Shown piece after piece: positions 1 to 64,000 of a DNA stretch of 64,000 nt. The notes beneath the pieces were generated by a model. The model saw nothing but the letters and a program-made list of their open reading frames with translations. It was not told the origin of the DNA and ran no database searches. Numbering within the stretch: the stretch's first letter is position 1; each line of letters begins with the position of its first letter. The translations under genes were made by a program, and so were the position numbers. The stretch covers positions 3,348,001 through 3,412,000 of the forward strand of contig CAKKNE010000004.1 in NCBI GenBank assembly GCA_918797485.1, written 5' to 3'. This DNA comes from Pelagomonas calceolata (Eukaryota).

Positions 1-230
1 CACGCGGGACCAGTACCGCGCGGCGCCGGCGACGCCCGCGAACTGCACCTTCATGGTCCGGCGCCACCGCGGGCAGGAGCCGTCGCTCCGGCACTTTACG
101 TCGTTTCCGTGATGAGTATCTATCACGTCTCGGCGGCAGCGGCGACTCGTCGTAAGTAGCTTTTATGTCTGTCCGCATATCGACAGCGTTCCACTAGCGG
201 TACATTAGTCGGAGCCGGTTTGGACGCTTG

Positions 231-253
231 TTAGCGTACATAAAGACACTAGC
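231..253 (-). promoter_or_regulatory. CTAG-dyad upstream motif (variant)
   Basis: + strand TTAGCGTACATAAAGACACTAGC. Confidence 0.55.
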
Positions 254-410
254 AAAAATCTGTGAGAGCAAAAACAGGCTCTGTGGTCTGTTTCGCGTGC
301 GCAGGCGCGCTTTGATACTTCAGCCTTACGGAGACTGTTGCTGCCGTATTTGTCTCGCTGCCCACAACTTCCCCGGCTCCAATCGGTGCGGTACTCGCGA
401 CAATAAGCCA

Positions 411-1577
411 ATGGCACGGCTGCTCCTCACATGGCTCGCCTGTCACGCGACCGCCCTGGTCCCACCGACAAAGCACAAACAGCGCCTGACCGTCGCGCAC
501 AACGTCGCCTCGGCGAAGCCGAACGCCAGGAACGCAAAATATGTGGACCAGCTCTTAGACGTGGCGGCGGGAACCGATCGGGGCGTCAGGGCCAAGGAGG
601 GCACGCGCAACATCATCGACGGGCTGATCGCGCGGCTTGAGCGCTCGTACAAGGGCACGGACGCGTCCGAGACGCCCGAGTGGCTGTATAGGGACAGCGA
701 GGTCGTCTACGTCGGCCAGCGGTCGAGCAAGCGCGCGAATGCCGCGGGCGGAAGATTTCGGGGCCGCGTCGGGCGGCTGCTCTTCCGGACGACGGCATTG
801 TACCAGCACATCCAGCGGGACGGCGAAAGTCTAAGAGCGGTCAACGCGAACCGCTTCCGCTTCCTCGGCTTGCTGCCGGGCTGCGCCGTGCTCCGGGGCT
901 CCGCCGAGAAGGAGAATGACTTGGAAGCGCTCTCGGCGAAGTTCGACCGGAAACTCTCCGAGAACACGCTCCGCGCGTCGTTCGAGCGGCCGAAAATCGC
1001 CTTCGGGCCTCTGGTCTGTGAGGCCGGGCCCGCGTCGGTGGTGCGCCTCGACACGACGTACCTCGACGACCGCGTTTGGCCACCGTGTGGAACACAAGTT
1101 GGTGATCGCGATCGAGGAGGAGCACTCTTTTGTGGGATGTTGACCTCGCAAGGACTGATATGCGACAGGAAGCTCCGTACGGGGCACACCGAGATCGAGA
1201 GACGCGACAGACACGCGCGCGCCTCCCGCCCCCGCTCCTGCCGATCTTGTTACGCGCAGGTCCGCATCTCGCGCGGCGGCTCGTCGGGCACGCCGTTCGT
1301 CTTCCGCGCGTGTTCGGACACGGACACGCGCAAGGACGCCTGGAAGCGCGTCGCCGAGGCAACGCCGGTCTCCGCGAAAACGGCGGGTGTCGGCGTCGGC
1401 GCGCTGGCCGCTGTTGCAGCGGGCACCGCCGCGCGAATCGGGACCAAGAACATCGCATTTGCGCCTGCTGTGGTCCTCGCCCTTGCTTCCGCCAAGCTCT
1501 TGACGAGCACTGGAGGAATAGTAGTCACACGCGACCCCGCGGTGGCGTCGTACAAGAATGCGGGCAAGGGGGGCTGA
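411..1577 (+). CDS. PAP/fibrillin-family plastid lipid-associated protein (one intron, 1074-1259)
   Basis: Signal peptide MARLLLTWLACHATAL; AAGTDRGV N-terminal motif. Removing the GT..AG intron restores LDTTYLDDR|VRISRG, typical of fibrillins. Confidence 0.75.
   Translation: MARLLLTWLACHATALVPPTKHKQRLTVAHNVASAKPNARNAKYVDQLLDVAAGTDRGVRAKEGTRNIIDGLIARLERSYKGTDASETPEWLYRDSEVVYVGQRSSKRANAAGGRFRGRVGRLLFRTTALYQHIQRDGESLRAVNANRFRFLGLLPGCAVLRGSAEKENDLEALSAKFDRKLSENTLRASFERPKIAFGPLVCEAGPASVVRLDTTYLDDRVWPPCGTQVGDRDRGGALFCGMLTSQGLICDRKLRTGHTEIERRDRHARASRPRSCRSCYAQVRISRGGSSGTPFVFRACSDTDTRKDAWKRVAEATPVSAKTAGVGVGALAAVAAGTAARIGTKNIAFAPAVVLALASAKLLTSTGGIVVTRDPAVASYKNAGKGG
1074..1259 (+). other. 186-nt in-frame intron, probably a degenerate introner
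   Basis: Starts GTTTGG and ends GCGCAG. Its 5' part has CCGTGTGGAACACAA, resembling the introner TIR; no 3' TIR. Confidence 0.7.
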
Positions 1578-1690
1578 GTACTACACATTTGTCTGCTAAC
1601 CATCGAGTGTGCGCGATTCCACGAGCCGACGACGGACTTGACGACGGCGACGTACGTACAAAAAAAGACATGTGCCAGTGGCGGGTACAT

Positions 1691-2659
1691 TCACACATCC
1701 TTACACAGTTCCATCTGCTGCTCGATGGCCGCGGCGAGCGGCGCGACAGCCTCGCCGGGCAGGTCGTGCTTCGAGCAAAACGCCACCGCCACCGCCTCGG
1801 GCACGTCGCCCTCGCAGACGCGGATCGTGCCGACGCCGTCGACCGTCAGCTCGAAGAGCACGCACGAGGTCTCGCCGCGGTCCCCGGTGAGCGCCACGTG
1901 CGTTTCGGGAAAGAGCGGCACCGTCGACCGCGCGTTCTTCTCGTCGCGAAAAGATGGCCGCGCGAACGCGCAAAAAAACACGAGGCGGTCCTCGTCGGAC
2001 GCGTTGGCTAGTCCTCGATGATCAATGCGGTAGTCAAAGAGGAGCGCATCGCCCGCGTCGCACATCACGGCGACGCCGTCCTGCCTCAGGCGCTTCACGT
2101 CATTGGCTCGAGGGCGGTGACTGCCGAGCCGGAACTCCGTCGGGCCGTTCGCGGCGGTGAGTGGCTGCAGCGGCACGAATACCGTCAACGCGTTCGGCGA
2201 TTCGCTGTTCTCATGATCCCCGTCTTTATGCCAACGTTGGTGGTCTCCACCAGCGTTCGCTCTGGCCACCATGACGCCGCTGTACAATATGGCGCTGCCG
2301 CCGAGCGCCTCCGTTGCGACGTCGAGCACAGCAGTTCTCGTTTCGCGCAGGAGCGCGTCGAACGGCGCGGCGTCGCTGTTGAACCGCAGGTCGACGCGGC
2401 CGCCGTCGCGTTTGAGGTATTCGGCGAAATCTCGGCGATGGAGGCGCACCGCTGCGTGATGCGCTCCCGGCGCGGATGCGTCGAGGTCTCGTATGTTGTT
2501 TGTGATCGCTGCGTCTGAGCAAGCGAGTGCTGCTGCAGCCGCAGCTCTGCAGATAGCAATCGTTTCTTCCTTTACGGCTCCGGGCACGACTGCTACGCCT
2601 TGCTCAAGGAAGATGGAGGCTGCAGCCTGCTGGGTGGTGCCAATCAAGCTCGCAGCCAT
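1691..2659 (-). CDS. PhyH-family 2OG-Fe(II) dioxygenase with a short extra C-terminal domain
   Basis: QRWHKDG (HxD), NGPTEFRLGSH, GDALLFDYRIDHRG motifs. Confidence 0.8.
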   Translation of the reverse strand: MAASLIGTTQQAAASIFLEQGVAVVPGAVKEETIAICRAAAAAALACSDAAITNNIRDLDASAPGAHHAAVRLHRRDFAEYLKRDGGRVDLRFNSDAAPFDALLRETRTAVLDVATEALGGSAILYSGVMVARANAGGDHQRWHKDGDHENSESPNALTVFVPLQPLTAANGPTEFRLGSHRPRANDVKRLRQDGVAVMCDAGDALLFDYRIDHRGLANASDEDRLVFFCAFARPSFRDEKNARSTVPLFPETHVALTGDRGETSCVLFELTVDGVGTIRVCEGDVPEAVAVAFCSKHDLPGEAVAPLAAAIEQQMELCKDV

Positions 2660-3092
2660 ACTGGCGCAGCGATGGTGAACTTGCAGAGCTGTGCACGAGG
2701 GTCAATTTACCGGGCCGCACAGTGCGGGAGCTAAGCCTAGCTGTTTTTGGGCGCTGCAATTCGATGCAAACCCGACCAGTGGCGACGGACTTGCGCCTTT
2801 GCATCGGCGCGCGAGCAGCTACACTGTCGGCTGCGCCTCAGCATCGTGTGGCACAGCATCGCCGCATCGCTGCGCTGCGACTTTCGGCATCGCTGCGGGC
2901 ATCGCTGCGGCCAGTACCGATATTGCACTCGCTGCACACTGCTGCACCGCTGCGCAAACCGCTGCGCGAGCGCCGCGTCGAGGACTAAGCGCCGCACGGC
3001 GTCGCAGCGCTGCCACCTCATCGCTGTCGCATCGCTGGCGGACCGACAACGGCAACACATTGCATCACAGCACACTCACATAGTCTGACGCG

Positions 3093-3644
3093 ATGGAGGA
3101 CAGCAAGCTCCAGAAGCTGCACGAGACGCTGAAAGCATTGGCGCCGAAGGGTAAAGTGGGAGGCCTCGGCTTCTACGCCAAGGCCGGCCACCGGTCGAGG
3201 CGGTCGGCGGCCGACGGCATGCCCGAGGACAAAAGAGCATTGTACTCTTTTTTTGTGAGGGCGGGCGACGGGCCGTCCGGGCACACGCACTTTGCGGACG
3301 ACGGCGACAAGAAACTCAAAAAGAAAAAGAAGAAGAAGACGAAGACGAAGGCGCCGCCGCCGCCCTCTTCTGATGAATCGTCGTCGTCGTCGTCCGAGGA
3401 CGAGGACGAGGCGCCGCCGCCGCCGCCGCCGAAGAAGACGAAGAAGCGGAAAGAGGCGGCGGCGCGGCTCGCCGACATCGACGCCGCCTACGAGTCGGCT
3501 CAGGCCGCGAAAGCTAGAAGCATCGACGAGGCGTTCGCGGCGAGCCAGGCTTCCGCGGCGGCGCCGAAGAAGAAGCGGAAGAATGGTACTGCACCCGTCA
3601 GAAAGGAGAAGAAGCGCAAGAAGTCTAAGAAGAAAGATAGGTAG
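3093..3644 (+). CDS. Lysine-rich low-complexity hypothetical protein (probably nuclear)
   Basis: ATG-initiated 183-aa ORF with poly-K and acidic-Ser tracts. Confidence 0.65.
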   Translation: MEDSKLQKLHETLKALAPKGKVGGLGFYAKAGHRSRRSAADGMPEDKRALYSFFVRAGDGPSGHTHFADDGDKKLKKKKKKKTKTKAPPPPSSDESSSSSSEDEDEAPPPPPPKKTKKRKEAAARLADIDAAYESAQAAKARSIDEAFAASQASAAAPKKKRKNGTAPVRKEKKRKKSKKKDR

Positions 3645-3660
3645 TCCTATAACCCCGAAG

Positions 3661-4509
3661 CTACCTCTTGAACCGCCGCGGCCGCAAAGGAACCACAGGC
3701 CGGAAGCCCCCGCGCGTGCGGCCCCACGAAGAAGACATAAGCGCCTCGGCCTCCTTCTTGACGAAGGAGAGGGCCTTGGTGCCCGACGTCTTGCAGAGCT
3801 GGACGACGATGGGCCCCGGCAGCCAGGGCGGTAGCGCGACCTCAGCCGAATACCAGACGCGCGACCAGCCCTGTTTTGTGGGGTGTTTTGCCACGTACCA
3901 CTGGCCCTGGACGTCGACGAAGTCCGAAGTTTTCTCGGGGTCGAGCTGCCACGTAACCGTACCTTTTTTCGGGGTCACGGTGTGGTCGTAGTAGCAGTTG
4001 AAAGTCTTGACGCCACCAGCAAGCTTCATGTGCACTTTGATATTTTCCGTGCCCTTCATGCGGTTCTGGGATCGTCCATAGACCGTGGAGTACGAGCACT
4101 GCGCGAGTCGGCCCGCGTATCGGTCGAACGTCGTCACGGCTTTCAGAACAGTAGCAGGCGGCGCGTTCATGTCCTGGACCGCCGTGCCGCGGCCGCCGGA
4201 GTCGCCCCGTAATCGCTTCTGGAGCAGTACCCTTTTACCATTATCTAATTGCTGGAGTTGGTCCTTCGACAGGTTGTTCTCCCAGCCGTCGCCGTTCAGC
4301 GTGATGGGCTTGATCTTGCCTTGTAGAGGCTGGTTTCCTATGGAGTTGGCCTTGATGAGTCCATTCCCAATCTTGGCCGAGGCGAGCACGACGAGCGCGG
4401 CTATCAACGCTTTGATCACGTTGGGCGAGCTCGGGATGTTTGACAGTATGTTTGAGAGTGTTTTGCGCGCGCGCTCGACGGGGCCTTCACTAGGTGGCGC
4501 GTCGGACAT
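3661..4509 (-). CDS. SRPBCC/START (polyketide cyclase-like) domain protein with an N-terminal TM segment
   Basis: APPATVLKAVTTFDRY...VTWQLDPEKTSDFVDVQGQWYV...LPPWLP pattern. Confidence 0.7.
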   Translation of the reverse strand: MSDAPPSEGPVERARKTLSNILSNIPSSPNVIKALIAALVVLASAKIGNGLIKANSIGNQPLQGKIKPITLNGDGWENNLSKDQLQQLDNGKRVLLQKRLRGDSGGRGTAVQDMNAPPATVLKAVTTFDRYAGRLAQCSYSTVYGRSQNRMKGTENIKVHMKLAGGVKTFNCYYDHTVTPKKGTVTWQLDPEKTSDFVDVQGQWYVAKHPTKQGWSRVWYSAEVALPPWLPGPIVVQLCKTSGTKALSFVKKEAEALMSSSWGRTRGGFRPVVPLRPRRFKR

Positions 4510-4717
4510 GGTGGCGCGTTGTAGCGCGCGCGTAAGAGCTGTAGCTTTTTGCTTGCAATAGGTGCTGCACTCCTGTGCTAGCTAGAGCTGGGCAAGGATT
4601 GAGCAGCGAACCAACGAATCGATTCGTGGCGCGTTTCGCACGGATTTCTAGCAGATTCGCGAGGAGGCAGGCGTTCACAGTGCCTTAACTCGTATTGCAA
4701 TGGGCTTGGCTTTGCTT

Positions 4718-4739
4718 GCTAGTGTCTCAGGCCGCTAGC
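4718..4739 (+). promoter_or_regulatory. CTAG-dyad upstream motif
   Basis: GCTAGTGTCTCAGGCCGCTAGC in a divergent intergenic region. Confidence 0.65.
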
Positions 4740-4830
4740 TCGCCCCCACGCCTCAAACTTCGAGTCCAGGGTTCCTTAAAGAACAGAAAGTTGCACAGGG
4801 GCGGGGGCATCGCCCGCTTGCTATATGTGT

Positions 4831-4854
4831 CTAGTGTCTTTACAGGCCGCTAGC
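4831..4854 (+). promoter_or_regulatory. CTAG-dyad upstream motif
   Basis: CTAGTGTCTTTACAGGCCGCTAGC. Confidence 0.65.
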
Positions 4855-4999
4855 ATCGATGCCGGCGCGCAGCGGGCGATATAGCGCCGCCGCGACGTAT
4901 AGAGCTAGGCATACATCGCCAGCAGCAGCGCATAGATCATAGCAGTCATCCAACATCGTAAACAGAGGGCTGGGCCGTGACTAGCTGCAGCTAAACAGC

Positions 5000-6328
5000 A
5001 TGGCGTCTGGATTTAGCATGTCCCTGGGCGCCGCGCCGCCAGTGTCAAAACCGAAGATAGGAATAGCAGCCTTCGGCGACGCCGCAATTGACGACGACGC
5101 GCCGCCGCCGCCGCCGCGCGACCTCGTCATCCCGCTGACCAAAAACCCGTGGAAAGCTGATCCGGGCACGCCGCCCCGCGAAACAGATGACTTGGACGAG
5201 GCCGCGGCGGCGGCCGTGATCGCCGAGGGCATCTCCGTGACGCGAGAGAAGAAGGACCTGGTCATTGCGGGACCCGCGCCACAGGAAGAGACGAAGCAAC
5301 CCTTACTCAAGGCGGCGATGCTCCCTGGGTTAAATGAGCTCGAGAATGATGATCAACGATTTAAAAGAGATTTAGAAATGAGGGCGGACGACGTGGACGT
5401 CACGGGTGACGCCTATCGATCTGTGAGGATCGAGGAGTTCGGGAGAGGCATGTTGAGAGGTATGGGCTGGGCGGGGTTCACGGAGGACGACGAGAAGAGA
5501 TTTGCGGACCCCGTGGCGCGGCCGCGCGGGTTGGGGCTGGGTGCGGCCCCGAAGCCCGCGGAAATTTATGATCGGCGAGGGAGACTAAGGGAAGGTAGGA
5601 CGGCGACGAACAAGGACGCGGATAAGCAGTGGCTCGGGGCCCAGAAGAAGCAGGCTACGGAGGAAGTGGTTGCTTTGCGGAGCGGCGACATTGTCCGCAT
5701 AGAACGACCTAGAGGAGACCGGACGCTCGACGAAGACTTGGTTGGTAGGAGGGCTAGAGTGCAAGCTCCCTCGGATGCCGCAAGGCCCAACCATTCGAGA
5801 GTGGTCCTGGAGAGGTCGGGCGAGGTGCTTTGTATACCTCAAAGAGCGTTACGGAAAGATACTTCTACCAAGCCCTTCCGCGAGGCCGAAAAGCGGAAGC
5901 GCGCCTCTCAGAAAGAGTCGACGAAGAAGAAGGCCCGGAAGGACGAGCCGCCCCCGAAGCCGTGGCTTGTTGCCGGTATAAGGGTGAGAGTGGGTAGAGA
6001 CGGCGACCCGTTATTCAGAAAGAAGGGTAGAGTATTAGACGTCTTGTTGAGCGCGGACGGGAAGAGGAGGGCGACCCTGGCGTTGGACGGCGGCGGTAGG
6101 GTGGATGAGCCGGGGTACAAGGAGAGGTATCTCGAGACCGCGCTCCCGAAAGACGGCGGGCCCGTGCGCTGCGTCTTAGGTGATAGAATGGGCGCGCACG
6201 GCGTGCTGGTCGGTAGGGACCGGAAGAAGGAGACCGCCACGATTCGGTTCGACGACGATGATGTTATAGAGACGGTGCCGATGGACTTCGTGGCCGAGTG
6301 GTGCGGCGGCGACGTCGATATGATGTAA
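5000..6328 (+). CDS. G-patch and KOW motif protein (Spp2/MOS2/GPKOW-like splicing factor)
   Basis: IEEFGRGMLRGMGW...RPRGLGLGA G-patch; PWLVAGIRVRV...KKGRV...LETALPK C-terminal KOW region. Confidence 0.85.
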   Translation: MASGFSMSLGAAPPVSKPKIGIAAFGDAAIDDDAPPPPPRDLVIPLTKNPWKADPGTPPRETDDLDEAAAAAVIAEGISVTREKKDLVIAGPAPQEETKQPLLKAAMLPGLNELENDDQRFKRDLEMRADDVDVTGDAYRSVRIEEFGRGMLRGMGWAGFTEDDEKRFADPVARPRGLGLGAAPKPAEIYDRRGRLREGRTATNKDADKQWLGAQKKQATEEVVALRSGDIVRIERPRGDRTLDEDLVGRRARVQAPSDAARPNHSRVVLERSGEVLCIPQRALRKDTSTKPFREAEKRKRASQKESTKKKARKDEPPPKPWLVAGIRVRVGRDGDPLFRKKGRVLDVLLSADGKRRATLALDGGGRVDEPGYKERYLETALPKDGGPVRCVLGDRMGAHGVLVGRDRKKETATIRFDDDDVIETVPMDFVAEWCGGDVDMM

Positions 6329-6435
6329 TTTTGTTGTTGTTTTTTTTCTCTTCTCTCCGCGGCGACGGCGTCGTCGTACGCATTCCCGTTCCCGTGCTAG
6401 GGCTGTAGGCGGGCTTCTGAGGCTTTTTTAGGCTG

Positions 6436-6486
6436 AGGCTGAGGCTAGTTACGTCGCAGGGCTCCCCGTACCCCTCCCGCTCCCCC
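6436..6486 (+). repeat. Dispersed repeat, possibly an element end; 48/51 identical to the reverse complement of 59695-59745
   Basis: AGGCTGAGGCTAGTTACGTCGCAGGG..CCCCGTACCCCTCCCGCTCCCCC shared by both loci. Confidence 0.85.
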
Positions 6487-7575
6487 CGGGCCCACCCGTC
6501 CGGCTGGACTAGGACGCAAGGGCTGAGTCACAGGGACTCGCACGCCCCCCCTCTTTTGGGACGACCCCCGTCAGGGTGTGGAAACTGGCCACTGGCTCCT
6601 CTTTTATGACGAGCCGGAAATCAAGTGGTGAGAGAGATGCCCTCGCACACCAGGCCGAGCAATCCTGAAGCGGGGAGCGAGAGCTCCGACCCGCCCAGAC
6701 GGCCCTTGACAATAACTCGTCGGAACGGAACTAATGGGTTCAATGGATGCCCCAGCGATTCGGAGGGCCTGCGAAAGCTCGGCCGGCGCGGCCAAGGTTA
6801 CGGGGGGCGGCATGCCGCCGCCCCCAACGCCTCCCAGGTCGAGACCAGCTCCGCTCCGTAGGGTCGGTCCGGTCGCAGGCAGATGAGGCTCGCCGTCATG
6901 CCGGCGGCAGAACTTCAGGAAACGGGCCGGATACCACCGAACGTGCACCACTCGATGCCCGAGGATGGGCGCCGTCCGTGTTCCGGGCTCGACCCGCCAA
7001 TAAAAGAAAGTGGGCGCGCCATGCCGGCGACGCCCGGAAAGAAAGATCGGTTGACCTGCGCGTGGGGCCTTCAACCCAAAGGGCGGAAAGACGCGACGCG
7101 AGAAGGCCAGGATGGTGGAAGTCGCCGACGCCGCGATCATTTGACGACCGCGAGCGACGGGACCTACCCCGCGAGCGTCGCCGAGAACTCGATGCCCGAG
7201 GGGGCGCGGCCGCGGGGCAGCCCAAAAAAGTAAGCAACAGAGCGTGAACAAGATGAGACATCGCCGGCGAGCCCGGCCGCGCCGGTCCGCCCGCGCGACC
7301 GACCACTCGACCGCCACGATTGACTTGACCGGCGTCGGCGCGAACGCGAGTTACCCCTGCGGGAGGTCCGCCGCAATGGACCCGCGGACTGGTGCGCGAC
7401 AATCGCGCGCAGAAGCGGCGGAATCGAGTCGGCGCTTTGATCATCAAGCCAGGCACCGAGCGGGTTTTTCGTGCGGGTCCCTGGGCCCAAATCGTTTCCC
7501 GCTCGTCTGGGTTTTGGAGCGCGAGACCTCGACATCGTACCCGTCGGCCCCGCCGTAGAATTCTGAGGTTTTATT

Positions 7576-7599
7576 GCTAGTGTCTTACGGGCCGCTAGC
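7576..7599 (+). promoter_or_regulatory. CTAG-dyad upstream motif
   Basis: GCTAGTGTCTTACGGGCCGCTAGC, ~140 bp before ATG 7742. Confidence 0.7.
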
Positions 7600-7741
7600 A
7601 ACTATCTGCGCGCGCGAGGCGCGCTCACAGAGCTGCGATACAGTTTAATTGAGGCCATTAAACGGCGTCTCGCAGCGCTTGCTGCCCGCGCGAAACGACG
7701 TGACAACGCGCACCCACGTCTACTACCCACAACCCAACCCT

Positions 7742-8602
7742 ATGGACAGCAAGGCGGACTCCAAAATGGAGGACGCAGCCAACGTGGACGAGCCCGGTAC
7801 AGACAGCGCCGAGCCGAATAAACAATTCCTCCTCGATCGCATCGCGACGAGCGACGGATTCAAGGACGCCAAGGCGCACAAGGAGGAGGACGCCGCGCCG
7901 GAGGCCGCGCCCGCCGCGGACGCGAAGGCCACAGAGGAAGCGTCGTCCGGCGAGGACGCGTCGCCGCCGAAGCGCCGAAGACCCCTCCTCGTGGACAACC
8001 TGGAACCGCTCGCGCGCCACGCGTTGAAATATGGAGAGTTGGTCGTGTCGAAGGGGAGCGTGCTGGACGCGCACGTCGGCGCGCTGGTGAACGCGGCGAA
8101 CGAGGGCTGCCAGGGCGGCGGCGGCGTCGACGGAGCCATCACGAGCGCGGGCGGCGATTTACTCGCGGAGAAGCGCGAGGCGCTGCCGTGCCTCGCGGGC
8201 AGCGACTGGCGGCGCTGTAATACCGGAGACGCCGTCGTTACCAGCGGCGGGCCCTTCGGGTCCCTGCGATGCGACGCTGTCATCCACGCCGTCGGCCCCA
8301 ATTACCACTCGTTGCCGGACGGCGAGGGCGACGAGCTGGCGCGGGGCGACGCTTTACTTAGGTCCGCCTACGTTTCGAGTATGGCGCGCGCCAAGGAAGA
8401 GAAGTGCAAGACCGTCGCCTTTTTGCTGCTGTCGGCGGGCATCTTTCGCGGGCTGCAGTCGCTCGACACGATCCTCGCCATCAGCGTCGGCGCCGTGGCC
8501 GACGCGGCCTACGAGGGCCTCGAGCGCGTGCACCTCGTGGCGTTTACGCCTGGCGAGCAGAGGAAGCTTAAGGCGGCGGCGGCGGCGCGGTTCGCGGAGT
8601 AG
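7742..8602 (+). CDS. Macro domain protein (ADP-ribose/O-acetyl-ADP-ribose hydrolase, MacroD-like)
   Basis: LVNAAN..GGGGVDGAI, VIHAVGP, LLSAGIF motifs. Confidence 0.9.
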   Translation: MDSKADSKMEDAANVDEPGTDSAEPNKQFLLDRIATSDGFKDAKAHKEEDAAPEAAPAADAKATEEASSGEDASPPKRRRPLLVDNLEPLARHALKYGELVVSKGSVLDAHVGALVNAANEGCQGGGGVDGAITSAGGDLLAEKREALPCLAGSDWRRCNTGDAVVTSGGPFGSLRCDAVIHAVGPNYHSLPDGEGDELARGDALLRSAYVSSMARAKEEKCKTVAFLLLSAGIFRGLQSLDTILAISVGAVADAAYEGLERVHLVAFTPGEQRKLKAAAAARFAE

Positions 8603-8608
8603 GGTGCC

Positions 8609-8648
8609 CGCGTCGCCTCGACGGCGCGAGGGTGACGCCATCGCCGCG
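8609..8648 (+). repeat. Short dispersed repeat after a stop codon; inverted copy at 19018-19055
   Basis: CGCGTCGCCTCGACGGCG..GAGGG..ACGCCATCGC present at both loci. Confidence 0.6.
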
Positions 8649-9323
8649 ACAGCTCTCTTCGCCTCGACGCTACGGTGTGCCCGGTGATGTGTAATAGTAT
8701 CGTCCGTCGAGTTATCAAGTACGGGTTTGGCTACTAGCTTTTTTACGATCGAAACAAGCTCAAAGCCAGCACCAAAACGCAAATTTCAGGGTCCCCCCCC
8801 TCCGGCGCCGGCATCCTCGCCCGTTCGCGGGGCGGGCGCGCGGCCGTCTTTGGGCCGTGGAGCCGGTCCCCGGCGCCTGTCGGTCGTGCTTTGGGGAATA
8901 ATCTATCGCTTTTCGCAGTGGGGCTTGAGGCGCTTAATGTGGCGGTGGTGGATGGTGGTGTTGCATCGAAGCATTGGAAATCGCTCGTGCGCCGGCGTCT
9001 GCACCCTTATTTATACCCCAAGGGCGTGCGTTACACTTTGCATACCCTCCAGCACTGCGGGCGCGAGCGTTGATGGCGCGCGTCGCCTTGCTGGCGCAAA
9101 AGTGTCACTATGGTTTGGGCAAGCATAAAACGTCCCGCGGCGACGCGGCGCGGCGAACTCGTCGCCCTAGGAGGGCACCCCCGCACGGCCCACGCGGGCG
9201 GGACTCAGAGAGCGAGAACGTTACGGTAGTACACACACTGCAAACACCAAGGGCGCGCCGTGCTCGCGCCGACGGCGCCCGCGCCTGCCTCCGCTCAACG
9301 AGTTTCCGCGCAGGCCTGCCAAC

Positions 9324-9599
9324 ATGAAGACTATCATCTGCGCCGTCGCGCTCCTCTTCTCGTCCGTCGCGCCGGTCGCGCACGCGATGGGGAAAATCGA
9401 CGAGACATGCCCTACAATTCTGGCGTGCAATGACGGCGCCCCGTGCGCGGCTGGCCAGTTCTGCGCCGTATTGGAAGGGCACTCTGAGGGATTTTGTTCG
9501 CCTTGTGTATTGGTTGGGCACTCGGATCCTGACGCGTGTGATGAGAGAGGTCTGTCGAGCGCCGGGCTAGCAGACTGCCAGGCGTGCTGCGGCCTCTAA
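9324..9599 (+). CDS. Small secreted cysteine-rich protein
   Basis: Signal peptide MKTIICAVALLFSSVAPVAHA followed by a 10-Cys mature region. Confidence 0.6.
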   Translation: MKTIICAVALLFSSVAPVAHAMGKIDETCPTILACNDGAPCAAGQFCAVLEGHSEGFCSPCVLVGHSDPDACDERGLSSAGLADCQACCGL

Positions 9600-9730
9600 G
9601 CTCGTCGTGGTCGCGGCCAACTGCCCCTGAGGCGCTCTCGCCTCGCCGGCCCCCTTCGCGCCGCCAACGGATGTTCCCCCCATCCGGGCGCGTAGTTCTG
9701 CCCCGGCCTAAGCTGTTCAATATATGGTGC

Positions 9731-11305
9731 TTACTCGGCGACCGCCACCTTCGCCTCGGGCGCCCCAGCAGCTTTCGACGCTTGGGCCGCCCGGTCCGCC
9801 TCCTCAGCTAAAGCTTTCTCCCCCTCCTCCCTAGACAAAAGCCCGCAGTCCGCAATCTCCACCGCGTATGAAGACGGCGCGTCCTTGTCGTCGACGTCCA
9901 AGGAAGCCACCCTACCAACGAATTCCAGCCCCGACACGACCTCGCCGAAGACCACGTAGGAATCATTACAATGCGTCGCCTCGGCACAGGTAATAAAAAA
10001 CTGGGAATGGTTGCAGTCCTTGCCGCGGTTCGCCATCGCCAGCCGCCCGGGCTTGTCGAACTTGAGCTTGAAGTGCTCATCGGCGAAAGTTCGCCCATAG
10101 ATCGATTCTCCGGAAGATCCATCTCGTCGGTGCACGTCACCGCCCTGAATCATGAAGTCCTTGGCTATTCTATGGATGGGCGTGCCCTTGTAGTGCAACG
10201 CACTGCCTAAGTCCCTTCCTTTCTTGCCGCCTTTACATAGCGCTAAAAAGTTCTTCGATGTCCGAGGGCACGCGTCGGCGAAGACCCGGAGCACAATGGT
10301 ACCATCGAACGGTTGCTCTTCGCTACTACCGCGGGGCGTCGCCCTGATCCTCAAATAAGCGTAGGGGTTCTCAGTAGTAGAGGGAGGCATGGAACTCGGT
10401 TTATCCTTGAACAATGAGGCCTTGTCAAAAGTGCCTCCGAAGGCTTTCTTCTGTTGCTTCGACTGTTCGGCGAATTTCTTCCGTAAATCGCTCCAGGCGC
10501 TTCGCACGGCCTTGTTTTTGGGGTCCAGCGTGTTCGCTTGTTTTAGATCTTCCCTAGCCTCCTCCAGCAGCCCCATGTGCGTCCGCGCCACGCCTCGCCT
10601 GTATAAACCTTTGACAGAGTCCGGGACACATTTTATAGCTCTTGTAGCATAAGCACAGGCCCCGGGCCAGTCCTTCTCGTTCAACGCGCACTGCGACGCG
10701 TTCAGATGCGCACTGAGGTAGATATTCCCCACATCAGTAGGCATCGCCTTGTTCTCGCGCGAGTAGTAGGCCGCGTCGCAGTAGAAGATGGCCTCGGCGA
10801 ATAGAGAACGCGCTTCCGCCCAGTCCTTCTTGCCATAAGCATCCAAACCTGCTTGCTTCTGCTTGGAAGCTTCCGCGAGTTTTTCTTCCGAAGTCATCAT
10901 ATTTAACTCTTTTTTTTTCTCGCCACAACTGAGTAACTCCACATCAAAATGTAAGGTAGCATCGGGCGGTATGGTGGGCGGGTGGCCCTCCTTGCCGTAG
11001 GCCCACTCCGACTCGATTTCTAACAAAGCTCGCTCCCCAACGGCTATCTTCTCAAAAGCCGCGTCCCAGCCCGTGATCACCGACCCGGCGCCCAGCTCGA
11101 ACGTAAAGGGCTGGCCCCTTTTGCGAGAGCAGTCGAACGGTTCCGTACTGCCAGGTAACGTGCCCGTGTAGTGGACGCAGACCTCCATGCCCGGCGCGGC
11201 GTAGACCTTGGGGTTCGTGCCTTCTTTTGTAATGCATTTCCTTACGCCCTGCTGGAGCTCCTCCCAGTCTGGTGTATTTGTTGGTGGGCCGGCTTCGTCG
11301 GACAT
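9731..11305 (-). CDS. Dual-family immunophilin FKBP-TPR-cyclophilin (FCBP-like)
   Basis: VHYTGTL..FDCS..VITGWD..AYG..IPPDATLHFDVEL (FKBP); TPR repeats with KGLYRRG; HRIAKDFMIQGGD..SIYG..LAMANRG..SQFFIT (cyclophilin). Confidence 0.92.
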   Translation of the reverse strand: MSDEAGPPTNTPDWEELQQGVRKCITKEGTNPKVYAAPGMEVCVHYTGTLPGSTEPFDCSRKRGQPFTFELGAGSVITGWDAAFEKIAVGERALLEIESEWAYGKEGHPPTIPPDATLHFDVELLSCGEKKKELNMMTSEEKLAEASKQKQAGLDAYGKKDWAEARSLFAEAIFYCDAAYYSRENKAMPTDVGNIYLSAHLNASQCALNEKDWPGACAYATRAIKCVPDSVKGLYRRGVARTHMGLLEEAREDLKQANTLDPKNKAVRSAWSDLRKKFAEQSKQQKKAFGGTFDKASLFKDKPSSMPPSTTENPYAYLRIRATPRGSSEEQPFDGTIVLRVFADACPRTSKNFLALCKGGKKGRDLGSALHYKGTPIHRIAKDFMIQGGDVHRRDGSSGESIYGRTFADEHFKLKFDKPGRLAMANRGKDCNHSQFFITCAEATHCNDSYVVFGEVVSGLEFVGRVASLDVDDKDAPSSYAVEIADCGLLSREEGEKALAEEADRAAQASKAAGAPEAKVAVAE

Positions 11306-11499
11306 GTTTGTAGCGCTCGCGGCGGTGGCGTGAGAGTGGTGTCTGAGGGTCGCGGCTGTCAAACTCCGCGGCGACGGCTCGGTTTGCACTCAAATTTGCA
11401 AGGGACCTAGTTCGCTGGTACGGCTAGCATTCGCGGCGATAGCTTCGTCTGCGATGATAGATGGGCTGTGCGAGCTCGCAAAGTTTGCGATGTCTTCGA

Positions 11500-11522
11500 G
11501 CCAGCGTCCGTATCACACTAGC
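11500..11522 (-). promoter_or_regulatory. CTAG-dyad upstream motif (degenerate)
   Basis: + strand GCCAGCGTCCGTATCACACTAGC. Confidence 0.45.
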
Positions 11523-11836
11523 AAACCGCCAGGTTTTGAACGACCGGCGCGCCTGCTGAGGATGACTCGTATCCCTCCTTCGCGCGTAACAGGTGGCCCA
11601 GAAGCTTGAGTTAGGAGTGACCGCGGTCAATTTTGTGCCGGTCGCATTGGCGTTTGGGCGTCCGTGAGGACCCTGTGGCGGCCAGATTTGGCTGCGAGGC
11701 CGCAGGACTCATTTTTTTGGTCACAGCACCGCAACGGTTGCCGCGCGTTCGGTTCTACGACGTGTTTGCACGCATTCTGGTGAGGGCACCAAACTAGACA
11801 AAAAGGCGCCGCCGCCGCGCACCGGTGGCACAAAAA

Positions 11837-14284
11837 ATGGAGCGCTACGACTGCAAGAAGGTGGTGGGAAGGGGCACCTACGGAAGCGCGGTAGTAGCGA
11901 CGCGCAAGGCCGATGGACTGCGCTGCGTCATCAAGACCATCGGTCTAAGGTCCTTGTCTCGAGGCGAAGCGAAATTAGTCCGACAAGAAGCGAGACTACT
12001 CGCTACCTTGAGGCACCCGCACATCGTCTCGCACCTCGAGTCGTTTGGAAGGAGGAACTCGCACGGCGGACGAGAAGTGTGTATTGTGATGGAGTACTGC
12101 TCGGGCGGTGATCTAGAACAGTGGGTTTCGAGACGAAGGCAACAACGCAAGAAGCCCTCGGAAGGCACAGCCCTCAGAATCTTCGCGCAAGCCTGCATGG
12201 CTTTAGAACATGTACATGCTCATAGAGTGGTCCATCGGGACGTCAAGACGTCGAACCTATTCATTACGAGGGATGCGGAGGGGCCACCCGTCGTCAAGTT
12301 GGGGGACTTCGGCATTTCGCGCGTGTTGGGCGCGACTGGGGATTTAGCAGCGACCGCGGTCGGAACGCCTTGCTATATGGCTCCGGAATTACTCGACGAA
12401 AGGCCCTACGACTACAAGGCCGACGTCTGGTCCGCGGGATGCGTGTTGTTCGAGTTACTTAATTTGAAGCGGGCGTTCGAGGCTCGGAGCATGCCGGCTC
12501 TCGTTAGACTAGTGATGAGGGGTCGAGGTGCGGGCTTTCCCTGTCTCGATGCTACTTTTACGTCCGAATTGCGACGGTTATTTGCGAAACTACTGTCGCC
12601 GAAGCCTCGCGATAGGCCGGACATTGTCGAGATTCTCAGAGCACCGATCGTCGTCACGGCGTGCGACCGGGTGCGGGACGGGTATTCTGGGGAGAGTTCA
12701 CCTCCATCACAACCGGTGGTTCCTGAGGAGGAGCTGCGCCAGCGGTTGAAAGTGCCCAAGCCGCCTTGTAGGCCGGCGCAGCCCGTCGCGCAAAAGCGCC
12801 GCCTCGACCTGCCTGCCGCGAAGCAACGGTTGGACTCCAAATTCGACGACGCCAAGACACCAGCAAGGCCGCCGCCGCGCTTCGTCGCTCGAGCGAGGGC
12901 CGCCGAGGAGCGCGTCCTCGAACGGGCGAAGCGCGCGCGCGCTATTAGGGGTCATGGTCAGAGGCGCCTCGCGACGCTGGACGAGGATGCCAAGCAAGCG
13001 CCCGTCGAAGACGACGCGTCGTCGTCCTCATCAGAATCAGAGGACGAGGCCTCCTCCTCGGACGAAGTGGAAGAGAAGCCGCAGCCGAAGAAGGAGCAGG
13101 CCGAGTACAAGGCGTTAGGTGGAGGCTGGTGGCTGAAGCGCGACGCGGCCTCGGACCGGTGGTTCTACGTCAACGAGGCCTCGGGCCACTCGCAGTGGGA
13201 CCTGCCCGACGGCGTCTCTACCAATGCGCCGCGCGCCGACGGCGTGGATGCGGCGGCGGCGAAGCGCGTGCGCGACGCCGTGCGGGCGCGCGTCGCCGCG
13301 CGCGCCGGCGCCGCCGCGCGGCGCGCGCGCGGCCCGTCGCCCTCCGCGGCGCCCGCGGCCCCGGCGCCGCGCGCCACGCCACCGGCGCCCGCGCCGGCGC
13401 GCCGGCCTTCTCAACCGGCACCCGCGCCGGCGCCGGCGCGGCGCCCGTCGCCCCCTGCGCAAGCGGCCCCGGCGCGGCGCCCGTCGCCGCCCGCGCCCGC
13501 GCCGGTGCGGCGCTCGTCTTCGGCGCCCGAACCGCGCCAGTCGCCGCCGGAAGGAGCGGCGCGGCGCCCGTCGCCAGCACAAGCGCCGGCGCCGGCGCCA
13601 GCCGCGGCGTCGTGGCTCGGCTCCCTCGAGGCGCGCATGGGCCGGCTCCGCGAGCAGCTCGGCGGCCTGCCCCGGCCGCCGCCGCCGGTGCATCGCGTGG
13701 CCATCCCCTTCGAGTCGCCGGATACATCATCGGGCCCGGCGGCCGACGACGCGAGCGACGACGCGTCGCCCGCGCGCAAGGAGAACACGCCACCGCAACG
13801 GCCCGCGAAGGGCCCCGCGCTCGCCGCGGCGCACGTGCGCGAGCGCGCCAAGCTCAAGGCCGACGCGGCGTCGGCCGCTGCCAAAGCGGAAGCGGCGGCG
13901 GCCGCGCGCGAGGCGGCGCAGCCGTCCGCCGCCGAACGACGCGCCTCTGCCCGAGAAAAGTCGCGAGCCGAGTTCCGGGCCAAAATAGCGGCGGACCGCC
14001 GCGGCCGGTCGCCCTCGAAGCGCGATGATAAAGTGGAGGTCCTCGCCGGCCCGATTCCGCCGCTGTCGCCGGCGCGGCCGCCCGTCGTCGCGCCCGTCTC
14101 GCCGGGCACGACGGACGCCGAGGTCCAGGACCTCGTCGCCAAGCTGCGCGCGACGCTCGCGCGACGGAAGGACAAGGCGCCGTCCGACGACGACGTCGTG
14201 CGCGCGGTCCTCGCGGGGCGCGCGGACGCGTGGCCGCCGCCGCCGCGGCGCACCGGCGAAGAGTTCTTCGACGCCCGCTCGTGA
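11837..14284 (+). CDS. NIMA-related (NEK) Ser/Thr kinase with a WW domain and Pro/Ala-rich tail
   Basis: GRGTYG, HRDVKTSNLF, KLGDFGISR, GTPCYMAPE, YDYKADVWS; WW-like GWW...WFYVNEASGHSQWDLP. Confidence 0.9.
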   Translation: MERYDCKKVVGRGTYGSAVVATRKADGLRCVIKTIGLRSLSRGEAKLVRQEARLLATLRHPHIVSHLESFGRRNSHGGREVCIVMEYCSGGDLEQWVSRRRQQRKKPSEGTALRIFAQACMALEHVHAHRVVHRDVKTSNLFITRDAEGPPVVKLGDFGISRVLGATGDLAATAVGTPCYMAPELLDERPYDYKADVWSAGCVLFELLNLKRAFEARSMPALVRLVMRGRGAGFPCLDATFTSELRRLFAKLLSPKPRDRPDIVEILRAPIVVTACDRVRDGYSGESSPPSQPVVPEEELRQRLKVPKPPCRPAQPVAQKRRLDLPAAKQRLDSKFDDAKTPARPPPRFVARARAAEERVLERAKRARAIRGHGQRRLATLDEDAKQAPVEDDASSSSSESEDEASSSDEVEEKPQPKKEQAEYKALGGGWWLKRDAASDRWFYVNEASGHSQWDLPDGVSTNAPRADGVDAAAAKRVRDAVRARVAARAGAAARRARGPSPSAAPAAPAPRATPPAPAPARRPSQPAPAPAPARRPSPPAQAAPARRPSPPAPAPVRRSSSAPEPRQSPPEGAARRPSPAQAPAPAPAAASWLGSLEARMGRLREQLGGLPRPPPPVHRVAIPFESPDTSSGPAADDASDDASPARKENTPPQRPAKGPALAAAHVRERAKLKADAASAAAKAEAAAAAREAAQPSAAERRASAREKSRAEFRAKIAADRRGRSPSKRDDKVEVLAGPIPPLSPARPPVVAPVSPGTTDAEVQDLVAKLRATLARRKDKAPSDDDVVRAVLAGRADAWPPPPRRTGEEFFDARS

Positions 14285-14331
14285 TCTTTCTTTCGACCTG
14301 TGGTAAAGTTTTCTACAAGACAGTTACTTAT

Positions 14332-15981
14332 CTACTTTCGCGCCCCGAAGACGAAGGGCTCCTCTTGTCCCGAGGCGTTTGCGCCAAAGGCGAAGGGCTT
14401 GTCCGAGTGCGTTTCCGGCGTGACGGCGGGCGGTTCCGCGACGCTTGCGCCGAAGACGAAGGGCTTGGCCGGCGAGACTTCCACGACAGGACTCGGGGCC
14501 CGAAATGCGAGCCGCCCCGCCGCCGCCGCAGCGAGCCCGTCGCGCTCCACCGCGAGCCTGTCACGCTCTGCCGCGACCGCCGCGAAGGCTGCGTTGGCGG
14601 CCGCAAGCGCGTCTGCTTTCATGGCCGCAGGCCCGTAATAGTCGGCCACAGGCCCGCAGTAGTCCTCGTCGTCCGGGTCGGCCTTCCGCTGGTAGTCCTC
14701 CACATCATCAAGATTTTCCACCACCACGGGCGGCGACTGGAGCGGCTTGCCAGCCATAAGTGCCCGGAGATCGACCATGAAGGCCTCCATCGCTGCCTTA
14801 TCGTCGGGAATGTCGGTAACCCGCATCTCGTGCGCGGCGAGCTCGAGATCCTTTACCTGGGAGGGCGACATAGATGGAACGGCGTCGAGTATGTATTCTC
14901 GGAGATATTCGTTATGGTTTCTCCCGAGGATGAAACCAACAAACTCAAGCAGAGAAGGGGCGAGACAGGGATGGGTGGCTAATACGTCGTTGTGCCTGGC
15001 AGATTTGTAAGTCCCATAGTGGAATTTGAGGCGGCGTAGATTTGGCAAATCATTGATGAAGTCCCATGCACCCCAGCCATCTAGAGTTCCTTCAAGCTCC
15101 AGGCGCACGAGAGACGACGCGCAGGCGTACTCCGTAGGCAGCGCGGTTAAGTTATTGTTTCCGTTCAGCGTAAGCACCTCGAGCATGGGCGGCCCACGCG
15201 CGAGCACGGCTGTTTCCTCCAGCTGTGGCATGTAGTCGGCGCGGAGAACGCGCAGCGTGCATAACGGGACGAGGGCCTCCGGCAGCTCGACGAGCGATTG
15301 ACCCGACAAGTCGAGCTCGACGAGAGCCGGTTGATTCCACAGCCGGAGCCACGAGCTGTCGTCGGAGGGCCAAGGATTTGGGGGGACACACGCCAGTTTT
15401 GAGCACAAGAGCCGACCCTCGCGCGCCAGGACGTCAGCATCCACGCCGAGACCAACTACTTTTAGCGGCGTAAGAGTGGATGCGACTTCGAGCCGCATGG
15501 CCGAACGGCGCGCAACCGCTGCGAACACGAGAGACGAGAGTCTCCACGCCTTGCGCATGCGCACCACCGATAGTGCGGGCGCGTTATCAATGAAAAGTGA
15601 GAGTCCCTGCCAGTATCGGGTGATGGTTGTGCGAGAGAAGCCTCGCGTATCAGAATCGAGCAGCACGAGCTCGTTCGTCCAACGCAACGGCGCGTACGCG
15701 CGGGGCGGGACCGTCGAGAGCATGCGCACCGCGTCCGCTTGCGAGAGCAGCGTGACCCGCCACACCGTCGGCGCGTGCTCACCAGTTGTCACGAGTGTTT
15801 CGCGCGCGTACTTCTCGCTCGCCGCCAGCGCGACTCGTTGCGAACCATCGAGGTAGCGCTGCGCCAGCGCGACGAAAACGCAGGGCGGTAGCTTTTTAAA
15901 GGGAGAAAGTTTTTGCTCATCCTGGCAGGTGAGAGAGCCGAGCTCGTTTTGGAGCGCGTCAACTGCTTCGTTCGCAGCCAT
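14332..15981 (-). CDS. LRR protein with F-box-like N-terminus and FG-type C-terminal repeats
   Basis: LVELDLSGQSLVELP and LEVLTLNGNNNLTALP LRRs; FKKLPPCVF F-box-like start; three PF(V/A)FGA repeats. Confidence 0.65.
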   Translation of the reverse strand: MAANEAVDALQNELGSLTCQDEQKLSPFKKLPPCVFVALAQRYLDGSQRVALAASEKYARETLVTTGEHAPTVWRVTLLSQADAVRMLSTVPPRAYAPLRWTNELVLLDSDTRGFSRTTITRYWQGLSLFIDNAPALSVVRMRKAWRLSSLVFAAVARRSAMRLEVASTLTPLKVVGLGVDADVLAREGRLLCSKLACVPPNPWPSDDSSWLRLWNQPALVELDLSGQSLVELPEALVPLCTLRVLRADYMPQLEETAVLARGPPMLEVLTLNGNNNLTALPTEYACASSLVRLELEGTLDGWGAWDFINDLPNLRRLKFHYGTYKSARHNDVLATHPCLAPSLLEFVGFILGRNHNEYLREYILDAVPSMSPSQVKDLELAAHEMRVTDIPDDKAAMEAFMVDLRALMAGKPLQSPPVVVENLDDVEDYQRKADPDDEDYCGPVADYYGPAAMKADALAAANAAFAAVAAERDRLAVERDGLAAAAAGRLAFRAPSPVVEVSPAKPFVFGASVAEPPAVTPETHSDKPFAFGANASGQEEPFVFGARK

Positions 15982-16170
15982 GTTGGTGTGCTAAATCAAA
16001 AGTAGCTCTCAGAGTGCTGTCTCAGAGTGCTGAGCCACAGCGGCGACCTATGCGCGAGCTCGCACGCCGCCTCGAAATGGCTGCGCGTTGCTCCTGCGCT
16101 GGTCTACGGTGCCATACGAGAAGTTATGCGCTGGCTACGGTCCCGCAAAAAAAGGCGCCTTCATCCGACA

Positions 16171-16194
16171 GCTAGCGTCCTGTAAGCCACTAGC
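16171..16194 (-). promoter_or_regulatory. CTAG-dyad upstream motif
   Basis: + strand GCTAGCGTCCTGTAAGCCACTAGC, 190 bp before ATG 15981. Confidence 0.7.
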
Positions 16195-16198
16195 AAGA

Positions 16199-17089
16199 TC
16201 ACACACACGTATTTAGATAACTAGCGCCGCCGTTCTTCGCGTCGCAGAACGCCGCGGCCGCCTCCCAGTCGACGACGGTTGCCCGGCAGCCCGCGGCGGC
16301 CGCGTCGACGGACGAGCCGGCCGCGACGAACGCCGCGCCGCGCGGGAGTTGGACCGCGTCGCTGTCGACCCAATACACACAGGTCTCGCACTCGTCGAGG
16401 CACCGGTCGAACATGGCGCGGTCGTCGCCGCGCGTCGCCCGCCGGAAGAGGACGTCGTCGTAGCCTTCCTCGCGCCGCGCGACGTCTTCGGGGACAACTG
16501 CCGATTCGACGCGCACGAGGCGCGCGAGTGGCTCCGTCGGGTCGGCCCGCCGCGCCGCCTCGCCGCGGATGCCGCTCGTGAAAATTTCGCACATGTCCTC
16601 GAACACGTCGTCGTCGTCCTCGATCGCGCAGAGCACGTCGACGCAACCGCGCCGCCGCGCCGTCAGGAGGCGCCGTGCCCGCCCAAGTGCCCAATCAAGG
16701 GACGGCTCGCTCGACTCCGGCGCCGTCGCGCGGACGAGGATGTCGTCGTTCAGGCGCGCGACTCTGTGGGCGCGGGCGTTGCTGCGCGCCCACGCATTGC
16801 CCGCGGCCGCTTCCAGCGCCGCTCGGCGCGAGTCTACTTCTCGTCTTGCCGTGTCGTCGGCAACGAAAAGCTCGATGGTCGGATGCGCGAGCGGTGCTGG
16901 CTCGTGGAGCGTCGGGTCGACGACGAATGCAGTGGCGTTAGTGAGCTTCATCAATCTCGTCGCCAACGTGCCATCTGGGTCGACCGCTCTCGGTGGAGCT
17001 GTGAGCAGCACTGCATTGTTGCTGCGCACCATGAGCTCAGGTGGTGTGAGGGCCGCTGCGCTGCAGAGGCATGGAATAAGGAATAGCAT
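16199..17089 (-). CDS. Hypothetical protein with signal peptide
   Basis: Long ORF with a hydrophobic N-terminus; divergent from the TylF gene across a promoter motif. Confidence 0.6.
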   Translation of the reverse strand: MLFLIPCLCSAAALTPPELMVRSNNAVLLTAPPRAVDPDGTLATRLMKLTNATAFVVDPTLHEPAPLAHPTIELFVADDTARREVDSRRAALEAAAGNAWARSNARAHRVARLNDDILVRATAPESSEPSLDWALGRARRLLTARRRGCVDVLCAIEDDDDVFEDMCEIFTSGIRGEAARRADPTEPLARLVRVESAVVPEDVARREEGYDDVLFRRATRGDDRAMFDRCLDECETCVYWVDSDAVQLPRGAAFVAAGSSVDAAAAGCRATVVDWEAAAAFCDAKNGGASYLNTCV

Positions 17090-17202
17090 CAGCACGGGGG
17101 TGGTTCAGAAACTGTTGGGAGCATGCGTGAATGCACGTATACCGCGTTGGGCAGCCTGTGCAGACCGCATGCGCGTCGCGCCTAGCCAACCTTGCTCTCG
17201 GA

Positions 17203-17224
17203 GCTAGCGCTGTAAGACACTAGC
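17203..17224 (-). promoter_or_regulatory. CTAG-dyad upstream motif
   Basis: + strand GCTAGCGCTGTAAGACACTAGC. Confidence 0.7.
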
Positions 17225-17354
17225 AAACGTCGAGCGTCGAGCTCGAGCGCGAAAAGGCAGCAGCCCGAGCGCTCGCGCTGCTTGCGCGAGACGCGCACCG
17301 TCGCAGCGCTGTAACACGTGCCCATTATTACTGCTTGGGCAGCCTTATCGAACG

Positions 17355-19007
17355 ATGCGCAGCCTGTCACTACTCATCCTGATCTACGACGCCATCGCAG
17401 ACGAGACCTTCGTGCCAAGAACATTAGTAGAAACGGACGACATCCCTCTCAATGGCGAGGACTCTACTGATGCCGGCGCGGCCTTGGTGAAAAGTGGCGC
17501 CTACGCGGAGCTCCGCCAAGCAGCACAAACGACCAGCGCTACATTAGAACTGCGAGCGAACGCCGCGCTCACTTACCTACTCGAGGGCGATCTGACCACC
17601 GCGGACATCGTGCTCTCGCATTTAGCAAGGTGGTGCCGCACGAAGTGGAACAAGACGCTGCCGGATAATGATGAAATAGCGTGGCTCCACGCGCCGTGCG
17701 GGGCCGTCAAGAAGAACTTATTCTGGACCTTGGAGACGCGCGAGACGCACTTCCAGCTCTGGGACCTGCAGGAGGAGATCATGGACACGTACAAAGCGAG
17801 ATTGCGTGCTGCCCTGCGCGGCGTCGGCACGTCAGAAGGAAAAGCGCTCTCGGTCTACGACGTGGGACTAGGCGACGCCGTCTGCAAGCACCGCACGTTA
17901 CAAGAGCAGATCCAGAACCCCTGTTCCCCAACGATGCACGGGTCCGCGGCCACAACCCTGAAGGTGGAAGACGCCTACCTGGATCTGTTGAGACGGGGCC
18001 TGACGAATTTTTTGCACGCGGACTGGCAGAACATGGACTGGCGGCCCTACCTCGAGGAGGAAGGTTTAACACATGACGCAAAGGCCTGTTCGGTACAGGA
18101 GCTGTCGCACGTGCCACCGGCCCAGGCCTGCGAGCAGCCCTGGGGTCCGGCCTGGCGCGCCGCCGGCGTGTCTGGATTGGCCTCGGGAAAGGAGGGCGAG
18201 GAGGCCGAGCGGCAGAGGAGGCGCTTCCAGACGACGTTGGCTGTTGCCGACTTAGTTCATTTGGAGGTCGTCGTGGACACTATTTTAACAGATAATGTAA
18301 AGGGCGACTTCATGGAGGCCGGCGTCTTTAGGGGAGGCGCCTGCATCATGCTGAGGGGGCTCCTGGCAGCTAAACGGGACGTGCATCGCAGAGTGTACGT
18401 CGCGGACTCGTTCGCGGGCATCCCGCCGCCGCGGCGCGCCATCGAGGACGTGTCGACGGGCAAGGTCCTGGATCCGGAGCTCGACCCGACGTTTGATTGG
18501 GTGGATCGGTTTGTGGCGGGCGAGGATTTGGTGCGGTACAACTTCCGGCGGTACGGGCTGCTGGACGATCGCGTTCGATTTTTGAGGGGCTTCTTCAACG
18601 AGAGCCTGCCGCCGGTTTTCGGGTCCACGTCGACAGAACGACCTGTTACAATCAACAATGCCCCGACTCTAGCGTTATTGCGCATCGACGCCGACGCCTA
18701 CGACGGTGTGCTGGACGCTCTGGAGGGCGCCTACCACCGCCTGTCGCCGGGCGGCTTCGTGATTATCGACGACTGGCACCTCGGCGGCGCGCGCGCGGCG
18801 GTCCACGCGTTCCGGCGGCGGTTTTCCATCAAAGGCCCGATCCGGTCGTCGCCGTCGGATTTGGTTCTCACGTGTTCAACGGATCTGACGGCGGTGGCGT
18901 CCTGCGCCACGGGCCGCGCCTTGCTCGCGCAGAGCAAGGCCTACACGGTGACGGTCCTGCCGCACGTCGCGTACTGGCGGAAGGGCTGGGACGAGCCCGG
19001 GCCCTAG
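17355..19007 (+). CDS. TylF/MycF-family O-methyltransferase with signal peptide
   Basis: GDFMEAGVFRGG, VADSFAGIP, LRGFFNESLP, LLRIDADAYD, LSPGGFVIIDDW. Confidence 0.9.
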   Translation: MRSLSLLILIYDAIADETFVPRTLVETDDIPLNGEDSTDAGAALVKSGAYAELRQAAQTTSATLELRANAALTYLLEGDLTTADIVLSHLARWCRTKWNKTLPDNDEIAWLHAPCGAVKKNLFWTLETRETHFQLWDLQEEIMDTYKARLRAALRGVGTSEGKALSVYDVGLGDAVCKHRTLQEQIQNPCSPTMHGSAATTLKVEDAYLDLLRRGLTNFLHADWQNMDWRPYLEEEGLTHDAKACSVQELSHVPPAQACEQPWGPAWRAAGVSGLASGKEGEEAERQRRRFQTTLAVADLVHLEVVVDTILTDNVKGDFMEAGVFRGGACIMLRGLLAAKRDVHRRVYVADSFAGIPPPRRAIEDVSTGKVLDPELDPTFDWVDRFVAGEDLVRYNFRRYGLLDDRVRFLRGFFNESLPPVFGSTSTERPVTINNAPTLALLRIDADAYDGVLDALEGAYHRLSPGGFVIIDDWHLGGARAAVHAFRRRFSIKGPIRSSPSDLVLTCSTDLTAVASCATGRALLAQSKAYTVTVLPHVAYWRKGWDEPGP

Positions 19008-19110
19008 TTTTTTTCTTCGCGATGGCGTGCCCCTCTACGCCGTCGAGGCGACGCGCGGTCGCGGCGATGGCGTGCTGGTGCCGTATTTATCTTAGCTTAA
19101 GTATAGTTGT

Positions 19111-19245
19111 GTGTCTTACTCTTACTCCGTTACTCCGCGACGCGAGCCCGCGCTCCGCCGTGCGCGTGTGGCGTAATCGACTCCCAAATCGCCGCAGAAT
19201 TAGGTAGCTCGTCAGCCTGCACGCGAGCCGCGGCTTCGGCGGACC
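19111..19245 (-). pseudogene. Decayed duplicate of the 3' end of the Ldh_2 dehydrogenase gene (functional copy at 27111-27222)
   Basis: Reads EAAARVQADELPNSAAIWESIT versus EAAARVQADELPIPKAIWESIT, with several short duplications near the stop. Confidence 0.85.
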
Positions 19246-19403
19246 AGCAAAGCTAAAAGAAAAAAAAACGGGTTTTCTAGCTTTTTGCCGCGCCTTGGGG
19301 CGTAAACCCGTTTTGCAGACTTAGCTAAACTCCGGAATACCAGAGCTGGGTTAAGTCCGCGCCCCGCGGCCCCCGGGCCACGGGAGGGAGCGCGGCCGCG
19401 TCC

Positions 19404-21556
19404 ATGGCCGCAGCGGTGCCCCAAAGGCAGACTCCGCTAAAAAAATGGATCTCTGATGGCTGTGTGTGCGTGAACACGGCCTCCGGCGGGAACGACGACG
19501 TGAACGCTGTACCGGTCGCATTCGTGGGCCTGGAGCTCCTCGCGCTGTGCCGCCGCGGCGGACAAACCCCCGCGTGGGACGAGCCGTCAGTCGCGCCGGA
19601 GGAAGTCTTCTTTAGCGTGCGACGGAGCGCGTTCGTGGCGGTGACGGCGCCGTCGACGCTGCGAGGTTGGGTCAGACCCGACGGCGAGAACTACGCCGAG
19701 GGCCGCGACTTCTTCGTCGTCTCCGCGCTTGTTGGAAGGCGGAGGCTGACGGCGAGCGAAATTTTGAGGAAGAAGACGACCGGGGCGCTGCGCTACGAAA
19801 GCATGGCGCGGCCGCCGCGTCCGCATCGCACGTCCGTCCGTCGACGTCACCCGCGCAGGTATTCATGTCGCCAGGGCTTCTCGGAGCGGTCGTCTTCGCC
19901 GATCGCCGGCGCCGCAGAAGAGCTGGGGCTGCTGCGACTTCGCCGGCCGAGTGGAAGGAGCTCGACGCGCAGGCCGTGGCCCTGTGCCGGCCTCGCTGGT
20001 CCGGCGAGACCAGGCTCGTCCCCGAGACGTTGATCGCGCTGAGCGCCTACGATGGCCCGCCGCGACCGGCCCGGGGCTCGGCGTTCCGAGCCGCGAGGGA
20101 TCTGCTCGCTCGACGCGTCCCGAAGCGCATCGACACGAAGCTGTCGATCGACCAGACGGACGAGCTCGTCGTGACCGCGGCGATCCTCGAGGCGCTGGCT
20201 GGCCGCGAGGAGCCCGACGCCGACCTGCTCCGCACGCTGAAGCCCGGCTTCGCGGACGTTGGTATCGAGCTCGGCGACGTGAGGCAGTTCGGCGACCTAC
20301 GGCTCACCGCGCGGAACGCGGTCTACGTGCACGTCGTCTCGGCCGTCCGCAACCTCCTGCGCGCTCCGCGTCTCTCGCGACCTATCCGGGCCAGCGAACG
20401 CATCGTGGACTGGATGCGGGCGCTCTCAAAGGCGCCGATCCTCGCGCCGGCCGTGCCGAAGCCCGCCAACAACGCGCGGCCTCTGGAGGCCGCGTTGAAA
20501 ATCGTCGCGGCGATGCTGGCGGCGAAGAACGGGCCGACGGCGGCGGCGGAGACTGCGCAGCGCCAGGAGGCGCATCTGCGGGGCGGCGGGCACGACGCCG
20601 CCGCGGACTTCATCCGGGCGCCGTCGACGAACCAGGCGTCCAAGGAATGCGAGCTCGTCGCGGCGGCGTCGATGGCTGTGTTGAAACGGCTACTCAAAGA
20701 CCGCGACGTGACTATTACGAGCGACGCGGGGTCTCAGACGATCGCGGGCGTCGCCCATCACTTCCACGCGTTCCGTATGCTCGCCGTCGTGCCCACGGAG
20801 GCTGCTCCAGCATGGAGGCTGTCGGCCTGGGCGAAACGAGCTGCGGCCGCGCAGGAGCGGGACTCGAGACGGCTGGCGCCGGGGCTCTTCGTCCCGGGCG
20901 ACGCGCCGCCGGGGGACCTCAGCGGTTACAACGCGTATGTTAGGGCAACGGCGGGCTCAGCGCATCAGGCCGTCGCCGACGGCCCGGACAAGTTCGGCGA
21001 GGCCTCCCGAAGCGTCGGCGAACGGTGGAAGGCGCTCGGGCCGATCGGGCAGCGGCCCTACGACGATGAAGCGCGGGACGAGAACGTGGATCGGCTCAAG
21101 GCCCGGGCTGATTACGCGCACGCTTCGGTCCTGTGGGGCGCGTCCCAGGGAGCGCTCCCGGAAGCGCGGGCGCTGATGGCCCAGCCCTACCGGCCGGGCC
21201 TGCCGCAGACCGTTACGGCTGGTGGGCTCTTCGCGTCCGCTTTTCCGATTGATAAAGGGACTATCGCTGCGCACTTCGCCGCGGCCGGCAAGTCGTGGGA
21301 CGAGCTAGATCCTACGGCGCGCCAGGCTTCAGAGGACGCGGCCTCCGATAGAAATAGGGACCTCGCCGCGGCGACGGCCCGGGCGACGCTCGTGCCGCAG
21401 CGGCTCGCCGACCTGGGCGCCGACCGTGACGCGTGGGCGGCCATCGCCGCGCGTGCAGGGGTCCCGGCCCTGCCCACGGCCGAGGCCGTGCGGGCGGAGC
21501 CGCGGTCTCTTCCCGACGCGCTCAACGAGTCGCTGATGCGACTGAATTCGATGTGA
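19404..21556 (+). CDS. Transposase-associated ORF: putative first catalytic Asp plus two HMG-box-like repeats (probable intron ending at 19858)
   Basis: TITSDAGS (D at 20723). HMG-like SGYNAYV...KFGEASRSVGERWKAL...RPYDDEA. Frame change bridged by a CGCAG acceptor; donor uncertain. Confidence 0.55.
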
Positions 21557-21989
21557 CTGCATGACCCGCAGACGCCCCCTACGGAGTGCTTCGATCGCTC
21601 TCGTCATCGCGTCGTTCGTGTCGACGTCCGTATATTTTCGCAAGCGCGCACAAGGCGCATCGTAATAACATGACCATCATCCCATTTGACTAGTACCATT
21701 CGGCCGGCGCGGACTCCGCGCTGAGGCACGCCGCTGCTGCGTCCAGCTAGAATCCGTACCGCCAGGCGTGAAGTGGCTCCGCGGCCTTCGGACGCGTCCC
21801 GAGAGACGCGTATTTTCACCTGAAAACCCGTCGCCTCTCACAAACCGATTTGCTCTGCCGCGCCTCCCCGCCGTCCTCCGTCTCACAGCCCTCCTCAGAA
21901 CTGCTTCAGAGCAAAGCCCCGGGCCAGGGCTTAGGCCATCTTGCTCTGGTGAGGCGGAGGCGGCGCCGCCCGGCGCCGTGCGCGCGCAA

Positions 21990-24421
21990 ATGCGGGATGC
22001 TCATCTGATCTGTCTGAAGGTCGCCGACCGGACCGGCACGCGCTTCGTCGCGTGCGCCAGCTCCGAGTGGACGGTGGCGCAGCTCAAGACGGTGCTGTGC
22101 GCGGCGTCGTTCGGACAGAAAGGCGAGCTCCGCCTGCGCCCTAGCGAGATCGCGCTCTCCCTCTGCTCGGTCCAACTCGCCGACCAGCGGAAGCTCTCGG
22201 ACTACACGTTGGTCCGCGACAGCGTGGTGAGCGTGCGCGTGATCGGCGCCGACGACCGCAAGCCGCCCGGCCACCTGCCGAAGTGGCTGAGCGACGTGGA
22301 GCTGTCTATTGTGAGCTGTCCCCTCGCGATGGTGGGCTGCAGCAGGAAGGCGGACGGCGAGCTCGTCGCCGAGGCCTTCCAGGAGGCGCTGGAAGCCTTC
22401 GGCCCCGTCGACCTCCAGCAAGTCGGCGCCTGGACCGTGGACGGCGCCGGCGACGGCAAGGTCGCGCGGCGCGTGCTAGCGGTCTTGCAGCGAGAGCTGT
22501 GTCGGAAGGCGCAGGGCGGCGACGAGGACGACGTGGACGACGAGGCGGAGCTGCTCCCACTACGCGTACGACGCCCCCCCATCGGCGGCGACTGCGTGCC
22601 CCATTCTGTGCACGACGCCATCAAAGGTTTGATGCGTCGCTATTTTGCGGCCTGTAAGCACTCCTCGGGCACGAAGTCGAACGATGTGATGAGCCGGTCG
22701 ATCGAGAGCGCCTGCGCGCTCCTGCGAAAGCTGTTGACGGAGGTCCAGCAGAGTGGCGTCGTCGTGGAGGACTGCGCCGAGACGCGCTGGGGCAGCCACG
22801 CCCGCGGAGCGCTTCAGTTGGCCGTCGCTGCGCCGTTCTTGGCCCGGGTCTTCAAAAGCCACTACGGCATCACGGGCGCCGAGGACCTGAAACAGCTAGA
22901 CTGGAAGGAGCGGCGGACCTACTTGATGCTCACGGAGGCGCCCCTACGCCTGACGCTATTTATTTTGGGCGAGCTCCACTACTACCTCTGCCAACCGCTA
23001 CTCGACTGGGCCAACGCGTGCTCGAGCCTGCGCTTCGACGAGATCGGTGCCAAGGTCCTGGAGCTCGGCGCCGCGTCGCTGATGACGCCGTCGGACCGGC
23101 GGGACTTCTTCCCGAACTCCTACGCGTTCGCCTGCGCGGCGGGCTTCGCCGCCTCCGACGTCGACGCCATCGTGACGAAGCACGTGGCCAACTTCATGAG
23201 GTACATGCTGAATCGACTGGACCTCGTGCGGCGGGCGCCGTACTGCTACACGTTCTTCTTCTCGCCCGAGCACCGCCAGCGCCTCGCCCAGTCCCTCGTC
23301 GCTGCGCTAGAGGCCTACGAGCGGGGCGAGGGCGACCTGGAGGCGTTCGAATTCTGCGACACGCTGGGCTTCCGCGAGTCCGACGAGCTGGCCGCGGCGC
23401 TGCGGGAGGTGGCCGCCGGAGGGCCCCTCCCGCGCGTGCTTCACAAGCGCGACTCTGCGTCCGAGCGGTGCACCCGACTCTCATCGGTCGATTTACACGT
23501 AGGCGCATCGCCGAGACCCACGGCGCGCTCACGTTCGGCCAGGCCGCCGCCGAAAACGACGTCCACATCTGCCAGCAGCTCCTCGAGATGAACTTTCGGA
23601 GGCCCTTCATGCTGTCGGTCATGTTCTTCCTCTTCGGCTCGCAGATGGATCTGACGGACGCCATCCTCGAGTCGTTTCCGGACGACTCGCCGGAGCTCCG
23701 GGGCCTTCGCGGCGAGAATCGCGGGCGCTTGGCCGACGAAAAGGCCGCGCGCGGTGCTGAGGACGCGGCGCGGCCCGACGTCGCCATCACGGAGGCGGAC
23801 GCCGCGGCCGTGTTAGATGCGACGACGTCCGCGAGGGACGACGCGACGAAGTCGAAGGACTGCGCCGCGGCGGCGATTGCGATCGCGGAGCGGCGCGGCA
23901 CCCGGGCCATCGCGGAGCTGCCGCCGCACACGGATGGCGCGTGCGCCAGCTGCGGCGACGCGGCGCCTCTGTTGGCGTCGTTCTGCCACGATACGGACTG
24001 CGACTCATACTGCGCGCTCTGCGCGCTTATCGCCGCGAGCCAGCCCGGCGTGGAGTTCTGCTGCCCGTCGTGCGAGACGGCGACGGACCGCTTGCTCGTC
24101 GATGTGGCCGCGCAAACGTTTGTGACAAAGCTCGAGGCTGCCAAGGCCGCGTCCGCGACGGCTCCGGCGAAAAAGAGGGCCCGAGAGAGGGGCGCGTGCT
24201 CCCACTGCCAGACCAACTACGGCGTTCACGTCACGGGCCACAACAAGAGCAAATGCCCGTTCGTCGCGCGCGACGGCGCGCCCGCGCCTGTGCGCCGCGT
24301 CAAGCGCCACCGCGTCGCCGCCGCGGACGACCAGTCACTCTTCTTCGGCGAGACGGCGTTCGGGGACTCGCGGGACGAGACCAAGGGGCCGGCCTTCACG
24401 TCGTGCCTCTGGGGCATGTGA
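21990..24421 (+). CDS. hAT-like DDE transposase core with N-terminal ubiquitin-like domain and C-terminal RING-like and zinc-knuckle motifs (GC-AG intron 23447-23502); true start uncertain
   Basis: WTVDGAG (D 22440), CVPH (22593), ETRWGS (22779), AAAEND (E 23552). Ubl WTVAQLK..LADQRKLSDY. CASC..CHDTDC..CALC..CPSC; CSHC..GHNKSKC. Confidence 0.65.
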
Positions 24422-25272
24422 ATCTGTATCTGGGCCCGCACACGGCGGGTCCTAATTACCATTATTTCTGACTACATTCCTCTCGGGGGGCGGCTCGCGG
24501 CGAGCACTCGGTTCGCGCCGCGCCGCGCGCCGTGCCGACGCGGCCTCGGACACGGTGCGTCGCTGGGGACCGCGCCCCGGCCGGAACCGCGTCGCACGTA
24601 ACTTTCACCGGGCCGACCCGACGGCCTCGACGCGGGGGGCGCGCGGCCGCGCGGACGCGCCGCCGTCGCGACCAGCCGCGAGGCCTTGACGGCCGCGGCG
24701 ACGCCGGGCTGCCGCTGCGCCAACCGCTCGCTTCCGGCTAAACCATTTCTGTGGCCGGCGGGGCGCCCTCGGCCGAAAGCGCGAGAACGTCGCGCGGTCA
24801 GCAAAACGCGTGCGTCGCGCCCCGTGCAGCAGTTACGCTGGCGAAGCACTCCTCCAGGTCCCTTCTTTGTAGTCCGGGAGCCGCGGCTCCGCGCGTTGCG
24901 CTGGCGGCGTAATTTACGGCCGTCGAAGGCGCGTCGGGCCCAGGCCGCGCCAAAGGCCGCCCTAGCGTTCCCCGCCAGCGGCGCCTCGAGCAACGCTTGA
25001 CCCAGCCCAGGCCAGGGGGTGTCTGCGGCTACCGCCGGCGCGCAGCAGCCCTCGTATCGAGCCGTGCACGCGCCGCTGGCCTGAAAAAACGGGTTTCCAA
25101 AAAAACCCGGGACGAAATTACGGGTTTGTGTCCCAAGGCCGCGCAGCGGCCTGGTGGATACACGCCGGGGCCGTAGTGACAAAAATTCGCCGCAGATAGA
25201 GGGTCGTCACGCAACAAATCTTGAGCTCTTGTCGAGCATCTGCAGGCCTGAGAAGCTGAGATCTGAATCCAA

Positions 25273-26850
25273 AATGTCCAGCGACGATAGCGGCGTCGAC
25301 GAGACCGGCGTGGACCGCATGGACGTCCGCATCGTTCAACACATGACTCTGGGCGCATTGCCGCACAGCGACGCGGTCCAAGCGCTACTCGCGAGCGACG
25401 GCGACGTACTGGAGGCGTGCGCCAGAGTCGTACCACGGGAGGACCCCCATTTCTCGGACCGGCTCACGGCCGCGGCAGAGGCGGCGAGCGCCGAGGCCGA
25501 CGTCGATGACGCGTTGGACGTGGCCAGCCCTTTGGGCGCGGCGGGATCGATGCAAAACAAATTACGAGAAAACAACCTATCTGCCGGCGGCGACATCGAC
25601 GGCGTCGACGCCTTCGACGCCAGAAGAGCGTCGCGCCGGGCGTCGGATCTGCTCCGCAGAGCATCCTTAGCAGACGACGAGGACGAGGAAGAAGCCGCGG
25701 ACGTGCCACAGATTTACGCGCGCTGGGGCGGCAACGGGAAATCCGACCCAAACACAAGAAAGACGTGGACGCAAGAGGCTCTCGAAACGTACTTCGATAA
25801 ATATGATGACGTCCCATCAGGCCCGGATTTTGAAGCGGGCGGCGGCAGTGCCCGGGTCGCTTCAGAACTACGAAAGATCAAGAAACGTCGTGATAGAGCT
25901 CAGAAGCGGCGCGCCGGCGAACAAAGACTCCAAGCGTTAAGACAGGCCGGTGGCATTTATAGTGGCCCGAACGCCCAGTTCCCGACGGACGGAAATGGAG
26001 TGATCACGAAGGTTAAGAGAGAAGACTGGGAGGCGGGTGGTGGAGATCCGAAGGTCTTCAAGAGCGAGTCACAGCGCTGGCGCACGTGGCATCACGCGTC
26101 CGAGCGGACGGTAGATCTGCGCGAGGCGCCGACCGCCACGGGAAGGGTGCCCAACGCATTCGTATCTCCGGGCCGCAATTACTTTTATTTCTAGAAAATT
26201 GGGCGGTCCGGAACGGCCGAGCGGACTACGGGCGACGCTTGTTGGAGGCGTGCGTGCAGGGCGCGTACGGAACGGCCGGTTTGATTGCGGGCCTCGATCC
26301 GGTGCAGCGCGAGCTGGCTGTTCGAGGCCGCGGCGCAACACGGATGGCGGATCGCCTGGGCGCAAGCAAGGACGAGATCGATGCAGTCAACGCTCAGCTC
26401 GGGGTGCTCGGCCGCGAGTTCTCGGACTTCGTACTGGCGGCGGCGGCGCGCGACGAGTCCCTGCCGTTCTCACTGCAGTTCTGGGACCCCACGGGCGGGC
26501 TGGACGCGCGGATCCACCGCGTCACCGACATAGCAAGCCTCGTCGACGACGACGAGTATAACCACTGGGGCGACTGGACGGACACGGCTCTCAAGTCCCA
26601 GCTCTACGGCGCGCTCCAGTACGGCGCGCGCTTATTGACCGACGATCCAAGTTTAGTTCTGGCCGACGAGGTCGACTCGAGCTGCTTCCGCAATTTTGTG
26701 GACCGCCGGAACAAGTACAATCTCTCCGGCTACGACTGGACGATCTGGTTCGGTTGGATTCCGTGTAGAAGCTTGCACGGGATAGCCTTAGCTTGGTGCC
26801 CCGGTGCCTTCTGGGGATCGACGCGTCTCGAGTCCATCTGTATCTCTTGA
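25273..26850 (+). CDS. Unknown cargo protein(s) with UBA-like N-terminus; frame change near 26190 (pseudogene or unrecognised intron)
   Basis: Overlapping ORFs 25154-26194 and 26086-26850 with protein-like composition; DAVQALLASDGDVLEAC is UBA-like. Confidence 0.4.
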
Positions 26851-27115
26851 TGTTCGCGCAGGCCTGGACTACCGTCTGACGTACACGCACCCCATCACGA
26901 AGAGGCGCATCGTGATCTGTCCGCAGGTCGTGCGCGACGAGCTGCGCGCGCGCGCCGCCGCGGCGCGTTCGGACGCGTAGCGCCCGACTATACGTCCCTC
27001 CCCCACATGGCCCCGGCTCAAACCTGGCGGCCCGTTCCCCCGGCTCTCCCCCCTGGTCTTTACGGACCCTTAATGAGTCACTCCGAATTAGCTAGGCCGC
27101 AGGCAGGCCCGTGTC

Positions 27116-28508
27116 TTACTCCGCGAGCCCTTGCTCCGCGGTGCGCGTGATCGACTCCCATATAGCCTTCGGAATTGGTAGCTCGTCGGCCTGGACCCGA
27201 GCCGCGGCTTCGGCGGCGGACCGGTCGCCCGGAACTCTCGCGCCCGCGTCCTTGACAGCTTTACAGACGGCGGCGGCCTTTGCGTCGAACTCGTCGACGA
27301 GCGCGTCTGGCTTCACACACAGGAACAGGTGGCCCCAATTCTTGGCGTCCTTTTTGACCTCCTGACCGACGACGGCGCCGCCTGACAGCGCCCCTGCCAA
27401 CAGCTCGACGCACAGGGCTAGACCGGCCCCTTTATGTCCGCCTGTGTGGAAATCAAATTTCGGACCACACTAACTCACTGGTTGATTTCCACACAGGTGG
27501 CGTGCCGAACGTCGCGATGGCTCCTCCATCTAACACAGCGCCCGCGTCCGTCGTCACCTTCCCGCTCGCGTCGTAGGCGACGCCTTCCGCGAGCGGCGCG
27601 CCCGTGGCCTTGGCCGTGAGCACGCCGAAGAGCGCCACCGCCGACGTCGCCATATCAAACGAGAATGGAGCCTGGCCCTTGCGCGGGACCGCGACGGCCA
27701 GGGGGTTCGTGCCGAATACTGGGGAAGCGCCGGCGCTTGGCGCGACCTGTGCGACGCGAGGTTCCATACGCCATCATTGGCGCGAGTCGCAGCGTGAAGG
27801 CACCGTCGGACGCCGGTCGCGGACGAACTCCGGCGAATTGGCCAAGGCGAGGCAGACTAGACCTCGTTTCGCCTGTCGCTCGGCGTAGAATGCGAGCTGG
27901 CCCGACGAGGTTGAGGTGTTGTAGGCGCTCACCACCGCCACCTGTGTAGAAATCAAATTTGACGCCGCGTTCAATCGCGTCGACCTCCACGCCATCGACG
28001 CGACGCTTGCTCGATGGCGTGGCGATGCCGATTCCTCACCGCTCGACGGAGCCAGCACGGCCGCGTCACCGCTGAGAAATGACTTAGTGAAGAAGGATCG
28101 GGTGCATCCGACGCACTGGTTGATCACGTTGTTTTCTAGCGCTTTGTCCGCCGCCAGGTCCGAAGCCGTGACGGCCGCGAGCATGCCCGGAGCTTGATTC
28201 GCATTGATCGCAGCGGACGTCGCCGTCTCGCGTTCGACGACGGGCTTGCCCGCGCCCGGTTGTGGTGCCATGAGTGACGGGTTGAACATTTTCACGAGGC
28301 CTTGGTTGTTGCCGCATAATTCGGCCGCGGTCATGATCTCCGCCTGGACGTCGGCGGCCTCGTCGTCCCATCCGATCATGCGCAGCGCTTGCGCCGTCGT
28401 CGACTGAGCCTCGTGCACAGAGACGGTGACGGTGTCCGCAGCGGAGAGGTGGCGCACTGTGCACACCCTCGTGCGCGACACGGCGCGCATGGCATGGCGG
28501 AGGAGCAT
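27116..28508 (-). CDS. Ldh_2-family (type 2 malate/L-lactate/sulfolactate) oxidoreductase; exons 28508-28128, 27941-27825, 27746-27506, 27441-27116
   Basis: Spliced product has FGTNPLAVAVP, FDMATSAVA, FGGHKGAGLALCVELLAG and RVPG; N-terminus resembles a mitochondrial presequence. Confidence 0.9.
27442..27505 (-). mobile_element. Introner element, short type; 64-nt GC-AG intron
   Basis: Perfect TIR CTGTGTGGAAATCAA / TTGATTTCCACACAG; removal restores FG|GHKG. Confidence 0.85.
27747..27824 (-). other. 78-nt GT-AG intron
   Basis: Removal joins NSPEF|VAPSAG and deletes an in-frame stop. Confidence 0.8.
27942..28127 (-). mobile_element. Introner element, long type with truncated 5' TIR; ~186-nt in-frame intron
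   Basis: Colinear homology with 45931-46130; ends TTGATTTCTACACAG. Donor position tentative. Confidence 0.8.
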
Positions 28509-28612
28509 CGTAGCGGTGCAGAATGAATCGATGCGGGCCAGTCCGTGTGCAAGGTGCGGCCTTAACCGCTAATGCGAGGCAATGCAAGCCAGACTGCTCA
28601 TGACTCGATCTT

Positions 28613-28635
28613 CTAGTGTGTAACAGGACGCTAGC
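28613..28635 (+). promoter_or_regulatory. CTAG-dyad upstream motif
   Basis: CTAGTGTGTAACAGGACGCTAGC. Confidence 0.65.
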
Positions 28636-28743
28636 CTCGCATAATTGGTGTTTTGGCAAGAGAGGCGCCTGTGGGCGCTGCTGCACCTCCGGCGAAGCGA
28701 TGAGCATCAATAACTGACGTACGATCACAAAAAAGGGCAAATA

Positions 28744-29733
28744 ATGATGGCTGCAGCTGACTGCACCTGGCCCCAGCGCACACGGCCGCTGCGGCAGCTT
28801 ACAGACGATCAGTATGCAGCCTGGGAACGTGATGGTTATGTCGTGCTGCCAGGCATTGTGCCGCTCGATTTATGCGAAAACGCCGCGGCAGCCATACGAC
28901 GATTCATCGGCGCCGACGATTCGAGGCCGGTGAGTTGGTACACGAACACTGACGACATTTACGACGCGACGCTGTCGCCGCGGCCGGCGCACGGCCCCTG
29001 CGGCATGGTGCAGCTGTACCACCACGCGACGCTGTGGGCGCTACGCCAGCATCCAGCTATTCATGCGTGTTTCGCGGATGTGTACGGCACGGAGCGCCTG
29101 TACGTGACGTGCGACCGCGCCCATTTCAAGCCCCCGCAAAGCGCGGCGCACCCAGCCTGGTCCGATGCTGGTCCCGTGCACAGCGGCCTGCACTGGGACG
29201 TCGACGTCAAAAACACGCCGGTGCCGTTCTCGGTGCAGGGCGTCGTGTATCTGGAAGAGACGCGTGCCGAGACGGGCGCGCTCCGCGTCGTGCCCTCGTG
29301 CCGCGGGCGGATCGCTACGGTAGACGACTCCGAGGCCGTCGCGGTCGAGGGACCTGCTGGGAGTTTGGTCCTGTGGCATTCGGCGACGAAGCACGGACCG
29401 GGTCGGAACACGTCCGATCGGCCGCGCGTTTCGGCCTATGTCGCCATGCTCCCCGTCGATGCCTCGCCGTTCCTTGGCGATCGGCCTCCGGATACCGCGT
29501 TGTCGTTGAGTGACTCGGGAACTCTCAAATACGACGAGGACCCGCGGCGACCGCGCCTCTCGCGCGACGCACGCATCGACCGCTGGCGGCGCCGGCTGCC
29601 GCTGCTCGACGAAGACCCGCGCGAATCTCAGCTCGACCGCGCGCCGCCGGGCGAGGAGGACGGGGAGCCGTTCGGCGGGCTCACGCCGCTCGGGCGGCGG
29701 CTTGTGGGGTTGGACGAGTGGTCTTCCTCGTAG
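28744..29733 (+). CDS. PhyH-family dioxygenase
   Basis: WERDGYVVL, LHWDVD, GALRVVP, GSLVLWHSATKHG, RPRVSAY. Confidence 0.85.
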   Translation: MMAAADCTWPQRTRPLRQLTDDQYAAWERDGYVVLPGIVPLDLCENAAAAIRRFIGADDSRPVSWYTNTDDIYDATLSPRPAHGPCGMVQLYHHATLWALRQHPAIHACFADVYGTERLYVTCDRAHFKPPQSAAHPAWSDAGPVHSGLHWDVDVKNTPVPFSVQGVVYLEETRAETGALRVVPSCRGRIATVDDSEAVAVEGPAGSLVLWHSATKHGPGRNTSDRPRVSAYVAMLPVDASPFLGDRPPDTALSLSDSGTLKYDEDPRRPRLSRDARIDRWRRRLPLLDEDPRESQLDRAPPGEEDGEPFGGLTPLGRRLVGLDEWSSS

Positions 29734-29831
29734 CTTTTGTTGTTGTACCTAAGTCTTGAGTATACTGTGTTGTGAGGTGCTGGAATAGTAGGCGTCCCCC
29801 GGGAGACAGCGTCTAGAGACAGCGTCTTTTT

Positions 29832-29855
29832 GCTAGTGCCTTACAGGCCGCTAGC
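29832..29855 (+). promoter_or_regulatory. CTAG-dyad upstream motif
   Basis: GCTAGTGCCTTACAGGCCGCTAGC. Confidence 0.7.
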
Positions 29856-30025
29856 CTCGTATGGGATTAATTATTGACGTGTGGCGTTTTGTCCCCGAAC
29901 TCGGTGTAGGCGCAGCACCTGACTCACACAGCTCGCCACATATCTCAATTTACCCGCCCTCAGCGCTACGCCGAACCTCGCCCCGATCTGTTGGGCGCCG
30001 ACGGCGTTTGACGCAGATTTGGTCC

Positions 30026-31150
30026 ATGGCGTTTCTTCGACCAGTTCCTCGCCTCCTCTTCCTTGCAGCGACGGCAGCGACGGCGCTGTCACTCAGTATG
30101 CCTCGCTCCGCCCTCCGCCGTCGCACTGCGCCGCCGCCGCGACCACAACCGCCGACCGCCGCCGCCACGACCGCTGCGGCCGGGCGCACCGCCATGAGCG
30201 CCTCCGCCGTCGCGACCGACGACAAAGATGGCGACCACACGGAGACCGCCGCCACGGCCACGTCCTTCGCCGGCCGGGCAGCGCTCGTCATGCCGTTCGT
30301 GGCCGCGACCGCAGCTTTAGCAAGAGCGGGCTTCCCGTTGTATGGAGCGGCCTCGCCCGTGCTCGTCTTGGTACACCGCTTCCTGAAGCCCGACGGCGAG
30401 CCCTTCGTGGAAAGGACGGTGAAACTGCTCGCCTTGGCGAGCGTCTGGGCGTATTGGAGCGCCGGCGTCGCCGGCTTGCTCCTCTACGTCTTGTTCCAAC
30501 TACCAATCACGGCCTACCACGCCTTGGCGGTCTACGTGCCCCTTCTCATCATAGCCTTCAAGCGGGACCGGAACGCGAGGTATGATCGGTACAAGCGGTT
30601 TATTTTGAGGATATTATTTGATGCACCTCTCATAATAACGGCGATCTCACTGAGATATCTGTGCGGCTGGCACCTGTTCACGCCCTTCGCTTCCATAATA
30701 GATGACGAGGTCGTCCAGGGCACGTTACCTTTCGCCTGCGACGTGGCCGAGCTCGCGGCGGAGCCGTACAACGTGGGAGCTGTGGTGAACATGTGTTCCG
30801 AGTGGGACGGGCCCCTGCAGGCTTATGAGAGGTACGGCATCCAGCAGCTGCGACTCCCCTTCCAGGACACGACGGCGCCGCACGAGACGGCCTTGAGGAG
30901 GGGCGCGGCGTTCATGAAGGAGCGGCTCGAGAACATGGAGAAGGGCAAACGTATCTACGTGCACTGCAAGGGCGGCATCGCGCGCGCGTCGACGATGTCC
31001 CTGGCGCACTACATCATTAACCGCGGCGAGGACCCGTATGAAGCCGTCGACAAGCTCAAATCTAAAAGGTCGGTGGTGCTGCGGAGCGCCGCGGAGTACG
31101 AAGGAGTGAGGGCCATCGCGCGCGACCCCGAGGGTAACCATTGTGAATAG
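30026..31150 (+). CDS. Dual-specificity phosphatase, PTPMT1-like (phosphatidylglycerophosphatase) with TM segments
   Basis: IYVHCKGGIARAS (CX5R), VVNMCSEW, LPFQD. Confidence 0.8.
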   Translation: MAFLRPVPRLLFLAATAATALSLSMPRSALRRRTAPPPRPQPPTAAATTAAAGRTAMSASAVATDDKDGDHTETAATATSFAGRAALVMPFVAATAALARAGFPLYGAASPVLVLVHRFLKPDGEPFVERTVKLLALASVWAYWSAGVAGLLLYVLFQLPITAYHALAVYVPLLIIAFKRDRNARYDRYKRFILRILFDAPLIITAISLRYLCGWHLFTPFASIIDDEVVQGTLPFACDVAELAAEPYNVGAVVNMCSEWDGPLQAYERYGIQQLRLPFQDTTAPHETALRRGAAFMKERLENMEKGKRIYVHCKGGIARASTMSLAHYIINRGEDPYEAVDKLKSKRSVVLRSAAEYEGVRAIARDPEGNHCE

Positions 31151-31211
31151 TAGAACTTACTGCTCGATGGCGTAGGGGAGAGATAGGAGTCGATCTTCGG
31201 GAAAATTATTT

Positions 31212-31234
31212 GCTAGTGTCTTACTACCGCTAGC
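31212..31234 (+). promoter_or_regulatory. CTAG-dyad upstream motif
   Basis: GCTAGTGTCTTACTACCGCTAGC. Confidence 0.7.
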
Positions 31235-31450
31235 GCGAGATTTTAACTGCGCGTCGGAGCTCAATGCGCATCGAGTAATAGCTATCAAGCGGTCGAAACA
31301 TTTCTTTTGGAGCCAAATTGACACCTGTCTGCCGCCTGCATCGAAAACCGGCGCTACGGCAAGTCAATTATTAGCAGCCACTGAGTGGTCAGCTGTTTTG
31401 GTCCTCAAAGCACGCGCGACGCGACACGACGCGACAAACCAACGTGAGAC

Positions 31451-33856
31451 ATGGCCACCCCGACGCTGGCTCCCACGCTCATGCCCACAAAAAGCAACCC
31501 CTTCAACACGTCGAGCAGCGACTGGGCCGAGATCCGCGTGACCCTGCTCCTGAACGCATTCATGGCCGTCTGTCTAATTGGTGTAGCGGCGTTCTACGGC
31601 AATCTATCAAGCGTCTACGCGCCGAAGCCGCGGCGCCGGACAAGCGCCGTGCGCAGTGGGCTGCGCGGATTTAGAGATGCGTCGAGCCTCGACGACGAAG
31701 CTTTAGGCAAGGCCGTCGGCCCGGACGCGCAATTATTGATTCGCTTCCTTCGTTGTTGGAGAGACATTACGACGGTGGGCGGCCTCGTCGCCGCCGTCAT
31801 CTTGTTACCGTGCTACGCCACGGGCCGCCACCGCGAGTCCGGCTTCTACGCCTGGACCATCGCGAACGTCAAGAAGGGCGCGCCGCGGGGCTGGGCCGCG
31901 GTGGTCTTCATGTACTTCTTCACGTGCTACGCTCTTAGACGGGCTGATAGGGAAGCAAGGCGCTACGCGAAACTCAGGTACGACTACCTGAGCCAGGTTG
32001 AGGATGACGAGGACGGCCCCCAGGCCCGGTGTTCCGTATTTGTCGAACGCGTGCCGCGCGACCTGAGGAGCGACGGCGCACTTTTGAATTATTTCAGACG
32101 CCTCGCGCGATCTGATAACGCCGTGCACTCGGCCGTCGTCTTCCGGGATTGTAGGAAGCTCGAGAAGGTTAGGCGAAGGCGCGACGAGGCTAAAAAAACG
32201 CTCGCTAGCAGTTCCGAGGGCAAGACTCTGTACAGAGCGCGGTCGCACGTCGACGCGATAGCATGTGGAGGCCGGCCGCGGCTCTGGTGGCGCGCCTGCG
32301 ATGCGCGGCGCTTCTGGAGCGCCCGGCTCGAACGATTGGAGAATGAGTTGTCGAACGGACGAGCCCTCGCCGAGAACTATTCGCAGAATGACGAGCCGTC
32401 GTCGCCGCTGTTGAGCGGCTCGTCGCTCGAGGCGCGCGTCCAAGAAGCTGCAGATAGGACGCAGCGCCTGGCGAATACGACGGCGCGCCGCGTCTTCCGC
32501 ACGTTAGCTATCGAGGATACGGCATTAGGGGAAGCGTTCAAACCGTCGGCGACGGGCGTCGTCACGTTTTCCAGCGTCGGTATAGCGTCAACACTGGGCC
32601 AGCTACAGCTCGCCTCCTTCAAAGGCTTGAAAGCGGTCGTCCCGGCGCCCACCAGATCTGATGTTGTGTTTGCGAACGTCGGCGAGAAGGCGTCCGGCGT
32701 CGAGTGGCGCGCGTGGTGCTGCGACGCGTTTTTAGTCTGGTGCGGCGTGCTGCTGACGCCGCTGATTGGCGTGATTCAGGGCCTGTCGAATTTGGAGAGA
32801 ATTGCCGACGTCGTGCCGTTCCTAAGGCCCTTCGCCGAAGACGACGAGTATGCCGCTATAAGGGATGTGGTAACAGGTTATATTCCCGTGTTGCTCGTGC
32901 TGGGTTTGTTGGCTGTAATACCTTATGTGTTGGAGTCCCTGGCCTTGAATTATGTGAGATTGAAATCGCATTCGTTGGTGCAGCGCTACGTCTTGGACCG
33001 CCACTTCTATTTTCAATTATTGGCCATCTTCGTCACGGTGCTCTCCGGATCGCTCGCGGACGTCGTCAAGGCCTTCATCGACAGTCCTTCCTCCATCGAG
33101 ACTTTACTAGGACGGTCCATCCCGGGCGTCGGTGCTTACTTTTTACAGTTATTAACAGTAAAGGCCACGGTGTCGATCGCCGTCGAGGCCGCGCGACCAA
33201 TTCCATTGGCACGGGAGCTGAGTCTGCGGCGCCTCATGGAGCGGCGCGACCCGCCTTCTGAAGAACTGAAACTGGGCCACGCCGTGCCGCAGATGCTCAT
33301 GGTCGTGCTCGTCGCCGTGCTGTACGCGGCGATCGCGCCGTTGATCCTGGTGCCGGCGGCCATCTATTTCTGGCTCGCGGAGCCCGTCTACCGGAAGCAT
33401 CTCCTGTTAGTATATACAAAAACGAGCGAGGGCGGCGGCGCGGCGTTGTTTCCCGCGCTCGCGTACTTCTCGGCGCTGTCGCTCGGGATCGGCCAGCTGG
33501 CGCTATTTTCATACCTGGCGTTATCCGACAAGACGGTCGAGCACGGCGACGCCTGGCGCCAGGCATTGGCGGTGGTGCCCCTGCCCGTCATAACGTACGC
33601 ACACTACCGCCGCGTCGTGCAGCGCTACGTCGCGCCCGCGGTCCACCTGCACCGCGACGCGGCGACGCGGCGCGACCTGTTTCGGGACCTCTCGGAGCGG
33701 CTGACGGAGACGTATTACAGGCAGCCGGCGCTTGTGGACGACGACGACGTGGCGCCCCAGGCGCGCCGCGCGTCGTCGAGGAGCAGTACGGGCGAGTGGG
33801 ACCTCGAGGCCCTGGGCGAGCCGGAACTCGCTCGAACGACAACTCCGCTTGTGTAG
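31451..33856 (+). CDS. OSCA/TMEM63 (CSC1/RSN1-like) mechanosensitive channel
   Basis: WTIANV, SVFVERVP, GVVTFS, PAP..DVVFANV, LLGRSIP..GAYF, YAAIAPLIL; multiple TMs. Confidence 0.88.
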   Translation: MATPTLAPTLMPTKSNPFNTSSSDWAEIRVTLLLNAFMAVCLIGVAAFYGNLSSVYAPKPRRRTSAVRSGLRGFRDASSLDDEALGKAVGPDAQLLIRFLRCWRDITTVGGLVAAVILLPCYATGRHRESGFYAWTIANVKKGAPRGWAAVVFMYFFTCYALRRADREARRYAKLRYDYLSQVEDDEDGPQARCSVFVERVPRDLRSDGALLNYFRRLARSDNAVHSAVVFRDCRKLEKVRRRRDEAKKTLASSSEGKTLYRARSHVDAIACGGRPRLWWRACDARRFWSARLERLENELSNGRALAENYSQNDEPSSPLLSGSSLEARVQEAADRTQRLANTTARRVFRTLAIEDTALGEAFKPSATGVVTFSSVGIASTLGQLQLASFKGLKAVVPAPTRSDVVFANVGEKASGVEWRAWCCDAFLVWCGVLLTPLIGVIQGLSNLERIADVVPFLRPFAEDDEYAAIRDVVTGYIPVLLVLGLLAVIPYVLESLALNYVRLKSHSLVQRYVLDRHFYFQLLAIFVTVLSGSLADVVKAFIDSPSSIETLLGRSIPGVGAYFLQLLTVKATVSIAVEAARPIPLARELSLRRLMERRDPPSEELKLGHAVPQMLMVVLVAVLYAAIAPLILVPAAIYFWLAEPVYRKHLLLVYTKTSEGGGAALFPALAYFSALSLGIGQLALFSYLALSDKTVEHGDAWRQALAVVPLPVITYAHYRRVVQRYVAPAVHLHRDAATRRDLFRDLSERLTETYYRQPALVDDDDVAPQARRASSRSSTGEWDLEALGEPELARTTTPLV

Positions 33857-33875
33857 TAAACATTGTGTCACATAA

Positions 33876-35426
33876 TTACTCCCTCACATCGTCGTCGCCG
33901 AGCGCGACCGGCTCCGTCAGCGTCTGGAACGAGACCGGCGGCGGCTCGGTCGCGACCGGCGGGTCGTACGCCTCGGCGCGCGGCGACCCGGATTGCCACC
34001 GTCGGGCCGTGTCGTCGAGGCGCTCCAACGGCAGGCTCATGTCCACGCCGCCGATGCGGTCGGCGGCGGCAAACAACGGCCGGATGAACGCGATGAACCC
34101 TTTCTGGAACTGGGCGAGATCCGTCGCGTCGCGCGCAGGCACCGTCAAGGGCAGCCCGCGCTCCCGCTCCAGCTCGGCTTGCCGCCAGAACTCCTCCATG
34201 ACGAGCGCGGTCCATCGTCTATAGACAGGCCAGGGCTTCGCCGGGTTCGAGATATCGCATGCATGGATGAAGATCTTCAAGCACGGGACGTGGTGTTCTG
34301 GGGTACAAGCTTCATAGGAAGTACCGCGCTCCTTCGCCTTTGATAGCGCCCGTTCGAGCTCGAAGATCTGCTGCGAGTGCTCCTTCATGTCCGTCGCGAG
34401 CAGCAAACCGATCCAGAGCGCGCGGTTCTGCTTCTGGTCTGTTGATGGACGCGTCCTTAAATAAGGTTTGGCTAGATTGAGTGCCACGGCGGCGTGCATG
34501 TTCTCCAGTGGAGACGCGTCGTTGTAGCGGATGGCGAGCTCGTGGCCCGTCTCGACCAGGAAGTTATTGGTCAATCCTGGATGGCCCACGTCGTGCGACA
34601 GGCACGCTAACAACGTCACCAGGACGACGTCGTCGTCTAAGGCGTCGTCGAAGGTCGGCGCGAGATTTAAGAGAGCGTGCATCGCCTGCAGGACGTCGGC
34701 GCCGTGTAAACAGTTGTGGTAGGGCACGTCCTGGTACGACGCCAGCATCTTGGACACGACCTGGCGCAGGATGGGGGACGCCGACGCCGCCCGAAAACCC
34801 CTCGCCTCAAACACGACGGCGTCGACGATTGCTCTACTAGCCAGCAACGTGTCGCCCTGGAATCTGTGTGGAAATCAGCCAGTGAGTCAACATCGCGTCG
34901 ATGGCGTGGGGCGCCCGAAATTTGATTTCCACACAGCCCGGAACGCGTCCACGACGCTCCACACGTCAAAGCCCCAGGCGTTGACCTCCGACAGGGCCGC
35001 CTCGAGCGTCTTCCGGCGCTCCTTTGGGACGCTCGACGCGAGCTGCCGTTCGGAGATCAAGTCGGCCACCGCATTTTTGCACGCCTTGCGCAGCTGCGGC
35101 GTCTCGGGGCTCGGCCTTCGTTTCGCGAGCGGGTTCGGTTTTAGTGGTGAGGCGCCGTAGGCGTCGACCACCGCGTCCGCGGTTGACGGGTCGAGGTCCT
35201 CGGTCAGGTTGCTGTGCATCCTCACAAAGAGCTCGTCGCCGCCGCCGTGCTTTTGACGCGTCGTCGTCGTAGCCTCCTTGAGGATTCGTATTTCGGCTGC
35301 GGTCAATGTGATTTGTGCATCGCGGTCCCCGGGCAGCGCCTCAAGCTTTGTGCGTAGCGTATGGCTCGCGTCCGCGTCGCTTTGCTTGGGCTCTGTGCCG
35401 AACAGCAGCCCGTAGAGGTACTCCAT
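33876..35426 (-). CDS. Class I cyclic nucleotide phosphodiesterase (intron 34864-34944)
   Basis: PYHNCLHGADV, HDVGHPGLTNNFL, YNDASPLENMH, LATDM, HACDISNP, EEFWRQ. Confidence 0.93.
34864..34944 (-). mobile_element. Introner element, short type; 81-nt intron with 8-bp TSD (6/8)
   Basis: TIR-bounded element 34864-34936. Intron start GTTCCGGG versus next exon start ATTCCAGG; splicing removes an in-frame stop. Confidence 0.88.
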
Positions 35427-35967
35427 GGCCGGAGCGCTGCAAAATTCGGCTGCCCCCGGGTGACGTACCAATGCCTGGGCAGTCGTGAGGTGTCAAAGCA
35501 CAGGTTGCGTCGATCCCTGCTTGGTTTTTACCGATCAACTGGCGCCGCACTGATTGGCTTCCCCGCACGAATATGCCCCCAACTTCGACAGTACCCGAGG
35601 CTTATTTCGGATGAGAAGCGACTGCTCTGATGTCTTGGCCCGCAAAGGGCAGCCCGACTCTACTAGCTTTTCCGCTCATCATCCATTTGGCAGCGCCTCT
35701 GTAGCTTCGGCGCCCGCAGCCCAAACGCATCGATTTACGCCAGCAGCGGCGTAAACCGATCGACGGGGTCGACCATAGATCCCAGCCGCGCTTTCGCCCC
35801 GTGCCGGACCGTGCCCGCGCGCCGGTGGCCCCGCAAAGCCCCAGCCAACTGGGGCAGCCCCCGGCCGCCGCGACGCCGTCGACGCGCCGCCACGCCGCCT
35901 CGACGTCGTCAACGCTCGACGCCGTCGACGCTCCACGCCTGACGCCCGACCGCGCGCCTGATACAAT

Positions 35968-37098
35968 ATGGCCACGGACGGCTACGTCTCGCACCAGCAA
36001 CAAAAATGGGAGACCTATCTGGCGGAGCACCAGATCGAGAAGATCTTCCGGGACATGACCTCGGACATTATCACGAAGCAGCCCCAGGATTCCATACAAC
36101 ACATGATCGAGTGGCTGCACAAGTTTAGGGAGGCGAAGACGAAGCCGAAGAAGAGTGACAAAAAAGGAAAGAAGGGCCGCGGCCGCCAGCGCGTCGTCGA
36201 GTCGTCGGACTCCGACTCCGACGATTCCTCGGAGGACGACCGGCCCTTCGTCGCCGTCAAGCAGTCAAAAACAAGACGGGGCACGATCGCCGCGCCGCGC
36301 CTGAGCCTGACGAAGAACTGGACGCCGCCGTCAGTCCCGAAGGAGGCGCACGAAGAATCGTTCCTAGGACGGCAGCTCATGACCATCTTCTTCATGAAAT
36401 CGTGCACGAGGAAGGAGCTCCACGTGCTGGTCGGAGCCATGTCGACGGAGACTTATGAGGACGGTGCCACGATAATCAAGCAGGGCGAGCGGGGCGACGC
36501 GTTTTATGTGGTCGAGGACGGTGAGGTGGTATGTATGAAGGATGAGGAAACAGTGCTGACCATCCCCTGTCCCTCTACCGAAGATCCTTCCGTGGAGCGG
36601 CGCTACTTTGGGGAGTTAGCGTTGCTGTACGACGCACCTAGAGCAGCTTCTGTGAAAGCAGTTGGTAGAGTTAAATTGTGGGCCTTGGACAGAACTACAT
36701 TCAAGTCCATTTTACAACAGTCAGATGATATCAAGATGATGCTCTACTCGAAGTTCGTCCAGTCGATTCACCTATTCAGAGATCTAAAGCTCTCGCAAGT
36801 GAACGCGTTATGTGCATCATTACAAGCCCAGGATTTTGATGACGGGGACACAATCTTCAAGCAGGGCGACGACGGCGACGCGTTTTATATAGTGGAGTCG
36901 GGTGAGGCCGCCTGTTTGAAAGATGGGGTCGTCGTGTCCATCGTGCACGAGGGCGATTACTTCGGCGAACTGGCGCTCGTGCGGAGGGAGCCGCGGGCGG
37001 CGACGGTGCGCGCGAAAGGGAAGCTGTCCGTGCTCAAGATCGGGGCGCGGGCCTTCAAGCGGTTGATCGGGGTCCTCGAGTTCGACAAAGTTTACTAG
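35968..37098 (+). CDS. cAMP-dependent protein kinase regulatory subunit-like
   Basis: N-terminal docking-like domain, RRGTI inhibitor site, two cNMP domains (FGELALLYDAPRAASV; FGELALVRREPRAATV). Confidence 0.9.
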   Translation: MATDGYVSHQQQKWETYLAEHQIEKIFRDMTSDIITKQPQDSIQHMIEWLHKFREAKTKPKKSDKKGKKGRGRQRVVESSDSDSDDSSEDDRPFVAVKQSKTRRGTIAAPRLSLTKNWTPPSVPKEAHEESFLGRQLMTIFFMKSCTRKELHVLVGAMSTETYEDGATIIKQGERGDAFYVVEDGEVVCMKDEETVLTIPCPSTEDPSVERRYFGELALLYDAPRAASVKAVGRVKLWALDRTTFKSILQQSDDIKMMLYSKFVQSIHLFRDLKLSQVNALCASLQAQDFDDGDTIFKQGDDGDAFYIVESGEAACLKDGVVVSIVHEGDYFGELALVRREPRAATVRAKGKLSVLKIGARAFKRLIGVLEFDKVY

Positions 37099-37335
37099 TC
37101 CTCCCTTGTGTGTGTAAGGACGGGAATCTATGCTCTGTGTGACCAATGCGAACCCGGCGCGCTGCACGGACTTCCGCCGGGTGAAACAACACCCTATCGC
37201 CAATCCCTACAAGACACAGTGGCGAAGCGCTCGGGGTCCGTACTACCTGGGGGTGGGCACAATAAGTGACTCTCTCTCTCTCTCGGTGCGCACGGCCGAA
37301 CTACTTGCCGAACTTTCGACAAAATAGGTTACACA

Positions 37336-39412
37336 TCATACCGCTCCCTCATCAACAAACCCCTGCCCGTCGCACCACTCGCACTTCGATTCCTTCCCGA
37401 ACATGACGCGCACGCCCTTGCCATTGCAGAGCGGGCACGGCGCGGGCCCATTTTCCCCACCAATCATCACGGCGTCGATCTCTCGCGTGACTTGTAAAGA
37501 TCGGAGGTACGCGGACCACTGCTCGTCAACGTCCGTCCGCGCCTCGGCGGCCTCTCGTTCTGCCAAATCCTGCAGCATGTCGTCCCAGACAGCCTGACGG
37601 TCGTCGTCGCTGCTCACCGGCGCCGAGCCGGGGACCGGTGCGGAGGCCGCGTTTTTTAATACATCGGAATAATCCCCGACCCATTCGTCCGCCGCGTCGG
37701 CCACCGGCGCGCGCGCCGCCGCGTCGAGGAGGCGCACGGAGTCGCTCGTGATTTTGAACGTCGCGATCGCCAGCGACCTGTGTGTAGAATCGAGTTTCGC
37801 GGCGCCCCCACGCCATCGACGCGACATTTGAGTTCCACACGGTCGGCGACGGCATTCTTGCGAGAACGCGTCGTGCGAGCGCGTTCGCCTCCATCAAACT
37901 AGAGCAGCGATGCGTCGTCGTGACGCCAGCCTCCGCTTGGGCCGCCGTCGAGCCGAGACCTTCGTACGTAAAGCTCCGCGGCGGCGAGAACCGCACCTCG
38001 TAGTACTCTTCCGCTTCTGGCGGGTCCCAGGGATTTCTGGCGTAGCGGACGGTCTTGCGCCCGTCCCGCGGAGGAGTCGGCGCCGTCGCTTTTGCCCTCA
38101 TCTGCGCAAAGTCCTCGGCCGAGGGAAACTTGCCAAAGGTAGAGTCGCGCCGTCGGCGAATTTCGGCGAAGGGTTCGAGGCTCGTCGTGAGCAAGGTCTG
38201 GAGCGGAGGCTCGCCGATGCCTAATTTTGAAAGCAGCGACGATGTGACCGCCGAGAGGCCGAATCTCGCGCGGCGCAGCGCGCCCTTGGGGCCCACGCTG
38301 AGATCGAGAAGTGCGTGGCCCTCAGGTAGTCGAGCCGCCGCGTACGTCTCGAGCGCGCCCACGACGTCTCCGCTGGTCTTAATAAGGGCATCAGCAAGCG
38401 CAGCGGCGTCTTGCAAGGCGCTGTTGCAGCCCTGGCCCGAGGCACCGCCGGTCGAATGGGCCGCGTCTCCCAGCAGAGCCACGCGACCGTACGTGTACGC
38501 GTTGCAGCGGATCGTCGCTGCACGCGACGAGTTCTGCCGTACGAACTGCTCGCCGACCGCCGTCGTGTTGAACGCGGCGCCGATGAGCGCGAACGAGTCG
38601 GCGAGCAAAAGGCGCGCCGCGTCGGCGTCCGTGATCGTGCCAGGGTCCTCCTCACTGGGCCGCCAGCTCAGCAGGGCGCACGCGCCGTCCTTCGTCGGTT
38701 CCAGAAATGCGGCGAGCCCGCCTTTCCCCGGCACGAGATGGACCGCGTCCGGCGCGAGCGGCGCCGGCATACTCGAGAGCCGCACGACCTTGAGGGAGCC
38801 CGGCAGCTCGATGCGCTCGACGTCGAAGCCGGGGCACCTCTCGGCGATGGCACCGCGCGTCGCACTGTTCACGCCGTCGCAGCCCGCGACCAAATCGAAG
38901 GTCTCGCCGTCGACGGCGCCGGTCAGCGGGTCGACGTCCTCCACTTTTCGTTCAAAAATCATGCGCAGGCGGTCCGACGCGTGGCGCCGCTCCAGCTCGT
39001 CGAGCAGCGCGCCACACAAAGCCGTCTGGTAGATCAGGACCGACGGCTCTCGCGATGGGTCCGGCTTCCGCAGATCAATAGCGCCGAAGGGCAGGTGGAT
39101 CGTGAACCGGTCGCTGCCGAAGCCCGCGCCCTTCACTTGCTGCCAGAGCTCCTCGTCGCAGGACCGGATGGCCGTGCGGCCGCGCAGACCGAGGCCTAAC
39201 GCGTACGCACGGCCCTCGAGCGCGTCGCTGCTGCGCGGGTCGGCGCGGCCCTCGAAGATTTTTACGGTGCAGCCAGCATCCAGCAATCGATGCGCGAGGA
39301 GTAAGCCACTGGCACCTCCGCCTACGATGGCTGCACGTAAGCCCTGGAGAGGCGCGGTGCCGGGTGACAGGCCGCGGACGACTGCTAGCAAAAGGATGCA
39401 GTGGCAGCGCAT
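37336..39412 (-). CDS. FAD-dependent monooxygenase (kynurenine 3-monooxygenase-like) with a C-terminal extension ending in a DnaJ-type zinc finger (intron 37778-37850)
   Basis: IVGGGASG, GCDGVNSATR, LLGDAAH..GQGCNSALQD; last exon CPLCNGKG..CEWCDGQG. Confidence 0.75.
37778..37850 (-). mobile_element. Introner element, short and diverged; 73-nt intron with TSD (6/8)
   Basis: CCGTGTGGAACTCAAA...TCGATTCTACACACAG; GTCGCCGA versus GTCGCTGG; shares TCGCGTCGATGGCGTGGGG core with the 34864 copy. Confidence 0.82.
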
Positions 39413-39537
39413 GTGTGCTCTCAATCTTGCAGCTCTTGCTCGCACGCGTCGACAGCGCGTCCTGGGCAAAGCTTGCGCAGGACAGAATGATCTCTTTGCA
39501 ACTGTTGGCGACAAAACCATGCACGGCCGCACAAGCA

Positions 39538-39559
39538 GCTAGCGTCGCAAGCCTCTAGC
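39538..39559 (-). promoter_or_regulatory. CTAG-dyad upstream motif (degenerate)
   Basis: + strand GCTAGCGTCGCAAGCCTCTAGC. Confidence 0.5.
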
Positions 39560-39857
39560 AAATGTCTTTGGAGGCTTCGTTTTTCGGAACAAAATATCCC
39601 TCGGCGAGCCGTGACAGACCGCTGGAGGCGATACAGCAAGAAGTTGGAGGCGGTGACGGAGGCTGCACCGTGTGGACGCTGCGCCTCTATTCAGGCCGCA
39701 CCGCTCACTTAGAGACACAAATAGGCCTTGCACGAAGCCCGCCACACGACTCGGTTGACAGCCACGCGAATTGACCGCCGCCGCAGAGGCTACAGAGCCA
39801 CTTTGCTGTGGCACTGAGTAGCAACCTATCGACAGCCGCGGCGCGCCGACAGCGACC

Positions 39858-41252
39858 ATGCCTCACAAGCTCCTCGCTACGCTGGCCATCTCGCATGCCT
39901 TCCTCACGACGGGGCCGCACCACCGGCGGAAGCTCGCGCTAAATGTGATAGAGACCGACGAGTGGCTCACGGCGCAGGACGCCGAGGGCCGGACCTACTA
40001 CTACCATGCTGTAACGATGGAGACGAGCTGGACCGATCCCAGGATTGTCGTCGAGGAACCAGCGAAACCGGAAAGGCAGCAGCTCCACGCGCTGCACGTT
40101 TTACCGTCCAATGTAGACAAAGACGCCCTCTCTCAAATATTGCATAGTGGAGACGCCATGGACGAAGCTAAAACAGAACAAGCCTTCTGGGCCGTCGTGA
40201 ACGAAGTTGATAGGGCGGAGGCGCACGACGAGCCGCTGTCGGCGGACGTGCCGCGCATGCTCCACAGGATCTTCGATGCGGACTTGCAGCATTTATTGAC
40301 GAGGGAACAAATACGAACAAATCTGACGTGCATGCAACCGGCTTTAACAGGTGCCGCGAACGCCGGCAACTCCATGGGCTACATCATGGACGACTACGCG
40401 CACAAGGACCTTCCTCTTAAAGAGGGTAGAGCTTGTGAAGGCGGGACGTGTTGCGAGGCCTGCTCGCGGAACATCTTCCCGTCGTTCATGCTACCGGGAG
40501 AGTGCTCTCCGGACATCTTTCCCGGTCTCAATCAGTTCACCTTTAACGAAGTGGAGGGTCTGCCGTCGGCCTCTATTTTACAGTTTATTCGATTGATCGA
40601 AAGAGTACGAAGGACGATGGCCCACGAGTACGGGTTGGACCTCAAGACCATCCTGCCGCTGCAAGCGTATGCGAGGAAATACGTCGCCGGGACGACGCAG
40701 CAAGGCGGCGGCGGGGGCGAAGGCGACTACGTCATACTACATACGGACGAAGCCACGCACTCGGGCTACCACTACTCGTCCGTGTTATATTTGAATGACC
40801 AAGGGGTTGATTTCACGGGCGGCGACTTCATTTTTAACGACAAGGCCAAGGAAGGTACCTATCATATACCTACCTCCGAAGAGCTCGAAATGCTCACGAT
40901 GGAGGAAGAGCTCGAACGAGGGCGGAAGTTCGGGCGGGAATTAACGCCCTTCCACCCCAGTCGTGGCGCGGCGGTCATCTTCAGTAGTGGGTGGGAGAAC
41001 ATGCACGAGGTCTATGCTTTGGAATCAGGTACGAGATATGCCGTGCCGAGCTTCTTCACGACGTGCCCGGTCCCAGAACAAGCGTATCAGCAGATGCACG
41101 TCGGCAAACCTTCGTCAGATGAGCAGATTGCTGATGATTGGTTGCATTTGCTACTTGCCCATCGAGCGGAGTCGCCCGTCGAGAGTGTTGGGAGGGTCAA
41201 GGAGCTCCTCATGAAGTGGCACTACATGTGCACGCCGTTGGATCAACACTAA
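39858..41252 (+). CDS. WW domain + 2OG-Fe(II) oxygenase (prolyl-hydroxylase-like), probably plastid-targeted
   Basis: SHAF cleavage motif; W..AQDAEGRTYYY..TSWTDP; LHTDE, YSSVLYLN..FTGGDF, ENMHEV..GTRY. Confidence 0.82.
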   Translation: MPHKLLATLAISHAFLTTGPHHRRKLALNVIETDEWLTAQDAEGRTYYYHAVTMETSWTDPRIVVEEPAKPERQQLHALHVLPSNVDKDALSQILHSGDAMDEAKTEQAFWAVVNEVDRAEAHDEPLSADVPRMLHRIFDADLQHLLTREQIRTNLTCMQPALTGAANAGNSMGYIMDDYAHKDLPLKEGRACEGGTCCEACSRNIFPSFMLPGECSPDIFPGLNQFTFNEVEGLPSASILQFIRLIERVRRTMAHEYGLDLKTILPLQAYARKYVAGTTQQGGGGGEGDYVILHTDEATHSGYHYSSVLYLNDQGVDFTGGDFIFNDKAKEGTYHIPTSEELEMLTMEEELERGRKFGRELTPFHPSRGAAVIFSSGWENMHEVYALESGTRYAVPSFFTTCPVPEQAYQQMHVGKPSSDEQIADDWLHLLLAHRAESPVESVGRVKELLMKWHYMCTPLDQH

Positions 41253-41460
41253 ACACTTATACATCATCAATTTTCGGGGGCGCCGCCGTCGCCGCGCTCA
41301 TCGGCGGCGTCGCGGCGGCGCTCGACCGTGCCTCCCGAGAGCGATCCGTGGCGTCGCCGTCACCACGTCGTGGAGGGCGCAAGGAGAAGGCGTCGCGGCG
41401 ATGGCGTCGGGAGCACGCACGCAGACACCGTGGCGTCCTCCACGCTCGTCGGGTGTGAGA

Positions 41461-41838
41461 TCATAGTTCATTTCGCTCCTTCTTGCGCGCGCGCTTCCTC
41501 TCCCGATAGACGCGCGCGCGGTCGGACGGCGAGAGCGACGGCGCCTGGCGCGGCTGCGCCTTGTGCCGCCTTGTTCCCTTCGAAGGCCTTTTGGAGCGCA
41601 ATCCCAACGCGTCGATGGCCGTGTCGACGTGGTTGCCGCCGGGCAGGCCCAGCTCGGCGGCGATGTGGTGCGGCTGCAAACCTTGGGCATGCATCTCCGT
41701 GATCTGCGCCCGGTCGTGGTCCGCGAGCTCGCGCAGCACGCGCGCGTGGCGTTTTTCTCTGTGCCTTAGTGATTCGCGGTGCGGCTGCTGGGCCGCCACG
41801 GCGGCGGCGCAGAGTGCCAGGAGCCAGCGGCGCCGCAT
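41461..41838 (-). CDS. Small hypothetical protein with signal peptide (C-terminal RNEL, possibly ER-retained)
   Basis: MRRRWLLALCAAAVAA signal peptide; KDEL-like terminus. Confidence 0.55.
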   Translation of the reverse strand: MRRRWLLALCAAAVAAQQPHRESLRHREKRHARVLRELADHDRAQITEMHAQGLQPHHIAAELGLPGGNHVDTAIDALGLRSKRPSKGTRRHKAQPRQAPSLSPSDRARVYRERKRARKKERNEL

Positions 41839-41961
41839 CCTATGTGTGGGGCAGCCGTTGCGGCTACGTATGCGCTCGACAACGACGCATCGTGCTATGT
41901 ACCTCCAGTTTTGGGGCGCTGGTGAGCCATGATTGCCGTCTCTTCGCGCTGCGTCGAGTGC

Positions 41962-41985
41962 GCTAGTGTCTTACTGGACGCTAGC
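41962..41985 (+). promoter_or_regulatory. CTAG-dyad upstream motif
   Basis: GCTAGTGTCTTACTGGACGCTAGC. Confidence 0.7.
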
Positions 41986-42120
41986 TCCGCGACTCAAGCC
42001 CACCATTGTTTTTGAGGCCTCTGGAGCGCTTTGCGAAGCGTGCGCATATTATTTGTGCTGTAGGTGTTGCTCTGTAAGCGCAGGCTCCTCAGGCTGCATC
42101 AGTGCGTGGTGTAAAACACA

Positions 42121-43011
42121 ATGCGCTGCGCAGGGCTGCTGGTGCTGGGCCAAGCCATCAATGCTGCGGAGGACATCGCCGCGGACGCCGGCGGCCGAGG
42201 GGTGCTCTTACAGCTCGTCGTGCGCGGTCCCGCGGCGAACGCGACGCGCCAGCGGTGGCACGCGCTGCACGACCACTTCGAGGGCTCGGACGAGGTCTAC
42301 GTCGCGCGCGTCTTTTGCGACGAGAACGACCCGAATAGTGACGACGACACATGCGGCGCGCTGCTGGGCGGCCGGCGCGCGGTCTACCCCATCGTGCTGT
42401 ACGGCGACTGTTACGAGCCGGAGGCCTACTGGGGCCCGCGGACGCTCGACGCGCTGAAGGCGTTGGGCGAAGGCATTCGCGCGCCCTGCTCGGCGTGGCG
42501 GCCCGACCGCTGCGATGGCGCTTCAAAAGCCAAGCTGGAGGGCTTCGAGGCCATGCCGGCGCGGGGCCTCAACGAGCTCGCGCGCACCGAGGCCGTCGCC
42601 CGGCGCGCGAGGGTGGAGGCGCACGAGGCCGCCCTCGAAGAGAAACGCGAGAGCCTGCTCGAGGAGTGGGAGGCGCTGGGGACGGTGCGGCGAACGAAGG
42701 CGCAGCGCGTTTCTGATGAGTTAAGGGCGATGCGCGAGGTCCTCGCGTCTCGCGGCGTCGGCTGGTCCGAGACGCGCGCGGCCGTGACCTTCGAGGAGGA
42801 GTCGTACGCGGCATCGGAGATTGCTGATGATTACGAATATTCGGCTTATAACGACGGATACGACGAATACGACGAGCTGGGACCGTACTACGATTATGAG
42901 GACGAGGACGCGTACTACAGCGAGTACGGCGGCGGCTACGACGAGGACGCCGACGTCGACGAGAGCTTGTATGCGGACTACTACGACGAGTACGAGGATA
43001 GTCGACGATAA
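42121..43011 (+). CDS. Secreted thioredoxin-like hypothetical protein with acidic Tyr-rich tail
   Basis: Signal peptide; WHALHDHF..VARVFCD..C..YPIVLYG..YWGPRTLDAL resembles a thioredoxin fold lacking CxxC. Confidence 0.6.
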   Translation: MRCAGLLVLGQAINAAEDIAADAGGRGVLLQLVVRGPAANATRQRWHALHDHFEGSDEVYVARVFCDENDPNSDDDTCGALLGGRRAVYPIVLYGDCYEPEAYWGPRTLDALKALGEGIRAPCSAWRPDRCDGASKAKLEGFEAMPARGLNELARTEAVARRARVEAHEAALEEKRESLLEEWEALGTVRRTKAQRVSDELRAMREVLASRGVGWSETRAAVTFEEESYAASEIADDYEYSAYNDGYDEYDELGPYYDYEDEDAYYSEYGGGYDEDADVDESLYADYYDEYEDSRR

Positions 43012-43127
43012 GAGACGATATGTTTTCGCTAGTGTGTCGATGTTACGGTGCTAGGACTAGTGGGCGGAGCCCCTGGGGGGGAGACACCGCGCGTCGCCGA
43101 TTCAAGCAGAACGCCTCGGCAAACCCC

Positions 43128-43151
43128 GCTAGTGTCTTACAGTATGCTAGC
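43128..43151 (+). promoter_or_regulatory. CTAG-dyad upstream motif
   Basis: GCTAGTGTCTTACAGTATGCTAGC. Confidence 0.7.
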
Positions 43152-43409
43152 TAGTCCAAAACGCCGTGCCATATTTTTCGCGCTGGCAGTCGCTACCTCA
43201 GCACTGCAAGTAAGAGGAATAGGTAATATTAGAGCTAAGGTACCAAGGCACGCAGCCACGCGCTTGGCATTGCTCTGGGTTAGTTGTGCAGCTTGCCAGG
43301 TCATCCTGTTCGTGGGGGCACGGGCAGGTCGGTCGTGAAGCCCGACCGGAGCGGCCGCGCGAAAAAGCTTGTGCTTGTTGCTTTAATAAACTGCTGACAC
43401 ATATTTGCC

Positions 43410-45410
43410 ATGAATTCGTACCCCGCGCTACGACGAGGCGGCCGGCTGCGAAACGCGTTCCTGCTACTACACATCGCACAAGCCTTCGACTTCTCGAGCT
43501 TCGGCAAGAAACCAGCACCAAAGAAGAAGACCTTCCAGGAATCCTTCGAGACATACAAAAACAAAATCAATTTACCAGAGGACGCCGGCGCGTTCGCGCG
43601 AGGCACTTTGGCGGGCATCGCCCTTTCAGTATTTGTGGCCGTCGGGCCCGTCGGCGACTCCATCAATACCGAAGGGAGAGAAGCTAGGGAGGCGGCGGCC
43701 CAGTTCGAAATTGTATTAGATGCATTAGATAAGCGCTACGTCGATCGCGTGTCCCCAAAAAAGCTCATGGAGAGTGCGGTGGAGGCCATGTTGGCCACGC
43801 TCGACCCCTACACGGAGTACGCCAAGTCCACCCAAGCGTCGGACATGATCGAGAGCGTCGAGGGGCGGTATGGGGGCGTTGGATTAGTTATATCGGGAAA
43901 ACCCCGAGATTCCAAGGACCCGGTGAAAGCGATGAAGAGCGGCGAGGTGGACGTGGCCGTCGTCGATGCGTATGAGGACTACGCCTGGGAGGCGGGCTTA
44001 CGGCCTCGGGATACGTTACTGTCGATTGGCGGTTCGACGCCATCCGGCAGCTCAGGAGACGCTGTGTTAGATGCAGCTAGGTCATCATTGCGAGGGAAGC
44101 CCGGCACCGACGTAAGCGTGGAGTACAAGCACCCCTGGGAGACGACGCCACGGACCACAGATCTTAAGAGATTTGCGGTGCGAAGGCGAGACGTCGAGTT
44201 AGTTACGTTGTTACCGTCCCCAACAGCGCCTAAAGTCGTGGCCTACGCTAGAGTAGGCGGCTTTTCGCGCGAGACGGCTCCGGAATTGGTCGAAGGTCTG
44301 GCTTCCTTACGCTTCGACAGTCAAAAGTCGAAGCTCGAGGGCGTGATCATCGATCTGAGAGGAAATCCGGGAGGGTTGCTAGATGCGGCGGTGGACGTCG
44401 CGTCGTTGTTCCTGCCGCCCGACGCCGTCATCGCGTCGGCGGGCGGCCGGGGCTTCGTCAGGGACGCGACGCCTTCGGGCGAGACGCCCAAAGAAAAGGA
44501 CGGTGTGGAGCGCGTCGAGTTTAGAAGTAGAGCTAGAGGTGTCACGTTGTTCGGCGTCGCTCCAGTAGTTGTTCTAGTGGACGGGCAGTCCGCTTCTGCC
44601 TCAGAAATCGTCGCCGGAGCCCTACAGGACTATGACGCTGGTGTTGTCGTCGGTTCGAGAACTTTTGGGAAAGGTCTCATTCAGGACGTCTCTCCATTAC
44701 CATTTGACGGCGCGGCACTGAAGGTCACGGTTGGCAGATACTATACCCCGTCCGGCCGGTGCCTGCAAGAGCTCGACTACGAGAAGGAACGGGCATTATC
44801 CTCAAAGAAGGAAGTCTCGCCGAAGGAATCTTTCTACACCGTGAATAGCAAAAGACCCATCGAGTCGGGCGGCGGCGTCGCTCCTGATGTTCTGGTGGAG
44901 CCGGACACGCTCACAAAAGCCGAGACCGCTTTACTGCGCAGTGGTGTCGCGAACAAGTTCGCGGACGACTGGGTCGATAAAAGGCCGGACGTGGCCAAGA
45001 CCCTGTATGCTCGAGGTCTGGAACCGGACGCCGATGCGGCATCCTTGGTTCTACAGAGGAGCGACCTCGACTCACTGAAACAGCGCGCCCTGAAGGCCAT
45101 TGCGGACGATCCCGACTCGAAGGACGGTCGAGAGGCCAAGCGCGAGGTCGAGGACGCCTTCCGGCGGCACCCCGACCGCATCCTCAAGGTCACCGACGCG
45201 TTAGTGAAGGAGCGCTTCTTCCGGAGTTCCGCTCTACTGAAGGCGCAAGTGTCAGATGAAAAAGCAGTCGTCGCGTCGATGAAGCTGCTGTCAGATAAGG
45301 CGCGCTTCGACGCGATCCTCGCGCCTCCGGCGAAGTCTGCTGCGTCTGCGCCGAACGCCGTCGCCGCAGCCGGCCTCGGGAACGCGGCCAGAGATGCTTC
45401 TAGTTCATAA
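43410..45410 (+). CDS. S41 carboxyl-terminal processing peptidase (CtpA/Prc-like, PDZ)
   Basis: LDPYTEY, YGGVGL, IIDLRGNPGGLL, SASASEIVAGALQD, RTFGKGLIQ, RYYTPSGR. Confidence 0.92.
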   Translation: MNSYPALRRGGRLRNAFLLLHIAQAFDFSSFGKKPAPKKKTFQESFETYKNKINLPEDAGAFARGTLAGIALSVFVAVGPVGDSINTEGREAREAAAQFEIVLDALDKRYVDRVSPKKLMESAVEAMLATLDPYTEYAKSTQASDMIESVEGRYGGVGLVISGKPRDSKDPVKAMKSGEVDVAVVDAYEDYAWEAGLRPRDTLLSIGGSTPSGSSGDAVLDAARSSLRGKPGTDVSVEYKHPWETTPRTTDLKRFAVRRRDVELVTLLPSPTAPKVVAYARVGGFSRETAPELVEGLASLRFDSQKSKLEGVIIDLRGNPGGLLDAAVDVASLFLPPDAVIASAGGRGFVRDATPSGETPKEKDGVERVEFRSRARGVTLFGVAPVVVLVDGQSASASEIVAGALQDYDAGVVVGSRTFGKGLIQDVSPLPFDGAALKVTVGRYYTPSGRCLQELDYEKERALSSKKEVSPKESFYTVNSKRPIESGGGVAPDVLVEPDTLTKAETALLRSGVANKFADDWVDKRPDVAKTLYARGLEPDADAASLVLQRSDLDSLKQRALKAIADDPDSKDGREAKREVEDAFRRHPDRILKVTDALVKERFFRSSALLKAQVSDEKAVVASMKLLSDKARFDAILAPPAKSAASAPNAVAAAGLGNAARDASSS

Positions 45411-45420
45411 TGTGTTTAGT

Positions 45421-46234
45421 TCATTTCCCTCCCAGGTGCTTTGCCGCTCGAGCCCTTTGCGTGCTGTGGCCGGTGCGCATCCACGCGCAGCCGCCGTGGA
45501 GGGGCGAGCACCCGCTCCGGGGCTTGTACTCGCCGATGGACCCCCGCTCGAACTGCGCGTCCGGGAGAACGGCGGGACAGGACGGGTCGAACATGCAGGG
45601 CATCGGCCGGCCGTCGAAGGGGTTGATCGCTTTCTTCGTCTGCGGGCACGCGAGGACGTCGCGAATGTCGGCACGACCCGTCGCGCGGACTGCGGCCACA
45701 TTAAAAAAGGTCGAGCCCCGCGTCGGCACGAGGAACGCGCAGCGCGAGAAGAGGTGGTTCTCCACGAGCGCCTCGAGCGCCGGGTCGTCGACGCGGGCCT
45801 CGACGATCGACACGTTGTCCGCCTTCGCGAGGGCGATGAGATCTCGCTTCAACCACGCCGAGTGACCATCGGAACCAATGAGTAGACCGCCGTCGTGCCG
45901 CGCGACCGCTTCTCTCAGGCGGGGCCACACCTGTGTGGAAATCAACCAGTGCGTCGGGTGCCCGACAATTCTTCACTAAGTCATTTCTCGGCGATGACGC
46001 GGCCTCCTGGCTCAATCGAGCGGCGAGGAACCGGCATCGCCACGCCATCGAGCAAGCGTCGCATCGATGGCGTGGAGGACGACGCGACGATTCAACGCGA
46101 ACGCGCCGTAAAAGTTTGATTTCCACACAGGGCCCCACATCGCCGGCGCGCCAGTCCGGGCCCTTCTTGCGCAGGTGCACGCCGACGCCGCAGCCCTCCG
46201 ACCGCGCGAGCGCCGCATCGACCGCCTTCCTCAC
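45421..46234 (-). pseudogene. 5'-truncated fucosyltransferase-like (NodZ/GT23-type) gene with an introner intron
   Basis: VGVHLR and LFSRCAFLVPTRGSTF motifs; no ATG, in-frame stop just upstream. Confidence 0.6.
45931..46138 (-). mobile_element. Introner element, long type; 208-nt intron, perfect 15-bp TIRs, 8-bp TSD (7/8)
   Basis: CTGTGTGGAAATCAA at 45931 and TTGATTTCCACACAG ending at 46130; GTGGGGCC versus GTGTGGCC. Confidence 0.92.
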
Positions 46235-46242
46235 TGGGCGAC

Positions 46243-46800
46243 ATGCACGGGTTCACAACTAGACGAAAATACCCGGACTTCCACCTCATCCACGTGCTGC
46301 ACGGCTTCTGGTGGCACTACGGGTCCTTGGTGCGGCCGGACCTCGAGGCGTACCCGGAGGACATCTTCCGGAGTCTCTGCGAGCCCTGGCTTGACCCCTA
46401 CGAGTACAACGAGCACGTCCACACGTCCATGTTCAAGGAGTGCCGCCACGGGGTGGGTCATGGCGTCTTCTACCCGCTCGCGGCGCGCCAGGACCCCTCT
46501 CTGGTCAGCGTGCGAAGGACGCGCCTCGAGGGCACGTTCCCCGTGAGCGACGCGACCTACTGCGAGGGGCTTAGGATTTGCAACGGCGCGCCCAACGAGG
46601 CGGGGCAGACGGCGGTGTACGGGGCCAATTCCAAGTACGGGCAACGCGTCGCGACGGCCAAGTCCTGCTGCTACGGGGGTCTCCGCCACTCCATCAAGCT
46701 CTACTCGCCGCGCATGCCGACGGACTGGAATTGCCGGGGCCAGACGGACCCCGCGATCCAGGCGGCGGTCAAGGCCAACAGGCCCATTAAGATTGTGTAA
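46243..46800 (+). CDS. Hypothetical Cys/His-rich protein (CxHGxGHG motif), probably 5'-truncated
   Basis: ECRHGVGHG, CCYGG; host-like codon usage; no upstream intergenic space. Confidence 0.55.
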   Translation: MHGFTTRRKYPDFHLIHVLHGFWWHYGSLVRPDLEAYPEDIFRSLCEPWLDPYEYNEHVHTSMFKECRHGVGHGVFYPLAARQDPSLVSVRRTRLEGTFPVSDATYCEGLRICNGAPNEAGQTAVYGANSKYGQRVATAKSCCYGGLRHSIKLYSPRMPTDWNCRGQTDPAIQAAVKANRPIKIV

Positions 46801-46810
46801 ATACTATACC

Positions 46811-47395
46811 TCAAGAATTATTCCACGCGTCGCGCCACGCAGCCACCCGCGCAAGCGTCGCCTCGAGGTCGGCCTCGCTCTCATTCCTCAACTCCACGAC
46901 GACCTCCGCGGCGTAGGCCTCTCTGGCTTCCTCGAGGACGACCTGCATGATCTCGCACTGCAGATTTTCCTGGAGCTTCGGCTCGGGGTAGCCGCGCGCC
47001 GTGAGGCGATCATATAAAGTCTCGGTGCCGACGCGCAGCACGAGCACCAAATCGAACCAGCGCTCGGGGAAGAGCTCGCACGCGTGGTAGTCGACTACAA
47101 ACCCGCCCCGGCCCAGGTCCGGCTCCATCGCGTCCAGCACGCGGTCCTCGTCGAGCACTTGGCACTGCCGCGCCTCGTCGAACTCCTCGAACGCTTTCAA
47201 TGACTTCGCGAGCTCCGAGACGCCGAGCCGCTGCAGGCCGAGGCGCGCCGCGATGGCCTCGGCGGCGCGCGTCTTGCCGACGCCCGGCGTGCCCGTCACG
47301 AGGATGTTCGGTCGTGCGGCTCCTTTCCGGTCGCGCTTCTGGGCCGGTGCCGTTTCCTCGGACTTGCGCTTGCGGGGTTCCGTGAGCTCGGCCAT
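46811..47395 (-). CDS. AK6: Adenylate kinase 6 / Fap7 / hCINAP
   Basis: PNILVTGTPGVGKT, VVDYHACELFPERWFDLV, LYDRLTARGY, ENLQCEIMQV. Confidence 0.95.
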   Translation of the reverse strand: MAELTEPRKRKSEETAPAQKRDRKGAARPNILVTGTPGVGKTRAAEAIAARLGLQRLGVSELAKSLKAFEEFDEARQCQVLDEDRVLDAMEPDLGRGGFVVDYHACELFPERWFDLVLVLRVGTETLYDRLTARGYPEPKLQENLQCEIMQVVLEEAREAYAAEVVVELRNESEADLEATLARVAAWRDAWNNS

Positions 47396-47927
47396 ATTTC
47401 CACGGTGTGCGCGTGATGTGCCGATGAAGCTGTTGTGATGCAGGAGTGTTCTACGGTGTGCCGAGGCGATGGCGTTCGGCGCGCGTGATGCAGCGATGAA
47501 ACTGCTGTGATGAAGCAGTGCTGCTGACAGAGGCTAATGAGACTCACGTCTGAATTCTGCTGCCACGGCCAGCTGTGCACTGTCAACGAGTGCGTACGGC
47601 GGTGGCAATAACCAGAATAAGACGTGTATTACGTCGTTTTTTGCGTGTGCATGCAATGCTCCTACTGTCGAGGTATAAGGTATAAGGTACCATACCGATA
47701 CCTTATACCCGGCGGCCGGGACCAGCGGCCCAGCGACGACTCCCCGGAGACTCCCTGGCAAGGGGACGGAAGCCTACGGAGGCTTGTAGGACGAAACCGC
47801 AAGCTCCTTCCTTGCCACCCACGCCCAACCTGGGCCGGCCGCTGTACCATTTCGCTGAGGTCGAATCACATCGAGCAGCACGCATGGGACGCTGAGCAGC
47901 AGCACATAGACGACACACGCCGGTGTT

Positions 47928-49433
47928 ATGGGCCGCGGCGGGCAGAAAGCGGCGCCGGGCAACCCCCTCACCAGCAGGCGTTGGTCCAAGGGCGAGGACC
48001 TGCGCCCGCACACGCCGCAGGAGTATGATGATGACCTCAACAACCTCTGGGTCGTGCATGGAAGGCGCTACGACCTGGCGCCCTTCCGGGACGTCCATCC
48101 GGGCGGCGCGACGGCGCTCGATTTGTGCCGGGGCAGCGACGCGACGCGGCTCTTCGAGCAGTTCCACGTCATGAACGACAAGCACCGCAAGGCGCTCAAG
48201 AAGTATGAAGTGCGTGAGTACAAGCGGTCCGAGAGCCCCCCCGGCGTCGAAGACACGCCTCCTAAGGACAGCGAGCGCAGCGCCTTCCACGAGGACCTGA
48301 AGGCGATGCTGCGACGGCACTTTCCGGATTTATATGATGGCCACAAGTGCACCTACCAGCACGCGGCGTGTCTCGGGGCGACCTTCGCGGCGTATGGTGT
48401 TGGATGGGTCGGGTGGTGGCGCGGCGAAGTACTGACAGGAGTGTTTTTGTTAGGACTGTGCGCCTGGCTCATCATGGCCAATTTAGCACATGACGGCTCG
48501 CACCACGCCGTGTCGCGCAAAGCCTGGATCAATGAGATTTCACTACTGACCTCGTCACCGTTACTCTACAGTTACGGAAGCTGGTACCAGCAGCACTGTG
48601 CGTCTCATCACTTAGAAACGAATGATCCGGATCTCGATGTCGACGTGCAGCACCACCCCTTCGCGCGGTGGGAGCGGAGCATGTGGAAGGACCATAACCT
48701 CACGGGTTGGATCAACCTATTGTGGCACTTCACGGCCTTCCTCGTGTCGACGGCGAACATGTCGCTCACGCACCCCTGGAAATTTGTGTTTGTTCCCTGG
48801 GTGAGAAGGCACCTAGGCTTGGAATTGCCACCCTTCTTCGGCGCCGACAACGTCGAATGGGCCGCGAAACAGAAGAAGGCCAACAAACACGCGCCCCACG
48901 AGCTAGCATTTTTCAGAGTGTCAGGAAGGATGCATAGAACAGGATTCTTCGACGGCTGGCGCGGGCTGCTGAGTGTGTTGGGGTTCGTTATGTCCGTGGC
49001 GTTCGTCACGGTGCCCTTCTTCCGCTTCGACACGATAGGAAGAAAACTACTGTTTGCGCTTGGGCCCTACGTCGTCACGTCGGCCTTCTTCTTCACGGTG
49101 ACCCAAATTTCGCATGTGCAGGCCGAGTGCCAGCGGCCCGACCCGACCAAAGACTTCTTCCAGCACCAGGCTCGCACGTCGCTGGACTACGGGTGCACGT
49201 CGGAGTTCTGGCGCTTCGCGACGGGCGGGTTGAATGTGCAAAGCATCCACCACGTCATGCCGGTCGTGAACTCGTGTCATTATGCCAAGTTGTACCCGGA
49301 GTTCTACGCGCTCTGCGAGAAGTACGACTGCGCGCCGGCGACGGAGCCCCACATTTTGAGTGCGGGCTACCGGCACCTGAAGCACGTCTACGACCTCGGC
49401 GAGCTGTACCGCGGGCCGGACTACTCCGACTAG
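47928..49433 (+). CDS. Cytochrome b5-fused front-end fatty acid desaturase
   Basis: HPGG; His boxes HDGSH, HCASHH, QSIHH. Confidence 0.9.
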   Translation: MGRGGQKAAPGNPLTSRRWSKGEDLRPHTPQEYDDDLNNLWVVHGRRYDLAPFRDVHPGGATALDLCRGSDATRLFEQFHVMNDKHRKALKKYEVREYKRSESPPGVEDTPPKDSERSAFHEDLKAMLRRHFPDLYDGHKCTYQHAACLGATFAAYGVGWVGWWRGEVLTGVFLLGLCAWLIMANLAHDGSHHAVSRKAWINEISLLTSSPLLYSYGSWYQQHCASHHLETNDPDLDVDVQHHPFARWERSMWKDHNLTGWINLLWHFTAFLVSTANMSLTHPWKFVFVPWVRRHLGLELPPFFGADNVEWAAKQKKANKHAPHELAFFRVSGRMHRTGFFDGWRGLLSVLGFVMSVAFVTVPFFRFDTIGRKLLFALGPYVVTSAFFFTVTQISHVQAECQRPDPTKDFFQHQARTSLDYGCTSEFWRFATGGLNVQSIHHVMPVVNSCHYAKLYPEFYALCEKYDCAPATEPHILSAGYRHLKHVYDLGELYRGPDYSD

Positions 49434-49749
49434 ATCGACTCTGTTATTATGCATAGTAATTATCGCATTGAATATACCTTCCTTTTCTACCTTCCCTTGG
49501 GGGCTCGGCGACGCCTCCGCCGCAGGAGGCGGGTTTTTCATGCCGATTTTGCTCAGCGAGCCCCTCACGCACTCACGTGGCGTCAGTACCGTCAGTGATC
49601 ACCTTTAATCGTGTTAACACGTCGCGGAGTCCACTCTTGGAGGGACTCTTCGCCGTCACACTCACACAGCACTAAAAAAAATTTGGCCTATTAGATCTGC
49701 CCGGGAGCACAACCGGCTCCTACTCGCGCAACCTCAACCACTTGTGGCT

Positions 49750-50509
49750 CATGGGCGCCATCGTCGGCATCTGGCACGGGCCGATGACGGAGCCACACGG
49801 AGCCGCGCGCCAGTGGCTCACGGCGGGCCTCGAGGAGAACGCGACCCACCTGCTGGTGGACGTCGACAACGCCGAGCGGCTCGTCGCGGCCGTCAAGGCC
49901 GACAAGAAGTGGCGGACGGCCCTCGTGCAGAACGCGCGAGGCGTGGCGGAACTGTTCGTGTGTCCGCGTTGCCTGCGGCAGCACTACGTGTCCGTGATCG
50001 TCGCGCTGCGCGAGCGCTTCTACGAGTTGGACAGGACGATGAACTCCCACCTGCGGGACGCCGGGACGCCCGCCCAGCGCGCGGCGGAGGCGGCGTTACA
50101 AGCATTTACGAAGGAACGGGAGGCGGAGAACGCCTATCGCCATTTCCAAAATAAGTACAAAAAACGGAAGGACAAAGGTTGGCGGAACATGGGAAAAATG
50201 CGGGAGGAGAAGCACGACCTCAAGGAGGCGCTCTCGGCCGAGCAGACGCGCGACGCCGAGCGCAAGGCCGAATTGCTCAAGGTCCTCGAGGCCGAGAAGG
50301 CACAAGCACCGCCGTCCTTCGCGGAGCTCCTGCGCCTCGAAAACTGCGAGGCGCGCATGACCTCGCTCGTCGAGATCACGAAGCCACGGACGCGCGGCGG
50401 CGGGCGCCACTGCATCCACGGCGGGAGAAAAGAATGCCCCGACGTCGGCTTCCAGCGGCGCGGCGCGGGCAAGGAGGCGTGCGCGCTGCTCGCGAAGCTC
50501 GTCACGTAG
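49750..50509 (+). CDS. Hypothetical protein in an accessory interval; start uncertain
   Basis: ~250-aa ORF with coiled-coil-like region and CPRC; no family recognised. Confidence 0.45.
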
Positions 50510-50582
50510 TTGTTTTCCCCGGCAAGCGAGGCGACCCATTTACTCTACCACCGGCACGTCTCCATAATATTTTAACATTAGC

Positions 50583-51182
50583 CTAGGGGTTCGGCAGGCG
50601 CGGGCCGTCCCAGCCGCGCCTCGCCTCTGCTAGCCGCGACCGGCGCGCCATGTTTCTGGTATGGGCTGCCATTCTCTCTTTCTTGCGCTGGTAGTGCTGG
50701 CGCCGGATGTTCTTGAAGCGCCGGCGCTCGCGCGCCAGGTACTTGGACCGCCTCGGGCCCGCGCGCTCGGGGTAAGACGCCTCTGCCTCGGCCAGCAACT
50801 CTTCCCAGTTGCCGGGCCGCTCGCCGGCATATTGTAAATCGCCGGCGGGCGTCGCGCGCTGGTTCCCTCGGTCCTCCAGGCGCGAGCGCTCGAAGAAGTC
50901 GTCCCCGAGCGCGTCGAGGCTCCGGTTCTGGTCGTCGTCATCTCCTGATGTGGTGGCGAACGTTGCGCACAGCTGCGGGCGTGCCAGAGGCGGCCGCGCG
51001 GCGACCAATCTGAGCGATGCTGCGCGGCGCGCGATGGGTGCGGCTGCACCCTGAGGCCCTGCGGCGGCCAGATAGCCCCGCGCCGCCGCGCGGCGAGTCA
51101 GCAGTGCTGCACCATTTGGGCTAGCGGTGCCAAAACAGAGCGGGCGCGCGCGCAGCGCTCTCCGCGCGACTGCTGCGATCAT
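50583..51182 (-). CDS. Hypothetical basic protein with mitochondrial-type presequence
   Basis: Arg/Ala-rich N-terminus and Arg/Lys-rich C-terminus. Confidence 0.6.
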   Translation of the reverse strand: MIAAVARRALRARPLCFGTASPNGAALLTRRAAARGYLAAAGPQGAAAPIARRAASLRLVAARPPLARPQLCATFATTSGDDDDQNRSLDALGDDFFERSRLEDRGNQRATPAGDLQYAGERPGNWEELLAEAEASYPERAGPRRSKYLARERRRFKNIRRQHYQRKKERMAAHTRNMARRSRLAEARRGWDGPRLPNP

Positions 51183-51250
51183 ATTGGTGGACTGTGATTA
51201 CTCTGAGTTGTATGCGATGGCACAACGCGCCGTACATGCCCTCGATACCC

Positions 51251-51273
51251 GCTAGCGTACAGTAAGACACTAG
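51251..51273 (-). promoter_or_regulatory. CTAG-dyad upstream motif
   Basis: + strand GCTAGCGTACAGTAAGACACTAG. Confidence 0.7.
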
Positions 51274-51460
51274 GAAGCAGCTGGCCGAGGGCTGGCCGCT
51301 TGGATTTCGCTGCCTTACGCTGCTCAATATACCCCTAAAGCAGTGCTCAGGCACTCGTTTGCCATCCGCCTCTCGCTGACAACACCTCGCTCGCACTCTG
51401 GCACGAATCAGCCGCGGGCCAGGATAGCCAGACCGGAGAGCTCGCAGCCTGAGCGGCGAA

Positions 51461-54400
51461 ATGGAGCAATCCACCAAAAGCGAGCAGCAAAAAAAGCGCA
51501 TGGAGCAAGCCTTCGCGAGCGCGAAATGTGCGCCGCCGCCCATCGCCGCCGCGTTCGCCGCAGCAGAGCGAGGAAAAACGGCGGACGATCCCGACCCGCT
51601 CCTGACGACGCCGGCGCGCCGCGCGCAGCTCGCCGAGGGGCTAAAAACGAGAGGCAACGCGCACTATTCACATGGAGACGACGCCGCGGCCGTCGATGAT
51701 TATACGGCTGGCTTGAGGGCATGCCCGGAGGACAACAAGACGTTGCGCGGCGCGTTGTTATCAAATCGCGCCGCCGTCCATTTACGGAGAAAGGAGCACG
51801 ACTTGTGCATCAAAGACTGTAATGAAGCTCTGAAGCTCGACGCTAGTAGAGCCAAGTGCTACTACCGAAGAGCGGCCGCGAGGGAACAACAAGACGCGTT
51901 AGAAGACGCCTTCAAGGATTTGAAGATCTGCGTCCAGCTCGAGCCGACGAATAAGACGGCGGTCAACGCCGCGAGGCGCGTCAAGGAGAAGCTGACCGAG
52001 AAACTTAAAAAAGATAAAGCGTTTGCGACGCCGGCGGAAAGGCTCGCCCTCCAGATCTGCCAGTGCGTCGAGACCGAAGAGCTTGACGAGAGGAAGCTCG
52101 CGAACCTGTTCAAGGCCGGCGCGTCCCTAGCTATCGAAGATGAGTGTGCCGCCAAGGCGCTGTGGCGCGCCGGCGCCGGCGACCACGCCTGCCGCAAGGC
52201 CAAGGCAAAAGGTACTACTGCTGATTTACGAAAGGCTGCTGTGTGTATGCTCGGCGCCATGGCCCACAAGGCGGCCATCGCCGAGCCCTCGATGGTCTGG
52301 CAGGTCGCTGGCGTGCTGCGGAGGGAGGGCGAAGGGTTCTTTTCGACGGATGCCGCGGATTCTAGTATAGCGCTCTGCGCGGCCGTGGTGGATGCGGCGC
52401 CGGCGGAGGACGAAGAAGATGTGCAGGGAGATGCCGACGGGGACTTTGAGAGAGAAGTTGAGTTGGATCTAGACGAGGACGCGATCTCCGAGAGCGACGA
52501 CGACGAGCTGGCTCCCTCTAGACTACGAGCCGCGGCGGACGGCGCCGCGGCCGTGGTGGTATCTAGTGCTTTAAAGCACGGTTCACGGCCGACGCGCATG
52601 CGCGGGATGGACCTCCTCGTGAGGTGGCTCGCTTCAGGATCAGTGAAGGGCGCGCGCGCGAGATTGCGCAAGTTTTTGGGATTGGGTGAAGACAATCCGT
52701 TACGAAAGGGCGTGCTCGCGGGTCTGTACGAGCTGCTCGATTCCATCACTGACGACGAGCGCGTGAAGGCGCAAGCTTGTGTCGCGAGGATCCTGCGAGC
52801 CGTCGGCGACAAGGTTACCGGTGATTATATATGGGCTACGCTCCATCAAGATTTTATCGATGCGTTAATTGAGGCATCGTGTCGGACGTTTCCATTACGA
52901 GCTCCGGACGCCATTGCTGTGAACGAGGGCGCCTGGTCCTCTGATTTGTCTCAGCAGAAGCGGAAGGCTTCGTTATTAGCAGCGTGCCATTTAGCATCGA
53001 CGAACTTCGTGGTGGAGTGCCTCAAGTTTATTGATATATCAGCAATCGCGAGGTTGTGCGCGACGGACGAGCAAGGCGAAATCCTAGGCTGCGAGGCCCT
53101 CGCGGCGTGTGCTTCCTCAGAGTCAGGACGGTCTGCATTAGCTCCCTTAGTACAAGCAGGGGAATTAGAGAGGCTGATGCGGGAAGGTCGGACTACTTCA
53201 TCAAGGTCGGCCGCGGCGAGCGCCGTCGCCAAGTTAGGCTTGGCGGCCAAGGCGCTCAAAGCTGGAAGTCATGAAACGGGCAAGTTGTTGGACGCCGCGG
53301 CCCAACTACTCAAGGACGAGGACCCTGCGGCGAAGGACCGGGCGGTCGAAGTCCTCGCGGGCCTTTCGGGTTCCTCGCGCGCCAAGGAAGAGATCGCTCA
53401 TGGAAGCGGTCGTAGTGCTGCGTCTCTAGGTTCCATCTGTGACGTAGCCAAGCAGACGAAGGGCTCGGACCCGCGAGCGTATGGGCTTGCTTTGATACTG
53501 GCCAATTTGACAGTGACGAATGATGAACTACGGAGGAGGCATTTCCGAGAAAAGGAGATGGACATTAGTCCCGATCAGTACGACGAGTTCATGCGCATCA
53601 CGAAACAAAAGGATCCCGAAGACGCCGATAATGATACACCGGATCTAGCGAAAGCTCGCGCTAGGAAGTTATGTATTAATGATGGCGTCGTGGCGATAGC
53701 AACTCTAGCATCCTCGAATCCTTCCTCAGAAACAGCGTCGAAATTGGCGGATGCGCTCTGTGCTTTAGCTACTGATGTTGATATGAGAGGTACTCTCATC
53801 CAGCAGGGCGGGTTCCGGTCGGCCGTCAACTTAGCAAATAACGACAAGAATGATGATAGGTGCCGGTTATCGGCAGCCCACGCCGCGGGCAAAGTACTGA
53901 TAACGACGGACCCGCGAAAATTAACGGACGACCAGCAACTTTGTGCTATCAGACCTCTACTGTGGGCGTGCCGCCACGTCAAGGCGACCGATTTAGCTGT
54001 TTTTGAGCAACTACTCGCTCTGACGAATCTGTTGAGCCTGGGCGCGACGGCTCGAAGACGGGTGGCGGTAGAGAAAGGTATTCATGCTTTGGAATATTTA
54101 CAATTTAGTGACCATCCCGAGGTCAAGCGCGCGGCCACCGAAGCGTTATGTAACATGGTGCCTGATAGATCGATGATCAAGCACTTATCTCGTTCCGATA
54201 AAATGAAGCTGTGGCTGGCGCTGTGCCACGACGGCGTCGAGAATGATGCTCGGTTGGCGTCCGCGGCGGTCGGGTGCCTGGCCATGGCTTGTTCTGATGT
54301 AGATGTCGCTAGAGCCGTCGCCTCCAATAACGGCGCGGCGGCGTTAATAGCCGTCCTCGGGTCCGCGGACCCGTCGCTCGTGCACCGCGCGGCGTACTGT

Positions 54401-54631
54401 CTCACGGCTTGTTTGGAGGATAGTAAGGCGCGCGCGCTTCTGGCTTCTTCCGACATGAAAAGTGCAGTGGAGAAGGCCTCATCAAAATTCGCGGAGGGGC
54501 CGGCCGCTGGTGCTTTAAAGGACGCGGCCGCGGCGCTCGCGCGCGATTGGCCAGACGAGGAGGAGGAGGACCCCGTTGAAGATGATGATGCGGACATGAA
54601 GGAGCTCAATGAGTTCCTGGACGAGGAGTAA
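51461..54631 (+). CDS. UNC45: UNC-45 family myosin chaperone (TPR + UCS)
   Basis: Three TPRs (LKTRGN..SNRAA..KCYYRRA); UCS motifs RGTLIQQGG, AAHAAGK, FEQLLALTNL, RAATEALCNM. Confidence 0.88.
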   Translation: MEQSTKSEQQKKRMEQAFASAKCAPPPIAAAFAAAERGKTADDPDPLLTTPARRAQLAEGLKTRGNAHYSHGDDAAAVDDYTAGLRACPEDNKTLRGALLSNRAAVHLRRKEHDLCIKDCNEALKLDASRAKCYYRRAAAREQQDALEDAFKDLKICVQLEPTNKTAVNAARRVKEKLTEKLKKDKAFATPAERLALQICQCVETEELDERKLANLFKAGASLAIEDECAAKALWRAGAGDHACRKAKAKGTTADLRKAAVCMLGAMAHKAAIAEPSMVWQVAGVLRREGEGFFSTDAADSSIALCAAVVDAAPAEDEEDVQGDADGDFEREVELDLDEDAISESDDDELAPSRLRAAADGAAAVVVSSALKHGSRPTRMRGMDLLVRWLASGSVKGARARLRKFLGLGEDNPLRKGVLAGLYELLDSITDDERVKAQACVARILRAVGDKVTGDYIWATLHQDFIDALIEASCRTFPLRAPDAIAVNEGAWSSDLSQQKRKASLLAACHLASTNFVVECLKFIDISAIARLCATDEQGEILGCEALAACASSESGRSALAPLVQAGELERLMREGRTTSSRSAAASAVAKLGLAAKALKAGSHETGKLLDAAAQLLKDEDPAAKDRAVEVLAGLSGSSRAKEEIAHGSGRSAASLGSICDVAKQTKGSDPRAYGLALILANLTVTNDELRRRHFREKEMDISPDQYDEFMRITKQKDPEDADNDTPDLAKARARKLCINDGVVAIATLASSNPSSETASKLADALCALATDVDMRGTLIQQGGFRSAVNLANNDKNDDRCRLSAAHAAGKVLITTDPRKLTDDQQLCAIRPLLWACRHVKATDLAVFEQLLALTNLLSLGATARRRVAVEKGIHALEYLQFSDHPEVKRAATEALCNMVPDRSMIKHLSRSDKMKLWLALCHDGVENDARLASAAVGCLAMACSDVDVARAVASNNGAAALIAVLGSADPSLVHRAAYCLTACLEDSKARALLASSDMKSAVEKASSKFAEGPAAGALKDAAAALARDWPDEEEEDPVEDDDADMKELNEFLDEE

Positions 54632-54651
54632 GCCTAGTGTTGTTGATATAC

Positions 54652-55986
54652 TTACTCCGCCTCCGCCACAAGCAGGTCCAGCCCCCGGTCCGTCCGCCGC
54701 AGCGCCTCGACGGCCTCCGCGCTCTGGTCGCGGCGCAGGACGAACTGCTCGTCGAGCGCGAAGAAGGCCGCGAGCGCGTCGCGCTCCGCCGCCGTCAGCG
54801 CCGGGTGCCAGACGTCGACGGCGACGAAGCGCGCGCCGCCCGCGCCGGCGAACGTCGCGTGACGGAACGTCGTGTCCAGGAGCAGCGCCTCGCCCGGCGC
54901 GAGCGCCGTCTCGACGCCGTCGACCACAACGCCGCCGCTCCCCGCGACCAACACGTAGAGCGTCGCCGTGTAGGCCTGGAGGTCCGAGTGCGGCGCGGTG
55001 CGCGTGTCGGGCGCCTGCTCCAATAACGCGACGTGGCGCGGGCCGAGGTCCGGGACGCCCTCGAGCGCGTCGAGCAGCTGCGGGAAATGGGACCGCCCCA
55101 GCGCCGTGGCCCGGCCGTAGGCGTGCGCCGTCGCCGCCTTGCGCTCCGCGACCGGCTCCACAGCGTCCTCCTCCGCACCACCGTCGTCCAGCAACTCCGC
55201 GAGCTCGTCGCTGAAGTCGAGGGCCTCCTCCTCGCCGTCGCGGTACGCCGCGTCGAGCGCCTCGAGCGACGCCGCGAGGTCCTCGGGCGCGCCCGCGTCC
55301 TGCGTGGACATCTTGAGCGGCTCCGACTCGAGCTCGCCGAACTCCTCCATGATGCCCTCGCCGAACTCGTCCTCGGCCTTGCTGTCGAGGTCGAGAAACT
55401 TGTTCTCGTCGCTCGTTGCCTCGCTCGTTTCTACTTCGGGCACCGCGGCGAGCTCGCTCCCGGCCAGACCCGCCACCGTCTGGCCGAACGATGCGGCCCA
55501 CGCCGGCAGCTCGAGCTTAGGTTGGGTCTCGAGCCCGGGGTACGCGTGGAGCGCGGAGACGACGCGGCGCCCGTCGCCGTCCTCGGCGAGCGCCGAGGCC
55601 GCGTACCGCGATACGAACTCCGTCCGGTTCCGCTGGTTCGCGCTCAGCGACAGCACGCGGTGCAGCGTCAGAAAGTGCCGCAGGCGCGCGCCCGCCGCCG
55701 CGTCGGCGCTCTCGACGGCCCGGCACTGCGCCTCGCCGTCGAACTCGCGCCAGAAGGCCGCGTCCCAGGCCGGTGATTTCGTTCGGCTGTCGCCGCGGTA
55801 GAGCGCGGCTTTGGCCTCGAGCGCCTCCTCGAGGGCCTCGAGCGTCTCGAGCTCGTCGCTCGCCGGCGCGTCGAAGAGCGACGGCGCGGCGCCGGCGCGC
55901 GTGGCCGCCGTGCGCGGGCGGGGCGCCGCCTGCAGCGCGGCGCTCCTCGCGAGGGCAAGCGCGATGCATGCTGTCCGGAGCGCCAT
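54652..55986 (-). CDS. Aspartyl/asparaginyl beta-hydroxylase domain protein, probably plastid-targeted
   Basis: PDTRTAPHSD, GEALLLDTTFRH, VDVWHPALT. Confidence 0.8.
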   Translation of the reverse strand: MALRTACIALALARSAALQAAPRPRTAATRAGAAPSLFDAPASDELETLEALEEALEAKAALYRGDSRTKSPAWDAAFWREFDGEAQCRAVESADAAAGARLRHFLTLHRVLSLSANQRNRTEFVSRYAASALAEDGDGRRVVSALHAYPGLETQPKLELPAWAASFGQTVAGLAGSELAAVPEVETSEATSDENKFLDLDSKAEDEFGEGIMEEFGELESEPLKMSTQDAGAPEDLAASLEALDAAYRDGEEEALDFSDELAELLDDGGAEEDAVEPVAERKAATAHAYGRATALGRSHFPQLLDALEGVPDLGPRHVALLEQAPDTRTAPHSDLQAYTATLYVLVAGSGGVVVDGVETALAPGEALLLDTTFRHATFAGAGGARFVAVDVWHPALTAAERDALAAFFALDEQFVLRRDQSAEAVEALRRTDRGLDLLVAEAE

Positions 55987-56138
55987 CGCTTTTTGGTTGC
56001 AGCAATGTGCTGCTCGGCGCTATGCAACAAAAGCTAGTCAGCGAAGCAATGCAGCGCGTTTCAGAGCGAATAATGCAAACTGTCTCGCAGTGTCGTTTGC
56101 AATGCCGCGTGTGTGGAGCACACCAGCCGCAAGTATTC

Positions 56139-56161
56139 CTAGTGCCTTACAGGCCGCTAGC
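56139..56161 (+). promoter_or_regulatory. CTAG-dyad upstream motif
   Basis: CTAGTGCCTTACAGGCCGCTAGC. Confidence 0.7.
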
Positions 56162-56476
56162 TAATTCCACGCAACCCAGTCGCAATCCTATTGTGTGGTT
56201 GCTACGGCCGTAGGTCCAACGCAGGACGTCAACAGAGCGCATCCGCGCAGCCCTCTCTTGCTCTTTTCAGTGCGCGCACGTTGCTGCAGCAAGCGCGGCC
56301 GAGCAATCAAGTTCCCAGCCATCCGAGGAAACCGCTGCGCACGCGCGGAGCGATCATCAACCACGCGCCTACGCCAGTCGTAGTCGTAGCGTAGCATCCG
56401 CGCCACACCAACGCGCCGCAGCGATCATCAACACGCCAGGATCACCGCGTAGCGTAGACGCGCCCCACCACCAACC

Positions 56477-57115
56477 ATGGTCCAGATCGAGATCCCCACC
56501 GAGTTCGAGCCCCACATGGTCGAGAAGATTAGAAGTGGAGCGCTCGTGCTCTTCTCGCTCCTAAGCTTCTGGCTCATGTCGTCGGCGAACACGAGCCACC
56601 ACGCGCAGTTCCATTATGAATGGTATCCGTCGTTGACGTTTTTTGTGTGGGTCGGCGTGCTGAGCTTCTTGTATTCGGGAGGGTTGCTGGTCGCGCAGCA
56701 TCTCAACATGCTCGACGGCGAGCTTGGTTTAAGCTTACAACAAAAGGGGCCCTACGTCCTGCTCTTCCTGACGTACACGGCGGCCGTCGCGGCCTCGGCC
56801 ACTTCCTCTGATCTGCACCAGGTCTTCGACGTCAACGACGGGCCGGTCTGCCGCTCGCGCATCTCCAACTCGCGGGCCGAGGCGGGCGCGCACTTCTGCG
56901 GCGACTTGGTGGCGGCCTGCGTCTTCATGTACTTCCTGAGCGCGACGTACGCGCTCACGATCGCCCTGCGTTCAGGAATGGGCGGAGGCTTCGCGACGGA
57001 AATGACGGGCGGCGGCGTGACGGACGGCTTCGCGGGGAGCACGGGGTACAACGACCTCGACGCGGCGGCCAAGGCGGACATGCGTCCGCCCGGCCCGCCG
57101 CAGATGAATATCTAA
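56477..57115 (+). CDS. Four-TM MARVEL/CASP-like membrane protein
   Basis: Four hydrophobic helices; FLTYTAAVAA...FC...AACVFMYF pattern. Confidence 0.7.
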   Translation: MVQIEIPTEFEPHMVEKIRSGALVLFSLLSFWLMSSANTSHHAQFHYEWYPSLTFFVWVGVLSFLYSGGLLVAQHLNMLDGELGLSLQQKGPYVLLFLTYTAAVAASATSSDLHQVFDVNDGPVCRSRISNSRAEAGAHFCGDLVAACVFMYFLSATYALTIALRSGMGGGFATEMTGGGVTDGFAGSTGYNDLDAAAKADMRPPGPPQMNI

Positions 57116-57276
57116 GCAGCTTCTTAACTAGTATGAACAGACAGAGAGCGAGGGCAGCAGGGCCTCTGGCGGAAGGAGCGGGTGCGGGTTTCCTCGGCCC
57201 GGCGTGACCTCCCCGGGAGGTCACAACGGGCGTCATAGCGCGGCTTCCGAGGCGGCATACGGGAATTTGAGTGCCG

Positions 57277-57993
57277 TCAAGACACGGCCACGTCGTCGAG
57301 ATAAATCGTGTCGTCCTCAGGCGCGGCGCACTCGACGGGCCGTCGTATGGACGGTAGTTTCGGCGGCGGCGGTGCGTGCCGTACGAAGCACCGGTGCGCG
57401 AGCGCGAGCCCCACACCGGCGACCGCCAGCCCCACGAGACATAACGCGACGATGCCCAGCACGAGGGGCCACGACGTCCCGTCCGACGACTTCTTATCAG
57501 CAACAGAGCAGCCCCCGTCCCAGTAGGCCTGGGGGCACATGACGACGATGTCGAGGTCAGAAACGCACGCGGACCCCTCCTCGCCTAAGATAGATACGGT
57601 CCGCCGATCCAAGACCGTCTCCCCGTCACATGCATAGACCATGGACCCATCACCTTTCTCCGTGCCGCTCTCGTCGTGAATTGACAGCGTCGCCGAAGTA
57701 CAAGAGCAACTTTCCACAGTCAGCGTGCGCGTCGGGACCTCGTCGGGGTCGGGGCTCGCGACGCCCCCGAGCACCGCTAAGGCAGGCGTGCAGTTGCCCA
57801 CGCGCCCGCTGCAGCCCGTGACGCCGGCTGCCGACGACGCCGCGCAGCCCAAATACGCGAGGTCGTTGCAGGCGGAACCGCTTTCGTAGAACTTGACCTT
57901 CCACTCGGGCCGCGTGTTCGCGTTGCCGTCGTTCGTGGCCGCGGCGATCGTTGCTATCGTAAGCAGTCCTGCCGCCGTTCCGAGCGGGTACAT
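57277..57993 (-). CDS. Cys-rich type I membrane protein in an accessory interval
   Basis: Signal peptide, Cys-rich ectodomain, TM WPLVLGIVALCLVGLAVAGVGLAL, Pro-rich tail. Confidence 0.65.
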   Translation of the reverse strand: MYPLGTAAGLLTIATIAAATNDGNANTRPEWKVKFYESGSACNDLAYLGCAASSAAGVTGCSGRVGNCTPALAVLGGVASPDPDEVPTRTLTVESCSCTSATLSIHDESGTEKGDGSMVYACDGETVLDRRTVSILGEEGSACVSDLDIVVMCPQAYWDGGCSVADKKSSDGTSWPLVLGIVALCLVGLAVAGVGLALAHRCFVRHAPPPPKLPSIRRPVECAAPEDDTIYLDDVAVS

Positions 57994-58036
57994 TCTTGTG
58001 TGTGTAGACCCCGGTCGCGCGCGCGCCGCGCGCGAC

Positions 58037-58149
58037 CGCCTGTTTTTAGATTACGGTCGAGCAGGAAGGACGCTCGACCCGACGCGCTACGAGCGCACGT
58101 CGCCTGTTTTTAGATTAAGGTCGAGCAGGAAGGTCGCTCGACCGCGCTA
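58037..58149. repeat. Two tandem copies (64-bp period), each with a GGTCGAGC-N9-GCTCGACC hairpin
   Basis: Copies start at 58037 and 58101. Confidence 0.85.
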
Positions 58150-58585
58150 TTTTTCGCCTGCTTTGGCTAATATGCTGCGGACCCCCACCGCTCAAAGGGG
58201 GCAGCCGCGTCGCCGCACCCACAGCAGCGATGGACAGGGGCTCGTGACGCGCGGCCCGCACGCTGCAGCGCGTCTCGCGCGTCGCGGCCACGGCGTCACA
58301 ATCACAAGACGGCCGGCTCCCAAAATGTTGAAGGCAACAAAGGGGGACAAAGGGGGGTGATCTGCGCGCGCGGGGGCGGACCGCTCGCGCCGGTCATCGG
58401 TGTGGGCTGCGTTGTTGGAAGGCTCTACGCGGAACTCGGGGTGGTGTTAGGAAAGGCGCGGCTCTAGAGCGCGGCCCGCGCCCGTCACGCGACCACCAGG
58501 CCTACCACCTACCACCATTCGACCACCCGCCGATGACCCGGCGTAACTGTGCCATCATAGTAGGTACGTTACAAACTGGCGTTAG

Positions 58586-59278
58586 TTAGCCCGACCGCCG
58601 CGGGTCGGGCCGCCCGCGGACCGCGAACGAGACGTTGTTCTCGCGGTAGTCGTGGCCCGGCGGCGCCGACGCGACGACGCGCCGCGCGCCGGCGCGTTCG
58701 TTTTCCTCCGGGCCCCAGAGGAAGTCCAGCGTCGCCGCCGCCGCGTCGGCAGCATCGTCATCAGCGCCGGCCTCGAGCGTCGCCGCGCCGAGCGCCCGCA
58801 CGTCGAGGCGCGCCTCCTCCATCGTGTAGCTCGTAACAATAATTGGAATGGAGGTCCGCAGCAGCCCCATCAACGTCGGCCGCCACGAGTCGTAGCCCCA
58901 GAAGCCTGGGTGGAAGGCTATGACCACATCCGGCGCGGCCCGCCACACGCGCCTGTTGTCGACGTCGTACGCGCCCGCGTCGTGCGTCACGCGCACGCGG
59001 CCCCGGTACGCCCGCGCGGGGCGGTCGCGCACGTCGGGCCCCACGACCAAAACGTCGAGCGTCTGGACCTTGAGCGCGTCCGCGAGCAGGATCCACAGAT
59101 CATCATTTCCCTCAACGTGGGGCTGGCCGCCGATGGCATGCACCGTCAAGACCTTCTTTTTGAATCCGAGCTTCCTGATCGACGCCGCGGCCGTCGCGAC
59201 GAAGGACGGGTCCACCTTCTGCTTTGCGACGGCGCGCATGACGAGCTGCGCGAAGGACGGTTCGTCGTTGCTCGCCAT
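58586..59278 (-). CDS. MSS51/ZMYND15-like C-terminal domain protein
   Basis: LVVGPD, PDVVIAFHPGFWGYDSWRPTL, PIIVTSYT.EEA. Confidence 0.7.
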   Translation of the reverse strand: MASNDEPSFAQLVMRAVAKQKVDPSFVATAAASIRKLGFKKKVLTVHAIGGQPHVEGNDDLWILLADALKVQTLDVLVVGPDVRDRPARAYRGRVRVTHDAGAYDVDNRRVWRAAPDVVIAFHPGFWGYDSWRPTLMGLLRTSIPIIVTSYTMEEARLDVRALGAATLEAGADDDAADAAAATLDFLWGPEENERAGARRVVASAPPGHDYRENNVSFAVRGRPDPRRSG

Positions 59279-59280
59279 GG

Positions 59281-59448
59281 CTACGTCTGCCGGAACGCCG
59301 CGCCAACACCAATAACGCACGCCAAAAAGAGCGCCGCCGGGCCCGCGTGCCGCCCGCGCATCTGTAGCGCGGCCGCCGCGCCGCCGACCATGAAACCCGT
59401 CACTCCTCCGATGGCGCCCGCCTTCGCTTTGCGCTCCCACACGCCCAT
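59281..59448 (-). CDS. Romo1/Mgr2-like small mitochondrial membrane protein (55 aa)
   Basis: MGVWERKAKAGAIGGVTGFMVGG...PAALFLACVIGVGAAFR: two Gly-rich TMs with a family-like GxxFR end. Confidence 0.6.
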   Translation of the reverse strand: MGVWERKAKAGAIGGVTGFMVGGAAAALQMRGRHAGPAALFLACVIGVGAAFRQT

Positions 59449-59661
59449 TTGCTTTTGCTTTTGCTTGTGTCTGCCGCTGCAGCCAGCTCCTCGACACTGC
59501 ACAGAGTGGGTGTCTGCGGGCAAGTGGGCAGCAATGCTCGCGCGCTTCAGGCGTCAACAGCTGTGTGTTCGCACGGATCTCAGCGTGGATTATCTGCTTG
59601 AGATCACGCTTGATGAGATCACGCTTGATTACGCAAAAACGCCTGCAACGCAAATCGAGGG

Positions 59662-59685
59662 GCTAGCGTCCAGTAAGACACTAGC
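59662..59685 (-). promoter_or_regulatory. CTAG-dyad upstream motif
   Basis: + strand GCTAGCGTCCAGTAAGACACTAGC, ~210 bp before ATG 59448. Confidence 0.7.
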
Positions 59686-59694
59686 AAGTAAACT

Positions 59695-59745
59695 GGGGGA
59701 GCGGGAGGGGTACGGGGGACCCTGCGACGTAACTAGCCTGAGCCT
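59695..59745 (-). repeat. Second copy of the 6436-6486 repeat
   Basis: 48/51 identity as reverse complement. Confidence 0.85.
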
Positions 59746-59776
59746 GTAAAAAGGAGACAAAACAACACTAAACAGT

Positions 59777-61726
59777 CTAGGAAGAAAACGCGACGAATGC
59801 CGGCAGCTGCCGCGCCGCGGCGTATATCTCGGAATGGCACCAGCTTTCCTCGAGGACGCGCGCCTTGGCCGCCGGCGACGCGGCCAGGTCGCCGACGGGC
59901 TTCGGAGAGGCGACTTCGGGGGCGTCGACGTCGTAGAGGCCGTATAAAAGCGCCGCGAGGTCGCGCAGGCCGCCGCCCGCCAATGACGCCGCGTCGACGA
60001 TTAAATCGAACGCGTCGAGGTTGCGGAGCGCGCGGTCGCACTGGCTCCGCGTGACGGCCACGAGGCGGCTGTATTGCATACCGGCCAGCCGCTGCGCGTG
60101 GCGCTGGACGCCGTGCGGGAACGACGCGTTGACGAACGCGTCGAGGTCGTCGAGGTCCTCGTGACGGTCGTAGTACGAGGACCGGACGACGCGCCACGCG
60201 TCCGAGACGACCGTGAAGGCGAAGACCTCGGGCGGGAGCGTCGTCGTCCACATCAGGGTCGGATTCTCGTCGTAGAACTGGCCGTACAGGACGTCCAGTG
60301 CGCCCGCCTTGCCCCTGAACTTCTTCGGCATCGAGCCCCGATTGCGCACGCGCACTTCGCGGAACCTCTTCGGGGCGTAATGCTTGGGGATCTCCTTGCC
60401 GTGACCTTCCACCTGCGACTCCCAGCATGTCAAGCCCCGGTCCTCACAAAGGCCCTGGATCAGGTCTCTCACACGCACGCCGCCGGCCTTGCCGAGGTCC
60501 GTGAACGACACCGACGCGTAGTCCCAGAACGACTTGCGTCGGTGCGCGCTGTCTTGGATCACGCTCGACTTGTATAAACGCTCCTTCGGGCCCGGTGTTT
60601 GGGGGAGGGGCTTCGCTATGAACCGGTCGACGCGATCCAACAGCTCCTGGAACGACGGCCGCTCTTCCGGCTGGCCGCGGCCCGCGAGGCGGATCAGGCC
60701 GCGCAGGAACGCCTTCGACGCCGCGTCCTCGGCCGCGTCCGCGATCGCTGGCAGTAACCACGGCCGATTCGCCACGTCGTAGATGTGGGTTTTGTCGGAT
60801 AGCCGCATACATTTATTGTTGACACATTTCCCGCGGGCCTCGGGCGCGCCGCGCGCCCCGGGCTCGCAGGTCCCCGCGCCGCGGCACGAGTGGTTCTCCT
60901 TCGTGAAGGGGCAGTCCGCGTCCTGCGCACATGTCCTAACGTCGCGGTTCAGCATATTCGCGGCGCCGCGGTGCGGCCAGGTCCTCGCCACGGCCTCGCC
61001 AAGTAAAGAGTCGCCGCGGAGGTGCGGACCGTCGACGAGATAGATCTGGCCGTTTCCATCCAGAGTGAACTGCTCAGCTTTAAAATCGTCCTCGAGAAAG
61101 CCGGCCGCCGTCCACGATTGGAAGCACGCTAACAGTGACCGCGCTAATTGGAGCGGCTGCTTTGCGGCGCGCGTGCGGAACGCGTCCGAGAGCACGGTCG
61201 GCGCCGTGCCAACGCCCTTCGACACGCCCCGGCCGATGCGCTCGCCGCCGTCGCTCAAAACGTAGTAGACGTGCGGCCCGTCGAACCAGCCGCCCAACAA
61301 TTCCGGGACGCCCGGCGCGCCCCTTAACGCCTCGAGGTAGACCAGCTCGAGGTAGATCACGCTGCCGCCCAGGTCCGCGCCCTTCGGCTCTCCTCTGTGC
61401 GGCCCGGACCGGACGCCGATCGCCCGCTTCACAACGACGCTACGACTACCGACGCGTGCACGGAAGACGCGCTTGGCGATACTCTGGTTGCCGATCTCGT
61501 GCCACGGCTGCGGCACGTCCCCGGCCTTGCGGACGGTCCAGTTCGGCGGCGTGAAGGCTTTGCCGCCCTTGTGCGCCGCGCGGTACTCGCGGCTGTGCTG
61601 CTGGAACCACACGTCAATCGCCGCCGCGCGCTCGACGAGCCGCCGGTCTGCCGGTCCTTTTGTGGGCTTCACGTTGGCGCCGGATGCGACGAGCAGCAGG
61701 GCGACCATTATCAGTCGTCGGGCCAT
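59777..61726 (-). CDS. Secreted kinase-like (PKDCC/FAM69-type) domain fused to a degenerate sulfotransferase-like domain
   Basis: Signal peptide; VVVKR, PELLG, DDFKAEQF, IYLVD; then FTDLGKAGG and FTVVSDAWRVVRSSYY. Confidence 0.6.
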   Translation of the reverse strand: MARRLIMVALLLVASGANVKPTKGPADRRLVERAAAIDVWFQQHSREYRAAHKGGKAFTPPNWTVRKAGDVPQPWHEIGNQSIAKRVFRARVGSRSVVVKRAIGVRSGPHRGEPKGADLGGSVIYLELVYLEALRGAPGVPELLGGWFDGPHVYYVLSDGGERIGRGVSKGVGTAPTVLSDAFRTRAAKQPLQLARSLLACFQSWTAAGFLEDDFKAEQFTLDGNGQIYLVDGPHLRGDSLLGEAVARTWPHRGAANMLNRDVRTCAQDADCPFTKENHSCRGAGTCEPGARGAPEARGKCVNNKCMRLSDKTHIYDVANRPWLLPAIADAAEDAASKAFLRGLIRLAGRGQPEERPSFQELLDRVDRFIAKPLPQTPGPKERLYKSSVIQDSAHRRKSFWDYASVSFTDLGKAGGVRVRDLIQGLCEDRGLTCWESQVEGHGKEIPKHYAPKRFREVRVRNRGSMPKKFRGKAGALDVLYGQFYDENPTLMWTTTLPPEVFAFTVVSDAWRVVRSSYYDRHEDLDDLDAFVNASFPHGVQRHAQRLAGMQYSRLVAVTRSQCDRALRNLDAFDLIVDAASLAGGGLRDLAALLYGLYDVDAPEVASPKPVGDLAASPAAKARVLEESWCHSEIYAAARQLPAFVAFSS

Positions 61727-62098
61727 CCTCTCGCATGCAGCCCCTCTTGCTCAAATCGTGCGGCACGGCTGCCCTCGTGCTGCAGCCGTGTAAATCGTGT
61801 GATTTGCCATTGTGCCGACCGCACTATGAGTACGAATTGCGCACGTAAAAGCTATGACGTCGACAATGAATTTTGGTGATACCTAGAGTGTTGCAACTAG
61901 ATCGAAAACGTTGCCGCGTCGTTTGCGTGTTTGTGCGGCGGTCACCACGCGCTGCGCACGCAAAATTACACGCACGAACGCTCACGGCGGCGTGCGCGAG
62001 GCTCGGGCGATGCGGGCTGCGCCGTGACCTCACACAGTGGTACCGTAGCCTAGCCATCAAGCAAAGCAGCCCATACTCACAACGCAGCCATACAACTA

Positions 62099-62632
62099 AT
62101 GGGCTGCTGCACCTCAAAAGTCAATGCGGATCCCGTGTCGACGATTCTCGTCATCGGCCCGGAAAGCGCCGGCAAGACCACGTTGCTCCGGTCCGTCGGC
62201 CGGCGCTGCGCCGGCGCCGACGAGAGCCAGCCGGTCCGGACGATGCCGACGATAGGCCAGGAGGTCGAGTACCTCGAGGCGCCTGGCGCGCGCGTCATGC
62301 TTCAAGAAATCGGGGGCTGCATGGCGCCGACGTGGCCGCGCTACTACGACCGGGCGGCGGCTGTCCTGTTCGTCGTCGACGCGGCGGCGCCGGAGACCTG
62401 GGCCGAGGCGCTCGTTTTGTTAGAGGAGCTGGTCGGGGCCGTGCAGAAGCCCATTGGAGTCGTGCTGAACAAGCTCGACGCGGCCGCGGCGGACGGCGTC
62501 GCCGCGCGCGGGCTCCTCGGCCTCGAGGAGCTGGCCGTGGACGTATTCGAGGGCTCGCTGACGGGGAAAGGCGCCCTCGTCGACGACCTGAAGGGGTTCG
62601 CCCTGGCCGCGCGGCCGCTAAGTATCAAGTAG
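62099..62632 (+). CDS. ARF-like small GTPase (ARL16-like)
   Basis: GPESAGKTT, PTIG, EIGGCMAPTWPRYY, LNKLD; MGCC acylation-type start. Confidence 0.85.
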   Translation: MGCCTSKVNADPVSTILVIGPESAGKTTLLRSVGRRCAGADESQPVRTMPTIGQEVEYLEAPGARVMLQEIGGCMAPTWPRYYDRAAAVLFVVDAAAPETWAEALVLLEELVGAVQKPIGVVLNKLDAAAADGVAARGLLGLEELAVDVFEGSLTGKGALVDDLKGFALAARPLSIK

Positions 62633-62649
62633 TAGTAGCACAGTCTTTC

Positions 62650-64000
62650 TTACATGCCAGTGGCCGCGGCGGCGAGGAAACGCTCCGTCATCTCCCCAAA
62701 GGCCGGCCAACCAGCGAGCCCCTCGGGCGTCGCGGGATATTCGCCGTGCGCGAGGCCGGACGCCGCGTACCAGGCGCCGAGGGGGCCGTGGAGCTCCTGC
62801 AACTCGGCGAGCTCCGGCGCTCCCTCCGGTGCCGCCGCGGGTTCGAGCTCCATCGGCGCGGTCACTTCCTCGGCAGCAGTGGCGATAGGTGGCTGCGCCG
62901 GCGCCGCTTCGGCGACGGGGGTTGATGGCGCCGCGGCGGCCGGCGCCGGGGTGGCCAGCGCCGCGTCCTCACGCTGCAGCGCGAGCGCGATGGCCTCGTC
63001 GCTACTGACCGAGGAGTGCGGGAGCGCCGCCGCCGCGTCCGCGGGAGGCGGGGACGTCGCCGCCGCGGGCGCAGGCGGCGGGGGCGTCGGCGGCGCTGCT
63101 GCGGGCGCCGCGGCGGGCTCGGCGGCCGACGGCTCCTCGAGCGGCTCGAGTTGTTCCGCGCGCCGCGACGCCGTCTTGCCGTCGCCGAAGGTGATCGTGT
63201 ACCAGCTGCCACCGCCCAGCGTCGACTTGCATCGCTGCCCCGTTTCGAGGTCGCGGCACGGGCAGCCCGGAACGCGCAGTTTCGCGGCCTTCGCGTCCCT
63301 CAGCGACTCCCTGACGGCAATCTGCAGGTGGCGGTCCTCGACGCCCGTCGAACGGTCGACGGCGCCCGCGCGCCGCGGCGCCGTGGCCACGAGGTAGCCG
63401 CAGCCCTGCAAATTCCGCGGCACGCCGCCGATCGAAGCCAAAGCGTCGGCCGTGCCCGAGCGCTCGTCGGGCCGGGTCTCGGGCATGCCGGACGCGTCCT
63501 CCTCGTAGGTCGTCAGGACCTCGTCGCCGGGCTTGACGTCCCGCACGAGCTCCCAGCCCCACAACACGGCTTGTCCGCACGTGGCCTCGCGGCCCCGTAA
63601 GGCGCGCCAGGCGACCGTGGGCTGCTTGGCACCTCTAGCTTCGTTGACGAAGAAGGTGCGCGTCGCCACTCTATTTTCTTCGTCTCGAAGCACCATGTAG
63701 CCGTCACCTCCGATGTAGACGTAGTCGAAGGCGCCCAAGCGCTTGTAGCCGTCTCCGACCTTGTGAGCGACGCCCGGGTCCTTGAGCACCGTGCCCTTCT
63801 TTAATCGCTTGGTGAAGAGCACGCCGCGGCCCGCGGCGTCGCTCTGGCGCGCGTCGCCGACGTCGCGCGTCACCTCCGTGCACGCGCCGAGGCGCTCGAA
63901 GAGGCGTTTGGCTTCGGCCGTGGCCGCCTGGTCCTCAACTTCGGGCAGGCCGAGGCGCGCGCGGACCTCGGCCGGCTCCGGCGGCGCCCAAGGGTCCGGC
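62650..64000 (-). CDS. SET-like domain protein with UIM-like motifs (5'-partial)
   Basis: GRGVLFTK..FFVNEA..RDVKPGDEVLTTY; LQIAVRESL and DEAIALALQ. ORF appears open to the window edge. Confidence 0.6.
   Translation of the reverse strand, partial: PDPWAPPEPAEVRARLGLPEVEDQAATAEAKRLFERLGACTEVTRDVGDARQSDAAGRGVLFTKRLKKGTVLKDPGVAHKVGDGYKRLGAFDYVYIGGDGYMVLRDEENRVATRTFFVNEARGAKQPTVAWRALRGREATCGQAVLWGWELVRDVKPGDEVLTTYEEDASGMPETRPDERSGTADALASIGGVPRNLQGCGYLVATAPRRAGAVDRSTGVEDRHLQIAVRESLRDAKAAKLRVPGCPCRDLETGQRCKSTLGGGSWYTITFGDGKTASRRAEQLEPLEEPSAAEPAAAPAAAPPTPPPPAPAAATSPPPADAAAALPHSSVSSDEAIALALQREDAALATPAPAAAAPSTPVAEAAPAQPPIATAAEEVTAPMELEPAAAPEGAPELAELQELHGPLGAWYAASGLAHGEYPATPEGLAGWPAFGEMTERFLAAAATGM

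What the first reader, a model, noticed from the sequence alone, without database searches (positions are those of the whole stretch)
231..59685. A long, oriented ~24-bp dyad motif (GCTAGTGTCTTACAGGCCGCTAGC) marks many gene 5' regions
Seen: about 16 copies, at 231, 4718, 4831, 7576, 11500, 16171, 17203, 28613, 29832, 31212, 39538, 41962, 43128, 51251, 56139 and 59662. All are intergenic and 5' of genes. I saw none in coding sequence, convergent gaps or the accessory blocks. Inverted GCTAG/CTAGC arms flank an asymmetric 12-15-nt spacer (TGTCTTAC conserved). Where only one gene starts nearby (7576, 16171, 29832, 31212, 43128, 59662) the motif is always in gene-sense orientation, about 140-260 bp upstream of the ATG. 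Inference: a lineage-specific general promoter or nucleosome-positioning element bound by a dimeric factor, unusually long and conserved for a eukaryotic core promoter. I do not recognise it as a described motif.
Basis: partly seen in the sequence, partly recalled or inferred. Interest (0 to 1): 0.85.

Follow-up and report, generated by a model that had tools for sequence, protein, structure and literature searches.

The report
Two-way promoter anchor in marine picoalgae
A roughly 25-letter DNA motif sits in either orientation about 200 letters upstream of many genes of a small marine alga, with a matching pattern of DNA composition at a fixed distance on both sides, so it is likely the landing site of an unknown protein that lays out promoters.

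Summary
The motif is real: all 16 copies are present and score far above chance. Consensus (TGCT)TGCTAGTGTCTTAC-[AGGC]-CGCTAGC; CTAG-to-CTAG spacing 16-20, mode 18. A capped scan of metagenome contigs gave 122 loci; the loci checked are pelagophyte-like. Of 98 copies with gene models: 0 in coding DNA, 67 in divergent or tandem gaps, 2 in convergent gaps, 29 at contig edges. No target-site duplications and no shared flanks, so it is not a MITE. New here: towards gene starts, a CG-poor, CA/TG-rich zone at 140-175 bp and a CG-rich zone at 178-210 bp lie at fixed distance from the motif on both sides. They follow the motif, not the ATG (0 of 2000 permutations). Best reading: an orientation-independent site for an abundant general regulatory factor, working like yeast Reb1/Abf1/Rap1 sites but longer (about 33 bits), probably thousands per genome. 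Binding, start sites and nucleosomes are inferred; no RNA or chromatin data were obtained. Not found in the papers searched.

The parts
230..253 (-). motif copy, CTAG spacing 18, right arm variant CTAA; gap before gene at 411
   Evidence: (40.7 bits)
4718..4739 (+). motif copy, spacing 16; divergent gap 4509/5000
   Evidence: 36.4 bits
4830..4854 (+). motif copy, spacing 19; second copy in the same divergent gap
   Evidence: 31.2 bits
7576..7599 (+). motif copy, spacing 18; tandem gap before Macro-domain gene 7742
   Evidence: (41.6 bits)
11500..11522 (-). motif copy, spacing 17, right arm variant CTGG; divergent gap FKBP-cyclophilin gene / kinase gene
   Evidence: (31.2 bits)
16171..16194 (-). 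motif copy, spacing 18; tandem gap, ends 5 bp past the upstream gene's stop
   Evidence: 38.0 bits
17203..17224 (-). motif copy, spacing 16; divergent gap 17089/17355
   Evidence: 33.9 bits
28612..28635 (+). motif copy, spacing 18; divergent gap Ldh_2 gene / PhyH gene
   Evidence: (30.7 bits)
29832..29855 (+). motif copy, spacing 18; tandem gap before dual-specificity phosphatase gene
   Evidence: (39.3 bits)
31212..31234 (+). motif copy, spacing 17; tandem gap before RSN1-type channel gene
   Evidence: (35.7 bits)
39538..39559 (-). motif copy, spacing 16; divergent gap FAD-binding gene / 2OG oxygenase gene
   Evidence: (31.8 bits)
41962..41985 (+). motif copy, spacing 18; divergent gap 41838/42121
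   Evidence: 37.1 bits
43128..43151 (+). motif copy, spacing 18; tandem gap before S41 peptidase gene
   Evidence: (30.8 bits)
51251..51274 (-). motif copy, spacing 18; divergent gap before TPR/ARM gene 51461
   Evidence: (36.5 bits)
56138..56161 (+). motif copy, spacing 18; divergent gap Asp/Asn-hydroxylase-like gene / MARVEL-like gene
   Evidence: (34.0 bits)
59662..59685 (-). motif copy, spacing 18; tandem gap before MSS51_C gene
   Evidence: (41.9 bits)

Best explanation
The motif is a two-box DNA element that lies between transcription units about 200 bp from gene starts in either orientation, and it is likely the binding site of one abundant, still unknown general regulatory factor of Pelagomonas-type pelagophytes that would organise promoters on both sides of it. 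Shown: two conserved boxes (TTGCTAGTGTCTTAC and CGCTAGC) with a variable linker; exclusion from coding DNA and near-exclusion from convergent gaps; no fixed orientation; a composition pattern at fixed distance towards gene starts on both sides (T-tract at 18-45 bp, CG-poor and CA/TG-rich zone at 140-175 bp, CG-rich zone at 178-210 bp from the centre). Inferred: a multi-domain or dimeric protein reads the two boxes in double-stranded DNA; it keeps the gap open and acts as a barrier that fixes the next nucleosome; the 140-175 bp zone is where transcription usually starts (pyrimidine-purine initiator-like words CACT, CAC, CAG), about one nucleosome length from the site; in tandem gaps it may also stop read-through from the upstream gene.
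For: Signal far above chance. 122 further loci with 121 distinct flank sets. Location of 98 copies: 0 coding (65% of bases coding), 32 divergent, 35 tandem, 2 convergent, 29 edge; of 30 copies not selected by the search pattern, 0 lie in convergent gaps that hold 23% of gap bases, p=3e-4. Median distance to the coding start 210 bp (divergent) and 225 bp (tandem). Conservation differs by position in the unselected window copies (CTAG boxes 15-16 of 16, linker 6-13 of 16), and linker columns show only weak dependence (5 of 21 pairs at p<0.05; commonest linker 42 seen, 35 expected), as for a protein site rather than copied subfamilies. Unselected CTAG pairs peak at spacing 18 (25 pairs; 9 at 17). 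Phased architecture: CG(178-207) minus CG(140-169) is positive in 53 vs 16 tracks on the motif's 3' side and 49 vs 16 on its 5' side (p about 1e-6 each), absent towards gene 3' ends (22 vs 20, p=0.6), repeated in 91 unclassified tracks not used to find it (58 vs 23, p=1.5e-5), and peaks at 180-200 bp in all four classes of ATG distance; ATG-anchored permutations give 0.29+-0.25 against 1.86 seen, 0 of 2000. L066 carries an extra gene with its own motif where the window has a motif-free convergent gap. Orthologues L029 and L077 carry it about 80 bp from the same conserved promoter block but in opposite orientations (hand count). Yeast precedent: Rap1 targets were defined by a site within 300 nt of the start site, effects were independent of site orientation, and the factors are modelled as nucleosome barriers (10.1101/331793, passages).
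Against: No RNA reads, start-site, chromatin or binding data were obtained, so 'start zone' and 'nucleosome' are readings of base composition only. No significant nucleosome-repeat periodicity: CG period 175 bp z=2.4, p=0.14; the strong period is about 85-95 bp, confined to the first 400 bp; no convincing 10-bp periodicity (2 of 12 tests at p about 0.03). About a quarter of called ATGs lie under 153 bp from the centre, too close for a start at 150-170 bp, and there the contrast is weak (ATG<140: 14 vs 9, p=0.16). In the window alone the contrast is marginal (15 vs 8, p=0.054). About half of unselected divergent gaps lack the motif (16 of 30), including gaps of housekeeping genes such as AK6 and an Arf GTPase, and no substitute motif was found. 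Some polarity remains: the T-tract is strongest 3' of the motif (TTT 96 vs AAA 32; other side 48 vs 47), distance to the upstream stop differs by orientation (176 vs 111 bp, p=0.03), and the window's 6 of 6 differs from the outside 14 of 35 (p=0.009). A 33-bit site cannot easily arise by point mutation, yet it is inverted or decayed between close orthologues, so a copying or inversion route is unexplained. Gene models are from my own simple model trained on the window (one training gene was out of frame).
Confidence: 0.65

Rival explanations
1. A tiny mobile element or solo transposon end that inserts into open promoter chromatin and has no host function; the phased composition would belong to the target site, not to the motif.
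For: High copy number and 33 bits of information call for a copying route; 7-bp imperfect inverted ends; inversion or replacement at one orthologous gap and decay at another; small repeats often lie next to it, and the start of repeat family A resembles the motif's right part.
Against: No target-site duplication at any tested offset, 152 copies; only 38 of 306 flanks share sequence with another locus, explained by overlaps, orthologues, short chance matches or small repeats that follow the upstream gene's strand rather than the motif's and also occur far from it; conservation is position-specific, not uniform decay; no clean empty site seen in the 3 orthologous gaps aligned; no internal, longer family member found.
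Confidence: 0.13
2. An oriented core-promoter element at a fixed distance from the start site, bound by a dimeric factor.
For: 6 of 6 sense in this window; T-tract stronger on the 3' side.
Against: 14 of 35 sense in outside tandem gaps, 32 of 63 pooled with window and edge copies; Pfam-confirmed antisense cases L067 and L075; flip between orthologues; the phased zone is equal on both sides.
Confidence: 0.05
3. Chiefly a boundary: a roadblock terminator or insulator that shields promoters from upstream transcription, with no role in placing starts.
For: In tandem gaps it lies nearer the upstream stop (median 126 bp) than the downstream start (225 bp); small repeats collect on its upstream-gene side; yeast factors promote roadblocks (PMC5052057, search listing only).
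Against: Common in divergent gaps with no upstream 3' end (14 of 30 occupied) and almost absent from convergent gaps; the phased signal points to gene starts only.
Confidence: 0.08
4. A structural signal in single-stranded DNA or RNA (hairpin or cruciform; a nicking, replication or recombination site).
For: A 7-bp stem with one G-T pair can be drawn; RNA fold median -10.4 kcal/mol on the top strand; the loop contains TTAC, which recalls rolling-circle nick sites (recalled, not tested).
Against: DNA fold is weak (-3.7 and -2.9 kcal/mol medians); no compensatory changes in 155 copies and the loop is conserved in sequence; either strand can face the gene; no Rfam match in the window; one per 4 kb is dense for origins (own knowledge).
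Confidence: 0.09

Closest known systems
Yeast general regulatory factor sites (Reb1, Abf1, Rap1)
   Same: Promoter-side location within about 300 nt of starts, orientation-independent effects and a barrier role for nucleosomes (10.1101/331793, passages); Abf1 reads a two-part site (recalled).
   Different: Different sequence (recalled consensus; no motif library on hand); longer and richer (about 25-31 bp, 33 bits); apparently one motif at up to half of divergent gaps; binding protein unknown.
Long two-part animal sites: REST RE1, ZNF143/THAP11, CTCF, CENP-B box (all recalled, not from a call, except the 17-bp CENP-B box mentioned in PMC11267843)
   Same: 20-30 bp, two conserved boxes, tolerated spacer variants, thousands of copies.
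   Different: No sequence likeness that I can recall; unrelated lineage; here an imperfect dyad of CTAG boxes in a genome with gaps of only 300-600 bp.
Oomycete core promoter INR+FPR and DPEP (PMC3599244, abstract)
   Same: A stramenopile promoter motif of 16-19 nt found at a minority of genes.
   Different: Those lie at or just after the start site and are core elements; this motif lies about 200 bp from ATGs and works in either orientation.
MITEs and the introner elements of pelagophytes (956 putative in P. calceolata, PMC9481584 supplement)
   Same: Short, many copies, inverted ends.
   Different: No target-site duplication, no internal family sequence, never inside genes; introner-like introns occur separately in this window.

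Membership tests
General regulatory factor site (Reb1/Abf1/Rap1 type) | lies in promoter-side intergenic DNA within a few hundred bases of starts | tested here: met
   (distance to ATG, not to mapped start sites)
General regulatory factor site (Reb1/Abf1/Rap1 type) | no fixed orientation to the gene | tested here: met
   14 of 35 sense
General regulatory factor site (Reb1/Abf1/Rap1 type) | found at many genes of unrelated function | tested here: met
   neighbours span kinases, isomerases, oxygenases, channels; 15 of 23 motif-side vs 6 of 16 other genes have a Pfam hit, p=0.11 (hand tally)
General regulatory factor site (Reb1/Abf1/Rap1 type) | bound by an abundant sequence-specific protein | not testable with these tools
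   needs pull-down or footprinting
General regulatory factor site (Reb1/Abf1/Rap1 type) | keeps a nucleosome-depleted region and positions flanking nucleosomes and start sites | tested here: inconclusive
   sequence proxy positive; nucleosome-repeat and 10-bp periodicity not significant; no chromatin or RNA data
General regulatory factor site (Reb1/Abf1/Rap1 type) | matches a known Reb1, Abf1 or Rap1 consensus | not tested
   no motif library available; no likeness by recall
Oriented core-promoter element (INR/FPR/DPEP type) | fixed orientation to the gene | tested here: not met
Oriented core-promoter element (INR/FPR/DPEP type) | at or within about 40 nt of the start site | not testable with these tools
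   no 5'-end data; median 210-225 bp from coding starts argues against
MITE / non-autonomous DNA transposon | target-site duplication | tested here: not met
   152 copies, observed equals shuffled
MITE / non-autonomous DNA transposon | shared internal or flanking family sequence | tested here: not met
   38 of 306 flanks with any homology, none as a fixed extension
MITE / non-autonomous DNA transposon | terminal inverted repeats | tested here: inconclusive
   7-bp imperfect dyad with a constant T/G mismatch
MITE / non-autonomous DNA transposon | clean empty sites in relatives | tested here: inconclusive
   3 orthologous gaps: one kept, one inverted or replaced, one decayed
Structured RNA or DNA hairpin signal | compensatory base changes in the stem | tested here: not met
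   0 two-sided changes in 155 copies; stem nearly invariant, so the test has little power
Structured RNA or DNA hairpin signal | match to a described RNA family | tested here: not met
   0 Rfam matches at gathering score in the window

The most novel reading that the evidence does not exclude
One pelagophyte protein with an unusually long, 30-bp site acts as a genome-wide ruler: bound at thousands of intergenic gaps, it sets transcription starts about one nucleosome length away on both sides. The site would have been spread by a copying process (for instance a domesticated transposase and its end sequence), and its built-in T-versus-C asymmetry (GCTAG-TG against GCTAG-CG) could let CG methylation switch binding.
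Probability: 0.2. Interest if true: 0.85.

Novelty: new variant of a known kind. Interest (0 to 1): 0.62.

Why it matters
Almost nothing is known about how promoters are built in pelagophytes, a cosmopolitan and abundant group of open-ocean picoalgae. A long, easily found motif at a large share of promoter gaps gives an anchor for mapping start sites and chromatin, a bait for finding a master promoter factor in stramenopiles, a part for two-way expression constructs, and a lineage marker in metagenomes (4 of 18 hits in prokaryote genome bins matched the full consensus; three of these contigs are mixed, with eukaryote-type pieces). It also poses a testable question: how a 33-bit site is gained, flipped and lost at thousands of places.

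Tried and rejected
No whole genome is held for the window, so there is no genome-wide scan; no RNA reads were laid, so start sites are unmapped. Viral contigs: 0 matches to the strict pattern; the loose pattern gave 120 capped hits, 0 with the full consensus. Prokaryote genomes: 18 hits in 596 billion bases; 14 are partial, chance-like matches and 4 match fully. Three of the 4 (L261, L265, L266) are eukaryote-type pieces joined to prokaryote DNA; the fourth (L267, 3.9 kb, GC 0.62-0.64) was not annotated. Relict spliced leader or splice acceptor: rejected, since orientation is free and the AG of TTACAG varies. Retroposon tail with (AAGC)n: at most 2 exact units, in 6 of 155 copies, no duplications. 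A shorter 13-14 spacing class: not supported, 5 pairs. A substitute motif in 34 motif-free promoter gaps: none. Nucleosome-repeat (175 bp) and 10-bp periodicities: not significant. My first test of convergent-gap depletion was circular because loci were chosen around the motif; redone on unselected copies. The AK6 synonymous-site figure (9 of 12) came from a wrong frame and is discarded. Conservation of the boxes between L004 and L086 is not evidence of selection, as both were fetched by the pattern. Earlier findings of this scan: three look-ups, nothing returned.
Full report
Setting. The window is 64% GC, gene-dense and eukaryotic. Its adenylate kinase 6 has Pelagophyceae sp., Aureococcus and Chrysophaeum as best named relatives. 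GC content and introner-like introns fit Pelagomonas as described in PMC9481584 (passages); the genus is my inference. No whole genome was available.

Observation. All 16 copies are present. A two-box matrix scores them 30.7-41.9 bits, leave-one-out 24.7-40.2, against no hit above 20 bits in 20 simulated windows. The consensus is (TGCT)TGCTAGTGTCTTAC, a linker (mostly AGGC), then CGCTAGC; information about 33 bits from window copies alone. Among 155 copies the CTAG-to-CTAG spacing is 18 in 132, 19 in 9, 17 in 8, 16 in 3, 20 in 3 (biased by the search pattern); among pairs not selected by the pattern the peak is still 18. The dyad is imperfect by rule: T faces G in 150 of 155 copies.

Spread. 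I dropped 3 redundant loci; the remaining 119 (251,937 bases) hold 139 copies at 18 bits or more, 120 of them matching the search pattern. Two loci were checked by protein search and both are pelagophyte-like; the L026 enzyme is 90% identical to the cluster holding the P. calceolata protein, which means a sister lineage or a paralogue. L066 is orthologous to window 46638-49435 at 88-91% identity. Whether Aureococcus or other genera carry the motif was not tested. Viral contigs gave no full match. Of 18 prokaryote-genome hits, 4 match fully; 3 were shown to be eukaryote-type pieces in mixed contigs. With 16,667 genes (PMC9481584) and 0.13-0.35 copies per gap, a genome would hold roughly 2,000-6,000 copies; this is an extrapolation.

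Position. I trained a simple coding model on the window and ran it on loci of 700 bases or more; 41 copies on shorter loci were not classified. Of 98 classified copies, 0 are coding (65% of bases are), 32 divergent, 35 tandem, 2 convergent, 29 at contig edges. Using only copies not selected by the pattern, 0 of 30 fall in convergent gaps that hold 23% of gap bases (p=3e-4); 14 of 30 unselected divergent gaps are occupied. The two convergent cases (L011, L017) sit beside repeat-like sequence and may be true exceptions. Median distance to the coding start is 210 bp in divergent and 225 bp in tandem gaps; to the upstream stop 126 bp.

Orientation. The window's 6 of 6 is real but does not generalise: 14 sense and 21 antisense in outside tandem gaps, 12 and 10 at edge copies facing a gene start, 32 of 63 pooled. 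To check strand calls I scanned the 40 segments flanking the 21 antisense copies: 14 had Pfam hits on the called strand, and in L067 and L075 both neighbours are confirmed. L066 has an extra gene with an antisense motif where the window has an empty convergent gap. Orthologues L029 and L077 carry the motif in opposite orientations about 80 bp from one conserved block; at the next gap L077 has it intact and L029 a likely decayed form; L004 and L086 keep it in place. Fourfold sites differ at 18-27% in three such gene pairs. Against full symmetry: the window differs from the outside sample (p=0.009), the T-tract is stronger 3' of the motif, and antisense copies lie nearer the upstream stop (p=0.03).

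Not a MITE. No target-site duplication at fixed or free offsets in 152 copies. Only 38 of 306 flanks share sequence with another locus. Three small repeat families near the motif follow the upstream gene's strand, lie at varying distance and also occur far from the motif. Conservation is uneven along the motif and linker columns are only weakly linked. No compensatory stem changes, weak DNA folding and no Rfam match argue against a hairpin signal.

Phased architecture. Reading outward from the motif centre towards a gene start, CG drops at 140-175 bp and jumps at 180-200 bp (139 tracks), with CA/TG and words such as CACT and CAC enriched in the trough, CGCG in the peak and T-runs at 18-45 bp. 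The windows were chosen after seeing the profile. The contrast holds on both sides separately (53 vs 16; 49 vs 16), is absent towards 3' ends (22 vs 20), repeats in 91 unclassified tracks not used (58 vs 23, p=1.5e-5) and stays at 180-200 bp whatever the ATG distance. Re-anchoring on the ATG with shuffled distances gives 0.29+-0.25 against 1.86, 0 of 2000. A CG period of 85-95 bp is strong within 400 bp (z=8.1), but a 175-bp nucleosome repeat is not significant (p=0.14), nor is a 10-bp period. The trough could be an initiator zone or a stretch where methyl-CG has decayed to TG/CA; DNMT5 linker methylation is reported for Aureococcus (PMC9998398, passage). I favour the initiator reading but cannot separate them.

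Mechanism. Most likely a general regulatory factor reads both boxes on duplex DNA, holds the short intergenic gap open and fixes a nucleosome and the start zone about 150-170 bp away on whichever side a gene begins. Location, free orientation and the phased pattern are shown; binding, open chromatin and start positions are inferred from the yeast precedent (10.1101/331793, passages). The factor is unknown; the P. calceolata annotation table (cut when stored) lists Myb, AP2 and C2H2 proteins and returned no CENP-B or BED-type term. How new copies arise is unexplained; a transposon origin followed by domestication is not excluded.

Literature. Nine searches listed no description of this motif; the sequence strings occurred in 15 papers, all on unrelated subjects by title. 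In PMC9481584 the main text has no 'motif' or 'promoter', nor do three text supplements; a picture-only supplement could not be read and the gene table is cut. Seen: PMC9481584 passages and supplement passages; 10.1101/331793, PMC9998398 and PMC11267843 passages; PMC3599244 abstract; PMC5052057 listing only. The library omits most subscription papers and cannot read motif logos, so novelty is probable, not proven.

Verdict. A real, abundant and apparently undescribed promoter-gap motif. It works like a yeast general regulatory factor site but is longer, with a symmetric sequence footprint reaching 200 bp out. New variant of a known kind; interest 0.62.

Noticed in passing
window 43041-43104; also L001, L014, L031, L048 (3 copies), L072, L080, L102, L119: Small repeat (family A, about 64 bp, begins TG and ends CA, GC-rich hairpin) lying just 3' of stop codons on the gene's strand; its first 14 bases resemble the right part of the motif.
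   Followed up: partly
window 6436-6486 and 59695-59748; L122: Second small repeat (family C) in the same kind of place, 3' of genes and on their strand.
   Followed up: partly
L006:722-783; L011, L014, L058, L096, L102: Third small repeat (family B) between the motif and the upstream gene; in L011 it is part of a longer element with telomere-like TTAGGG runs and a (GA)n stretch also seen at window 37240-37281.
   Followed up: partly
window 19171-19242 and 27145-27216: Two-copy 72-bp repeat, 83% identical; both copies are preceded by GTGTCTTACTC, a piece like the motif's left box (19110, 27111).
   Followed up: no
window about 27444-27497, 27940-28124, 34864-34937, 37778-37842, 45931-46135: Introner-like introns with inverted ends, with homologous copies in several loci.
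   Followed up: no
window 19404-27000: Motif-free block of ORFs with no Pfam hit; the ORF at 21990 gives only weak leads (score 0.75) to ZBED1/DUF659 hAT-transposase-like clusters. Possibly transposon-derived.
   Followed up: partly
L261:1850-4100, L265:1-1700, L266:7100-9082: Contigs of prokaryote genome bins carry eukaryote-type, motif-bearing pieces joined to bacterial or archaeal genes: assembly chimeras.
   Followed up: yes
L066:2653-3114: An extra small gene with a signal-peptide-like start, absent from the orthologous window gap 46800-46811; no Pfam hit for the scanned part.
   Followed up: partly

What the first reader, a model, noticed from the sequence alone, without database searches (positions are those of the whole stretch)
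19111..27222. 8-kb insertion bracketed by two recoded copies of the host gene's last ~36 codons (att-like integration that rebuilds the target gene)
Seen: 19111-19245 and 27111-27222 are diverged direct repeats of the 3' end of the Ldh_2 gene. Differences are mostly synonymous third positions (CGG/CGC, GTC/GTG, GCC/GCT, CCA/CCT, GCT/GCG, ATA/ATT, ACC/ACG) with about 4 amino-acid changes, so both tails were once under coding constraint. The dead copy lies next to the convergent TylF gene, where the original tail would be expected. Inference: the incoming DNA carried its own version of the gene terminus and integrated inside the CDS while restoring it, as prophages and ICEs do. This would be unusual for a eukaryotic nuclear element. 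No integrase is visible, so homologous integration of a circle or an in-trans recombinase is implied.
Basis: partly seen in the sequence, partly recalled or inferred. Interest (0 to 1): 0.85.

Follow-up and report, generated by a model that had tools for sequence, protein, structure and literature searches.

The report
Odd hAT-like transposon strands gene tail
In a marine alga, a metabolic gene stays whole while a broken second version of its last 33 codons lies 8 kb away, joined to what is likely the end of an undescribed hAT-like jumping gene; the likely cause is a one-off mis-jump between two diverged chromosome copies, less likely a phage-style insertion that rebuilds the gene.

Summary
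The repeat is real (81.6% identity, E 1e-20) and the block is an insertion: two metagenome proteins read from Ldh_2 straight into the TylF end. ORF B (21990-24421, spliced, intact) folds like Hermes hAT transposase (Z 11.1, next 5.0) but starts with a ubiquitin fold. It travels with an HMG-box ORF A, and both have many metagenome relatives. ORF C (25274-26980) has only 100%-identical hits. So the block is likely a 5.9-kb transposon (about 19245-25153) plus a private 2-kb piece, not one 8-kb element. The dead tail starts exactly at the likely left end; there is no TSD and no true TIR. The tails differ mostly at synonymous sites (dS about 0.45, dN about 0.08), and two of four amino-acid differences occur in intact wild proteins, so both were probably working alleles. 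Best reading (0.45): one transposon end was inserted out of register into a diverged homologue (hybrid/one-ended transposition). A tail-carrying circle integrating by homology (0.25) is not excluded, because the live tail is unusually far from wild tails. No DNA of an empty site or second copy could be obtained. New variant of a known kind; interest 0.5.

The parts
17355..19007 (+). TylF-family methyltransferase gene, host flank, convergent with Ldh_2
   Evidence: PF05711 E 7.9e-51; 90-member cluster
19111..19244 (-). Dead copy of the Ldh_2 tail (33 codons, stop, 5 nt), with a probable 3-nt loss at its start
19114..19175 (.). Four small insertions in the dead tail: perfect tandem duplications of 6, 8 and 5 nt (19114-19145) and a 7-nt insertion (19169-19175); possibly transposon footprints (inferred)
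   Evidence: alignment; only place in 64 kb with 3 such duplications in 60 nt (113 in the window)
19245..25153 (+). Likely hAT-like transposon, CAG...CTG ends inferred, no TSD, no true TIR
   Evidence: left end abuts the dead tail; right end candidate followed by an 8-mer of Hermes-type target consensus, 1 of 2 such places in 24420-25274; end motifs
19265..19314 (.). Two copies (one inverted) of an 11-nt subterminal motif; third copy at 25086-25096; imperfect inverted match 19289-19311 / 25121-25143
   Evidence: 3 matches in the window against 0.51 expected, 1 of 100 shuffles reached 3; inverted match score 29 vs shuffle maximum 26
19404..21556 (+). ORF A, HMG-box-like partner gene; intron about 19806-19858 inferred from sequence only
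   Evidence: PF00505 E 8.5e-4, below cut-off; 14-member cluster for exon 1; homologue fused to an ORF B relative in P0264, E 2e-14
21990..24421 (+). ORF B, about 791 aa after one GC-AG intron (23447-23502): ubiquitin fold, Hermes-like core (D88, D151, CxxH 202-205, RW 266-267, E about 503), Cys-rich finger and CCHC-like tail
   Evidence: splice from transcript protein P0135; folds; motif conservation in alignment A4
25274..26980 (+). ORF C, orphan transcribed gene (one or two genes; last intron 26755-26860), convergent with Ldh_2
   Evidence: spliced proteins P0239, P0240; only 100%-identical hits; no family
27111..27221 (-). Live Ldh_2 tail, stop at 27116-27118; first 19 aligned nt identical to the dead copy
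27116..28508 (-). Intact Ldh_2 (malate/lactate dehydrogenase family) gene with introns
   Evidence: PF02615; last exon identical to the annotated Pelagomonas calceolata protein P0096

Best explanation
The block is likely a 5.9-kb hAT-like transposon plus a private 2-kb piece, and the doubled gene tail likely arose once, when the transposase joined the element's left end into the Ldh_2 coding sequence of a second, diverged chromosome copy. Shown: repeat, empty site in wild proteins, intact spliced transposase-like gene, dead tail beginning at the end-motif cluster. Inferred steps: (1) a donor haplotype carried Ldh_2, ORF C and the transposon in a row; (2) in a cell holding a diverged homologue, one end was inserted 33 codons before the homologue's stop (hybrid element insertion or one-ended transposition); (3) the recombinant keeps the donor's whole gene on one side and the homologue's tail plus TylF on the other, so no TSD is seen and each tail is a former working allele; (4) the stranded tail has since taken two substitutions and four small insertions, possibly footprints of local hops.
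For: Transposase-like fold: first 9 Foldseek rows all Hermes, prob 0.98-1.00 but E only 0.02-0.11; VIA Z 11.1, rmsd 4.4, 273 aligned, next Z 5.0. Mobile unit smaller than the block: ORF B 69 members, 9 stored ones 95.9-98.6% identical, an internally deleted form on 19 contigs (P0136), ORF A fused to an ORF B relative elsewhere, ORF C only identical hits. End motifs only at 19265, 19304, 25086. Empty site: P0120 (3105-bp contig) and P0062 read from Ldh_2 into antisense TylF. Allelic tails: dN/dS 0.18; A15 seen in 4 and R27 in 1 of 26 scored intact tails; P0093 shares body E50 and tail Q7/K15/A16 with the live gene. Precedent: duplication endpoints coincide with Ac termini and the second end has no matching TSD (PMC3744419, passages); hybrid element insertion defined for sister chromatids or homologues (PMC2775673, passages); meiosis genes in P. 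calceolata (PMC9481584, passages).
Against: Element ends are inferred, not shown from a second copy; no TIR beyond 3 nt. The live tail is an outlier against its own body (5 of 32 vs 6-14 of 296 residues, Fisher P 0.002-0.03 in 15 of 16 comparisons, 0.10 in one), which a replacement tail explains more directly; tails are, however, about 1.8 times as variable as bodies against a sister species. dS of 0.45 is high for two alleles and rests on 25 sites. The origin of ORF C is not explained. Codon counts alone do not reject duplicate-then-decay (P 0.18), and the placing of differences on variable sites is not significant (P 0.20). The RNase H sheet was not formed in either model.
Confidence: 0.45

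Rival explanations
1. Tail-carrying circle: in a donor lineage the left end attacked Ldh_2 and released a circle of transposon, ORF C and tail, which entered an intact allele by one crossover in the tail, leaving a chimeric live gene. A recurrent, att-like version is the novel case.
For: Live tail 15.6% from most wild tails, body 2.0-4.7%, wild tails 1.9% from each other; no window-specific residue between exon positions 51 and 82; 19 identical nt at the junction end of the repeat; mosaic-looking wild tails P0098, P0108, P0093; hAT episomes with 80-160 bp between the ends can re-integrate, though canonically (PMC2803484, passages).
Against: The dead tail is as far from the common wild tail as the live one and shares Q7, E10, A16 with it; P0093 links a live-like tail to upstream E50; ORF C is not found with the widespread ORF A/B; no site-specific recombinase family matched; a 19-nt identical run is expected about 1 time in 20 at this divergence (own arithmetic).
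Confidence: 0.25
2. An old whole-gene tandem duplicate of Ldh_2, both copies working, was later trimmed by a deletion running from the transposon's left end.
For: Explains synonymous divergence, no TSD and the tail starting at the element end; adjacent deletion is typical of hAT elements (recalled).
Against: All 16 full-length wild proteins examined have bodies within 4.7% of the window gene, so no diverged paralogue was seen (32 of 98 cluster members listed); similarity stops 5 nt after the stop codon.
Confidence: 0.15
3. The tail was copied from the same allele during insertion or repair, and one copy then decayed.
For: Synonymous share 0.61 against 0.41 expected is not significant (P 0.18).
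Against: Two of the four residue changes need two nucleotide changes each and give residues found in intact wild proteins.
Confidence: 0.1
4. Assembly mis-join across two copies of the transposon.
For: The element looks multi-copy (short contigs, deletion form); reads could not be examined.
Against: The join puts TylF and Ldh_2 back in their wild order; three DNA runs hold 0.99 of the sampled words of 18500-28400, though they may be the source; the published P. calceolata assembly used long reads and Hi-C (PMC9481584, passages).
Confidence: 0.05

Closest known systems
hAT transposons (Hermes, Ac/Ds, hobo)
   Same: Core fold matches Hermes; CxxH, RW and D-D-E-like residues conserved; CAG...CTG candidate ends, short subterminal motifs, right flank of nTnnnnAn type (consensus from PMC2803484)
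   Different: Ubiquitin fold instead of an N-terminal BED finger; Cys-rich and CCHC-like C-terminus; partner HMG-box ORF; no Pfam hAT match in 28 relatives; no TIR, no TSD at this copy
Alternative transposition: P-element hybrid element insertion, Ac reversed-ends transposition
   Same: Direct duplication whose endpoint is an element end, one end without matching TSD (PMC3744419)
   Different: Here the two copies are about 15% apart and an orphan gene lies between element and live copy; event inferred from one natural locus
Prophage/ICE integration with a replacement fragment (e14 and phage 21 at E. coli icd)
   Same: Intact gene on one side, displaced tail on the other (PMC10111431, passages)
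   Different: No tyrosine or serine integrase; no evidence of a circle or repeated use of the site
Dada and KolobokP DNA transposons
   Same: Distant DDE relatives with C/DxxH; Dada lacks TIRs, has subterminal repeats and shows one-ended events (PMC3706591)
   Different: Dada targets multicopy small-RNA genes with 6-7 bp TSD; KolobokP has own 450/660-bp terminal repeats (PMC9587614, abstract); here the repeat is host coding sequence

Membership tests
hAT superfamily | RNase H-like DDE core with large helical insertion domain (Hermes fold) | tested here: met
   VIA Z 11.1, rmsd 4.4, 273 aligned, next 5.0; Foldseek first 9 rows Hermes. The beta sheet itself was poorly modelled
hAT superfamily | CxxH and RW motifs | tested here: met
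   C202-H205, R266-W267; CxxH and TR[W/F] conserved in alignment A4
hAT superfamily | Intact catalytic D, D, E | tested here: inconclusive
   D88, D151, E about 503 are conserved in A4; assignment by spacing to Hermes (residue numbers recalled), geometry not checked
hAT superfamily | N-terminal BED zinc finger | tested here: not met
   Residues 1-85 fold as ubiquitin
hAT superfamily | Short terminal inverted repeats | tested here: not met
   Only CAG/CTG and an offset imperfect 23-nt inverted match; ends themselves inferred
hAT superfamily | 8-bp target site duplication | tested here: not met
   Left and right 8-mers differ at this copy; other copies not available
hAT superfamily | Mobility (several copies at different sites) | tested here: inconclusive
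   Empty site, 69-member cluster and a deletion form; no flanking DNA of other copies, no genome held
att-type integration with replacement fragment | Encoded tyrosine or serine recombinase | tested here: inconclusive
   No Pfam or PHROGs match for ORF A, B, C; ORF C was not folded by me and the Atlas model was poor
att-type integration with replacement fragment | Target gene intact with displaced tail at the far end | tested here: met
att-type integration with replacement fragment | Live tail came with the element (ancestry switch at the junction) | tested here: inconclusive
   Tail outlier but E50 linkage in P0093 and equally distant dead tail; protein level only
att-type integration with replacement fragment | Excised circle and repeated use of the same site | not tested
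   No reads or second occupied locus examined
Dada | Insertion in small RNA genes with 6-7 bp TSD | tested here: not met
   Target is a protein gene; no Rfam match in 18900-27600
KolobokP | 450 or 660-bp terminal direct repeats with own TIRs | tested here: not met
   Only repeat is the 110-nt host gene tail

The most novel reading that the evidence does not exclude
A eukaryotic hAT-like element family carries a recoded copy of the Ldh_2 tail and repeatedly integrates into this single-copy protein gene while rebuilding it, as prophages do at icd, leaving a pool of mosaic tails (P0093, P0098, P0108) in wild Pelagomonas; ORF C would be its targeting or recombination partner.
Probability: 0.1. Interest if true: 0.85.

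Novelty: new variant of a known kind. Interest (0 to 1): 0.5.

Why it matters
Two things stand. First, a transcribed, widespread transposase-like family in marine picoalgae that Pfam does not see, with a ubiquitin fold where hAT has a BED finger and an HMG-box partner; my two searches for transposons in this species and one for this domain mix found no description, within an open-access library only. Second, a natural locus that likely records transposase-driven recombination between diverged haplotypes, which would be a trace of sex or hybrid contact in a dominant ocean alga. If the novel case held, it would be gene-rebuilding, site-faithful integration by a eukaryotic DDE element; a strict six-term search found no paper, which is weak evidence of absence.

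Tried and rejected
No whole genome is held, so copy number and other tail-flanked blocks were not tested; no reads were laid, so junction support, circles and the run of organism B (0.74 of words) stay open. Viral contigs: 0 hits for the tail pattern, ORF B, ORF A and the left end; prokaryote genomes: 0 for the tail pattern. Pfam, PHROGs and PDB sequence searches gave no transposase match; the full-length model matched only ubiquitin-like chains until the core was folded alone. Atlas: no usable hit for P0091 or P0163. Metatranscriptome runs with 0.13-0.20 of the words were not used. ORF C contigs of 1865-1958 bp match the length of the private piece, but one is spliced, so they are probably transcripts and I do not use them as boundary evidence. 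A right end at 27110 was rejected: no inverted match to the left end (score 16, shuffle maximum 22). Gray 1996 and Preston 1996 are not held: titles seen, content recalled. PMC7023781 and PMC3439972 (passages) added nothing. Earlier scan notes: none for this place or sequence, one unrelated. Supplements of PMC9481584 (repeat annotation) were not read and may bear on whether this family is already listed.
Full report
Setting. The window is gene-dense, 63% GC eukaryotic DNA. The last exon of the Ldh_2 gene is identical to that of P0096, which its source names as a Pelagomonas calceolata protein. No whole genome was held and no reads were laid, so all population evidence is at protein level.

The observation. 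The repeat is real: 19141-19242 vs 27122-27216, 81.6% identity, E 1.3e-20, score 130 against at most 53 in 200 shuffles. The live copy ends Ldh_2, the dead copy lies about 105 nt from the TylF stop. In 32 aligned codons there are 14 differences, 9 at third positions; dS about 0.45, dN about 0.08 (Fisher P 0.006 against neutrality). The dead copy also holds insertions of 7, 5, 8 and 6 nt; three are perfect tandem duplications within 32 nt, the only such cluster of three among 113 in the window.

Empty site. P0120 (3105-bp contig) reads from the Ldh_2 end into antisense TylF (32 of 32 residues match 19019-18924), and P0062 (176-kb contig, frameshifted) does the same (17 of 20). Ldh_2, TylF and PhyH proteins each occur on a contig of 6791 bp; if it is one contig (inferred from length), it cannot hold the 12.4 kb these genes span here. 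So the block is an insertion and the dead tail is at the ancestral position.

What is inside. ORF B (21990-24421) is open, and its intron is confirmed by transcript protein P0135. Sequence libraries do not place it. A profile search gave 30 proteins at E up to 0.001; their alignment conserves a D after the first domain, a second D, CxxH, TR[W/F] and a late E. The full model matched only ubiquitin-like chains for residues 1-85. The core folded alone (pLDDT 82) matched Hermes hAT transposase in the first 9 Foldseek rows (E 0.02-0.11, prob 0.98-1.00) and at Z 11.1, rmsd 4.4, 273 aligned, next Z 5.0 among 48,161 chains. For mostly helical models Z under 13 can be a common arrangement, but the hit stands far above the rest and agrees with the motifs. 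ORF A (19404-21556) has a weak HMG-box match, and a homologue is fused to an ORF B relative in P0264 (E 2e-14), so A and B travel together. ORF B has 69 cluster members, a 51% sister clade has 50, ORF A exon 1 has 14; P0136 is an internally deleted form on 19 contigs. ORF C (25274-26980) is spliced but has only identical hits: 1 member for its first part, 2 plus 1 for its second (word-based search, lengths 152-485 aa). An 11-nt motif occurs only at 19265, 19304 and 25086 (0.51 expected). A CAG starts right at the dead tail (19245), and a CTG at 25151-25153 is followed by an 8-mer fitting the Hermes target consensus (PMC2803484, passages). The flanking 8-mers differ and no true TIR exists. I therefore read the block as a 5.9-kb hAT-like element plus a private 2-kb piece; the ends are inferred. 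It works like an hAT element; I do not file it as a member, since BED finger, TIR and TSD were tested and not met.

Which tail is whose. Of 98 members in the three nearest clusters, 32 were listed and 26 scored (3 lacked the tail; 3 more were missed by the script and show the common tail). Of the 26, 20 have the common tail, 2 differ from it by T15A, 2 (P0098, P0108) have E10 A15 A16, 1 is P0093 and 1 is the window's own type. The window gene is 2.0-4.7% from 16 wild bodies (wild pairs 3.4%) but 5 of 32 residues from 14 of 16 wild tails (wild pairs 1.9%). This favours a foreign tail. Against that, the dead tail is equally far from the common tail and shares Q7, E10 and A16 with the live one; its A15 occurs in 4 and its R27 in 1 of the 26; and P0093 couples a live-like tail with E50, a body residue 26 codons upstream that only it shares with the window. 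The six variable sites fit an ordinary allele tree in which live, dead and P0093 form one branch (inference by eye). Only I13N and P14S look like decay. The statistics are weak: duplicate-then-decay P 0.18, site coincidence P 0.20.

Mechanism. Best reading (0.45): a donor haplotype with Ldh_2, ORF C and the element met a diverged homologue, and the transposase put the left end into the homologue's Ldh_2, 33 codons before the stop. The recombinant keeps the donor gene whole and strands the homologue's tail next to TylF, with no TSD. In maize, such duplications end exactly at Ac termini and one end lacks a matching TSD (PMC3744419, passages); hybrid element insertion is the version between chromatids or homologues (PMC2775673, passages); P. 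calceolata has meiosis genes (PMC9481584, passages). Rivals: tail-carrying circle with one crossover in the tail (0.25), trimmed old tandem duplicate (0.15), copy-then-decay (0.10), mis-join (0.05). The small duplications in the dead tail may be footprints of local hops (inferred, untested).

Comparison. The layout looks like prophage integration with a replacement fragment, as at E. coli icd (PMC10111431, passages), but no site-specific recombinase, circle or second occupied site was shown. Dada targets small-RNA genes (PMC3706591, parts 1-2 of 4); KolobokP has its own long terminal repeats (PMC9587614, abstract); hAT subterminal repeats and BED fingers are described in PMC10368747 (passages). 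Searches for transposons in this species, for the domain mix and for gene-rebuilding eukaryotic transposons found no description of this family or layout in the open library.

Verdict. Real feature, new variant of a known kind, interest 0.5. The att-like reading keeps about 0.1 as a recurrent system and would deserve 0.85.

Noticed in passing
7574-7599, 17212, 28610, 29830, 31213, 41960, 43126, 51251, 56136, 59662: A recurring 26-nt intergenic motif near gene starts on both strands (families D2, D12; 7 exact 12-mers); promoter-like
   Followed up: no
27443-27503, 27941-28102 with 34864-34936 and 45928-46116: Ldh_2 introns share ends and an 81-nt, 93% inverted match with introns of unrelated genes; introner-like
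   Followed up: no
19019-19075: Short palindromic repeat in the TylF 3' flank, similar to 8609-8669
   Followed up: no
TylF end, 18996-19007: Wild TylF proteins end in two ways, PGP or PIS, so this intergenic edge is polymorphic
   Followed up: no
P0091 cluster (50 members): Sister element clade, 51% identical to ORF B, called as one 795-aa frame in most members; insertion sites unknown
   Followed up: partly
P0264 (1013 aa), P0227: Relatives in which transposase-like and ORF A-like parts lie in one protein
   Followed up: partly
P0096 vs window 27941-28128: The public P. calceolata protein keeps the first intron in frame (about 60 extra residues against wild proteins)
   Followed up: no
25310-25430: ORF C starts with a stretch that looks UBA-like (recalled resemblance, no library match)
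   Followed up: no
run X13 (organism B): A DNA run under another organism label holds 0.74 of the words of 18500-28400; may be a diverged or partly empty allele
   Followed up: no
13260-13520; 36453-36547 and 36834-36928: GC-rich tandem-like array; and a 95-nt coding repeat inside one ORF
   Followed up: no

Follow-up and report, generated by a model that had tools for sequence, protein, structure and literature searches.

A 5.8-kb DNA transposon of a marine alga with two separately transcribed genes that likely encode one hAT-like transposase

Can the catalytic triad of a cut-and-paste transposase be divided between two genes? To our knowledge, the three catalytic residues of a DDE transposase or integrase are assumed to lie on one chain. 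The question is raised by a locus in a 64-kb stretch of Pelagomonas calceolata DNA (the window, to which all coordinates refer). Here, a sequence-only reading had seen a hAT-like DDE transposase with HMG boxes and a ubiquitin-like (Ubl) domain between the first two catalytic Asp residues of a single polypeptide or, alternatively, an enzyme split over two genes. The motifs on which it was based (TITSD, HFHAFRML at 20759, WTVDG, CVPH, ETRW, and AAEND) were all present as described, and the locus comprises the following features.

19404..19805, + strand: gene A exon 1, 134 aa, domain without recognised family (34% identity with the L001 copy)
19806..19858, + strand: gene A intron, GC-AG, 53 nt (7, 11, and 15 RNA reads in three runs)
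19859..21556, + strand: gene A exon 2 to the stop, with a helical region containing an invariant NARPL, candidate RNase H strands 1-2, and the HMG boxes
20723..20725, + strand: candidate first catalytic Asp (TITSD), putative equivalent of Hermes D180
20906..21115, + strand: HMG box 1 (Pfam and profile searches)
21194..21350, + strand: second, degenerate HMG-like repeat (weak)
21557..21989, + strand: spacer between A and B, 433 nt (depth dip, separate RNA contigs)
21990..23446, + strand: gene B exon 1, with Ubl, strand 3, second Asp, CxxH, RW, and helical insertion domain
21990-22247, + strand: Ubl domain of B, no di-Gly
22302-22325, + strand: strand 3 of B
22440, + strand: second Asp of B (WTVDG)
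22593-22604, + strand: CxxH of B (CVPH)
22785-22790, + strand: RW of B (ETRW from 22779)
23447..23502, + strand: gene B intron, GC-AG, 56 nt (spliced RNA reads; absent from the L001 copy)
23503..24421, + strand: gene B exon 2, with catalytic Glu, RING-like cluster, and knuckle
23552, + strand: catalytic Glu of B (AAEND)
23942-24073, + strand: 8-Cys RING-like cluster of B (Cys pattern)
24197-24256, + strand: CxxC-H-C zinc knuckle of B

Genes A and B are transcribed separately

RNA reads revealed two transcripts, A and B, which are transcribed separately. Transcript A starts at ~19340-19355 and ends at ~21650-21675, and transcript B starts at ~21868-21884. RNA depth drops to 0.7-1.8 at 21504-21720, and the RNA contigs of two studies break off and resume at the spacer, where the gap contig has a depth of 3 compared with 146 and 499. 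No joint across 21556-21990 was found in three raw RNA runs (at the listing threshold) or in two RNA contig sets; in the same three runs, the real introns gave 33 reads (A) and 9 reads (B). An in-frame intron at 21553-21898, which had been proposed to link the two parts, was not seen in these runs and contig sets either. The junction suspected at 19858 proved to be that of the GC-AG intron of gene A, and the GC-AG intron of gene B was indeed spliced, with 5, 3, and 1 reads in the three runs and contigs of X8 and X4. The products comprise 699 aa for A (matching NCBI protein P0033) and 791 aa for B (transcriptome protein P0005 being its spliced form). Two loose-end read sequences were absent from the window. 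A and B are two separate genes and not one spliced protein.

A single polypeptide, with HMG and Ubl domains between its first two Asp residues, might be made by a rare splice, trans-splicing, or read-through. On paper, the two frames could be linked through 122 GT-AG pairs, the depth-3 contig represents low read-through cover of the spacer, and five reads of one run carry unexplained extra 5' letters at 21884. Domain insertion in this fold also has a precedent in Dada, according to the available text of PMC3706591. Against this stand the lack of an A-B joint in the RNA data and the comparison with relatives.

The split is conserved among distant relatives

The A-stop-spacer-B layout of the window recurs in a diverged copy, L001 (43% and 53% identity), whose 555-nt spacer is unalignable with that of the window. 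A stand-alone A protein, P0100 (22% identity), keeps the Asp and has its C-terminal end at the matching place in an alignment used for C-terminal ends only, as exon 1 is misplaced there. The stop of A and the start of B lie at matching places in three subfamilies, and relatives down to ~22-25% identity retain the Asp and the stop of A as well as the ubiquitin-like start of B. Parts of both A and B were held by 2 of 140 proteins, neither of them in the order first Asp-then-B. Taken with the RNA data, these comparisons make a single polypeptide very unlikely and agree with an enzyme split over two genes.

A is found directly upstream of B as DNA in two subfamilies, with two more inferred from the chimeric models P0095 and P0067; no A partner was retrieved for other B clusters. 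Deleted and tandem forms also exist (P0006, P0095, and P0067). The dN/dS values of 0.36-0.85 (0.85 for A exon 2) gave a weak purifying signal. No relatives were detected in viral contigs with three queries, and PHROGs held no match for six proteins.

Both genes lie inside a transposon found at three insertion sites

Genes A and B are enclosed by a DNA transposon of 5,844 bp (19294-25137) with the following features.

19287..19293, + strand: target site duplication, left copy, GCCGCGC (same 7-mer at 25138-25144)
19294..19311, + strand: left terminal inverted repeat (TIR), CTTGGG-N4-AAACCCGT
24523..25137, no strand: non-coding right end, common to two other insertions
24540..25053, - strand: antisense transcript within the right end, abundant, no Rfam family
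25120..25137, - strand: right TIR; L001/L002 similarity ends at its last base
25138..25144, + strand: target site duplication, right copy, 7 bp

The TIRs are 18 bp long and imperfect (14/18 matching). Their pattern occurs at two sites only in the 64 kb, each adjoining the identical 7-mer, which has a frequency of 0.1% of window positions; the left boundary and the target duplication have a single copy as their basis. A generic repeat finder overlooked these imperfect ends, which were revealed by comparing the ocean metagenome contigs L001 and L002. The right end is ~97% identical to theirs (596/615 and 594/615 columns), and their right flanks, which begin with the first base beyond the TIR, are unrelated and lead into a PALP-family enzyme gene and a GINS Psf1 gene. 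The window, L001, and L002 represent three different insertion sites, and the element is located just upstream of protein-coding genes in 3/3.

No joint skipping 19294-25137 was found in four contig sets, whose contigs show presence, not absence. Joints listed at 19080 arise from a short genomic repeat. Read depth across the element is flat and single copy in X1 and X3. The antisense transcript contains no ATG frame of 30 aa, and an Rfam scan of 19000-25400 returned no family (one chance match, E 0.94). A link with pelagophyte introners was also rejected, the palindromic intron-type repeat of the window being unlike the element ends; the available text of bioRxiv 2022.06.06.494994 gives 8-bp duplications for Aureococcus introners.

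These ends bear on two alternatives. The genes could be remnants of a broken transposase, either retained by the host or without function, and the sequence-only reading, in which the TIRs, the 7-bp duplication, and the three insertion sites were overlooked, had considered domestication. The single copy with flat depth, the lack of an empty allele in X1 and X3, the expression, the weak purifying signal, and the deleted and tandem forms are all compatible with domestication or decay. However, the ends and target duplication are intact, a near-identical right end is present at three unrelated loci, and the same split persists across 22-53% identity, which is not expected of random breakage. We regard domestication or decay as unlikely. 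That A and B are unrelated neighbors or an assembly artifact is scarcely conceivable. Their profiles show no similarity, though this is expected either way, whereas DNA contigs X1 and X3 cross the locus, L003 and L004 cover the end of A to B, and a single pair of ends encloses both genes, which occur together again in L001, so that L001, L003, and L004 largely refute this explanation.

Gene B resembles Hermes from strand 3 onward, and gene A carries a candidate first Asp

No Pfam hAT family, including the C-terminal dimerization domain PF05699, matched among 25 B-like members; the ESM Atlas lists clusters of PF05699 at 0.80-0.82 only, which we treat as a lead. For the B protein of L001, modeled with AF2 (pLDDT 59.5, 26 sequences), the top VIA match was the hAT transposase Hermes, with an rmsd of 4.7 over 284 residues and a Z of 11.2, a value in a range common for helical proteins. 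Residues 106-499 of the model aligned with Hermes 204-573, a span covering the D248 and E572 positions only. Foldseek gave a modest match to Hermes (prob 0.87, E 0.044); a hAT protein of Pandoravirus matched with E 0.013 (prob 0.98). The model gives B a hAT-like fold from strand 3 onward and supports its earlier assignment as a hAT-like DDE transposase. In this model of B by itself, confidence is low in the RNase H pieces (87-165 and 490-542), for which a shallow alignment can also be the reason. A single-sequence fold of P0002 gave no usable model (pLDDT 37).

The essential residues of Hermes are D180, D248, R318, W319, and E572, according to the available text of PMC6027215. Because the match starts at 204 and D180 is essential, B probably lacks the strand of D180. 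The CxxH motif was found in 51/77 B-like proteins and RW or RF in 55/77 (W in 28, F in 27), the remainder being mostly fragments. Exceptions are an Aureococcus model (P0062), which has no second Asp, and a fragment (P0065) with Val in place of the Glu.

The Asp of A comes after a helix and lies in a hydrophobic strand, behind which a second strand follows, and three subfamilies with 22-43% identity retain it. It was present in 40/40 A-like proteins matching the search pattern at the motif region (65 A-like proteins in total). Based on this conservation, its position, and a motif resemblance, we infer that it is the first catalytic Asp of the triad.

It is also conceivable, though rather unlikely, that the element is a two-gene transposon of the Harbinger/CACTA type, in which B is the whole catalytic subunit and takes its first acid from elsewhere, e.g. 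from the Asp of a DR[TV]G motif in the Ubl, whereas A is an accessory DNA-binding or -bending protein whose Asp is non-catalytic. This DR[TV]G is kept near the start of 46/77 B-like proteins (many being fragments) in clusters down to ~25% identity; A carries the HMG boxes, and its searches against Pfam and PDB matched HMG only and no transposase. On the other hand, the B model matches Hermes only from 204, its first 89 residues form a complete ubiquitin domain, and A's Asp lies in a strand pair just upstream, in the element, of the start of B's match.

Accessory modules of A and B

Two HMG repeats had been proposed in A. Box 1 holds up at E 8.5e-4 with PF00505, below Pfam's cut-off, and at E 1e-4 for the A-family profile against PDB. 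Box 2 is recognizable weakly: it scored 15.0 bits with the box-1 profile in the window protein (reached by 0/200 shuffles), and it was not recognized in P0100, a distant relative (score reached by 80/200 shuffles). No BED finger matched in A members or exon 1. The Ubl fold of B was confirmed by structure comparison (model residues 3-89, Z ~10, rmsd 2-2.6 Å). The positions of the Cys cluster and the knuckle are as first described; the RING-like cluster retains its 8-Cys pattern in 23/24 full-length B-like proteins and has no Pfam RING match.

Discussion

We propose that the locus is a 5.8-kb transposon and that its two genes, each transcribed on its own, encode proteins that are predicted, and likely, to come together as a single hAT-like cut-and-paste enzyme. 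The first catalytic Asp of this enzyme would come from A, and the second Asp, CxxH, RW, and Glu would come from B. In an RNase H fold of this type, strands 1-2 lie between strands 3 and 4, and the two-strand hairpin of A may slot mid-sheet into the fold of B, completing the two-metal site. The A-B complex would nick the DNA, form hairpins on the flanks, and insert with a 7-bp stagger, much as Hermes does with 8. More tentatively, the HMG boxes might bend the DNA of the ends or of the target, a task that HMGB1 performs for RAG, and the N-terminal part of A might take the role of a BED finger in end recognition. The Ubl may be a docking or turnover module and, having no di-Gly, is probably uncleaved; the RING-like cluster could possibly take part in ubiquitin-linked control. 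The split likely originated when HMG and Ubl coding DNA was inserted in the strand 2-3 loop, followed by fission; P0066 is a candidate for an unsplit sister.

The element probably represents a new putative group of marine-algal DNA transposons, with a transposase that is an obligate heterodimer divided within its RNase H sheet, its own HMG boxes and ubiquitin-like and RING-like modules at or beyond the split, insertion at gene starts, and a RAG-like accessory set. Our literature search on split transposases, split catalytic domains, and Pelagomonas hAT or other transposable elements found no description of such an element among the matches listed; Repbase or subscription journals could contain one. 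The available text of the P. calceolata genome paper (PMC9481584) names none, and its supplements could hold one. Because neither gene matches a transposase family, annotation that relies on profiles misses such elements. If our proposal is true, a triad carried on two genes, in proteins 22-50% alike, would mean that a second protein, acting in trans, can complete an RNase H sheet, and the break between strands 2 and 3 would be a natural split point for two-part, AND-gated transposase tools. The element would also offer a testable autonomous DNA transposon in a highly abundant oceanic picoalga.

The element resembles hAT transposons (Hermes, Ac, Tam3, and Kat1) in mode, with an RNase H-like DDE core that has a helical insertion between the second Asp and the Glu, CxxH, RW, and short imperfect TIRs (17 bp in Hermes, according to the available text of bioRxiv 2022.09.16.508221). 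It differs in probably dividing the triad over two genes, where hAT has a single gene, in its 7-bp rather than 8-bp duplication (from one copy with both ends), in ends that start with CTTG, in lacking a detectable BED finger and Pfam hAT match, and in the presence of further modules (HMG, Ubl, RING-like, and knuckle). hAT subgroups with 7-bp duplications exist in Repbase, but our literature search found no statement on them. Domesticated transposase genes, characterized by lost ends and a fixed orthologous position, differ from the element, which has intact ends and three different right flanks.

According to the available text of PMC3706591, Dada shares a C/DxxH-type DDE enzyme, a 6-7-bp duplication, a C-terminal CCHC finger and, in some members, an extra domain inside the RNase H fold. 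Dada differs in having no TIRs, one protein, and small RNA genes as targets; here, no Rfam family was found, and the L001 and L002 flanks lead into protein genes.

Other transposons also need two proteins. In PIF/Harbinger, CACTA, MuDR, and ProtoRAG/RAG1-RAG2, a single chain bears the complete DDE triad and the other protein has an accessory role, whereas our element would be cut between the first Asp and the second. RAG1 contains a RING domain and relies on HMGB1 for DNA bending. Bacterial IS1, IS3, IS5, and IS630 encode their transposase in two frames, which frameshifting on a single mRNA reunites, and archaeal PolB and split-intein DnaE are naturally split enzymes, split inteins ligating their chains. 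In contrast to the IS and split-intein systems, the element has two mRNAs and a spacer of 433 nt between its genes, and an intein motif was not noticed.

Transcription and structure of genes A and B

Within the GC-rich, eukaryotic DNA of the window, raw poly(A) reads and RNA contigs (sets X8 and X4) place the transcription of genes A and B on the plus strand:

19404–21556, plus strand: gene A (699 aa)
19806–19858, plus strand: GC-AG intron of gene A
21990–24421, plus strand: gene B (791 aa)
23447–23502, plus strand: GC-AG intron of gene B

Both introns, already suspected in the sequence-only reading, were spliced in the RNA contigs and in the three raw runs (7, 11, and 15 reads for A; 5, 3, and 1 for B). 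The spliced A product matched by eye, over both exons, the 699-aa NCBI protein P0033, labeled Pelagomonas calceolata "HMG box domain-containing protein."

That reading allowed either a single frame over 21556–21990 or an enzyme split into two genes. No joint crossed this interval in the raw runs, X8, or X4. RNA depth fell to 1.1, 1.8, and 0.7 over 21504–21720 in the three raw runs, and the contigs stopped and restarted between A and B: X8 spans 19340–21652 and 21937–24661, and X4 spans 19442–21674 at depth 146 and restarts at 21868 at depth 499, with a depth-3 contig in the gap. Together, these data establish two genes. The raw runs and X4 come from one sample and X8 from another study; because ∼6–12% of each raw run was examined and joints were counted from at least 3 reads, a rare fused A–B transcript could still exist, although we consider such a product improbable. 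At 21884, five reads of one run carry 25 extra letters, absent from the window, ahead of the B transcript start, perhaps reflecting a chimera or a trans-spliced leader.

B resembles a hAT core from strand 3 onward

Sequence search (Pfam on 25 members; PDB) placed B in no transposase family, and 1.84 billion representatives yielded 23 relatives, of which several belong to Aureococcus anophagefferens. When the B protein of metagenome locus L001 was modeled with AF2 (26 sequences, pLDDT 59.5), confidence was high in the ubiquitin-like domain (Ubl) and a helical insertion and poor at residues 87–165 and 490–542. Residues 3–89 matched ubiquitin (Z ∼10), and residues 106–499 aligned to residues 204–573 of Hermes, the best VIA match among 995 Foldseek-ranked chains (Z 11.2, rmsd 4.7, 284 residues). 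Foldseek alone ranked Hermes 11 (E 0.044) and, in a viral library, a Pandoravirus hAT protein 2. Hermes requires D180, D248, R318, W319, and E572 (PMC6027215, excerpt); since the match begins only at residue 204, B appears complete from strand 3 onward, without the D180 strand. The structural match to Hermes upholds the proposed hAT-like DDE enzyme. We regard it as unlikely that B is complete by itself, with A an accessory.

We compared 77 B-like proteins, many of which are fragments or close duplicates. All 51 pattern matches had the second Asp (22440), and 31 of 32 had the Glu (23552); CxxH, which Kat1 hairpinning requires (PMC4763223, excerpt), occurred in 51 and RW/RF in 55. P0062, a relative outside the pattern-matched set, lacks the second Asp. 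A Ubl motif lay near the start in 46 of the 77, none of these 46 with a following di-Gly, and 23 of 24 full-length proteins had the 8-Cys, RING-like cluster.

A carries a conserved Asp

The candidate first Asp (20723) was found in 40/40 pattern matches among 65 A-like proteins. It sits in a hydrophobic strand after a long helix, with a second strand next, an arrangement that we take to resemble hAT strands 1–2; the only database matches of A were its HMG boxes. In L001, an A gene (exon 1 match 34%) directly upstream of B encodes the Asp motif and HMG boxes and ends in a stop; the spacer after it, 555 nt long, could not be aligned with the 433-nt spacer of the window. A third A subfamily (P0100; 763 aa, 12 members, 22%) is stand-alone, with the Asp kept and the same C-terminal end. 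Exon 1 also encodes YAEGRDFFVV (19690–19725; FERDVDFFVV and WVKGIDYTEY in relatives), reminiscent of ORF6N/KilA-N-like DNA-binding domains, with no Pfam or PHROG match.

The HMG boxes and Ubl do fall between the first two Asp positions, as had been proposed for one polypeptide, but A closes with the boxes and B opens with the Ubl. Their position exactly at the break suggests that HMG/Ubl coding DNA may have been inserted into the strand 2–3 loop, followed by fission.

A and B parts occurred together in 2 of 140 proteins: P0095 (B then A, without B's Glu) and P0067, an Aureococcus model (B, A, and the start of B, with the ends of A missing). Both resemble gene models of deleted or tandem copies; they place A-like and B-like genes side by side in two more lineages and do not amount to evidence of a full fusion. 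We consider it highly improbable that A and B are chance neighbors. The dN/dS values (0.36–0.85, simple counting) lend weak backing to constraint.

Ends, insertion sites, and copy number

Four loci were obtained from a single scan of JGI metagenome contigs: L003 and L004 are 98% copies covering A's end to B, and L001 and L002 carry a diverged B (51%). In the latter two, 615 non-coding 3′ columns are 97% identical to window 24523–25137, and similarity stops at the same base. Beyond it lie three unrelated flanks, each with a same-strand host gene start 137–235 nt downstream: an unknown gene (ATG at 137 nt; window 25137–25274), a PALP-family enzyme gene (∼200 nt; L001 6482–6680), and a GINS Psf1 gene (∼235 nt; L002 3075–3310). 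This may point to insertion close to gene starts. The reverse complement of the right end matches 19294–19311 at 14/18 bases; this inverted-end pattern occurs at two places only within the 64 kb, each flanked by GCCGCGC. The element spans 5,844 bp, the duplication is 7 bp, and the left boundary is based on one copy (L001 starts within the left end). DNA depth was flat over the element and flanks in DNA contig sets X1 and X3, and neither showed an empty site, indicating one copy in this strain, as derived from read contigs. A domesticated or decayed element would agree with a single copy and less well with three unrelated flanks; we think it quite unlikely.

The motif AAAAACGGGTTT lies within both ends and, at 19264, immediately beyond the left one. 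AAACCCG lies ahead of the gene B start (21824); this is perhaps a promoter motif re-supplied by the right end to the downstream gene. Inside the conserved right end, a minus-strand transcript (24540–25053) runs several-fold above gene B, has no ATG frame or Rfam match, includes 4 reads with unexplained 5′ letters, and is a possible regulatory RNA. P0004, an A relative, is nearly identical to P0033 over the C-terminal two thirds with a diverged N terminus, and the L001 genes are 50% identical to the window's but its right end 97%; these mosaics make recombination between subfamilies likely.

Several neighboring features were also noted. The upstream host gene (17208–19007) encodes a TylF-family O-methyltransferase (PF05711, E 8e-51), and a short sequence in its 3′ end (19019–19082) has many repeats elsewhere in the genome, as many contigs aligned there. 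A 72-nt direct repeat (83% identical) occupies 19171–19242, just left of the element, and 27145–27216. A family of 26-nt palindromes (GCTAGTGTCTTAC...) has about ten copies, at 7574, 16171, 28610, 29830, 41960, 43126, 51251, 56136, and 59662 and in L002 after 3075; these may be the termini of introner-like or MITE elements.

Proposed mechanism and comparison with known systems

Our results reveal a mobile element with two genes, in which B is a hAT-like core without the first two strands and A has a conserved strand-borne Asp. Probably, a putative A hairpin slots into B's sheet and completes it, so that the triad is shared by two chains, and the assembled A–B would then excise and insert in the hAT manner. 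From family knowledge, we guess that the HMG boxes bend DNA and that the Ubl serves docking or turnover; any role of the RING-like cluster is guessed likewise.

To our knowledge, two-gene transposons hold the triad on one chain, and our search of the open-access literature found no description of such an element. The element would work like hAT transposons but lacks their single gene, 8-bp duplication, and BED finger. Dada elements are without TIRs and target RNA genes (PMC3706591, excerpt), and the element does not agree with them on either point. Because it departs from both groups, we assign it to a new hAT-like lineage, outside hAT proper.
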